Source: Phoronis australis
Lineage: Eukaryota > Animalia > Phoronida
Length of the DNA: 54,662 nt
Reading direction: 5' to 3'
Assembly (NCBI GenBank): GCA_002633005.1
Contig: NMRA01000578.1
Span: 142,067 to 196,728, forward strand
Position numbers and translations under genes: made by a program. Positions 1-54,662 of this stretch are shown here, piece after piece (within the stretch, counting starts at the first letter, position 1; every line of letters starts with the position of its first letter). Under the pieces are notes generated by a model that was not told the origin of the DNA, made no database searches, and was given only the letters and a program-made list of their open reading frames with translations.

Positions 1-173
1 ACCCATTCCCGGCAACATTAAATCGGAGACCAATGGAGGTGGAACTCAGAAGAATCAGAAGATGCTGTCTTCAGTCAAACCCGTTGCACTTACGACGATG
101 ACGCACTGCTCGACCAGTCGTATTCTGAGAAATCCGCAGGACACCATCAAGCACGTACTGGTCTACATATACT

Positions 174-325
174 CGGATCCAAGGGGGTCAAGCGGTCCGG
201 ATCTCCTTTTTCCCTTGATTTTAGTGATATCAAATCTATAATTTTCAAATTGTTGAATTGGCCCCCCCCCTTTAAAAAGTCCTTGACCGACCCCCACTCC
301 TCTTAAAAATCGTGGATCCGTCCCT
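174..325. mobile_element. GGATCC-type MITE remnant; similar ends at ~15495 and ~53110-53126
   Basis: CGGATCCAAGGGGG .. GGATCCGTCCCTG ends with internal poly-C tracts. Confidence 0.45.
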
Positions 326-449
326 GATCTTTGTGTCGTCGTAAAATTGAATATTGAAAATGGTCCATTTTCGCTCTAAAACTGCGTCGTAATTGCACAC
401 CGCGGCATCATTCAGTTTCACCTATATCATGTAAGTCTGTCATATTTAT

Positions 450-620
450 CGGTTAAACCTGGGTCTGACCAAGTCTTAAACCTGATTTAAGATCTTAATA
501 CAGGTCTATAGACCTAGTTGGTGAAATGAAAACTGACTTAGACCACGTCTAAACTGGAATTAAACCAGATTTTACTAGACCAGTGGTCTACAAGTTAAGC
601 CACCTTTATGAAATAGACTG
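450..620. repeat. Degenerate short-unit repeat (TAAACC/TAGACC motifs), probable non-autonomous element fragment
   Basis: Recurrent GGTCTA/TAGACC/TAAACC motifs ending in CTTTATGAAATAGACTGG. Confidence 0.35.
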
Positions 621-760
621 GTTGTGTCTAAAACCGGCACCACTACCCGGCAAAATTTCATAAACCCTTACCATGGGTTTTCTGTTCTAAAGAAGTGTCG
701 GGACCGAACATATGCAGAATAGTTTAAAGACTATAATTTGGCAGTAATCTTTCTCGTATA

Positions 761-872
761 CATAATTCATTGAATACACGACTTTGATCTGTTTTTACGA
801 GTTTAATTTCAGTTCTTTCAAAATTTCTAAACTCGTAAAAACATATCAAAGTCGTGTCTTCAATGAATTATG
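761..872. repeat. Near-perfect palindrome (45-bp arms, 22-nt loop), probable foldback MITE
   Basis: 761-805 is the reverse complement of 828-872 with 2 mismatches. Confidence 0.75.
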
Positions 873-1423
873 AATTGTTTAAAGACTGTACGAAAAGTAA
901 ATAATGTATACAATCTGTAAAATTTGACAACGCTTTCATTTCCGCACATCAGTGGCTCGAAATTTTCTCTTTTATTACATCATGGTTTTAAGTGTATCGT
1001 CTCTCAGGCACCTTTTCTGCACGCAATTAAGTTAGAGCCAGCTGTAATGTTCTATTTTTTCTTCAGTTCTGCTGTATAAATATGAACATTTTTGACACAC
1101 ACTTACTAGAGACTTCACAAATTTCAGATGGAGAGTGTTTGACATAGCGTGTGGCATTGTATTAGGCACCAAAAACTGTTATCGAAATGTAGTAAGGGAA
1201 TTAGTGGAACGAAGGTTTTTATAGACCTTTTTTTCTTTGCGCACGAAGGTCTACCAGTGCGCGGAGTGAAACCAGATCTCCCGATTCAACCGCGCTAATT
1301 GAGTACACTCTTGAAAGAGGTTACTCGCGAAACAAGTCGAACGTCTTGTCGACAGATCGGTTTTCAAGTACAGTCATTATTGGGCTTTAAGTCGAACAGA
1401 CGGTTATCCAAACAACAGTACAG

Positions 1424-3119
1424 ATGAATGCCGTCGTAGTTTTTTGCGTCTTTGCTCTGGCAGGTAAGACGATAAATGCATTAAGTTTACTGCAAAATGC
1501 TCTCAACTTCGTGAATTCAAGAATTGAGTTAGGAGGGTTGACCCTATGCAGCTAACGCACATCTGGCTTTTCTGTGTTTTTAAACAACCAACTAGACATG
1601 TGGCGGTTTCACCACTATTTCACCAGAACGTCGACTGTTTCTCTGTTTATTTGGCGACGTGTTCTTTAGATTTAGATGTAGTTGGTTGTTTGTTTCAAAT
1701 ATTGCGTTGTAATGAGTAAGATTTATACTGAATTGATTTAAACCATTTATTAACACCGTATTAATTCTTCTTGACATTCTTCTGAAAGATTCGTCGTCAG
1801 AAACAATTAAGAGTCAAGCATGTTAATGTTTATGGTTACAAAATGTTTACAAAGACTCTTCATGGTGTATGATTTTTGATGAAAAATGCGACCTCACGAA
1901 TATGACGGGAACAGTGCTGTAAAGCAACTACTAGTAAAAGACTAAACCGTGTTGTTTAAATTAGGTCAGTATAATCCGATTCGGCACTCAAAACCGCAGG
2001 GGCAGGATGCTGGGTCATGTCAGATATCGAAACAAGGAAACTACGCTCTGAGAAAAAAACAAGTGCTGTAGCTGAAAAAAAAACACACAAGCTTTTAATA
2101 AAGACCTTTCCGCCCTGCGTTTAAAGTTGCTGAACCTTTGTTTTTGCCATTTTTGGTTGGTTTTGAAATTGTTTGGTAATGAAACAAGACACGTGCACGA
2201 TAGAACATGTATGTTTTGGCAATCGCAACACTAGAAACAGTTTATAACATGAGGCAAATTCTGTAAGAACAGAGTCGTAAAATCTTGTTGACTCCTTAAA
2301 CGACGTGGCACGAATGACTTTCAAAATCTCACCTCAAACTCAAAGCAGAAACGCAGGTTCCGCGTTGACATATACTGCCATTCAAAAGCCACTGACATGC
2401 AAATTACTATTCACAACGTAAACGGTAGATGGTCTATAGATAAAGTTTGAGTCTAATACTGGTCAAAACGCCACCAATTGGCCAGAATACCGATAACGTC
2501 ACAAGCCAAGCTAAAGTACGTGAGATGCGGACGCAACGTCGCTAATTTTTGTAAATTTTTATTCCAGTATTAGACTTAAGCTTGATCTGTTTTCTCAACT
2601 GGATGTCTCAAAATTTTGATGCTTTTAGATGGTCTACAGTTACTAATCTTTTTGAAAGCGGGTATATTCGTTATAAAACGGTTTATTGCGTAAGTAAAAA
2701 CTGTTTTCTACGTTTTTAGAGTTTTGGCTTGTACACAAAAGTTACACCGTTATTTTTACCTGTTATGTTTTATGGAAGGCGCATCCTTTCTTTTTGTATA
2801 GCGTCTTTGACTACCTTCTCCTGTAATGTTATTATTGTTTTGACGAATTCTGGATAATCGCTTACTTTGAACGAATGCTGAAACACTTGAAGATGATCGG
2901 AGATACAGCAGGCAGAAGATTCTTGTCAACATAAATAGGCTAGAGGTCGGTGTACATGTATATAGTCCGACAGGTTTTAGGAATGATAGCGCCTGCTTTT
3001 CTCGCGAGTGTTTAGAATCTACGGGGAATCTTTTTGTTGTTTTACTCGACGCCTTGTCAAAAGTAAATCATAGAACACGAAACTGTGTGGAATACATTGA
3101 TTTACCTTGTTGTTGTTGC

Positions 3120-3151
<32 letters not shown>

Positions 3152-5201
3152 TTGTTGTTGTTGTTGTTGTTGTTGTTGTAAGTCACAAAGGCATTTTCAA
3201 CCCTAACCAACAGTACTATCCGAATGTTACTTGATTCCGTTCTCACTAGTCACCCAATGAGAAGCCACATTGTGTATCAGTTCACGGTGCTCCCACCTGA
3301 AAAGTTTGTTAAAACTTATGCATTCTGGTCAGGTGAGACCTTGCCCAATGCATACTCTATGCTGCTAACCAAATTTCAAATCCCAACCTGTCAGATGACA
3401 GAAATGCAACACCACTTCGTCAATACTAGTTAATAACGATTCGCCCGATCCCGAAACATTAAAATATAACCTGTCATTAAATTCATCCGCTGTTTAGGTG
3501 GGTGTTCGGCGATGGACTGCTACAGTTGCAGTTCTGGGGACAGAAGAAGCGATTGCTGGGTATGGCCCTCCTCTTCGAACATTCAAACTAACTGCACTGC
3601 ATGTGGGGTAAGTGATCATGGCGACAGTTTTCGCGAAAAGATGATAGCTTAGTAATGTATAATACAAATGTCTTTTTGCAGGGGGCTAAAGTTTTTATGG
3701 GCCCACATATTTGTATGTGGGTGCACATTGTTCTCAACTCTGTCTGGGCGTTCGGCATCTGGCGTCTAGGCGTCCGGTGTCCGTCGTCCAAGGTCTGTTG
3801 CTGTATCTCCTAAACCCCTAACAGAATCTTAGTTGGAATTTGGCAAGTGTGTAACTATGCGTCTAACGACAAATAACCACGAGTTTCTAATTCCGCTGTG
3901 CCCCCTAGTGGCAGTTTTATTTTTTTCTACGTTTGCCTCTGTGTCTTAATCGGAGTTCCTTGATAGATTTTCATGAAATTCGACAAATAGACTTCTATTA
4001 AGAAGACGACAACGCCTTCCCATTTTCGGACAGATTTGATGTTTTCTGCGCCACCTGGTAGTCATTTTATGTTATTTGTGTGTCCGGTTTTCTGGCGTCC
4101 TTCTCCCCAACTGCCATGCCGCATAAAGGATCATTGTGAAAATTTAAAAATGTGTTCCTGATGAGAAGGCTACAACTGACATTGACTTTCAGACGGGTCC
4201 GACTACTGTGTCGTCCCCTAGTGGCGATTCGGTTTTTTGCGTCTACTGCCGAAGCTCCTTAACCCGAGCTTTTTGACATTTGAAAGATGTGTTTCTGTGT
4301 AGCCGAGAAAACAGTAACTAGTGTCGAACTGAGTCAGATACCGCTGTGCCCCCGAGTGGCAAAATATTTTTATTTTTCATTTTTACCTCTGTATCTTCGA
4401 AGTTCAAATATGAGTTTTCGTGAAATTTAGCAAATAGGTTTTAGACACATGCTTTCGACTACTCTGGTGCCACCTACAAGCAATTTTGCTTTATTGCGTA
4501 AACGGCTGTATCTTCTTTCTCCTTTGAAGGAACTTGCAAAATTTGGCAGATGAGCTCCTATAGTGATGGTAACTGTTCAGATGACAATGAGTTCAAGAGC
4601 AATCAAACCATAGCTTTGCCCCCTAATGTCAATTGTATTTTTTTTTTTGCAAATTCTCGGTGTAGAACAGAGAAGCTGCCGTCTTCTCAATTCGGATGGG
4701 ACATTTTAGTGATACTAAAAACACCCACAGAAGCACACTGTTTGAGGTGCTGTCGTGGGCGCATTTCAACGCTCGGCGTTGCTCTTGTTGAAGACATTTT
4801 AGTGAAATAATTGTCAGTTTTCTCATACGACAAGAGGTACACGAATTTTGAAACTTTTTAGTCGATTTATATAAAGTATTCAAGGGAGGGTAAGGCCAAA
4901 TGCTATTTTTGATAGGTTGATAACTGGCCTGTTTATAGCACTTTTAACTTAATTTTGCCTGTTTCAGACCGCTCGTACCAGCGCACGTGGTCAGGACGTG
5001 ATCACGCGAATGTGCTTTAAAAGGAGTGATTGCTATGAAGCCAGGAACAATATGTTTGGAGTAAGATCACACTCGACATGCTGTTATACTAACCGTTGTA
5101 ACACCGACACACCTCCGTTATCCCAGATCAACGATGGAGCCAGAACCCTAATGCCGCTCTCGTCCGTCTTGCTTATTTCTGTACTGTTCAACATTTTGTA
5201 A
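1424..5201 (+). CDS. Ly6/uPAR three-finger (quiver/sleepless-like) GPI-anchored protein, paralog 1; exons 1424-1463, 3498-3607, 4968-5201; 127 aa
   Basis: GT-AG introns in phases 1 and 0 join to give MNAVVVFCVFALAGGCSAMDCYSCSSGDRRSDCWVWPSSSNIQTNCTACG-TARTSARGQDVITRMCFKRSDCYEARNNMFGVRSHSTCCYTNRCNTDTPPLSQINDGARTLMPLSSVLLISVLFNIL*. Signal peptide, 10 Cys in the mature domain, CYxC start, CCxxxxCN end, hydrophobic C-terminus. Exon 1 and 2 lengths (40, 110 nt) are identical to paralog 2. Confidence 0.9.
2443..2583. mobile_element. Small MITE-like element with ~20-bp TIR
   Basis: AAGTTTGAGTCTAATACTGG .. CCAGTATTAGACTTAAGCTT. Confidence 0.45.
3107..3178. repeat. Compound (TTG)n/(CTG)n microsatellite
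   Basis: Directly visible; in intron 1 of Ly6 paralog 1. Confidence 0.95.
3693..4789 (+). mobile_element. Helentron-associated (HINE/DINE-like) element with ~120-165-bp degenerate internal tandem units
   Basis: T-rich start with sub-terminal GGGCCCAC, GGCGTC/GTCC microsatellite-like block, six units sharing GCCCCCTAGTGG-like and GAAATTTGG-like motifs, 3' GTGGGCGC and hairpin CAACGC-tcg-GCGTTG then CTCTTGTT. In intron 2 of Ly6 paralog 1. Confidence 0.55.
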
Positions 5202-5329
5202 AAATGAGGATCGAAAGAACAGAGAATGAAATCTATACTCTTATTTTAAACAATGTATAGTACAAAACGCAGATTTTTCTCCAGAATCAAATAAGTATAA
5301 ACATAATGATGAAAAGACTTGGTAACTAT

Positions 5330-6210
5330 AGCTTTCAAGCCTGTACAGCTCAACGCCTCTGGTGTGTGGTATTGAGACCATGGAAACAGACAAGATACGG
5401 GCGACTGGTTCAAGGGAATAAAAAGGAGACGTGTGAAGGGTTGAACAAGAGGACAAGACATGCAAACTTGGCCTACATATAACGACTAGTGTGCAACATG
5501 TTGCTGTTGAAACTATTGTGTTTGGTGTCGTACAAACGAGGATGTATGATCTACTACACTACCAGTTCCTCACTGATTGTTCTCAACTACTACTCACCGT
5601 CAGCCAACAACGTACCAGTACAGACTTCTGTTAAGGATCCCGCCCCACCTAGCAACCCTTTTCTGGCTCCCATTGAGATTGCAGCACCTTTAACCTTCGA
5701 AGAGAACAACTCTGTTCCTGCTGACTAGTGCAGTAGCTCTACCGACTATACCTACCAATCATCAGATATTTCCGTTCAGACTCGACCAAGGCGTAATCGT
5801 CGTTCCCCTGCATATCTGGATGACTTTGTGACTTGATTACATGCGTACTTTCTGCGACTCATGGACAAAGCAGACTTTACTTGTTCTTATATAAGTGCTT
5901 AGGCTCTACTTATAAGCTTTCATCGTTAATTAAGCTAACTGTGATTCGGAAAACACCAACTGCACACACATTTACATTTAGTGTTCTACATAAGTTTATA
6001 TTTTTAACACGCCAGTTAAATTTCACTTTTAAAGACTTAACAGTTAAGTTCGCAAGAAAGGAGGAGATGTAGCGCCACCGAGTTCCTCCATTAGTTTACG
6101 CCATTGCCGTAAAGAGGTCTGACTTCCTCTTCAAGCCTTACTGTATCGCCTGCTTGGGGTACAAATATATACTCTCACATTACCGACCTTTTATTTACTT
6201 ACTGGCGTTC
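5330..6210 (+). mobile_element. 3' remnant of an LTR retrotransposon (pol tail, PPT, short LTR)
   Basis: QTRPRRNRRSPAYLDDFVT* (about 5777-5836) resembles Gypsy pol C-termini; purine tract AAGAAAGGAGGAGA directly followed by TGT at 6068. Confidence 0.5.
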
Positions 6211-6313
6211 TGTAAAATTTTATTGATTTTGAAATAGCTCCTCAGTTAGCCAGTTAACACATATTGAGAATCACTTTCAGTATTGCATTTTATTCTGTGA
6301 TCTCGCTCTTTAA

Positions 6314-7626
6314 AGGCGAATGCAACCTTTTCGTGTCCTTTTTAGCAAAAAATAAGGTTCGTTGATTATCTCAGACACATTTTCACTTATTTACTGCTTT
6401 TCGTAATTTAATTAATTACTCGTGGTCTGCTCCGGAAGTTACGTTTTCGGAGGCAAGAATTTCGCGCCAATTTCTTTTCATATAGTCTTACTGTGAGAGC
6501 AGTCGAGTCAGTCATTGTTCTATCTCGGTTCTGATAAGTTCGGTCGTCGTCAACATGCCAAGCAGTTGCTGCGTACTGGGGTGTACTCATTATCGTCTCA
6601 CGTACAGAGGAAGAACTGTCCCACTTGCCCGAGTGTCCCGCGACACACTCCCACTGGAGGGTGATCTGAGCACCCAAACTGCTTACATCTAGCCGTGTGA
6701 CTCCCTAGCCACACACCTGGCACCTTCTAAATAGCTCCAATACAAGTCTACAATGAACTTATCAAACTTAGGCTCACCGATTTGTTCATTGGCGGATGAC
6801 GAACTGTCCTCTTCACTGGGTGTCAAACTGGGCCTGTATTCACTCCCACTACTCAACATCGCTGCAGGGCTGCTTACAGGTTCTGGGCTATAGAGACAAC
6901 AGCACAGGGAGAATCACTGCTAATTCCCGTAATTGCACGCAATGTGGTACGTTCGGAGGCACGGGTGACAGTAGATGAAGTGCCTCCAGTCATCGTGTAT
7001 ATAGTGGCTACAGCTCGCGAGGCTTCTCGCTTCAAAATCGCACTTCTCGGGGTTGGCGACGGGGCAATGCCGGGAATCAACAGCGACGGTGTGGTACCCT
7101 TCTTCAGGCGTTGTTTCGCAGGGACCTTCATCAATTCGGCGTACATATCTCTGTCGTAATGTGACGGCAGAAAGTGCTTGCCACACTCGGTAACCCTCCA
7201 CTAATTTGTACGTTGCGTGGACGGGAAGCGCTGCGTTCTTCGCATGAACGAGCTAGCCAAGTACTGCGAAGTGTGTCATCCTTCGGAAAGCGACGCAAGG
7301 TACCCAAAGCACGTGTGAGACGATAATGAGTACATCGCGGCACGCAGCAACAGCGTGGCATGTTGACTGACGTGTAATCAAAAGCAAATGACTACCGAAC
7401 TTATCACAACCGAGGTAGAACAATGACTGACTCGACAGTTCTCACAGTCAGACTGTAATAAAAAGAAATTGGCGCGAAACTCTTGCCTCCCAAAACTTCA
7501 CTTCCGGAGTAGAGGGCGAGAAATTAATCAAATTACGAAAACCTGTAATTAAGTGAAAAATGTGTCTGGGATAATCAACGAACCTTATTTTTGCTAAAAG
7601 TGACATGAAAAAAGTTGCCTTCGCCT
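6314..7626 (-). mobile_element. Non-autonomous Kolobok-like DNA transposon with THAP-domain pseudo-ORF, copy 1
   Basis: TTAA on both sides (6310-6313, 7627-7630), AGGCGAA..TTCGCCT termini, ~290-bp imperfect TIRs. Frameshifted THAP on minus strand from 7361: MPRCCCVPRC..RFPKD..W..YRV/GKHF..RLKKGTTPSL. TTAA TSD plus THAP fits Kolobok better than piggyBac. Confidence 0.8.
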
Positions 7627-10539
7627 TTAAGACAAGAAATTGATCTAACGCTTAGTTATTAGCATATCGCAACCTAGAAACAATTCAGTATACCATACAC
7701 ATTACCTCAGTATTTAGAAGTTATGGGTATATTCTTAGAAACTTTGTGTTTTTCTTCAAGTGGAACTTATTATGTTTGGTAAATGGAACGTAAGTTCAAT
7801 TTTCTGACTTACGTCAATAGCCACTTTTTATGAAACAAACCCGCTTCGTGCTGACTTGAGTCGTCATCCAGTATTGCAAGGTCAACATGAATGAATCATT
7901 GTTTGAGTACTGCTAGAACGTCACATTGAAATTAAAATCAACACCACCCGTATTCGGACTTTTAACAATCGAACTATAGTCTCCTGTTTGGACACAGCAG
8001 TTGTTGCAGAAAACAATGGGACACTATATTTCTGTCTACAAAAAGTCGACTCCCCCAGTCACACACTGTAGCACAAGTCGTGTCTTATTCATGTCAGAAT
8101 TCAGGTTTTATTCCATTGCGCACATACAATTTAAACAACCGTCTCCATAAAACTAAAGCCAGAAGATACGCAAGATAGGCTGTCTTTCCTGCACTATTCG
8201 GCAGCTTTTTAAGTGTTCAATGATTACGCAAGTGTCTGCTTTACGCTGTGCGTTTGACATGGATGGCACAAGCTCAGGCAGAGTGCTATTAGCACCTTAT
8301 TCTATCACGCAAAGACAGTTTGAACCACTGTCCGGGTGGATATTGCGGCTAAAGAACAGTTGGTGGTTTCTCTGAATAAATTTGGAAACCATACATTGCC
8401 TCAAACTCACGGCCGCGCCGAAAGCCAGGGAACGCAGAATACTTTACACCACTGTTGCTGTCCCGTGAATTAACAATCTCTCTGGCTCCGCAGGATTACT
8501 ATTGCAGAAACTATCACAGTAAAAGGAGATATTCGACGATTTTTTATTTGTCAAATGGCCCCAAAGCTCCGCCGTGGTACCTTTGAGACATGCAGCAATT
8601 GGGAATTTTGAACATTGATCAACATTTAGAGTTATTGTAAGTCATATCCCACATTCTCCTTTTTACGACAGTTCCATCTTTCATGCTTCTCCAAAATTTC
8701 GAGAGTGAACAGAAAAGTAATATGCAACTTCTTTTAGAGTTTTGATTTACTTTGAAGGCACACTGGCAGATGCACGGCTACATCTTTCAAGAGAAACACT
8801 CTCGCGTTATCCATAAAAATCGGCAACCCGTCACCGTTTTCTCAGAGTTACACCCTGAGGGAGTCTGCCCCCCTCCTTGGGTCCCAGTGTCTTAGGAGGT
8901 GGAGGACTAACGTACCAGGCGGCACCCCGATAGGGCAGCTGCACCGACATTAGGGCGGCGTCTCAAGCGACCAGGGTGGCAGTGGCACAAAATTAGCGAA
9001 CACCATGACGGGTCACTTCCAGGCAGCGAACATTTTAGCTAAAACTTACTAGGCTCCCATAAATTTGTCCATGAAATATGAATTATTGACGTCTCTCACT
9101 TATTCGTATAACTGGCCGGTGTTCAGAGACAAAACATGTTTTCAGTGATCTGTTTCTTAACAGCTATATTGGTAACGAGCTGTGTTTTTAAAAGCTTTGG
9201 TGAAACGTAGTCCTTCATCGACAGAACGGGATAGTTCTAAGCATTTATAGACTCGGTCACTCCTATCGTATCCCCGTGGTAGTCATTTCAAAGAAGCAAT
9301 TTACTTCGTTTGGCACAGTCGTCGTCATATAGATTACTTGTTCTATCTGCTAAAATGATTGATATTGTTGCGGATAACATGTGCAAAATGCCATTCATAT
9401 TTTAATCTTAAAAGCTGCTTTTGATGACTTCAGACCAAATCAATGAAATTATAACTGTACCTCTCACACAACAACAAAAAGAAATTCTTTGAGCTTCATT
9501 TTCATTAAGATTTTTACAAAAAGAACTTTTACACGTTTCACATGTTCCTTAAAAAGTATTTTCCAAATGGCACTTTTTCAATATGACATCATTAATTTAT
9601 ACAAATTGAGTAGTGGAGAACCAATGACGTGCTTCCGAAGCTGGGTTACGTATACGTATTGATCGTTTTCAAAAAACATGGAATCAAAAGAAAGAGCATG
9701 GCAGCATTCATTTGACGCAGAAAGACAATAGCAATTTTCCTATTACTTATTCAAATACTTAAAAGTGACGATTGTTTGTCAAAACCAGATTTCGATTTCA
9801 CTTACCAATAGCAGAGTGCGTGCAGTAGAACATCCGGTGGTCTTCAATACATCCACCAAAATCAGACGAGACTAAAAACGTTGGCTTTACCGTTTAAAGA
9901 AGTGCCGTTTGGCTTTCAGACAGCTGATATCATCCAAGCAAAAAGGAATGATACAATCTGGCAAATGTGCTAGGTGGGGATATAAATCGGCAGAAGCTCG
10001 CTTCTGGAGATACCGTGTTTGAATTCAATTGCTGCGCACCACAGATCGTTGTAACACTGCAGCCCAATGAGACTAGGACACCACTGAGAACAGCGATTAC
10101 AGAGTTCCATCTGCTTCGAGTCATCAATTACCAAAGATATGTGGAATTCCCATACCATGATTTCTTGGGACTTCTTCTTTTCATCTCTGGCTGAGCTGGT
10201 GACGAACTGTCGAATAAACACAATGTACCTCACAAGTTACAAATTATTAGAAAGCATAGGCCGGAGGGCTCACCCTTTGTCTTCATAGCCCTTGATTATT
10301 GGTTGTATATTATCACGTGTTCTTAGTAATTCAATTGTTTAGCTCAGTTTTCGTTAGACACACGACTGGGCCAAGTTTTATTAACAATCACAGTAATTTT
10401 AACCGACTCACTACCTTCCTAGACTTGCCTTTGTTACTACCCATCTTTTCATCTATTTATTGTTTTTGTCTTCTTCCAGTCTACTTTCATCTCCAGGAGC
10501 GGAGCTTAGGACGCACCTCATATTATTTATTAGACATAT

Positions 10540-11195
10540 GTACATACGTTGCACAGTGTAGTGTTGTTTATGAATTTGTATGCCCTATGAACGAATGTCT
10601 TCGTTCAAACGTCAAACAATGTTACATTGGTCAAACGGTTTGCAGTCTTTCCCGTCGGTTATCCATGCATCTTCAAAATGGTGTCATTCAAGATCATTTT
10701 CTGCAATACCACGCACGTAAAATCACCCGTCAAGAAATTGTGGAAAACACGTCAATTCGCTACGTGGAGCAAGATGTGCTACGTTTGAAAGTATTAGAGT
10801 CCCTTTTAATTGCTTTTGAGAAGCCTATTTTGAATGAGCAGCAAACAGGGTCGCGCCGCACGTTTGCGTGACTTTCCTGTTACCCCAATTCATTAGTCAT
10901 TCTTTGCAGTATTTCACACCCGCCGTGTCTCACTGTGTGTGTCGTCAGCTTATACTCTGTGGTGGCATTACTGCGTCATTTTATCTTCACTTGAAAATGA
11001 AACAAGTATGTTTCGAAATATCGTGTGTCTTTTAATTATGTCGCTAGGTCAGTTACTGTATCTATGTTCAGTAGAGAGTAGAGTTTTGTTCAGAAAGTAT
11101 GAACGCAACGGAATAAAGACCGTGAACAATGAAAAGTGTCGTGCATTCAACAAATTCTGTATAACAGAAAACTTGCTCCCGAAGTACAGTCATAT
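10540..11195 (+). mobile_element. Penelope-like retroelement fragment: GIY-YIG endonuclease C-terminus followed by the 5' part of the next unit (pseudo-LTR arrangement)
   Basis: VVYEFVCP..C..CYIGQT..LSRRLSMH..H..H..LKVLESLLI..KPILNEQ is a GIY-YIG (VVY/YIG) signature. A hammerhead-like motif follows, then an ORF start MSLGQLL..FNKFCITENLLPKYS that resembles Penelope N-termini. No RT domain seen. Confidence 0.75.
10988..11025 (+). ncRNA. Minimal hammerhead ribozyme-like motif, U3-A8 variant (Penelope-associated)
   Basis: CAC-TTGAAAA-T-GAAAC(aagtat)GTTTC-GAAA-TATC-GTG: stem I CAC/GTG, stem II GAAAC/GTTTC, palindromic ATAT stem III, located between the EN stop and the next ORF start. Confidence 0.5.
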
Positions 11196-12140
11196 GTTGA
11201 ACATAAACAGCCATACTTGTCATCGTACAAAACGTGGATTGGAGGCCAAGACATCGCCATTTAGTTTTATTGAAGGCAAAGAGATTTATACCTGCTGCGT
11301 TTTCGGGTTCAGATATTTCAGAGACGTTTGGGTACAAGAACAATCATTTGAAAGCTTTTTTTTACTGAACTGAACACACCAAGTGTACTCAAACGTTTAT
11401 CCAGTGAAAGCTTGATCTATTTCCAATTATACTTCAAGCTATGTCGTAGTAAGAACAGATAGGTCGCATTTTCACTTCCTTATCACTTGTATATAGACTG
11501 CCACCATAACAGGAGAACGTTCCGTAGACCTAATTTCTCTCATAGGAAACCAAGATCTCTGAAGACTTTGCAAACTTATCACCGAGTGAAAAGCGAGTGT
11601 TTCACGAGCCGTGTGCTTTTGCCCTAGCAACTTGAAAACGAACGGCCACTGAAGTGATTGATCGCGAGGTTTGAGTTTTTGAATTCTGTGTCTCCTTTCC
11701 ACAAGGGAACACGATTCGCCACGAGTGAAAGCTAATGTCTTCATTTGTGACCTACGGAACTTAATCCAGATTGAGTGAGCGCACAATATGACCACTATCT
11801 TGGGACACACGCGTGAAGTACAAATGGCGATTGCTATTAGTTCTTGATTACTATTTTTCTGTAGAAGCAATCATTCTGCTTGGTTCCTATATATGGGTGG
11901 ACATGTTGAGCATTTGTTTCTTACCGAACCAAAGACATCCAAAGTTGCGCTTAAGGAGTCGCGCATTTTGCCTCTCGTCCAAATGGTCCTTTTCTATTTT
12001 ACAAATAAATTGAAACTTTCATATTACATATAAATCGAAGTTTTGTGAGTATGATTTGTTCTTAAGATTATAGAATGTTGACATGTTCTAAACCTTTTTT
12101 ATGGATTAGCCAAAGCGTGTATTTTGGCACTCCCTCTGAC

Positions 12141-12325
12141 CAATGAGTTGTACCTAGCGTGCGCTCAGTAATGCTAGGACTTACGCTAAGGCCCAGCTAA
12201 AATCTAGCCAAAGTTGTCACGTGATCTCACTTAAAATACACGGCAATATCTCACGTAATCTCGCGAAGTCTTGCTTTTTAAGGAGGTCCTAGCGTTACTG
12301 AACGGGAAGCGGGTACAGCTCATTG
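12141..12325. mobile_element. 185-bp MITE with 7-bp TSD (P-superfamily-like ends) enclosing a second MITE-family core
   Basis: TIR CAATGAG(T/C)TGTACC (13/14); CTCTGAC duplicated at 12134-12140 and 12326-12332. Confidence 0.65.
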
Positions 12326-12346
12326 CTCTGACGTACTTCACCTTAA

Positions 12347-13647
12347 AGGCGAAGGCAACCTTTTTTCATGTCACTTTTAGCAAAAACAAGGTCTGTTGAT
12401 TATCCCAGACATATTTTTCACTTAATTACAGCTTTTCGTAATTTAATTAATTTATCGTCCTCTATTCCGGAAGTGACGTTTTGGGAGGCAAGCATTTCTC
12501 GCCAATTTCTTTTCATACAGTCTGACTCTGAGAGCAGTCGAGTCAGTCATTGTTCTACCTCGGTTGTGATAAGTTCGATCGTCGTTTGCTTTTGTTTACG
12601 AGTCAGTCAACATGCCACGCTGTTGCTGCGTACCAGGATGTACTCAATATCATCTCACACGCGCTTTGGGTACCGAAGGATGACACACTTCGCCGTACTT
12701 GGCTAGCTCGCTCGTGTGAAGAACGCAGCGCTACCCGTTCACGCAAACGCACAAAGCAGTGGCAAGCATTTTCAGCTGTCAGATTACGACAGAGATATGT
12801 ACGCTGAATTGATGAAGGTCCCTGCGAAACAACGCCTGAAGAAGGGGTCCATACAGTCGCTGTTGATTCCCGGCAGTGCCCCGTCGCCACCCCCGAGAAG
12901 TGCGTTTTTGAAGCGAGAAGCCTCGCAAGCTGTGGCCACTATATACAGTGACTGGAGGCACTTCATCTACTGTTACCCATGCCTCCAAACGTACCCCATA
13001 GCGTGCAATTCCAGGAACTAGTAGTGATTCCCCGTGTGCTGTTGTCTCTAGCCCAGAGCCTGTAAGGAGCCCTGCGCGATGTTGAGTAGTGGGAGTGAAT
13101 ACAGGCCCAGTTTGACCGGCACCCAGTGAAAAGGATAGTTCGTCATCCAATGAACAGATCGGTGAGCCTATAAGTCTGATAAGTTTATTGTGGACTTGTA
13201 TTGGAGCTATTTAGAAGGTGCCACGTGTGTGACGCGGGAGTCGCACGGCGGGATGTAGTTTGGGTGCTCAAGTCACCATCCACTGGGAGTGTGTCGCGGG
13301 ACACTCGGGCAATTGGGACAGTTCTTCCTCTGTACGTGAGACGATAATGAGTACATCTCGGTAGGCAGAAACAGCGTGGCATGTTGACTGACTCGTAAAC
13401 AAAAGCAAACGACGACCGAACTTATCACAACCGAGGTAGAACAATGAGTGACTCGACTGCTCTCACAATCAGACTGTATGAAAAGAAATTGGCGCGAAAT
13501 TCTTGCCTCCCAAAACGTAACTTCCAGAGTAGAGGACGAGAAATTAGTTAAATTACGAAAAGCTGTAAATAAGTGAAAAATATGTATGAGATAATCAACG
13601 AACCCTATTTTTGCTAAAAATGACATGAAAAAAGGTTGCCTTCGCCT
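12347..13647 (+). mobile_element. Non-autonomous Kolobok-like THAP element, copy 2 (inverted relative to copy 1)
   Basis: TTAA at 12343-12346 and 13648-13651; same long TIRs; colinear with copy 1; degenerate THAP (MPRCCCVPGC..PKDDTLRRTWL..GKHFQLSDYDRDMYAELMKVPAKQRLKKG). Confidence 0.8.
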
Positions 13648-13851
13648 TTAAGAAAGTTCGAAGGTCACGTATTATTCGCCGCTGACATGTTTGTGAAAAG
13701 GATAGAACCCGGACACTTCATTTACACGCTTTTGTTAAACAATCGCTGACTCAGGTAGAGGTCATTCACTGGGAGGTCAGTCTCCGTACAAGTGTTGCGA
13801 AATCTATTTTCGTGTCATTCTATTCAAACGGGATACTCAGACGAGGACGAA

Positions 13852-15861
13852 ATGCATACCTCCGTGGTTCTCTGTGTCCTTGCTCTAGTGGGTATGTAAA
13901 TCTTGAATTATTTTTTTAAGTTTTCCTTCACAATCTGAATAGTGGGAAACGTAAGTATGAACCTTTGCCTGTGAACGACAGGGTACTGTCTACGCCCATA
14001 GCTTAAAATCAGGCACAAGTGCATGATCTTATTTCCAACAACAGTATCTGTCAATTTTGATAAATTAGTGGCAGTGGCTGTCGCATGGTCCTAAAAATGG
14101 TCATTTTTCAGAAATGTTTTGAACAAAATTGCAATATTGTAACCTTGAATCTAGTCAGTGTTTGTTACTGCCCAATTTACAACAGCAAATGGTCTGGTGT
14201 TAAAAACATCGCCTTTGTTCATCGCAGGTTTATTAATTCGCTCTTTTATTATGTTCTTATTCTTTGATTGAACTGAAAATGTCATTTAGAATAATTCGCC
14301 CGTAGGGGCTCTTCGACGTCCAAACTGCACTAGCAAGTGAAACTAACCGTTCGTGGGCCTGGCCTAAAGCAACGACAACCTGTCGATATTTTTCGCAAGC
14401 CTAGCCTAGAAGTCATTTCTATTACTAGCACGAGATAAGATAAGATCGAGTTTGTTCTGTAACAGTAAGTGGAATAATTCAAAAATTGTTTTTGTCAGAG
14501 GCGCTGGTTTAATACCCCGTTAAGGTGTAATCACTTAATAAAACACAACTGTTACAACACTTCTGTAGTCTGATGCTTTGGCCCGTGTACGTCCTCATCA
14601 CAAACGACGTGGGACGCGGACCTCACTAGTGATACTAAAATATTTTTAAACCGTTCAACTTTTTTGAAGCTGAAAATCAATTGCTGCGTAATGAACATCA
14701 GCCTCTTGCGTGTGTAAAATAAACCTATTTTCTTCCTATAGCATCAGCGATGATAACCTGACGTACATTTTTATTTGGGGAAATCTTTAATGTGATTATA
14801 CTTATCCGACTACGCACAAGCCATTTGCCAATCCCAGTTCGTTCACGGTGTTGTAAACAAACATTTTTGACCTGATATTTAAACAGCCTATTTTTAGCTG
14901 AAGGTGAGTACAACGAAAACACATTACCGCTCCCTTTGTCCACGCGTCGAAATCACATCGACATAAGCGGTTTAATGACTAATGCGACCTATCCCTTATT
15001 GCATCTCAACTTGTGTTACGGTAATATAAACAAAAAGAACCACTTCTCAGTTATCCTGATCAAAATTAATATCTATTTAATACATATTTACAAACATGAT
15101 AACAAGTTAGAATACGCGAAACTTGGGACGAAGACAGGGTCGAACGTCAGCACCAACAGTCCAAAACTTGAAACTTGCGGCGTCTTCATCAGCAAGGCGT
15201 CCTCACGTGTTCCGTCGACTCCACCAGTCCACCAAAATAACACAGTCAAGTTCCTTACACAAGACGCNCCCCCCCCCCCCCCATACACAAGACGTTGCTG
15301 TCCGCACCGTAGCAAAGGCTCGCCACATAAACAAAATAACGCTCGGTATTCAGAAAGTATGAAGAAAACATAAAGTCCAGCCTCAGTGTTCAGATAAATC
15401 CTGACAAACGTCTGCTCACCACTAGAACTCCTCGATAAAACTCAAAACTGTCCCCTAGCGGAAATACCTAACATACCTAACAACTTGTCAGACACGGATC
15501 TAGGAGGGGTTGATGGAGTTCGGACGACCGTCATTTGGCTTCAATCGAGAATCTCAAGCACCCGCCCCCTAACCCATGTTTGAAAGTGGCTCTGCATGTC
15601 CTTCCTTCCACCATCTCCTCTGCTCTGTGTATTACGTGTACAATAATTGTTTGCAGGCATGTGTTCCGCACTGAAGTGCTACACTTGTACGAGCAATGAC
15701 AGGAGAGACTCTTGTTGGACTTGGCCCGCCACAGTCAAATCATCAACTAACTGTTCAGTATGCGCGGTAAGTGATGTTCAGAGTACCCCACGCAGTGACC
15801 TTTTACCTAGAGGACGCTAGCTCAACAGCAGCAGCGGCGCCGGGCTTGTGGCTGCGGCAGC

Positions 15862-15950
<89 letters not shown>

Positions 15951-17995
15951 GTTTACAATGTAGCAAATGAAGATTGTGACAATACATGTCCCTGCTAGTA
16001 TTGTGTGGAAGAACCTCTGGACACATCACTTCTCATGTTGTAAACCTACGGTTAAGATGAACTGTACTGTACGGGTACACCTAAATTGGCTATAAACCAG
16101 CATGCCGTAGAAAAATTTTTGATTTTGACCACGTAGGGTTATGAAATTGATGTCAGTTTTTGTTCCATAGTTAAAACAGATGTTTTCTGGTCTTGGAAAG
16201 AGAAAATTCATTATTGCTGGAGTTCATGCTCGGCGAATCTGAACATGACACGCCGTGACAAGACAACCTGTGGCGCCTGGTCTCCGGCGATGGCCAACCA
16301 TCAACTCTTTCAAAGCCCGGAAATCGCCCCTAATTGTGTCTAATGAACACTTTAATTCAAACTAGTGTCATAATGGCAAGTCATTTAAAGGTTGGTAGTG
16401 ACGAAAGGCGAGTCTATAGCTGCTATAAATCTTCTTTCGTGTGCCCTGCCAGTGACATGGTCTGTCGATGGACTGGACTATAAACACTGCGTGTACAACA
16501 GATATCGTACCTGGTAACAGTAATGTGAATTATACTTCGCAAGTTCCATGGAATCCTTACAAGAGGAAGTAAAATATCATTATGTAATATATGGGCACGG
16601 AAAGGGGGTCTGGAACTGGAGATTTACAAAAAACTTGAAAACTATTGAGAAAAGTTTCAGCAGTATCTCAAACCCCAGTCAAAAGAGCCTCAGGCAGGGT
16701 GGGAGCTAAACCAAAGCCACCAGGGTGATCTGTCCTTGGGAAGATTGTACTGCCAGGTTAAACACTCTTGTAAGGAGGTTAATTAACCCCCTCCAGGAGC
16801 ACTTTGATCACTTTCGAGAGACGTTTTGGCGTTTGTTACGTGTCTGACCTTGTACGTTAAGATCGCGTTATAGAAGAAAAGAAGCCTTTAAACGCCAAAA
16901 CGTTTAATAAGCAGTATACTCTGAATATAGCCGAGGAGTCTGTGTTTGCTCAGGTCCACTTGACAGTGGAAGTTGATCGAAGCTGTCTAGGACCCAGAAA
17001 AATGTCCAATTTTGGCTAATTTCAGAATATCATATCTCAGACATGGCTGACTCGTATGAAACTTTTACATCCCATGCTTTATACACTGTTATCTAAAATT
17101 TTCTTAGAAATATTTTTCTTTAAATTTTCTAGTTTAGCATGAGGGACTGTCAAAAACATGACTTTTCAGATTTTTATGAAAACGAGAAACGATGACTAAT
17201 CTCAAAAAACTGTTTAAAACATTTGTATCAAACTAAATATGACTATATTATTGAAACCGTTTTTTTGCTATGCATGTAAATTTGACTAAAAATACATGCT
17301 CATGTGACCCAATTATTGACGGATTACCGTACGGTAATACAAAAACAAAATTAAATTCTACAGACTTCCAGTTTCAGAAACGGAATGTTTTTATTGAATT
17401 AAAATCTGTAAATTTGTAGATACTTGGCTAAATATAGGACGAAAATGTCGGAGAACTTTGCTCATTCATGGTCAAGATCAATTACCTTAGTTGATTCTCG
17501 CCTGCCCCCATTCGACAGATTTTGAGACAAGACGTCATGTTCTTCTGGCAGGCAGCCAGAGCCCTTCCTCTAGAAGCTGATAGTTTTGCTAAAGATGCTG
17601 GCTTTTAACGAGAAGTATCAAAATTCAAAACAAAAGTCACCCCACAACAAGTTGTACATGGGATGACTGTCCATGCAGCGCAATAAATTTTTTATATATT
17701 TCATCACAAAACTCGAAAGTCATGTGTATTTTACTTTTCGTTGTAGACTCGTCGCACATTCCAGTCGGGCGGCGCAGGCAGCGACACAATCGTTCGGGAA
17801 TGTCTGAATGAATGCAAGGATGTTCCGGGCATGAACGTGAACGGCGTATCCTTCGCCATGAAGTGCTGTCACAAAGACAACTGTAATACAGAGCTACCAC
17901 CGATCCAAGTGTCAGTTTCCTCAGCATCACCAGTTCAGCAAGTTTCGTTGTCTGTGCTGTTCCTCAGTGCACTCTACAGCATTGTGTGTGAATGA
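13852..17995 (+). CDS. Ly6/uPAR three-finger GPI-anchored protein, paralog 2; exons 13852-13891, 15657-15766, 17747-17995; 132 aa
   Basis: Spliced translation MHTSVVLCVLALVGMCSALKCYTCTSNDRRDSCWTWPATVKSSTNCSVCA-TRRTFQSGGAGSDTIVRECLNECKDVPGMNVNGVSFAMKCCHKDNCNTELPPIQVSVSSASPVQQVSLSVLFLSALYSIVCE*. Canonical splice sites, same phases as paralog 1; AATAAA at 18393-18398. Confidence 0.9.
15858..15947. repeat. (CAG)n microsatellite, ~30 units with CGG and CAA interruptions
   Basis: Directly visible; ~90 bp into intron 2 of Ly6 paralog 2. Confidence 0.95.
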
Positions 17996-19080
17996 ACTTG
18001 GGTGACCTTTGCAAGCTGAGACATTACTAGAGCGATGCGCACGCATCTATAACTTTGGCACGTCAAGCGCTCAACGACGTTCATACATTATGAGCGCCGT
18101 TTTTGGGGTTTCTCAATTCTTTCGTTAAATATATTTGTTATCATGACGTGGCATTGCAATGGTGTTGGTCTTTTTACTGTGACCGAAACTCATCGGCGAA
18201 TTGTTAAAACTAATTGGAAAACTACATAATTATATGCATCGATTCTTATAATGAATAACAAAGCTTGGAAATGGGACTCCTTCTTTACTTGTATACGAAC
18301 ATTTTTATTAAACCAGATGCATTTTATCAGCTATCTGATAAAAGATTTTTTCAGTTGTAAGCACAAACTAATTGTGCAAAAAACAATGGACTAATAAATA
18401 CGTGTTAATTACATACACGATTATTGCTGTGGGATTTTTAAGATGGGCATTTACTGAATCTACTGCTGATGAGTTAAGCAGATAGTGGAAACACAATAAT
18501 GCTTTCATGGAACTCAACTGCGGGTAGAAGTTTTTCCCGTATCACCGGGTAAGCAACTCCTTTCGTCACAGGGAACTTATTGCGTGCAGTAACAAGAAAG
18601 AAAATTTATTACCGGAAAATCGTCAGCGTGACAAAATGTTTTGCAAGGTAAACCATAAAATATAGTAGCATGAGACGGACTTCAAGATGTGCAAATTTTT
18701 CATAAATTGGCTTTAGGAATTCGAAATTGGTCCGTCTTTTGCCGATAGTATGTCAAATTCAAGTACATAAATAAGATGTTTATAAAATTTCAAGGCTTTT
18801 AATACAATGTATGCTGCTTGAAACTTTAATCTATTTGTTTTTTCCGAAAAAAATCATCAAATGTAAGAATTTTAATGGCAACGGTAGTTACACAGATGAA
18901 AAACACAGTTACGTCACTGCCGTATTGCAGCAAGTGTGAAAAAAATAGTTACCTATCAACCTAACACTCCGAAGAATAAAGCTAGAGACTCTGGAGACAA
19001 GAATGGGGTGAAAAGAATGGTAAAAACAATACCTGAAGCATCCAGTAGTGTCACAGATACCTCGTGGACGTGAAACGTGG

Positions 19081-19201
19081 GTAGCATTCAATAACGCTAA
19101 GACCTCGCTCGAAAAGTAAGACTTCACGAGATTACGCGAGATATTGCCATTTATTTTCAATGAAAGCACGTGATTTTGGCTAGATTTTCTCGCTGCGAGC
19201 C
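19081..19201 (-). mobile_element. Partial reverse copy of the same MITE family
   Basis: TTCAATAACGCTAAGACCTCG..AAGACTTCACGAGATTACG..TTTGGCTAGATTTT is the reverse complement of the 12160-12305 core; a further fragment at ~41296-41317. Confidence 0.55.
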
Positions 19202-19984
19202 AGCTACTGATCTCTACTTTATTCATAATTTGTATTTTGGGTGGTGAGAATTGACTTAAACCTGATTGGATTGCATGTGCCTTGAGAATATTTCGCGCAA
19301 AAGACTTTTTGATCTATATATTTTTTCAATACATTTGAGCCTCCTTCTTAAGCCCATTACTTGTCTGACTGCCGACAAACTACATGTTGCAGTGGACTCA
19401 TTCTTTAAATTCCGGTGCAAGTAAGTGACGAGTCACGTGCTGCTTTCCGTCATATTGTCTACACGTCATCACCTTATCTGCAATGTCACCTGGTGTTAAC
19501 GAGTCCCAACCGCCCCAAAATGTATTTTTATAAAGATCAGCATTGCCGAATTTCAACGTGCCATTCATTCATGTCAGTGACAACAACACGATGAAAACAC
19601 ACGAGAAACGTCATCATGGGGTGTATCATTGTATCCGCCTTTGTTGAGAATCTAAAATGTGTTTCGAACCCTCCATCACGGCAGAAATAATTCCTGGTCC
19701 AGACTGGACCGTTCAGGGCATTGGCAGGTAAGAAAGTGTAAATGTAGAGTTTGGATAGGTATAATGCAACAACGGATTCTTTTCGGTGTGTTTCTGACTA
19801 GAACCGATATCCTAGGTTTCTGATGATGCTTCATTGACACTGTTACCGCCGTGAAGCCACCTGACAGAACCACAAATGGCCCTGTTGCAATATCTGTTGT
19901 TACAAGTTTTCAAGTGTTTGAGCCCATTCACATCAACTGAGCTTTCTTCAAATGACAGATTAACTCGAATAGCATAGTAATATG

Positions 19985-20085
19985 CTTGTCTTTTGTATTT
20001 GAAATGCAGTGTCACGATTAGGTTCGCTGGTAAGCTATTCCATAGTTGTCTTTCACTCGATTGGATAGAATGAAGTTTTGTGTGT
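19985..20085 (-). mobile_element. Possible L2/CR1-group LINE 3' remnant
   Basis: QLWNSLPANL matches the WNxLP motif at the C-terminus of these ORFs; short match only. Confidence 0.3.
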
Positions 20086-22356
20086 GCCACAAATGGGCTG
20101 TATGGAAATAAAAATACACGAGTCTTGTCGGCGAGATCACGTCTTCGTAAGTCTCATATACGGTCACCAAAGATCTACAGTTTTATTTGATAATTCATAT
20201 GATATATTAGTAAGGAGAAAATGTTTACGACACGTTCGGAAGATGACTTTATTTCAGTTTCAGTTGAGCATGTTCATTATGTATTACGTATTTCCCGGGG
20301 CGTGTTTTCAGGTGATCGTGAGGTGAACCCCGCAAGCACTCTTCTAGTTTGTTCTCCGAAAATCGTTAATCTGCACTGTGAGGGTCTCAACCTCGTGAAA
20401 AAAGCATCTGTCTGGTTTCCTTAACAACGAATGTTTGTTGGCCAAGACGGAAGGCGGCCTTTGCGTTTACATTTCCCGAGACCTGAGGCTGGAAGTAATA
20501 ACGTGATAGACATTTGGGAACTATCCATTATAACACGAGGCACTTTAATGCCACCAGGTGGCGCTTGTCACCGGTATTTCAATAGAGCAGTAGAAAAATA
20601 CGCTGAATCAATATGCCCACTGAGCATAACAATTTTCATTATGTGTCGTAAAGAAGAACTCTAAACAGGCTTCCGGCGGGCAGCCTAGGCCTATTGGAAA
20701 CTGGGCGCCTTATTTTGCAAGATTAGTCTCGGACCCAAACTCATTTAGCATTAGAGTCTGGTGTACATGTTGAAAAACGAGGCCATTTGGCCTCATTTTT
20801 TACCATACCAAACTATGATCTGATTTGTATGAGTTTTTTCGAATTGCTTCGTACTTCTTTTATTTTCAGTAATAAGGCATGATTTTAGGTTTAGTTCAGT
20901 GATTTAAATAAACACGTTGACCTCATCGTTGATAAGTTGACCAATGAAAATTAGAAGTGATTAGAAGTGACTCTCAGTTCCTTATTGCTCTACACCATGC
21001 ATGGTGCGCATAGTAACTCGCCGGCTTAAGCCAACTTATGTCAGAGATGTACACTAGATTGTAATGCTTAAAGAGTATGTGTGTGAGACCATGCAAGATC
21101 CCCGATTGCAGCGACAGCTGGCGCGGAAATCTTGGAGAGGATCGTTGCTGCACTCCATAGTGAGGCAAATAGCATAGATACATAATACTCTAACACAAGG
21201 CTAACTTTTTATGCATTTATTTTCACACACAAGCTCTTATACTATCGATGAAAATACCATTGGGATATAGTATTTATGAGACAACATCGATAATGATAAG
21301 CAAACGATTTAGCTGAATAGTACTTATATCTTTCAGGAGGGATACTAATCGAAAAAATTGCAAGGGAGAGAAAAGGTTCTTGCAAAACTACCGAAACATG
21401 GGTTAGCGTCCTTTTCACGTAACCTTAGAAATATGCAGTGTAAACTGGTCTTCTGCGGGAATAAAACACATCACCTGCTTTTCACGGTACAATGAAGCAT
21501 TATGCAACGGTACAACTATGAGCAACCTGACCTCAGTCCGGCAATGCCCCCACGGATTTCGGTTTTTACCTGCTTTGTCGCTGCTCCGATCACATAAAAG
21601 CTGGCAAGCTAAGCAGTTGCTGAGTAATCTCTACAATATCTAGACTATATGCTGCGACCGCAATTTAAGCTGGGCTCAAGCAATGAGTAAGCAAATTGAA
21701 ATCATTTCTCTGAAAAAGGTTTAATTAAAGTTGCTTTAACTCCGTCTCTCGCTGAAAAAGACTAATATTTGATTTAGACCTCTTTTTAAAAGAACGCTAT
21801 ACAACGGGCTTCATTTTTCTTACCCAAATTATACAAATGATTCAAAAAACACTCGCTAATATATGAAAATAAAAAATTGCAGGCGGTCTGGTACACGTTG
21901 TACCAGACGTGCGCAGGTCGCTCACGTGGACCCATTGCACTGATCAACTGGAACCATTTTTATGCTTTGTTAATATATTGTTAAAACCAAGCTGAGGTCC
22001 AGTAAAGGAAGCGGTCGCCTATCCCACTAGTCCACACTGCCTCTTCACTACTAATTGCCTAGCTTTTTAGCCCAGCCTCGACAAGCAGGGCACGGTCAGC
22101 TCTTTCCTAAGCTATAAGTCAATTCTATTTTCAATGAAGAGCAATTCAAAGACGAAATTTATTGTGATAAGGACTCCAAATAAAAAGTTAGTTGCTTGCC
22201 AAAAAGTGGGTTTATGGAAACTTTTAATAAGACGTATTCTTTCCATAGTTCTGGACTGAAATGTGCAAAACTTGTTATATGCTGTTCTGTTTCGGTATTC
22301 CCCGACACCATGGAGATTTGGTTTGTTGGTAGATCCAATCTCGATAAATCAGCGGT

Positions 22357-25300
22357 CTACTGGCGTGACATCTCGTCTTTCAGCAAGTCATAAGTTGTTT
22401 CTTCGTCCTCGGAATCTTAAACAATACAGACATTTTAAACAATACTGACACCCGACACCTGCCATGCATCTATGTGTCACCTTTTAAGCCATAGACAGTA
22501 GACCATGACCTGCAGGATTCGGGTGTCGAGAGACAACCATGGCTACCATTGGTGTAAAAATCAACATTTTTAGTTAAAAACACCTCGGAGAGAGTAAAGG
22601 CAGCAATCTCCTATACACCTATTCCATTCATGATACATCCTTTATATGGATAGGTTATTGGTGAAACCAAGGGTTTAATTTCAGTGAAATCACGGTGTGC
22701 TAAGAACCAGAATATTCGTAATCACTTTGCTGTGTGTCGGGAGTGATCAAGGGCGTTCGTGACGACACTCGCCAACTAAAGTTTCTTATGACGCTATCAT
22801 GTTCATACAATATAGTATAGAATAGTACTTAATTTTATATACGTCATTATGTGAATACGAAAGTAAGTGTCGCCAATGCATGAATACACATATACTGATG
22901 TGTTAGTGCAGCGCCAATCAAAACAAGCAATTTTTTAATGTGCGAGTACATGGAAAAGTAAAAAGAAGTTTTACGAATACAATACCTAGTTGGCGTCCCC
23001 AGAGTCCTCCCCAATAGTTAAAGACATGCCTTTGGAAAACTTGACACACCCCTCTGCGTGTTCCAGAACACTGTTTACATTGCGGCGGTATCTGTTTGGT
23101 TTTAGCTTTCTCCTCTCCTGAAACAAATCGATGCATTTTTTAAATTTCCAAACGAACATCAAAAGCGCTCATACATTGATATAACTTTTGTTATGGACAC
23201 CGACAAAAACAAATCGCAGGATAGTGATCGTCTGCTGAGTTCATGTGAACTACTGATGCATAGTAAAATAATTTCAGTGCTTGTTTTGTGTGCCTATCTC
23301 GAAAATTCCTCTTCAGAAGAACACACTTTTCTTAAAGCAAATGTCCGCTGTTGCTGCATATACAAGTTCCATCCTTTCCTGTATTTAGATGCATTGCATC
23401 ACATATGAGTAAAGCAACCCGCCAAGCAAATTTTGAAGGTCTTGAATGGTGAAAAATTGCTTTTGGGCTATCGCGATATGCCATTCCATTACTTTGCACT
23501 TACGGCAATGGAAGTTGCTTTTATATTCATCCTATCAGTTTCTTTTATTTTTCGGCAGATTTTAAACACTTCATCCAGACTGTTCAGCCTATGGTGTATA
23601 CTTGCGCGTTAAGTTACAAGTTTAATCTAGTAAAAGAAAATAGTATCAAATGTAACGAATGGTTACTTGAAAACAGTAAACAACAGTAACTGTGCATTGA
23701 TCTTGAAACTTGGTTTTGGAAAATTGTCTAATAAAAAGAACATTTAACATTGAAACGGTCTCATCGAAGATAAGTAAATTAGTGACAATATTGATAAAAA
23801 CAGCTTCAACATGTCACAGCGCTGCACTGCTTCGATCCCAAGAAAGATAGTGTGATTCATTCCGATGCCAGTCTCAAGGGACTTGGTTGTGTTCTCTCTA
23901 CAAGATGGTCAACCCGTTTACTATGCTAGTCGTTCTTTGTGTAAGACAGAATGAGATATAACAACATTTAAAGAGAGCTCCTCGCAGTCTGTTGGTCATT
24001 GGAGAAACTTACCATGGCAAACGCGTTACTCTGAAACAGATCACAAGCTATTGGAAAGCATCTGGAAGAAATACATAGTCAAAGCGTCTCCTCGATCACA
24101 ACTCCTCCTTTTGAGGATGTCTAGATACAATGTAGACGACTTATTCCGTGTCAGTAACACGAGTATGCCGGACTGTGACTCACCAAACATCCTGTGATCG
24201 GCATCAATGCTATTACCAATGGAATACCTGCAACCCGTGGATATTCAGGAGATGAGAGTTGACAGCAGCCGATGTAGGACTATCTCATCTCAAGGACATC
24301 GTGTTTGATGGTTGGCCCGAGAAGATTCACCAGGCGCACATTGGAGTCAAGAAAAGTTTGCTGAAGACCAAAGAGAGCGTATTCTGGCCCGGTATATGCA
24401 ATGAAATAAAGCTGATGCCCCAGCCCTGTCATTTGTACTGCACGCCATTCCGACATACCCCTGTCAATGTGTTGGCACAGATTGATTTCACTTCCAGTGA
24501 GCTACGTATCTGCTGGTTGCTGATTACCACAACAAATTCCCGTTCATGCGATTATTGCGGAATACCTCATCCAATTCAGTTATCAACCAGCTCTCTGCTG
24601 TACCCTCATACTAACGGTTTTGCCGAAAGGATGGTGAAAACCGTGAAACAGATCCTGAAAGAGATACAAAAAGCTGGCGAAGACTAGTAACTTGCGGTGT
24701 TGAACTACCGTACTACCCTTTTTGACAACCAGTTGCCCTCCCTGGCAACTATGATCAATTCCAGAAGTTATCGTACCCAGTTACATAGCAGACGGTCACA
24801 CGGTGTGGAGGAAAAAGTGGAACAACTGCAGGACCGCCAAGATCGCTAAATTAACTCGTATAACGATCAAGGAACACGACCGGAAGAGATGCAAGACGTC
24901 CATACCCAACAGCCGGTAGTCTATCAACCCAGCTCCAAGACCTGGTGTGCGTTCAGTAACGCTAGGACCTACGCTAGGACCTAGCTAAAATCTAGCCCAA
25001 GTCACGTGTGTTTTGAATGAAAACAAGCAATTTCGCGAAGTCTTGCTTTTTAGCGAGGTCTTAGCGTTACTGAACGGGAGGCTGGACACCGGCTACTGTC
25101 ATGAAAAAAGGCAGACGAGCCACGCTCATACATTGTGAAAACGCCGGATGGTGGTGAATACCGTCGCAACAGTGCTCTATGATCAAACCGTTGGAGTCGT
25201 CGTCAGATTGTCCTGTCCCAGACTCCAAACCCGTTCAAAAGCCACCTCTGCCGGCACCCGGCACAAGTATAAATACTATCAACCGTCTAGTGCCTAGTGC

Positions 25301-28300
25301 ACTAGGAGTAACCGAGTTCAAACACAGAGACAGAGACGATATATGGACTAGTGTGTTATCGTGTTTTACCTTCAACCGACTTTTGGTCTTATTTTTAAGC
25401 CTAAGTAAACTTTATATTACTCCATTTCTTTCAGTTTAGCTTTAGTGGGGAGATGTGACAATACCTGCCATTGTCTTGGTACATTTCTGTTGTTCGTTTG
25501 GTCACCATTGTTATGGCACGCATGGGCCTGCTACAGTTATCGTTTGATTAATGAACAGTGAACTTTGATTACTTGTCTGATTCTTTTACACCGATGATGA
25601 TGCTTGAGGCATCGAAGAGTGTCGAAGTTGAAAAATCTCGTTTTTATTTATATTTAACATTGTAGTTAGTGAGGAAACGGCAGCGCTCTGAGTGGCAGAC
25701 GATAATATTGTAGGAAATAAAACGGAGACACAAGAGTTATATAATTAACAGTTTTGTATCAGATGTTATGTATGCTTGTGACCTGATTGTACGTTGACTG
25801 TTACTTATACTGCAGTAACTTTATTACTTAAAACTATTTTAGGAAATTTTGAAGTGACCGAGTCGACATTAACCTACTTTTTGTACTCTCAATGTCAGAG
25901 TATCGAGGGACTATTAAAAGCGAGTAGTCCCGTTGGTGCAACACGGAAAACATTACTAGGCCTACATGGCCATATTGCCCTCAACTAATTCAACAATAAA
26001 CAATCAAATTGCACCTTTGCTTTAATTTAGATATACGGCAAAAACAACAGTAAATTTGTTCTGATGGTCACCGCAGACGGGTAGCTTCGAGCTGATCTGT
26101 TCGCCCCCAGTGAAATTCGTGAGAACTGCTCTCTGACCTGTTAAATGTGTTTGTCGTACACAGTGTAAATGCACTTCGCATGGTTACAATGGATTTGTTC
26201 TTTTCAGGTGATGAAATAATAAATATTCGTATGCTACCAAACACAACCGACAAGCACACATGCTGTGAGGATCCATTCTCGCCACATGTGAGACATTCGT
26301 ATCATCGATGCTTAATCCTCGCGTCGATTCATTTTGCTGCAAACATGGGCTGTGATCTGAGCTAATTCACGTTAGGGGCACAAAGCTCTCGGTCTGTGGT
26401 GGCCCTTAGATTGTGCAAAAATACTTTTATAGAGACAGAAGGAAATGTACAAAAGGTGAAATGCATTGTGAGACTCAATGAAAAACATTTACATATTTGG
26501 GCTCAGGTTTCCATTTAGGACAATACTTTTGGTCCCGCCTTGCACAGTAATGAGCTAAATAGAGAACTGGGGTTATGTAAGCCACTTTGTGTGAATTTTT
26601 TTATTGGTACTCCTTATATAGACTCAACAAAAACAAGTAAGTGACAATATTACAACGAGATTTTTCAACTTCAATATGTTTCGATGTCTCAAACATCATC
26701 ATCAGAACAAGCAATCAAGGCCATCTAACAGTCTTGACCACACAGTCTAGAGTAGCGTGGTCATAGCTCTAATCTTGTTGTTTTTGTTAATACTCCCTGT
26801 ATATTTTATTTTGTGTTCCCCCTGTCTCCCCTTATGTGTTTTGCACAATCTTAGCACAAATTTGTTGGCGACCTTTCACTCTGACATTCCTGCCTGACGA
26901 AGAAATGTTTGCACTTCAAAAACTTGAAAAGTGTTGCAATGTTTTTACCGCATGTTACAGGAAATAAATGCGCAGTTTTATTGTGTATCTTTGTTTCACA
27001 ATCGACAATCCTCTTTTCGTTATAATTGGTATACTGGCACTGATGTGAAATCTCCAGAAACTCGATGGCGAAATCTTTAAGAAGTGATGATCAGTTCTGA
27101 CATGGAACATAAACCTCTTGTTGCTAAGCACAAATCAAGCACCGTTTGAACACAAAGAATAACGTAGTGGTCTCAAAGCAATGGAAACGGAACACTATAT
27201 AATTGAAAAGTTGATCTTACCGTTCTTAACGCATCGATAACCCACATTAAGGTACTTGACCGTTCCCCGACATGGATCGCCAAAGACAGAGTTTAATGCC
27301 TTCAGCGAACAATGTTGTTTGTTATCACAATGACACTGGGCGGTGCTGAGAGCTGTCATGGAAGCGCACTTGCTGGTCCTCACGGGCCCTAAGAGGCAGA
27401 TCTGTCGATTCTTGCGACCGTACAAAGCTGATACAATCTTCAGGGATTGATTCGCAGGGCAAGAGAGGGACAGCGTTTGGTATTCACACACTGTCTTCGA
27501 TGCTGTTGAACACACACGAAAAATGTTGGTTTTAGGTAAACAATTCTCGTTAGTCTATAAACACCACTTACAACAAATGTGGCTTGACATTGACTTTTTG
27601 AGATCAACCGCAACGCGCACTCGAGCCCACAACCTCAGCGGTAACACTCTAAAACTATTCTGCGGTAGTTTACACGCCACTCGATACTCAGCACAGTATG
27701 TTAAGCGTGTTTAGGTTGCGCTTAACCTTATTTCACAAAAATGCTATTTGTAAAAATATGGATTGTGCATGCAGCAAAATGAATGAGGATTGAAAATAAA
27801 TTCAATTTAACATAAATAGTCGTTGCTTTTGGAAATGGTGTCACCAACAGTCTATCAAAAAGGCATGGTTACGTGTCCATGAGAATGACACAGTGTTGAG
27901 AATGACACATATAGACTTGTGTCTCGACTCCTAGTTTCGGATAATGCATTCTTTTATGGGTTAACAGTGGCTAGTTCATTGGCGATCCGTAGTGAAATCA
28001 CAAAAAACAGCGGATTTATTTAATTGTATTATAGCCCTGGTCAAAGCCAATAACTTCAATAACTCTATCCCAACCAATAATAATCGCCCAAATGCGTTTT
28101 TGGTCGTAAAACCGACAGCATCAGTTAAATGTTCTGCCGTTTATCAAGTGGCATTTAGCTTCATCAGACCGGTTAGGTTGCGACCGCAAGGTTGGAAGCT
28201 CGAATCAGGGATGATGCTGCGTCTTACAAAGCAATATTTCTCACCGACAATGTCCCTTTAATAGTCAAGTTTATTTCTTCTGTGTTTGTCACTGCAAGAC

Positions 28301-31300
28301 CATTGAAAGGCGAAATGTCAAATTTATAAAATGCGCTCTTGGTTTAAGGTTATCTCAAACCTTATTTAGTGACTTCCATTCTAACTCGTATATTAAAAAG
28401 TGGCTTTGTCAACTAGCAAAAGTATATATTTTCTAAAAGAATAAAAGATCAGGCATACATATTTTACATTTATATGCCATCATTAATATTACACTAACAC
28501 CTTTTTAAACCAATTTTTCACTTTTACGAAATGTAAATTCATAGCAAAATAACGCTTCGGTCGATTTTAATGAAACCTTTTTAAATGTAAACTTCATCAA
28601 TTACCTCGAAAGCCCTGTTAGCAATATTCGATTAGTCTCTTAGTTTGGTTTCTATGAAAAATCAACTCGCGAAACGTAAGCTATTTTTGTAAAAAAAGCA
28701 GTCGTATTCGCTTCTCTGACATTACGAAAAAACTAGGCTTTATATAAAAAGTCCTAAAACCGTTTAATGAGATGAATAAATATCAAGTTTGGAAAATTCC
28801 AGCGAAATCCACGCATCCGTTTTCGAGAACTCGTGTTCCTAAGTTCAAATTAAGTTTGGAATCTGATGTCTATGATATATGATGAAAGTCAACTTGCCTA
28901 GCTTCTGTAAAATATGATAGCAGTACGCTGGACAAGACGCACAGTAATGCTTCATCTGTGAAACGGAGTGCTTTCGCGCTGCTTTAACCGCTGTTATTAG
29001 GTCGGTGGCTGCAAAAAAGTGTGAGGTATAGTTTAAAATCAGCAGACCAGTCAAAGATTTCAAAGTCAGACCTGTCTTGGATCATCATCGAAGGTTCAGC
29101 TCCTCATATAACGTTACTGAGACATGTTAACTGATGGGTATTCCAAAGGTACAAAATTTCGAGAAGCGAAAATTTATTTCCCAAAAGAAAACTTTCGTGA
29201 TTTTTCGACATTTAACCAAATGTTACAGTTAAAAATAATCTATTAGATAGCAAGATGCCATTTTTATTAAAAATCACAGTTAAATATCAAACATTCCTGA
29301 AATCGAAAGTTGTGCGTCTTATTACTATACATACTCAAAACTACAATTTATATACTAAAATGTGCAGGTGGCATACCATTACAGATTATGTTGCTTGTGC
29401 ATGTATGCACCTCAGTAGAATTTAAAGTGCAAGTGCATAATTGACCTAGCTGTGGTTTGCTATCTGGCAAATTAAAGTGATGCTTATCAGTTTGAGGAAG
29501 CAACGTTCCACAAATATCTGCTTTGAGATGCGCGCGCATGCTTTTCGAGATTTTTTAAAGTAATCAATGAAACTGTTAACAGCGTCTGTATTTAATTGTC
29601 TTCGCCGGTTCTCACGGGTCAACTGGTTAAGATGTCTGACAGGTTCTCGATGACAACTTCCGGCTCATAGACCAATCAGTCGGTTGACTCAGCAGAACCG
29701 GCGAAGTCAATCAAATACAACTAATATGTTGGTGACGGTGGTGGTTACAGTCGACACGAAAATGCTTGGTACCGTGATACCAAACCGTATCTGACCAGTT
29801 AACTTACACGGTCTGTTTAACCACAGACCGCCCCAAAATCGTTTCTTGCGCACAAGACTTTCCGTGGAATCATGATGAAGTTCTGAGGGGTATGACTTCT
29901 TGACTCTCGAAACCTCTGCAAAATAATTTCAAACTACATTTCCTGAGTACTGTCACAAAACGAAACATGCATTAAATCAATTATGCTTGTATTAAAATCT
30001 CCCGCCATTCCTTACCGTGATAGGGACTTGATTTCCCTTATGACTGAACACGACCATTAAAACCTACAACGACGCTAGGAAACATTTCAAAGATTATTAG
30101 GGTTGGTCAACTCTAAAATTGCGAATTTGAAAATGGCGCACGTACACATTGTCTGTGAATTGAGTTGCAGGGCCATTTAGCAATAATTTAAGAACAGCTG
30201 AATTTAAAAATGTTTTGAACCTGGCCAAAGCGCTTCTAAGAATTCAACATTAACAGCTAAATAGTGGCGAATTGTCCATATGACATGAGTTAACAACATT
30301 TAATACGATATCAAGCCCTGTTTTACTTTATTGATAGATATTAATTACATATTTTACTTAAATGGGAAAACCATAATTTTTAATATTATTTTCAGTTACA
30401 ACAAGAATTTCTGGCTATATAGACAAATTTTAAGACTTTATCTCAAGGGGTTATTCTCGTAAAGACACTTGAGAAATTATACCAAGTTAAGTAATTAAGT
30501 TTTTCTCGTTTTGTTATCAAATTGCAAGCTTTTTTGAACACAATTTTGTTTCTTGGCCGAAATCAGAAAATCCTCTACGATTTTCGGCTATTGCCGTGAG
30601 GGAGTTCCCTCTACATCAGTTTAGGAAACTTGATTCCTGAATTGACGGCCATGTTGGCCTTGGAAATGTACTGATAGCACCTGAGCTTAAAATTGGTCGT
30701 CATTTTGTGTGGTTGTTTGCGATTCGAATTTTCGTCCTCGCAATACAAATTTTGCTTTTCTATTGTCCAAGTGTTGAGCCATTTGTTTGCATACTAATTT
30801 GCATATTAAATATAATTGTAACTTGAAAGGTTGAATACGTCTCACTTCAAGCAGCCAGCACTAAATGCATTGACTCATAGCGAAGGCCAAATGGCAACTT
30901 TTAGCTAAAGCGCCCACTACACCGTAGCAATTTTTATCTAGATCTTTAAGTGTGTTTGTTTCTTCGCTCAAGTGCGATACCGGCCACTGCCTGGCAATAG
31001 GGCGGTCCCGGATTACACTGCGATAGAACTCTCCTTCGTCCCGGAGATAAGAAAGCGTGTGACCTAGTTTTGGAAATCACGTACATTTTCGTTTCTATAA
31101 ATGATGTCGGGAAGGCGAAGCATTTCAGATCAAGCATCCTCGGGTATTTGTCCAGTTTATGCCGCTTTTTCACGTCGGAGTTGCAGCCCACAGCACAGCA
31201 GTAACATTTCATTAGCATTGGAAGAACGAATAGAGTAACGCAACCGAGAAAAACTTGTAAAGAATCAGGCAACAACAAATAACATGTGAAACTCCAGTGG

Positions 31301-31710
31301 CACGAAAACGAGGCAGCAAATGTGCCTGACGGATGTTTACGGCATTGTGGGTAAATACAGCGAGCGGGATTCGAATGTTACTGTGTAATCCGGGACGGCC
31401 CTATTGGTGCCGCTGCAGGAAGCGCTCTTGGCACTTGGCATCAAACCGACACCGGCATTCTTGGCTGTTAACTAATTTACACGATACGTTGTGCAACGGT
31501 GCGTAATATGTCTAGCCCTGGCCTAATTATTCAGGGCAAAAGGTAGACATAGTTCCGTGTCCTTGGTTGACAATAGTAGCTACTATACGTGAAAAGGTGA
31601 AACCCACCGTTAGCCTCTTTCTCTTTCACTTCATCCAAGATAGATTGTGTTGCGCTAGATAGGCATGTACTGGCGATAACTACAACTGTCAGCAGAAGAT
31701 AGGATTTCAT
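22357..31710 (-). CDS. Secreted SUEL/rhamnose-binding (Gal_Lectin) lectin prepro-protein A; coding exons 31710-31608, 29915-29808, 29008-28898, 27502-27221, 23117-22986, 22415-22357; 264 aa
   Basis: All introns phase 1. Translation MKSYLLLTVVVIASTCLSSATQSILDEVKEKEANEVSRVKKSYPSELHHDSTESLVRKKRFWGGLWLNRPSTDLITAVKAARKHSVSQMKHYCASCPAYCYHILQKLASKTVCEYQ..ALYGR..GDPCRGTVKYLNVGYRCVKNGEEKAKTKQIPPQCKQCSGTRRGVCQVFQRHVFNYWGGLWGRQLDSEDEETTYDLLKDEMSRQ*. SUEL motifs YGR and DPC..KYL present; every exon has a counterpart in paralog B; minus-strand AATAAA at 22158-22163. Confidence 0.85.
23815..25560 (+). mobile_element. Degenerate, internally deleted Gypsy/Ty3 LTR retrotransposon (RNase H, integrase, PPT, 3' LTR start)
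   Basis: Frameshifted motifs DPKKDSVIHSDASLKGLGCVL, YYASRSL, RELLAV, TDHK, IHQAHIGVKK..VFWPGI, YPHTNGFAERMVKTVK, LNYRTT, PRSYIVKTPDGGEYRRN; polypurine tract then TGT at 25454. Lies in intron 4 of lectin gene A, antisense. Confidence 0.85.
24946..25081 (+). mobile_element. MITE inserted in the Gypsy remnant, same family as the core of 12141-12325
   Basis: Inverted ends CGTTCAGTAACGCTAGGACC / GGTCTTAGCGTTACTGAACG; CTGG duplicated; removal restores the Gypsy frame K-T-W-T-P. Confidence 0.7.
29588..29718. mobile_element. Small MITE-like element; related sequence at ~47820-47942
   Basis: GTATTTAATTGTCTTCGCCGGTTC inverted as GAACCGGCGAAGTCAATCAAATAC; GAACCGGCGAAG and GGTTCTCG..CCAATCAG recur in intron 3 of gene B. 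Confidence 0.5.
30999..31402 (-). mobile_element. 404-bp non-autonomous ISL2EU/Harbinger-like element with THAP N-terminal remnant
   Basis: 20-bp TIR AGGGC(G/C)GTCCCGGATTACAC (19/20 match), AT flanking both ends; internal minus-strand MKCYCCAVGCNSD..FAFPT is a THAP start. In intron 1 of lectin gene A. Confidence 0.65.
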
Positions 31711-32433
31711 TCTTGAGGTTTTCTGAAAATACAAAGCACAAAACAAATAAGGCCAAAACATAGCTGAATCTGGTCTCTAATTTGTTTTGAAGACTGAGTC
31801 AGTGATGCGATATTTTTTAATTGCTGGACAATCCCCCTGAGACAAATGAGGAAAAAAATATGAGGGATTGTATTTTTTGTTTCACTCATCCTTGGCAAAC
31901 CAAGGCGATTCAGTTCTCGCTTACCCTTGCGTATGTGTCTTTGTCCAATTTTCCAACAAAAATGATACCTTGGCTGATGTGAGCGAGCGATTTTTTAGTC
32001 GGTGAGCTCGGGTCTCAAAATGAGTCGGTGTGCAGACCAGAGCTAACTACATCCCTTTTTATCCAGCTAGTATCAGAGACAATAAGTGTCACACAAAAGA
32101 CTTTTCAGAGACATTAACCTAAGTCAAATGAAGCAAGTGTATGGTGTAAATGAAAATATGAAAAAAATAAAATATCCAGAGATCTACATATATGTTGTAG
32201 AAACATAACAACAAATACTCGTGTTCCGCAGTGTGGGAATTACTCACTGAATTGCCAGCCGCTGCACTCCCGCAAATCGATAGCTGATGATCATCAGCTT
32301 TAGGAGGAGAGGTTATGTAATAGGGAGATGGTCACGCTGTCAGAGACTAATCGTATTATTCACTTTTACCACTCCATAAAGAAAATAATAAAAGTTTAAA
32401 GTTGCCGCATTCATCAAACTAGGAGACAGTGTA

Positions 32434-32630
32434 GGCCTACGTGGCTCAATGGTTTGAACACAGAAATCCTGTTTGAGAGAAGTGGGTTCGAATCCTGACT
32501 TTGAAAGTTTACTTGCTGACAATCGAGCATTGCACAAAGGTGTCTCCTACTCCTCAGAGCTTGGTCTTACTAGTAAACGTATCCAGTGGAGTGACTGAGA
32601 AGCAATTTCTGGGGAACTGCTTATATTATG
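32434..32630 (+). mobile_element. tRNA-derived SINE
   Basis: Pol III A box TGGCTCAATGG (32442-32452) and B box GGTTCGAATCC (32485-32495) at tRNA-like spacing, no complete cloverleaf; 3' end approximate. Confidence 0.55.
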
Positions 32631-32940
32631 ATTAGAAAGTGTTTATTAAAAGTATTCAAGGTCATTGGCCTAAAGTACAAATACAGAAATTAAAGTTACA
32701 ATACTAGAGAGGTACAATCATTTCTTTATGTAACGATGATCTCATTTTATAAGTGTTAATGTTATTATCAAACTTGACAATGTATCAACTCAAAGAGAAG
32801 TGTATATCTATAAAAAAAAATTCAAAAGAGCCTCTGAATTGGGCATAAATCAGAAAAAAAATCCAGATGTGCAGCAAAATACTTGTTGAGTTTGCTAGTA
32901 CCAAAAGTCAAATTCTTATGAAATTACAGGTACGCCTTAC

Positions 32941-33000
32941 CTGGTAATATTTAGCTTCTTTTTACCTTTTTGAAACAACAACGAACCAAGTCGTCTGTCA
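32941..33000 (-). other. Putative non-coding first exon (5' UTR) of lectin gene A; upstream boundary uncertain
   Basis: Coding exon 1 is preceded by an acceptor (gtattttcag) just upstream of the ATG; strong donor CAG|GTAAGG at 32941 with local similarity to a donor upstream of gene B. Confidence 0.4.
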
Positions 33001-36000
33001 TCTTAAGCTCACAGAAGACCTAATGATGTCACACTATATTAGCTGTGACCCGAATGCTAGCCAATGAACCAAGGTGGCACTCAACAGTTTAAGCTAGGGC
33101 CACGACTAATTTGCAGTCCAAAATAGTTTAGGCCAGTCGTGGGGGCTGTTTGAGGTAGGCATTGCACGTAGGCTCAATGAATGTGGTTTGTTTGTATTTG
33201 TGAACATGTTTGAAATAAGAAAAGACCATTTGCTCGGCTGTAGCAGCACTCTTCTTCAAGATGGCGCCCCCTGTTGGATTTGTACATTGCTGGGTAGCGA
33301 CTGAGAAATCGCCATCAGATTTTAGGTAGCCCTAAAAGAAGCCAGAATTGCAAGAAAAACCAGCTGGTTGACTTTTGGGCCACATTTTTGGAATCTGTAG
33401 GAAGTTTACTTTCAGAATCTAATATTGGTTTTTGTCGGCAGGGAAGTGGTGGTGGGGTGAAGGTACCGATTTTGCGTTTTTCTAATCCCTTATTTCTTAG
33501 CCTACCTTGCTTTTCAGTGGGAGTGATAGGGTAAAAAACACTAGAGAGAATAAAATTTTGTGTTCATCTGTAGGATTGGTGACGTGAAATGCCTCAAAAC
33601 TTTTCATTTTTTTCATTCAGTTCTCGCCAGAGTGAACTGAAGGGTGACGAGTCCATGGACATGTGTTCAAATAGGCAAAGCGTTCCTTGTTAGAAGTAGT
33701 CTGTGCCCCCAAGTGAATGCAAGTAGTTTACGAGGTCACTGCCAGGTGAAAAATGCAAATGACGGAGTGACAAGCGAACAGTAAAATGTCGAATCCAAGT
33801 AAATGAGTATTTTGAAGGGCTTGATTTCCGTGCAGTGATATTCGCCGTATCATTTTGGCTACACATTTCTTCAGGCGATCTTAATTTGAACGTGTGCACG
33901 TCAGTGATTGATGTGCAAAGAGAGTGTCTATGTTCCTCAATAAATTCTGTAGGCTACATTACGGCGTCTTCCCGTTACTCCCAACTTGTTCGATTCTACA
34001 GCCCAACAACAAGTAGGGAAGATCACCCCTGTAGCCAATATCTTAGACGACTGATTAACTCCATTCTGGCATTTATGGTTGGAGGCACCCGTGTTCTCTT
34101 TTGTTCAATAATTGCTCTAATCTCCCATCAGATCCTATCTAGCCTGACTGGGCTGTGCTACTAAAAATGAAAGTTAAGTTATAGCATATTTGGACATAAA
34201 CCAATAGCATTTCGGAATTCCTTGTCAAATGCTGATCATGTTTAGTTTTTGAATCACCAAAATCGCCCAACTAAAACAGAAGCTAAGACAATACATTCTG
34301 CCAGGTTTCAGTAACCCTTTGAAGCCTGGGAGATAATTAGTCTGCTTGTTGTCATACGGGACAAAAGACTGTGCCGGGCAGTTAACAAAGGATGTTATTG
34401 CACGTTCAGAAGTCCTCACGCCTTGGAAAGCTGCTGAACGACATAACGCCGTCATGCGTTGGATACAGGGATGCCGGGTTTACTGACTATATTCAAACAA
34501 AAACCGATTGAAATCATAAAAAAATCGTTTTTCATTCATGCTACTCGGGCGTCAGAAGTCACGATATTCACGATCTCACTAATCATTCGCTGTAGAACTT
34601 AACTACAAAACCACCGGGAAGTGAACAGGCGATGTGTGTACTCAAAGCAGATGAGAACCGTTGACAATTGTCACCGTTTCCACGACATCTGTATGTTCCA
34701 CTTGTGATGGAAAAATAGGGAGTCTAGGTGAGTACTCGAATTTAAATTCCCAGTTATCACAAGACCCACGTAGGCGAGAAATTGTCATACAACATGACTA
34801 TGAGTACAATGGAACAATACCCAGGGCACTACAAACCTGTGGGATGGTTGGCGGTCAAAAGGGCTCGGCTAAATTAGCATAATGTACTAAGTACAAAACA
34901 CAAAAGAAATGTACAAAAAAGCACAAAAGGCATGGAGGTACAAAAGTAACAAAATTGGGGTGGAGATAAATTTAGGCGTGGGAATGTGAGGTATGAAAAA
35001 TGTGTATCGGGTTAAGCGACAAGTGTGCTTCACAGTTGAGTCCCAGTAATGGTTTGTACCGTGAATTATTTAAAAACGAAACATTATTTTCAAATAATTC
35101 ATCGTGTATTTCGGTCTTAACTACATCATCGCTCACGGCTTTCACGTACCACTCATGATCACTTTGGCAGCCGAATTTTCCTGGTGTTAAACTAAATTAC
35201 ATCGAAAAGTAGCGCCTTCACCTTTTCTGAGAAAGACATATCAGTGGTTATTTAATAAAACAAATATATATCGATGCCTTGGGCGCATCATATGATATGG
35301 ACTTCAGTGCCAGATTGCATGAAGCAGTTCCACATAAGACTCAAATAAGTTCCCTAAATCTACTGCGCATTTATGGACTTGTGAAAACACTGGTTGAGTC
35401 GCTAAGTCAATGTTTTTGATACAAATCGAGGGTGAATTCTACATTGAATTCTCAATATAATTGGAAATAAGTTTGGAGCTTTTCATGCACCACCTCTAAT
35501 TTAAGGAATAAGTCATAATTATTTTGATTGAGTTAGTGGCTCAGTTTTTAGCTATATTATTAGAAACTGTCACTCAGAAAAAGAGGAGATCATGATGAAG
35601 ATAAAATGATAAAAAAATATTACATCTTTGAGTAAAGAACAAAACAAATACGCAAAAGACTGAGGGGACTTAGTCGAGTCCCTGCTTGGGACTGTTTCAT
35701 GCAACCAACCACAGGAGCGCAACATTGCTTTCCCTCTATCTACATGACTTGATATCATCTCGGGATCGGTCCATATTTGACTTGGCACCGAGGCTAATAG
35801 GGGAGCGTATCATATTGGCGCTCTCTAGAGCAATGAGAACACGAAAGTGGGTTCCGATTGACCCTGACTCATACTTCGTGGATAGAAATTGAATTACTAC
35901 GTAATGGTTCATCAATATACAAGTGGAAGAATAAATTTAACTGTCTGTCCATCTGATTAGTTTAAGTTCACTTATTCATTTAAGGTTTTCGACACTGGCT

Positions 36001-36786
36001 GGAATCGAAATTTTCCAGCTTTATCGGCCACAGCCACTGGTTTTGTCTCGGTCTTTCTTCGCAGTTGGGAATACATGTATTGTAATACGATGTCTTAATT
36101 CATCCATTGCTTTTTTAAAAGGTTTGCCTTTTTTCGTAAGATATTATTGCATCTCATCCGACAGCAGTAGAAATTTGCAGGAAAGATGTTAAATCGCTTT
36201 TTATACCAGTAGGTTGAATCCTCCCGACAGCATTACGTACGGGATAGGCCGGGTGGGGCTGATCGCTTGCCCACCAAAGACCTGATCGCCGTCTGGCGGG
36301 CTAATGCATTTCACCTATTTCGAATGTAACCTATTTGCTGCTTTTCAGGTGCCAAAATGGGATAACGAGCCTTCGACTTCCGGCAAGGTTGTTCTCTCTC
36401 GACCCACGTGACCAGAAAGCACCATTAAGATCGCTCTGACATTTGTAGATTGTTGACTTAAAAATATTGACTTCTGGTTATTTTAAAACTTTATGATTTG
36501 TCCAAACATAAACTATAATAAAGAAAAGATATCAATACGTCGATTATCTATTTTAACACTGTCGGAAAAATTCGCAAAGTTCTGCAGAAAAATATTGCTA
36601 TAAAGACTCGCATGATCTGGTGAAGAAAGACATTTATAACTTGGAAGACAGATTCCTATGTAAAAATAACTTTTTTAGACAACTGGCTACGGTTTTACAG
36701 GGAATAAAACAAAATCTGAGAATTCCTAAAGCTTGAAAATGACGCCACAGTAAGTCGTGGCTATTCTTCTCAATGCAGCGTCTGAC

Positions 36787-37024
36787 CATGCGCGCACCCA
36801 TCATGGGAACGAGCCCCACTATTAGGCGAAGTGGGCAAAAAGGTTCGCCTTAGAGGAAAAACCAAAAAAGTAAAAAACGAGACAAATGTCCACTAAAAAG
36901 CCAGGAACTACCAAATTCGGTGAATTCACAATTCATTGCTCTGAACTTACCCCGTGAATCTTAGTAAAAAGTTCATATTCTCAAAAATACGAGCTCCCCA
37001 TTTTTCAGCCTGGGTGCGCGCATG
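36787..37024. mobile_element. MITE with CATGCGCGCACCCA TIRs
   Basis: Perfect 14-bp TIR; internal AGTGGGCAAAAAGGT shared with 43645-43821. Confidence 0.65.
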
Positions 37025-40000
37025 CTGTTTATAGTTTGTCGGTTCTTCTTTGTAAAGGTGCTACATAAAATCCCTCGGCATAGCTGGACTGTTTGCAAAA
37101 TAACCAGAATTAAATATGAAATTTTCAAAATAATTTGTAGGACTGCACCAACAAAATGGCCGCATCAGCTCAGCAGCAATGAATTTCACTTTGTAGGAAT
37201 TGCCAATAGAAAACCTAAATACGAATTGTTCCAGTTTTAGTTACGTACCTAGATTAATGAAGCACTTACGGTGTTATTTAGTGTTGAATTTGTGTTTCAT
37301 TTGGCGTGGAACTAGTTTTCAATTTAAACATTGACAATAATTTATGAAGACGATTTATCAAAAAGCAACTCAGTAAACAAAAACAACATGTATCTGAGGA
37401 CGACAATATCCGAAGGCAAGTGTGTGAAAAAGCACTACATAAAATGGATAACGACCAAAATGTGCCTACAAGATATAATTTTTTTATCCTTACCAAGTTG
37501 AATTCTTCGCAGTCAGAAGCTATAACGACAACACTCTTCCCTGTGACGTTCCCTTTTATCTGCTTACCAAAACAGGGTTTGATGAAACTTATTGTAAAGC
37601 TGACTTGTGGGTTGTGTGGCAAGTGTTGCTACACTCAAAAACTCGTCGGTGTACATGCGACACGCTTGAGAGGTCACGTGTCCCGAACAATGGCGGCTAT
37701 CATGCATTACTTTTTGAATAAATGAGTTTGTTTTGAAATGAAACCTTTTCATACTTGTAGTGCTTGAAATCGTTAATAGAGGCGTTTGTCCACTTGCAGG
37801 GTTGGGTATTTGTGATAGATATGCGGACAGCAGAAAAACATCAATGAGTCATATCCGCCGACTGGACTGGATAGAAAGAAATACGACCATCGCAAACTCT
37901 GTTTTAAAAATCAGCACAGGAAGTAGCATTTATGGTTCCCTGTAAATACATGGGCTTAATGCTGTACATTTTAGAGTATTTCCTAGCTTAAGGTGATGAA
38001 CAAAGTTTTAAGATTATATTCAAATTGCTATCAAAATACTATATATTTTAGTAAGTATTACTGACACGATGTTAAGTCGCCAACGATATCCAGTTAGGAT
38101 CATGCTCTCCGGCTGTTTAGCAAACCTCTCGCTTATTGTATATATTGTAACAAAAGTCTCTGAAACATGAAGTTTTGAAAAAACGGTTTTCATGATATAC
38201 GAGTCCACGGTTTAGTTTGAAAATGCAGTTAGGTAGAGAAAACAAACCAAATCACGTGCGTATCCATGTAAGTTGACGGGAGAGTAAGAGCTGTTGAAAC
38301 TACAAGTATCGAAAGTCTACTAGATTGTCAAATGATTGTTATTGTGCAAATCCCGAACTATTCAGAATTATAGCAAGCATTTTTCCCCGAGAAGCACGTT
38401 AGTGCTCGATTTTGAAGTGCTTTTAAAAATGACGATGATTTTGGTCTTGGTACGAAAGCTGGTACTATCTGTGTAAACGTTGTTGAAGTACACAATACTC
38501 TCACCATAGACTACAGTACATGGACCGCCAACTCCTTATATTTTCAATGGACGAAATCCGTTATCTTACGCATAAGCAGTGACGTCATTATTCACCAGCG
38601 ATACCTTCTCTCTGACACAGCGCTACCTATACTGAAAAGTGGCCCTGTGGAAACATGATGAACGACACACGGTATTCCGTGTGTGGGCATCAATGCGCAT
38701 GCTTGGTCGGAAGTTTACCGATCACATCGTCACCGCTTGCACACACCCTCTATGCACTGTACTTGTTTAGACTTAAGCCACTTGAGCGGGGTTTTCCTTG
38801 ATTTTGTTTACTTCGATTACTGCCCGTTGTAAAAAATTGCATCTATTCAAGTCAAAGGTGGTAGCCATACTACGTAACAGTAAACTGAAAGGAGTTTCCC
38901 AGAATGTTATGACGTCGGTTTCAATACTTTAACCAATGAAAAGCCATGTTAAACAACATTCCACCGCGCTACCTTTCGTGTATAGCGATACCAAGCAGAT
39001 ATAGCGCGCATTACTTACGTCGTCTGCTAATCATGGTCATTTCGTCAGGATTTGGATTGGCGATTTTGCCCTACTCACATCAGCGCTTAATTAAATTGAA
39101 CGCCCGTAAAACGTGAACTTCTAAAATAAAGCTCAAATTTTAATAGTAGTATTAAAATACTCCAGAAATAACCACCAGGCCTACTCAAAAACCAATTTCG
39201 CAGTTCAACAGCAGTTTACTTGACGACGCTCGAATGCTCACCGGTGCCTCTCAAAATGTCTGGACTCTTCTGTTAGAAGATCTTAAAGAACATTTCAATG
39301 CCGAAATAATTTTTTTTCGTTGTACTAGATAGTAAAATAGATGGAAGAATTTACCGTCACAACACACTAAGCGAAAGCTGAGCTTTCTTTGTTTCGAGGG
39401 TGGCGACTCCTCTAGGATATTTGGCAAGGAAATGTGGGAGTTGCGAATCTGTGTTGCCTATAGTCTAAGCTCTCACTTAAAATTCTAAGTGTAAAAGGAA
39501 CCTATGCTTTGTTGCGAAGTTCTTGACTTAGTAAATGCAAGTTGCACGATGCTCAGAATTTGTCGTTTACGGGTCGACAGGAAACGTATCAGAATTTAAG
39601 TACCCGAGTTGCATGTTAAATATGCATGAGAATAAACTGATGGTGCACTTAGCAGTTTCCCATGGTTGTGTCTCCTGTGTCAACTTAAATGCTGTCTCTC
39701 CAAGTCCTGAAGCTCCATATCATGTCTATTGAACGCCATTGTTTCCTGTTGAAATTTCAATCCCGAGCCCCTTAGTTGTTAGTTGTGTTGGGGTCCCAGA
39801 TTCGGGCTGCCGAGGAGGGTAGTAGCCCCAGAAAGGGTTCACGAGATCCTATGACCCCCCCACAAGTATAAACGCTGGCTTCGTTCATTTGTATTAAGTC
39901 GAGTATTTTACTTTCTTAAGCAAGAAACGAAAGAATGAGAAAGGGACACAAAAGATATAAAAAGACAGCTTACATGGCCTGGCTGACATTCTTTTAACAT

Positions 40001-40456
40001 ACTCACTGTGATACCTCTGGTTTAGTAATTTTTACGCTTGTAATTATAAATGCTCAGATATGCTGGATGACCAAAAGCATTGCATATACCTAACAACGTC
40101 CTTTAAAAAGATTCTAAACCGTTTTTGTGCCACCTGCTGTGATCCAACTAGTAGCGTCTAGTAGATGAAAACGTCAGTCAGCTGAGACACCGATCTTTAC
40201 TGTGTCACAATGATCCTGTCTTTCAATTTAGAGTGGGTCGATCCTATAGCCCACGATAAACTGGCTACAGTAAGTGCGTAATTTATTCTGAGTTTTGAAG
40301 GCAATAACCTAGTGACTTATTTTCGTTTTAATTAGTGTGTGTCCATATCACGTCATTCTTTGTCTACCACACTGACCCAAGAGGCAGGTGAGGACACAAC
40401 GGGTCTTGTGATGAGCGTAACTGGCTATTCCTGACAATGGAGCGGTGCCTATAAAG

Positions 40457-40901
40457 CCAAACGCCGTAACTCCATTCAAGAGTCTATTAAATGCAAGCCG
40501 TTACATGCTTGTAAGTCATTGTATTATATTACTACAATACGTTATTCACTGTAACATTCTTCAACAAGCCCACAATGAGACGCCGGGCATTTTCTTTGAG
40601 CAACGAGAACAAGTGTGAAGTCGCGAGAGTTCTGGGATAGCGGTACTTTCATCTGAGGCGGCCATTTTGTAAATGCGGCGCGCAATACAAATTGCCGCTA
40701 GTCTCGAAGCAGAATATAAGCCAAAATCTTGGCAACAATAGTTAATATCGACTTGATCCTGGAGCTCATTGTAACACGCATGTAGGACAAGGGTTGAAGA
40801 GTGTTACGGTGTATAATGTATTGTAGTAATATATTACAGTGAGCTGCAAGCATGTAAAGGCTTGCATTTAATAGACTCTTGAATGGAGTTACGGCGTTTG
40901 G
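40457..40901. mobile_element. 445-bp foldback/MITE with ~109-bp TIRs
   Basis: CCAAACGCCGTAACTCCATTCAAGAGTCTATTAAATGCAAGCC is exactly inverted at the right end; inner part of the arms is imperfect. Confidence 0.75.
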
Positions 40902-43516
40902 AACGGGTCATCAAGAAGTGTCAATGCCGTCTGTCTTCTTTATAGACACTCTTGTAGTATTTTTTGTGGTTTTAGTGAATGTGAATGTCTCCAGAAACTT
41001 ATGATTGAATTACAATAACATCTCGGCTTTCCAGATGTAATCAAACTATAACGGTAACTGAAGCTGACGGAGTCTCGAGGCGACCTTGTGACTATCATAT
41101 GCAGATTTAGCCAGTGCTGGATGAAGAAAAACTGGTGAAAAAGACGACCCCATTGTATTCCAAGAGCCTTCAGCGAAATCCCTTTATACCGGGCATGGTT
41201 TTTTTTTTACAAAACTTGCTCAGGCAAATTATGTGAAACTGGAACTGTGGAGGTCGCACTGGGATGGTATCAGAATCGTGAGGTCCGGCAATTTTAGGTC
41301 CTAGCGTTATTGAACGCTACCTTGAACGTGCTGTTATAGAATTCAAACTAGTTGAACTGAACTGATGCATTTTCTTTTAAGCATGTTACAAAAGTTTTAG
41401 AGCTAACGAGGCTCACAGATAATTATTTTCTTTCAGAGATATTAAAGATTTCGTCTGCATGGTTATTTTCATTTACCGGAATTTTCCGATAAAAAGCGCC
41501 AGGTTGTATATTAGTACACATATGTTATATAACTTAGGTGATGATAACTGTGGGTTATTATATCCGGATACGCGATATGCAAGCCAATTTAAACGCGGGC
41601 GGAGTCATACATAAAGTGTATTTAATCTTCAGAGGGCTAAGCGGTAACAAGTGTTTATATGTCGTTGTGGAATTACGAAAAAAATTTAACTCGTAAAGTG
41701 TGTGTTTATTCCATATAAAATAGCAGCAATTATAAACTAATCAGCATGTGGAACAAATTTAACGTGAAATAACGAATTAACAGAAAAAAGCCGTCTGCTA
41801 CTTGTACTACCCGACCGGCAGTTGGTTGAACAGACGATCTAAACAAGACATTGTGTAAAAGAAAAGAATTACTAGAAAAATTTCATTGAATTAATAAAAA
41901 AATATCATTATAAAAAAATTCTTATAAGCATTAACAACTTTATTTCCTTATTTGACTACTCGGTTAGGACCAGGCCGGAGGTTATGATTTTCGTATTTGG
42001 CGTAGTAACATGTTGTCCATAGCAACGACTCATTCATGATTAGTTAGCCAAATGAGGTCACTGTATCGTTTAGGTTGCATTAAGTTTGTTAAAATTAAAT
42101 TTTTTGGATGATATTCGTCGGATATGTTTATGATTTGTGCTATGTATTTGGTTCAGTTGTCATTAGTAAGATGTTTTTCAAGTGACACAAAAACCAGTAC
42201 AGAATTAGGAGATGTGAGTAACATATAACAACATGAGCTGAAAACAATCACCGAAATTCTTGTGGACTTAGTCTGTCAAATACCGTAATTTTCACGGCTT
42301 TTCCAGGAATATTTTCTCGAGAGAAAATACGGAAAAGTAGTTCTGGTGCCGTATTTTGCGGTGTGTTTAACACAGTTATTTCACGGCCGTACCATCACCT
42401 GTGTATAATAAAATGGCATTGGGTACTGAGTTTATGGGGACGATATTAATTTAGCTCCATTCTAGCCGTCTTTTTGACTACGTCCTCCAAATGACCTATT
42501 CTCACTTCAGTAAAATACCAAGTCTCAAAGAATAGACTGATTATTGCAAGTTAATTGGGTAACTGAGTTTTGCTATTACGTGGCAAAAATTTCCTTTCAT
42601 GATAGCAAAACGGAGCTTTAGACAAAATTTCTGACATTTAGCCTAAAATCACTTTTCATGAAACCATCCCCGCTACATATGCGACCTTCTAAACTGAGTC
42701 TGTAGGTGGCGATAGAGTTTGTGTTATGTAAATGTTCACATGGCAGCTTGATTGACAGTTAAAGCAATGAGATTTAACATCATTTTTGATTCTTCGTAAT
42801 CATCAAGCTGTCATATTACGACTGTAGTGCGATGGTATGTTAACTGACTCACGCAAAAAATGCAAATCTTTGTGAATAATTGTCTTCATTAACACGGCCG
42901 TCGTTATAACTCGTGTCAATAAAAAATTGAGATTGAATCGAGCACAAGTCGCTTTTGTGCTCCCGCACTGATAACCCATATAGCCTTATCTAGAACACTC
43001 CCTTATAACTTCGAGCTACATAGAAAACTGTGTAAGAACTAACTTTCAATATTTATTACCATAATCTAACTGAATGAAATACTAATGATTAACCACAATT
43101 TCAATGACTGACAAGCACTAAGATAAACTTTTTAGCATATTTTGAAATAACTTAAGTATTAAAAATCAATAAATGCTGTGCGATTTCGTTCATAAAGGGG
43201 TCATAACATGTTTCAGGCGTCTGTTATTAGACAAATAGGCCAATATGGTCCCAAAATGGCGATAATATAATCATGAATGAATTACATCAACTGCTCGATC
43301 GATTCAAAAATTGCCCGTAGTCAGATTTTTGTGCGGTGCTAAGCTAAGAAGTTTCAATAATTCATTATTCTGGTTGCAGTTTTTTTGCGATAAATTACTG
43401 CCTCTATCCACGTAGTTGTACTACACGTCCAGGTAAATTATCTACATTCCACCATCACACCATTTTAATTATCTCCACATACGTTTGCCTCATTTAAAGA
43501 CAGCTTTCGATTCTTG

Positions 43517-46500
43517 CTAAGCTCTGTTACGCGAGATCTCTTGTTTCAGCAGTTCCTGCACCATATCTTCCTCCTCGTCAGCATCTTGAATAGTATACAA
43601 AGAGGTACAAGTTACAAAGAGAGTATAACATGCATGCATAATCACATGCGCGCCCCCATTTGGCGCAGTGGGCAAAAAGGTCCGCCTCAGAGAAACAAAA
43701 AGTCGGAAAGAGTAGAAAACGACACAAAAGTCCACTATAAAGGCAGGAAGTAAAAAAAATTCCAAAGGTCCACATTCTCAAAAATTCAGGCCTCTCCATT
43801 TTTATGCCGAGTGCACACATGAATCAGTCCATGCTAAAATCACAGTGTATACTGTCCAACCTACTGTCACAGATTCACTCGTTCCCCCCCCCCCGTTGAC
43901 TATATGTGTATAGTGTGTATACAGATACCTGTATACATTATAGTATGTTTTTACAAATTCACCCCCCCCCTCCCCCTACTCAAGTAGCGTACAGCCGAAA
44001 TCTAAAACTACTACATCTATTGATTAATTGCCATGCCAGTAATTAAAACTCAAGTTTAAAGTGCCTAAATTTTTTATCAAAATCAATCAACTGTTCTTGC
44101 GCTCACTTGTTCAGTTATGTCCTACTGAGAATTCAATTTTAGTGAAAAGTAAAAGCTCTTAGATCAATACTACTGGTTGATGATTGCTAGAACTCGTGAC
44201 CACACGGACGCAGGTAACGTCATTTGAGTGCAGTATGATGTAAGATAGACCAAACTTGGTTTAGCTGCATACTTTATTTTTCAAATTTATGCATAAATAA
44301 ATCAGTTTCAAAATACGTACCCGATATACTACGCCCCCAGAGGCCTCCCCAAAATTTTAGGCGATGTCCTTGGAAAATTCGACACACTTCTTTTTGTGTT
44401 CCAACACACAGCGTGCAGCCTACTGGAGGCGAAGATCTTTTCATTCCTGTAACGAGCAATTTTTACGCTTGTAATACGTATATTTCAAAACAACTCGTGT
44501 AATTTCCGGCCTAGGCAAATTGGAGTATTGTACAGCAGTGTAATCAGTCAGAAGATATTACAAAATACCAACTAAAATAAAATGCTAAATAGTATTGCAT
44601 TCTTTTCACACTTCGGCGCAGGTGTTAAGTTTCAGGTTGGATTTCACAACCGCCAAGAAAACTTGTTTGCGCAGAGTAACAGATTTTTAATATAATCGCT
44701 GACGTAGTAATGTGTTTCAAATTTCACCAGGAGCCATGTCTCGACGTAGGCGCCTGTCGCGTGACTGAGCTTACCGAGGGCGTTTATGGCGGAAACCAAC
44801 CCACAGCAATGTTCATAAGAAGTTGTATGTAGGTCAATGATTTATTGACTGTGAAAATCTCTTATCTCAAACTTTGCGCTTCCTGCAAGTGCTCAGAACG
44901 TGTTCTGTCACTACTTAGAATTACTGCTATACTTAAAACGTATTTACCTGAAGTAACAATGGTGTAAGTAGGTGTAGGTGTCCTAACTTTGATTTTGATT
45001 TTTTCGGAAAGCTAAACCCGAAAAAATGCAGTTTTAAGTGATGCGTGATTAAATCATTAACTGAACTATTCACATTGCAAAACTAGAAACCCTGGTGTAG
45101 TTTAATAGTTTTGAATCCTTAAAGTGCTCAAAACCACCAATTCCATGTCAAAACACCATAAAACAACCCCACCAGTCGACCAGTTGTCAAATTAGAACAC
45201 CCTCAAACATTATCTGACGATATGTTAATCACTTGATCTCGAGTTACGAACATTTATTAGTCGATACATACTAAGTAGTATCGGGGAAAACAAACCACAG
45301 CCTTAGTCATTTTCAATTGTTTTTAGTGTATAAAGTCTTCAGATATTGTTTCCCGTTTTCCTGTGGATTATGGAATGGTAAAAAATGGCGAGGAGTTGCG
45401 GGGTGGTTGGTAGCACTCTGTGACTCTATTCACTTTCCCGCGTTGCATCAAAGAAGCGCGGATACGGCACACGTTTGTACAAGACACCTGCGTGCTGGTG
45501 GACATGACACACTGGCGCTGGGTGAGTTCTTATGTCACACTCATGCGTCCGTGGAGCTAAGAAACTTTTCTTCTTCTATTTTCGCGTATTCAGGATATTG
45601 AATTCACGGTTGTGATACGCAGTGGTATAACGGAAGGTTTAATGATCCTGAAAATGGTGGTTTTAAGCACTTTAAAATCTATTGTTTACACGTAGTGTAC
45701 GTATCAAAAATACTTATTAGCAACCGTTTGATTACGTTGCTTTTACCTCCTGTTACACATTGATAAACGACGTTGAGATATTTGTAAGTTCCTTGACATG
45801 GATCGCCGAAGATGGTGCTTTCTGCCTTCAATGAACATTTTTGTTTATTATCACATCGACACTGGGTGGCGCTTAGAGATGCCAAGGAATTGCACGTGGT
45901 GGTCTTTATGGTTCCTATCTGGCAAATACTTCTGTCCTTGCGACCATACATGGCTGATACAATCTTCAGCGTTGAACCTTGTTTACAGGACAAGTTCATC
46001 GTTTGCCATTCACATACAGTCTTGGATTCTGTAAAGAAAGTAGGCAGGTGAACTGTCTTTTGTAGTACACCAGGCGTGCTTAGGTCACAAGGCTGTGCCA
46101 ATTGCACCCATCATGGATCCCTCAGCATGGGGCTCCTCATGTGTGAAGTCTTCTAATCTGCCTGACTTAAACTTGAATGGTTTCCTCCAGGAGGCTGCGA
46201 AGCATTTGACAGTCAGGGCAAATCACAATTAAGTGTCGAATATTGACTTCCATGCAACAGTTAGGGCAGTTTTAGCACGGCATGCTTCTTGTGATGATTT
46301 GATGCCGACCTTAGTTGCAGAGCCAGTAATTGTCTGTTTTTTTATCAACCTGCCAAATAGCATGCTATCTATGGATAGCAGCTTCATTAAACCCTTATGT
46401 TCAATAGGGCCGGGTTTTGTTTGCACGCAAAAGAAGCCTATCCTCTACGCATTTCCAGATAGTTTTAGCACCCACTCTTTCACCCTTGCCTTACAGCACC

Positions 46501-49500
46501 TGATTTGACAAGATCTGGTGCGAAATTGGGTTCAATTCCTCCTTGTAGTCAGCACCCTCATTACCGTCGATGGCAACGTGAAATGACATGGACAGTTCGG
46601 GCTTTAATGGCTGCTTGACTGTCTGAGAACCTAAACATCTCCTGGCTACCAGGGAAAGTCCTATGCTCTCTAGCCAGTTGAACAGCCTGATAAACAGCGA
46701 CCATTTTAGCCTGGAAAATGTTGCAATTTTGTCAAGTGACACTTATGGGACCGTTTTATCAAAGGTCGTAAGTCCGGTCGTAGCTAATACGGTCGTAACT
46801 TATTACAAAAAAGCATAATCGCGTTTGCGATAAAGTGACTAAAACCGTCTCCGCTATAACTGGACCTTTGTTTGCCATCATCTGTAAGAACAAGAAAGTA
46901 AATTCCTGATCCGGATTGAGCTATCAGTTTAGAAGACTGTTGGTCAGAGAGATTTAAGATTGCATGAACATATCCGATATGTCTGTACTGAGACTTAGAG
47001 TCGTCAACAACGTCGCCAGGCTTAACCAAACGAGTTCTTGCTTTTGACATTAACGTATAGCACGCATTTACATGGCTCCTGTGCGCCACAATATCATTGA
47101 CACTCTGCCACTGCTCATTACACTGTTGAAGTGAATATGCAAAGTGGAATGACAAGGAATATTTCCATCGCGTCCACAGGTGTTCCTGGAAATGCAGAAG
47201 AAATACAGAAAATAAAAGAGCTGTATTTGAGTTATGTTTTTTCTGGTGATGATTTGCTCCAGAGATTTATACACATAGATGTAGCATAGCCAAACATCGT
47301 TCTATTAATACCAGTATAAATACACTGCTGAAGAGGACTCCACAAGTTTTACCCACCATATGGGAACACCTCATCAAAACTGACTTGGCCTAGCTGATTT
47401 CGTCAACCACACGACGATAGAGAGTAACACCTGTTTAAATTACATTTTCTCGTAATGGGAGTTCAGTATCATAAAGCTTCAATGAGATAATAAGCCATTT
47501 CCGCTTCCGAGTGACCATCACCAGCTTTGTTGTTGCTGCTCCCGCTGGTCTCTAACCCTGGGATTTCTTAGATTAAAATAGAAGATTTGGTATTTTCCAC
47601 GAACTAGTACACAGTGCAGGAAAAGTTCATCATGATAAAAATAGTTCATAAAATGTTCTTTTTGTTCGTCGTAACAGAGCCACCATCTTCATCGCCAACG
47701 TTGTTTTTCTTTTTAAAGAAGAAAGTTGAAGCCTATGTTCTTTATACATGTACATTGAAATGTTAACCTGTAAAACTCGCTGTTCTACCAGTTAATTCAT
47801 TGGCTACACTTAATTTACTACGCCAGTTCAGCCGAGTGAACCGGCGAAGACATCTGAGTGGTTCTCGGTGGCAACACCAGCTTACAACCCAATCAGATGT
47901 CATAGCCGATTGATCCGACTGAACCGTCGGAGTTAATCAAGCGGAGTTACGGAAATCCCAGCTAAAGTTCTATCTTTGTAAAAAACACAGTTTCTTCATT
48001 GTGACAGTCGTTAACGTACCTCCGACTACGGCTACGCTTGCTATGACTTCTTTCTTTTTAAAACAAAATTAATACAAATTCACCTACTAAGCAATTGTGT
48101 AATGAAAGTTAACTAACCTTGCTTAGGTGGGAGTTTGAAACAATTCACCGGGCAAGATGTGCAGAACTTCTCCATTTCTGAAACGGACTTCCTTTTTGCT
48201 GCTTCTATGGCCTCTAGCAACGTATTATCTGCAGAAGATATGCAATGAATTTGGTTCCAAACAATTCAAAATTGCATTTTAGGGCAGAATCCTCGTGGCA
48301 CTTAGACCATCTGAACTTAGACACGTATCGGTCGTTGTCACAAACAGCAAAACGTTAGGAAGTTCTAAGCAAAGCCAGCAACTTGATGTACAATCAAACG
48401 CATACCGTGTCATCATCTTGAAGAATACACCAACAAACTTTCTATTTCTGCTTCTTGGATAAACAGTAAAAAAGTAAATATCTTCCTTGTTACTTTATTA
48501 GAAATTTGTAGTGCTGGACTTGGTAAAGGCCGTAAGCATACAACTGATGCTACACTCAACTTACCTGGAGGAACTTTCCACAGGTCGTTCCAAAATCTTT
48601 TGCTTCTCCCAGAGCAGTCCACACAACTATCGTGAAGCTCTGAAGAGTAAAGTTTATTTGTGTTGGAATCATCTGCAGAAGTTATGGTGTTGAGGATATG
48701 TGGATTGATTGGTGGTTAGGTGGTTGAATAGGTAGATGGATGGATGCATTTATACGCAGGTGATTGGACGAATGGGTGGATATATGGATGTAGAATTGAG
48801 TAGGAAGGCTGTATGGGTGGAGGGAGGGAGGGAGGGAGGGAGGCCTGGAGGGAGGGAGAGAGGGAGATAGATGAGTTGAGGCACGGATAGCTGGACGGAT
48901 GTATGGTTGGATGGGTGGCTGGTTGGCTGGATGGATGGATGGATAGAATGATGGGTGGAAATGCGGATGGATAGGTTGACGGATGAATGGTTGCGTGGGT
49001 GAATGGATGCGTGAGCGTACGAACGGATGGGTGGTAGGGTGGATGAAGGATAGCTGAGAGGATGAATGGGTGGATGGATAAGTGTGAATGCATGGTTGTG
49101 TGAATGAATGAATGGCTGAATGGCGTAATGAATTGATGTAAGTATCAGCGGATGAATGATGTGTGGAATGGTTGGTTGGTTAGATGAATGCTTGGATGTA
49201 TGGGTGGATTGATGGAGAGATGGGTGAATGGATAAATAGACGTACAGATGAGCGGATTGTATGGGCTCTGGTGGATGGACGGATATTTGCAAATTCCATT
49301 TCAACACCAACAACGTTTTCACACCCTATATTTTAATAATGGGGATGGAAACCAAGTTTTACCAATGAGAGCGCACCGTTACCGGATAACAGAAAAACTC
49401 TTTCCGTGCACAAAAACGATACTACACTATTTTAAAAAATACCTCTCTAAACAAGCGTCGTAGTTTTCGACAAAATGATACACGACAGGTCTCTGAAAAA

Positions 49501-50233
49501 TTGCTGTCAGGAATTGAGGCAGAGTCTTTGAAGCATAAGTGAAATTGATAAACCCCCAGCGTCTATAAGAATCTTGACGGTAAAAAAAATGTCAGTTCAT
49601 ACTGAGCCTGAATTCCAATCACACTCAAGAAATTTCGCCCCAAACTAATGCGCCGGCAGTCTGTATGTGTTTTGTTATGTTTTCTGCCACATGCACAAAA
49701 ATTGCTAGATACAAAGTGCTTGAATGTGGTCGGAGTTCAAGTTCCGTGGTAAGGGCTTTGGCCGGTGCGTGTTTAGTATAGCAAAACGTAAACATTTAAA
49801 TGCTTTTCCAGTATGCAGTCAAAGCTATTTCCATCCATTGGGTTATATTATATTATTATTATAATATTTTCTTCTTAGTACCAAGTTAAAAGGTCGAAGT
49901 TTGATCAGACTTTGTAAGGAACATTCAAATTTGCTCCAATCATGTGAAGGATGACGATGGTTACATACATTTTAGCAATTTCTAAAATTGATCTTGTCGT
50001 TGTTGCTTCATGTTATTAGACTAAATAGGTTTTGGTGTCGTTCAAAATAATCCAAACTTTAGGAATAATTGTGGGATACCAAGATACTTTTTTGTTGACA
50101 ATTGGGTGAGTTGTTGCTATAATACATGAGTTCATTGAAACCCACCGCTGCTGCCCTCTTTCACGTCCCTCGTCGCATACTGTATGGTGATTGGTACACA
50201 AGCAACGAGAACACCGATCAAGAGAATCTTCAT
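43517..50233 (-). CDS. Secreted SUEL/rhamnose-binding lectin prepro-protein B; coding exons 50233-50146, 48639-48565, 48228-48118, 46028-45747, 44446-44321, 43584-43517; 249 aa
   Basis: All introns GT-AG, phase 1. Translation MKILLIGVLVACVPITIQYATRDVKEGSSELHDSCVDCSGRSKRFWNDLWKVPPDNTLLEAIEAAKRKSVSEMEKFCTSCPVNCFKLPPKQESKTVCEWQ..AMYGR..GDPCQGTYKYLNVVYQCVTGGMKRSSPPVGCTLCVGTQKEVCRIFQGHRLKFWGGLWGRSISDADEEEDMVQELLKQEISRNRA*. Exon 3 (111 nt) and lectin exon (282 nt) match gene A in length. Confidence 0.87.
43645..43821. mobile_element. MITE of the same CATG-ended family with 5-bp TSD
   Basis: CATGCGCGC..GTGCACACATG, AATCA duplicated on both sides; ~60 bp from the last acceptor of lectin gene B. Confidence 0.65.
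46040..46745 (-). mobile_element. Non-LTR retrotransposon 3' remnant with RNase H domain (I/R1/Loa-like)
   Basis: Minus-strand frames give CNIFQAKMVAVYQA..FSDSQAAIKA and HVAIDGNEGAD, the RNase H motifs of non-LTR elements; broken by frameshifts. Confidence 0.7.
46860..47360 (+). mobile_element. Possible highly decayed Penelope GIY-YIG 3' remnant
   Basis: Fragments DLRLHEHIRYV and KIKELYL, followed by a partial hammerhead-like CTGAAGAGGAC near 47328; many stops. Confidence 0.3.
48700..49285. repeat. Degenerate (GGAT)n/(GAAT)n/(GGGA)n low-complexity tract
   Basis: Directly visible; in intron 1 of lectin gene B. Confidence 0.9.
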
Positions 50234-51774
50234 TTTGTTAACTCCTGAAAATACTCAATAAGCAACACAGAACATAATGACTGCAGTTTGACTCAAATGC
50301 TTAAAACCAGAAATACGTATTATCTTAAGCCCCATTTATCATTATTAGATCAATAACGGTATTCCGACTACTTGACTTTATATTTTATCATGCATAGAGA
50401 TCGATTTTTTCTATAACAAAAATAGTGTATAAAACACTGGATTTGAGATACCATGCGATTTCTACCGTTTAGTTATGTCTTATTACGAAGTAGAAACCCA
50501 GCTTAAATACAATTACAGGATTTACACAAAAAATATATCTTTTCATGGCCTACAGGTGGCGTGCAAACCAGAAGTTTTTCGTGATTTTCCCATTCTAGTT
50601 CCATGCTGTGTCGTGGCGTAAAACCATATCAGAATGAGAAGCTCCTGAATATTGTGACCAGTATTAATTGATATTTAATATTGTGATTTCCACCAGAATC
50701 ACGAATAAAGAAGCTAAAAATTTCCTCGTAAATAACCTGGCAGCGACAGAAACTTGGATAGTTCTGCACCGTTCCATGTTTCCATGTACCGTAGTTCATA
50801 CAGCAGCATTGACCTTCTTAAAATACACTCTTATTTTCATTTGTTTTGTACATTTGCTCTCAGCTAATAAAGTTGTAAAATCTATCCCGTCCAACAACTA
50901 CCCCGAAAATTTTTCTTTTCGGTCGTTAAGCCGATAATATCCCATATTAAGTTTCGCGTCTTAGTCTGAGCTAAGTCATATGTTCAAAGATTTTAAAAAT
51001 TCTGAGCACTAGTGCAAAATGCAAAGACTTCGATTTTAATTAAGAATTTGTCAACATACCCCAACAGTCTCATCTCGCGGTTGTCATTTTCATCGTCGAC
51101 AGAGTGTTGCTAAACTGAGGCGACGCACACTTTTCGAGGCTCAATGTTTTTAAATTGTGAACATTTTTGGTAAACGAACTAAAGAATACCTCCGCTTTTG
51201 CGCTTCATCAGACAAAGTACTATCGTTGAAAACTGGAAGAGGTAGGTCACCGTATTTGAGAGTTTGAATTATTTTGTGGCCAAACCCAAAATCAAAACAG
51301 AACAATTAGACTTGCCATTTTAACTTTGAATATTCAAATGAATTATCGATTTAAACAAAATACCTGTAAATGTCTGACTTCAAACATGAGAACAAATACC
51401 TTTATACAAGACGTAAATTGAAAAGTTGTTTCCCTCCGTGCAACCGATCGTAAAATATGTTTTATCTGAAACCTGGCAAAATGTTTTTTCAGTTGTATTT
51501 CTGATACACTTATTGCATCAAAAATGAATGTCCCTGACAATAAAAAGTAGAAAAATGAAATACTTACTTACCAAACTTACCTACCTCAGACGGATGACGG
51601 TCGGGCGTGGGGAAATAGGCAATATTTTAAGAGTGGCCCAATATGGCGTTTCCTCACAATCAAATACTTGTGTAACTTTCTAAAATAGCTTTTCAAAACC
51701 CGTCAAAGAATTCGTTTCCTTTCTGAAGGAATCTCTATAACTCCATACAATATCAAGAGTTCTTATACTTTTAC

Positions 51775-51815
51775 CTGCAATATATCTTCTTAACACCTGC
51801 TTGTCAAATGATGTT
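51775..51815 (-). other. Putative non-coding first exon (5' UTR) of lectin gene B; upstream boundary uncertain
   Basis: Acceptor gtattttcag precedes the ATG at 50233; donor CAG|GTAAAA at 51775 resembles the gene A candidate. Alternative donors exist near 51570-51580. Confidence 0.3.
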
Positions 51816-52086
51816 TAAATTGAACTGGTGTTACTGTCACACCCACACCAACACAACCTTTGACCCAAGCTGCTAATGGCCAGTTTCGACGAACCCATTT
51901 AGGCCTCACCCACCATAAAATTCCCACAATTATGTCGGAGGTTCCATGTCAGCGTGCTGCAACAATTACAGCTTCACTTTGATGTGTTCCCAATGGTAAT
52001 TCACCGACTCTTTTTACCGAGTCACACGATCACAAAGACCCCGGAGTGGAATTTTGTACCGGTGCGATAAAACTCTTACCTAGAGA

Positions 52087-52159
52087 CATGGGTGGCGCAC
52101 CATAGGGGGATGAGGGCGCTATAGCCCCTCCCACTTATGTCAGTGCTGCGCCGCCCATG
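52087..52159. mobile_element. 73-bp mini-MITE
   Basis: TIR CATGGG(T/C)GGCGCA; flanks AGAGA/ACAGA (4/5 match). Confidence 0.5.
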
Positions 52160-54088
52160 ACAGAGTCATATTCAGGATTCCAAGTCTGTCTCCTATGCAC
52201 CCATTCATAAATTACTAACCTCCTCCCTTCAAGTAGGCTTCATTTACTGTTGTTTTACACTGCACACAAATGTTCAGTGATACGATTAGATGAGCTAAGC
52301 TATTCTATTGCACAGTGTTTTCCGTCACATGTGATTAGATAGCGTAAAGTTTTGCTGGTGGTCACTGGTGGAATACACGAGTCATGTCAGGATGGTCACG
52401 TTTCCATAAGTAACATGTGCATCACCCACATATATGATTGTAACCTTAAAAGTATTCTAAGCCCTGTTTTGATGATTTCGACCAATCCTCATTTTTTAAA
52501 GAAAATGGAATCTGAGTGATGATGAAAAAACAGAAGCTGCTGGTAAGACGTCAATTTTAATCGAAGCCTTAGTGTCAAACCTTAACTTAGGACGATTCCC
52601 AAAGCAATCACGTCATTTTTGCAAACACAAAAACGGATTTGTTTTTTGGGCAATTGAAGACTATTTTAAATACAACGAATTTGTTACGAACTGATTGCAC
52701 AAAATATAAAACATGTAATAAGCATTAAAAAAGTAGGTTTCGCACGAAAACGCTGTGGACCATAAACAAGTAGGCCTAGGTATCTTTGTAACAAATTAGA
52801 AGTTAAATCGTGTTGGTGCAATGGTAAAGCACACGTGCTCTATCCGCCAGGTCGTGAGTTTGAGTCTGTGATACGTGCAGTTTTTCCTGTTTGACACTTT
52901 CTCCGTGTTTTTTTTTTGCCTTTTTTTCTTGGATAGTACTTCGGTAATCAAGGAAAATGCTCGATTTTTAGAGGAAAAAACAGAAAAAATTCCTGGGCGG
53001 GAGGAGGGCAAACCCCCCTCTCGACCTCCCCCCATTCGGTGTTATGCACATCTACAATCGTGCTTTGAGCAAATGTTTACAGACAAAATGTTGGGCCCCC
53101 CTTGTGATATCCTAGATCCGCCACTGTACGATTTGGTCAGGAGCCACTCTGTGTTCGGCATATCTCAGTTAAGGAATCGTGTTCCGACCAAACACAAAAG
53201 CGGCGTTACGATGAAGGACTCGCCCCCTTGTAAGTGTATTTCCAAATTTTACAAATAACGAACCAAAACTGCTTCCATTCTAGGGCGAGTGATGCCACAC
53301 CCTCCACCCCGGCCCAGATCGAGCGCCACGACACGTTGGCCTATGCATTGTGTTTAGACCGTGCTCATTCTACCATGGTAATGGCGAATTCGAGTGACCC
53401 CAGTGGCCTTTTATCAGCGATTATTAAGTGTCTGTTTTGTGAATATTGACCACCCTTTGGTTCAGTTGGTTGTGGCTCACATAGGTCTGCCGCATTTCTC
53501 GTGCAAGTGGGTCGAGTTTATATGGCCTCAAAGCCAAGTTCGCTAAGTTGGAAATCGAATTCGTTGTCTGATTCTTCTTGTACTTGAGTGTGATGCCCGT
53601 ATCCACTCTCATCCACAAGCGCTTGGGTTTATCGCAAATGACGTCACTCAATAATATATATAAGAAAACATAAAGATTGGACACTTAAACTTTGCCAGGC
53701 CGAGGCTCCCAACTTCAACCGTCCAAAATCCAAATAAAATCTGCGTGCACCTCCCTCAGTCTGGTGTTGCATAAACTTTCGAAGCCTTATCTTTCCTAGA
53801 TCCCATTAACTGTCTTCGTGAGTGGTGAATTGGCGATGGAATTTTCAAAACAATCTCAAAACTCTGAATTCAAGGACCTGAAATAGTAAACATGGCGGAT
53901 TTCAGTTGTGCTTCAACTTGTACGCCTGTCGTAGGTGAAACTTCGAGTTTGAGCAAGCAACTTATATTTCAAATTCAATAATTCTAATCCAAAACTCAAC
54001 TAATTGAGAATGTTAAAGTTAGTATTTTAATGATTATTTGTACTGACGGCTCATTTTAGCCCTTAACTTAGAATTTTATTACATAAAT

Positions 54089-54252
54089 ATAGATTATTAC
54101 ATGGCGAAGTCGTTATCCCCCGTTATCTAGAGCCCGAGTGGATTTTGGAAAATTATCGCCCGAGGGGCGTTAGCCCCGAGGGTGATAATTCTCCACAATC
54201 CACGAGGGCTCTAGATAAGGGGGATAACGGCTGAGAACATGTAATAATCTAT
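54089..54252. repeat. ~165-bp imperfect palindrome, probable foldback MITE
   Basis: ATAGATTATTACATG..TTATCTAGAGCCC..GTGGATT mirrored by AATCCAC..GGGCTCTAGATAA..CATGTAATAATCTAT around a GC-rich centre. Confidence 0.75.
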
Positions 54253-54662
54253 TTATACCACATACTAAACGAAAAACATTGCAATGAATCGATTTACCTT
54301 TTCTGACTCTCCACGGCTTTGTAACTACTTTCTATGTCAGAGGCCCGAGGTCGGAGGTCGTGACCTTTGAAGAAAAGCCCGGCTATTTTTGTCAAATAAT
54401 GCTTTTACTCAAAACCAATTGAAAACTTAAATATTATAGAAATAAATTGAATTTATAAATTAAGGTTTACCAACTATTATAGCTTAAAAGACGTTTTTTC
54501 ACGCTAAACTTCGACCGGGAAATTATCGTCTGCTAAAGTAGGTTACCACTGGTAACTGAATATAATTCTCAAGTCAAAAATCCTGACGACACGATACCCG
54601 CATTCAAACTAGAGATCGGTGATTTACAAGTAAGAGGACATGAGAGAAAAATTTCACCGAAT

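Follow-up and report, generated by a model that had tools for sequence, protein, structure and literature searches.

Two tandem phoronid genes encoding SUEL-domain lectins with predicted processing at both ends

The window analysed, 54,662 nt of a Phoronis australis contig (NMRA01000578.1), contains two diverged paralogous genes on the minus strand, here called A and B, which extend from the stop codon of A (22357) to the ATG of B (50233). A translated search of the window returned these two copies only. Each gene has six coding exons and five introns (Table 1). All 10 introns are in phase 1, splice sites are GT-AG in nine of them and GC-AG in intron 3 of gene A, and exons 2-4 have equal lengths in the two genes (108, 111 and 282 nt). 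The predicted proteins of 264 (A) and 260 (B) residues are 48% identical (124/256 columns), with dN 0.43, dS 1.14 and dN/dS about 0.4; the gene B model has the same exon geometry as A and, judged from its sequence, is under purifying selection. The preliminary description had listed a signal peptide, a propeptide, an R-X-K-R site, an FWxxLW hexapeptide, a CxxCxxxC module, a SUEL domain, a CxxCx7C module, (Y/F)WGGLWGR and an acidic tail for both paralogs, and each of these elements was located in both genes. The window also holds three kB-like motifs, by estimate roughly the number expected by chance.

Table 1. Coordinates of the exons of genes A and B in the window, with the evidence for each
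Feature	Position	Strand	Evidence
Gene A non-coding 5' exon	37494..37604	-	106 X4 reads and an X1 contig join 37494 to 31722; 5 read ends at 37604
Gene A coding exon 1: predicted signal peptide, propeptide start	31608..31710	-	80 X4 reads over intron 1
Gene A exon 2: propeptide, RKKR (29850-29839), N-terminal FWGGLW (29838-29821)	29808..29915	-	114 X4 reads over intron 2
Gene A exon 3: N-arm, predicted helical, CxxCxxxC (28943-28920), GC donor	28898..29008	-	33 X4 reads over the GC-AG intron (intron 3)
Gene A exon 4: SUEL domain, 8 canonical Cys and one extra, sugar residues Glu/Asn/Asp all retained	27221..27502	-	PF02140 E 7e-21; 77 X4 reads over intron 4
Gene A exon 5: C-arm, CxxCx7C (23079-23044), YWGGLW (23016-22999), Gly-Arg (22998-22993)	22986..23117	-	70 X4 reads over intron 5
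Gene A exon 6: acidic tail, stop	22357..22415	-	sequence; reads run on into 3' UTR to about 21100
Gene B coding exon 1: predicted signal peptide	50146..50233	-	sequence; splice acceptor immediately 5' of ATG, as in A
Gene B exon 2: propeptide with CxxC, RSKR (48607-48596), FWNDLW (48595-48578)	48565..48672	-	sequence
Gene B exon 3: N-arm, CxxCxxxC (48163-48140)	48118..48228	-	sequence
Gene B exon 4: SUEL domain, 9 Cys, Ser replaces sugar-binding Asn	45747..46028	-	PF02140 E 1e-21
Gene B exon 5: C-arm, CxxCx7C (44417-44382), FWGGLW (44354-44337), Gly-Arg (44336-44331)	44321..44446	-	sequence
Gene B exon 6: acidic tail, stop	43517..43584	-	sequence

Raw RNA reads were placed on the window, and the joints considered are the 15 listed out of 58. 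The six-exon structure proposed earlier was borne out for gene A, in which all five coding junctions are crossed by 33-114 reads from run X4; the gene B model is predicted from sequence. An additional intron in the 5' UTR of A was also crossed, and an 874-nt contig from X1 spans introns 1-4 together with this UTR intron. The first mate of the X4 junction reads always lies on the plus strand, which fits a minus-strand transcript in the usual stranded library. Runs X2 and X3 contributed 1 and 2 reads over the joints of A, and depth over the bin with its lectin exon was 48.8 in X4, 0 in X2 and 0.73 in X3. Gene A is spliced and expressed in one of the three raw-read samples of one study.

Each protein has a single SUEL/rhamnose-lectin domain flanked by two three-cysteine arms (N-arm and C-arm). 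PF02140 scores of 74.8 (A) and 77.3 (B) bits against a curated cut-off of 31.4 confirm the domain assignment in both paralogs. The eight conserved cysteines and the YGR and DPCxGTxKYL motifs are present in A and B, as is a ninth cysteine. Among the three rhamnose-binding residues of domain 1 of SUL-I (Glu7, Asn71, Asp76), A retains all three and B two, with Ser for Asn. The venom lectin SUL-I (5H4S) is the top PDB match of the lectin exon, and ordinary SUEL clusters were returned for this exon by the ESM Atlas. Known secreted SUEL lectins consist of one, two or three bare domains and serve as agglutinins and opsonins, or else belong to large modular receptors. Agglutination of bacteria is described for rhamnose lectins (PMC8350385), and the mature type V rhamnose-binding lectin (RBL) is a single RBL domain that forms disulfide-linked dimers (PMC3269628). 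Genes A and B have in common with SUEL/RBL proteins (SUL-I, 5H4S; CSL3, 2ZX0; type V) one domain with eight canonical cysteines, YGR and DPC, and with type V a spare cysteine able to link a dimer; A also keeps the sugar-binding Glu, Asn and Asp. They differ in having a furin-site propeptide, the two three-cysteine arms, twin Trp hexapeptides, Gly-Arg and an acidic tail, all of which are absent from the 10 SUEL proteins compared (37-48% identical). Such a layout is not named in section 6 of the review that treats type V (PMC3269628), and assignment to this type was rejected on the basis of the arms of 48 and 37-40 residues beside the domain in the predicted mature chain.

The sole long hydrophobic stretch of each protein is its N-terminus, which suggests a putative signal peptide and secretion. 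A canonical furin site is found at the same aligned position in A (RKKR) and B (RSKR), and identity between the paralogs jumps from 11/35 in the propeptide to 7/10 in the furin block. Because the site is canonical and shared and conservation rises there, furin cleavage is a sound and well-supported prediction. When the pre-lectin segment was shuffled 100,000 times, R-x-K/R-R with an aromatic residue arose in 0.29% (A) and 0.15% (B) of shuffles, frequencies to be read with the caveat that the patterns were picked after viewing the sequence and that the paralogs are not independent.

Processing at both ends, as predicted in the preliminary description, stands for the furin site but is less certain for amidation, the Gly-Arg signal being monobasic and common by chance. 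Gly-Lys or Gly-Arg occurred anywhere in the shuffled post-lectin segment in 66% (A) and 71% (B) of cases, under the same caveat, so commonly that Gly-Arg alone is no evidence. Monobasic cleavage sites prefer a basic residue at P4, P6 or P8; the Gly-Arg site is internal and has none at these positions. The two processing blocks are the most conserved parts of the proteins, above all the block ending in Gly-Arg (7/9 identical; pN 0.10 versus pS 0.50). Gly-Arg is common to both paralogs with different codons at an overall dS >1, and it marks the point at which, in both genes, the charge turns from basic to acidic. Downstream lie 21-25 residues, a tail with a net charge of -5 (A) or -4 (B), 9/21 identities and a Leu-Leu-Lys pattern compatible with a helix. 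Amidation is plausible, though less well supported than furin cleavage, since it requires a cut at a lone Arg; some centrocins bear an amidation signal yet stay unamidated (PMC4805251). The earlier term "GLW-amidated" should not be taken to imply kinship with GLWamide neuropeptides, as each protein has a single amidatable copy and no repeat array.

The predicted mature chain comprises 181 (A) or 178 (B) residues (about 20 kDa, 15 cysteines), of which 85-88 in two pieces are non-lectin. With seven disulfides and no glycan its calculated mass is 20.24 kDa for A and 19.90 kDa for B, and each protein has a single N-glycosylation sequon. The 15 cysteines make a disulfide-linked homodimer, as in type V RBLs, plausible. 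Its net charge is +20 in A and +12 in B, with the N-arm at +5 and zero, respectively. Conservation between A and B is higher in the mature part (52% versus 38%). The chain begins and ends with near-identical Trp hexapeptides, 5/6 identical in A and 4/6 in B; such likeness was reached in 1 and 146 of 1,000,000 shuffles, respectively, in a test chosen afterwards and not beforehand. On an interfacial scale, no other six-residue window of either mature chain favours the membrane interface as strongly as its two terminal hexapeptides. For the arm helices, four of six segments were unremarkable in amphipathicity relative to shuffles, and the best two stood at 176 and 316 of 5000. Neither protein has a stretch that would span a membrane: past residue 30, hydropathy over 19 residues reaches at most 0.86 and 0.60. 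A classic helical pore is unlikely, given amphipathicity no better than shuffles and the lack of such a stretch.

Relatives of the cysteine-rich arms were sought by several routes. Pfam gave no arm match in either protein, defensins included, and a word-based protein search with the C-arm, a weak test, gave no candidate. A HMMER profile built from the two C-arm exons was run against 1.84 billion representatives; three matches were rejected as long proteins in which the score was summed over 6-24 short stretches and the motif was missing, and no true relative was found, at a sensitivity that most relatives below about 40% identity would escape. In calibration, the profile recovered 182, 135, 47 and 12 of 200 simulated relatives at 56%, 47%, 37% and 30% identity. 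In SUEL-led searches for longer proteins, 9/32 and 10/209 candidates passed, none of them with arms. A metagenome scan yielded 154 pattern matches, of which the one that passed was rejected as a 13-residue chance match in a long bacterial-type ORF, and the ESM Atlas returned nothing for the C-arm. PDB sequence searches with each arm profile gave best E values of 0.53 and 0.94. Structure models of the single arms were of low confidence (mean pLDDT 52.5 and 65.2), and fold searches with them produced no Foldseek match and a best VIA Z of 3.9, none above background. A saposin/swaposin reading was dropped on account of wrong cysteine spacing and no Pfam match. The architecture is not described in the main text of the open-access papers searched, and "WGGLWG" occurs in 0 papers of that literature. 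The architecture had been called unfamiliar, and this holds: the arms are without relatives in Pfam, the PDB or, for the C-arm, the 1.84 billion representatives, within the limit of about 40% identity. The two arms appear from their sequence to be an unnamed disulfide module, and the lectin exon, cleanly bounded by phase-1 introns on both sides, offers a neat example of exon shuffling.

Several processed peptides and lectins offer partial parallels. Centrocins, sea urchin peptides with one Cys per chain, are alike in layout, sharing a signal peptide, a propeptide, a Trp-led cationic chain (for A) and Gly-Arg. They are described as having a propeptide of about 30 residues after the signal, a Trp-led cationic N-terminal chain, a Cys link to a Cys-bearing C-terminal chain, a 24-residue interchain that is cut out, and Gly-Arg amidation at the very end (PMC4805251). 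Genes A and B differ in the 93-residue lectin in the middle, the three Cys per arm and the 21-25 residues after Gly-Arg. Lys-Arg after the SUEL domain occurs in B only, and the flanking basic sites are not conserved. The arm searches yielded no centrocin, and this identity was rejected, as the SUEL domain takes the place of a short excised interchain. Big defensins have a furin-type prodomain, possible amidation and a hydrophobic N-terminus that drives nanonets (PMC7203481). A and B share with them the prepropeptide, a furin-type dibasic site, a hydrophobic new N-terminus and possible amidation, but have a lectin in the middle and only six hydrophobic N-terminal residues; a C-arm with three Cys, no six-cysteine beta-defensin domain and no Pfam defensin match led to rejection. 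Cnidarian GLWamide/LWamide preprohormones have in common the predicted G-L-W-amide ending followed by a basic residue; their precursors carry up to eight copies, with cuts possible at Asn, Ser or acidic residues (PMC6402141). Here a single copy is fused to a folded domain, with no array of short peptides, and a typical GLWamide precursor was rejected for having one copy per protein. In pore-forming lectins (CEL-III, natterin-like) the head is of the R-type, DM9 or jacalin kind and the pore domain is large and rich in beta structure. They likewise combine a lectin targeting module with a putative membrane-active part (PMC10377782). In A and B, by contrast, the non-lectin part consists of two arms of about 40-48 residues that are helical in low-confidence prediction, and no profile match to a large beta-rich pore domain was obtained.

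We judge it slightly short of even odds (about 45%) that these proteins are secreted, stored and doubly processed SUEL lectins serving as sugar-targeted innate defence proteins, whose Trp-rich tips would attack or entangle bound microbes. The mechanism we infer has six steps, in order of falling certainty. The signal peptide would direct secretion; a furin-type cut after R60 (A) or R55 (B) would free an N-terminal Phe-Trp; and a cut after Gly-Arg, trimming and amidation would leave a C-terminal Trp-amide. The propeptide and acidic tail may mask the cationic chain in storage. The three cysteines of each arm would then tie the arms into a stalk that unites both tips, the odd cysteine count (15) presumably forcing a dimer or a free thiol. 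Finally, the lectin head would bind rhamnose- or galactose-type glycans, and the tips would lodge at the membrane interface or cause the protein to self-assemble, resulting in permeabilisation or entrapment. The sample-restricted expression of A, the SUEL fold, the cationic chains, the charge break at Gly-Arg, the interface-seeking twin hexapeptides and the conservation of both processing blocks favour this reading, with centrocins, big defensins and bacteria-agglutinating rhamnose lectins as precedents; the uncharged N-arm of B, its Ser in place of the sugar-binding Asn, the unremarkable arm helices and the monobasic C-terminal site count against it. So does the higher conservation of the mature part, which in defence peptides is usually the one to evolve rapidly (PMC4805251). 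If true, the pattern-recognition lectin and processed cationic peptide branches of invertebrate defence would be joined in one 20 kDa protein.

The same restricted expression of A would suit a venom or skin-defence component, in which the same processed lectin is aimed at glycans on the cells of predators or prey and stored in a specialised gland. A prepro region with amidation is the usual layout of venom peptides. SUL-I is the top PDB match of the lectin exon. Lectins of the SUEL type have been found in the venom of sea urchins and, overexpressed, in a cone-snail venom gland (PMC10377782, PMC6891753). The SUL-I match, however, reflects the shared domain (three repeats in SUL-I) and not the arms, neither arm matched a venom family, and at the dN/dS found there is no sign of accelerated evolution; we regard this alternative as unlikely. 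Less likely again is a lectin with a structural or coating function, as in egg jelly, mucus, cuticle or adhesive. Its processing would trigger polymerisation via Trp-Trp contacts and spare cysteines while the lectin cross-links glycans, which agrees with the odd cysteine number and extra lectin Cys of both genes, with weak amphipathicity that fits assembly better than pore formation, and with rhamnose lectins being mainly egg, ovary and mucus proteins and type V members forming disulfide-linked dimers (PMC3269628). Against a coating stands the strongly positive charge of A, which suits microbial surfaces. An amidation signal with an anionic tail is more typical of bioactive peptides and also tells against it.

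A signalling role, which we hold to be more doubtful still, would have (Y/F)WGGLW-amide, attached or released, activate a Wamide-type receptor, with the lectin tethering the ligand to a glycan surface. The predicted ending resembles cnidarian GLWamides, and the block is strongly constrained, as are receptor-binding ends. Cnidarian precursors can be cut at Asn (PMC6402141), the residue just before the hexapeptide in A; in B this residue is Lys. Against this, the one amidatable copy compares with up to eight in LWamide precursors, A and B have no basic release site at a shared aligned position, the N-terminal copy lacks Gly-Arg and in B has diverged to FWNDLW, and "GLWamide" and "SUEL" co-occur in no paper of the searched literature. 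Least probable of these is a lectin with lineage-specific extensions that is processed at the front only or at neither end, with Gly-Arg incidental and the acidic tail retained. The monobasic site, its frequency in shuffles and the partly conserved, possibly helical tail would agree with this; the retention of Gly-Arg in both paralogs under different codons argues otherwise, as does its position, which immediately follows the conserved Trp motif and coincides exactly with the change in charge.

A more far-reaching version of the defence reading is improbable as a whole, if less so than the alternatives above. In it, one phase 1-1 SUEL exon would have entered the gene of a six-Cys prepro-peptide that had the same Trp motif at either end, separating the peptide into two halves. 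After furin cleavage and amidation these halves would join through disulfides in a stalk that bears paired Trp tips beneath the lectin head. The proteins would then represent an undescribed family, glycan-aimed, protease-armed and membrane-active or self-assembling, unrelated to known pore-forming lectins, and their C-terminus might also serve as a signal of the Wamide type.

The window is animal DNA of about 40% G+C that contains spliced genes. A direct motif check found all the motifs named in the preliminary description twice on the minus strand and in the order it had given, once in each of the tandem paralogues, genes A and B. Each has six coding exons, and the joined frame is open for 264 residues in A and 260 in B. 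All 10 introns are phase 1 and 9 of them are GT-AG, the exception being the GC-AG intron 3 of gene A; exons 2, 3 and 4 are equal in length between the genes. The proteins are identical in 124 of 256 columns (dN 0.43, dS 1.14).

The six-exon models proposed earlier were borne out by RNA for gene A, where run X4 reads spanned all five coding introns (80, 114, 33, 77 and 70 reads for introns 1-5) and an additional 5' UTR intron (106 reads), as counted among the 15 joints listed of 58, in a window where most aligned reads belong to repeats. Every X4 junction read of gene A was oriented as expected for minus-strand RNA. Runs X2 and X3, which come from the study that yielded X4, contributed one and two reads over gene A junctions, with 18-19% of each run read. 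An 874-nt contig from X1, a read set of another study, has identical joints for introns 1-4, lacks 3 nt in frame where exon 1 ends, and shows at least six coding differences from gene A among the differences listed; one of these six is silent and lies in an Arg codon of the furin site, while no Cys or Trp motif is altered by any of them. Minor isoforms of gene A may exist. The GC donor of intron 3 has the fewest reads among the five coding junctions, and the same intron of gene B has GT. The gene B model is predicted from exon geometry shared with A, from canonical splice sites and from the signs of selection.

Coordinates of features in the window
Feature	Position	Strand	Remark
Gene A, 5' UTR exon	37604-37494	-	
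Gene A, intron 3	28897-27503	-	GC-AG
Gene A, N-arm basic cluster	28985-28960	-	ARK
Gene B, N-arm basic cluster	48205-48180	-	AKRK
Gene B, extra propeptide CxxC	48630-48610	-	
Ly6/uPAR-like last exons	4953-5201; 17747-17995	+	
1.3 kb element, two copies	6310-7631; 12342-13651		opposite orientation
kB-like motifs	30600; 38788; 38900		
GIY-YIG/integrase relics	10296-10871; 24256-24687	+	

By hydropathy, the sole long hydrophobic stretch of each protein lies at the N-terminus and is read as a putative signal peptide. RKKR in A and RSKR in B close the propeptide, and FWGGLW and FWNDLW, respectively, come next. The product of exon 3 is an arm predicted to be helical, with CxxCxxxC at its end (N-arm); exon 4 encodes exactly one SUEL domain (PF02140; E 7e-21 in A, 1e-21 in B); exon 5 contributes CxxCx7C together with a predicted helix and the sequence (Y/F)WGGLW-G-R (C-arm); and exon 6 encodes the acidic tail. 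The predicted mature chains (residues 61-241 in A, 56-233 in B) hold 15 cysteines each and carry net charges of +20 (A) and +12 (B), the tails -5 and -4. Both SUEL exons have the eight cysteines, along with the YGR and DPC motifs, described as defining the SUEL/L-rhamnose-binding lectin (RBL) family (PMC3269628), together with a ninth, shared cysteine absent from all 10 SUEL proteins fetched for comparison. The three residues through which SUL-I domain 1 is reported to bind rhamnose (PMC10377782) are all kept in A; in B, Ser replaces Asn. On sequence, both proteins are placed in the SUEL domain superfamily, outside RBL types I-V. The basic clusters occupy matching places in the two N-arms, where a second cut could free a short Trp-led peptide. 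The extra CxxC of gene B, which A lacks, lies just before the furin site.

Conservation between A and B peaks at both processing sites, with 7/10 and 7/9 residues identical compared with 11/35 in the propeptide, 1/7 in the linker and 57/93 in the lectin, these being small counts from two sequences. In tests all framed after the sequence had been seen, a furin site followed by an aromatic residue occurred in 0.15-0.29% of shuffles and Gly-Lys/Arg alone in 66-71%; the best split of basic versus acidic residues fell at or just behind Gly-Arg in both proteins; and the terminal hexapeptides of the predicted mature chain agreed at 5/6 positions in A and 4/6 in B, a likeness equalled in 1 and 146 shuffles per million, and of all windows in each chain these two had the strongest preference for the membrane interface. 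If both cuts occur, the chain would start and end with nearly the same hexapeptide. Furin-type cleavage at the front is predicted as very probable.

None of the six non-lectin exons scored above a cut-off in Pfam. The C-arm had no match in a word search of proteins or in the ESM Atlas, its profile gave three matches among 1.84 billion representatives, all artefacts, and the arm profiles found nothing below E 0.5 in PDB sequences. A single match in a metagenome scan was rejected as chance. Single-arm structure models were helical, of low confidence, and matched nothing in fold searches, and SUEL-led searches returned ordinary lectins (37-48% identity) lacking the arms. By calibration, some three of every four relatives at 37% identity would escape the profile search, and the sets covered were annotated ones; the arms are therefore rare in annotated sets, which does not imply absence, for instance from unannotated animal genomes. 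The ends of a compact lectin domain are expected to lie close together and this, with the cysteine counts, suggests that the two arms may pair. Literature searches and the openly accessible text of PMC8878817, PMC9966394, PMC8350385 and the other cited papers revealed no such architecture, in keeping with the earlier impression that it was unfamiliar. A known domain, known processing signals and an unnamed cysteine-arm pair form a real, expressed and apparently undescribed architecture; an unnamed entry for such a protein could exist among venom or immune transcriptomes.

A defence lectin that is stored and processed at both ends fits best, a function we infer. The acidic tail might instead stay on the protein unprocessed: cleavage at the rear would have to use a single internal Arg without a basic residue at P4, P6 or P8, where monobasic sites prefer one. 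Gly-Arg is reported to stand at the very end in Echinus centrocins, and related centrocins to lack amidation (PMC4805251); C-terminal amidation here is predicted as rather probable. A venom or skin toxin is another reading, SUEL lectins being reported from sea-urchin and cone-snail venom (PMC10377782, PMC6891753, PMC9132205), as is a lectin with a structural or coating role. A Wamide-type signal tethered to glycans would be encoded here in a single copy, in contrast to the arrays described for cnidarian precursors (PMC6402141). Centrocins, big defensins, GLWamide precursors and beta-pore lectins each have defining features that these proteins lack.

As a defence lectin, the protein would bind rhamnose- or galactose-type glycans through its lectin head, its cationic surface would favour the envelopes of microbes, and the Trp tips, once unmasked, would either hold on to the membrane interface or bring about assembly, much as a hydrophobic N-terminus is reported to drive big defensin nanonets (PMC7203481). 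On this reading, the working mode would blend the centrocin and big defensin kinds. A classic helical pore was unsupported, there being no membrane-spanning stretch; amphipathicity of the arm helices was no higher than in shuffles in 4 of 6 segments. Since a single exon holds the lectin and all coding exon boundaries are phase 1, removal of that exon leaves an in-frame six-cysteine prepropeptide, and insertion of a lectin exon into such a gene would be an economical origin. Searches of annotated sets found no lectin-less relative.

A further tandem pair, coding for small surface proteins rich in cysteine, adjoins the lectin genes: the last exons of two Ly6/uPAR-like genes, with Pfam matches just under cut-off, each ending in a hydrophobic tail resembling a GPI signal. 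The copies of the 1.3 kb element are 86% alike and have terminal inverted repeats of about 317 bases and a decayed THAP domain, features that identify a putative non-autonomous DNA transposon. The kB-like motifs are the only three in the window and about as many as chance would give; one falls in intron 1 of gene A and the other two in repeat-rich sequence that precedes its first exon by 1.2-1.3 kb. Weak GIY-YIG and integrase zinc-domain matches mark two relics that are probably retroelement fragments, the second of which sits inside intron 4 of gene A.
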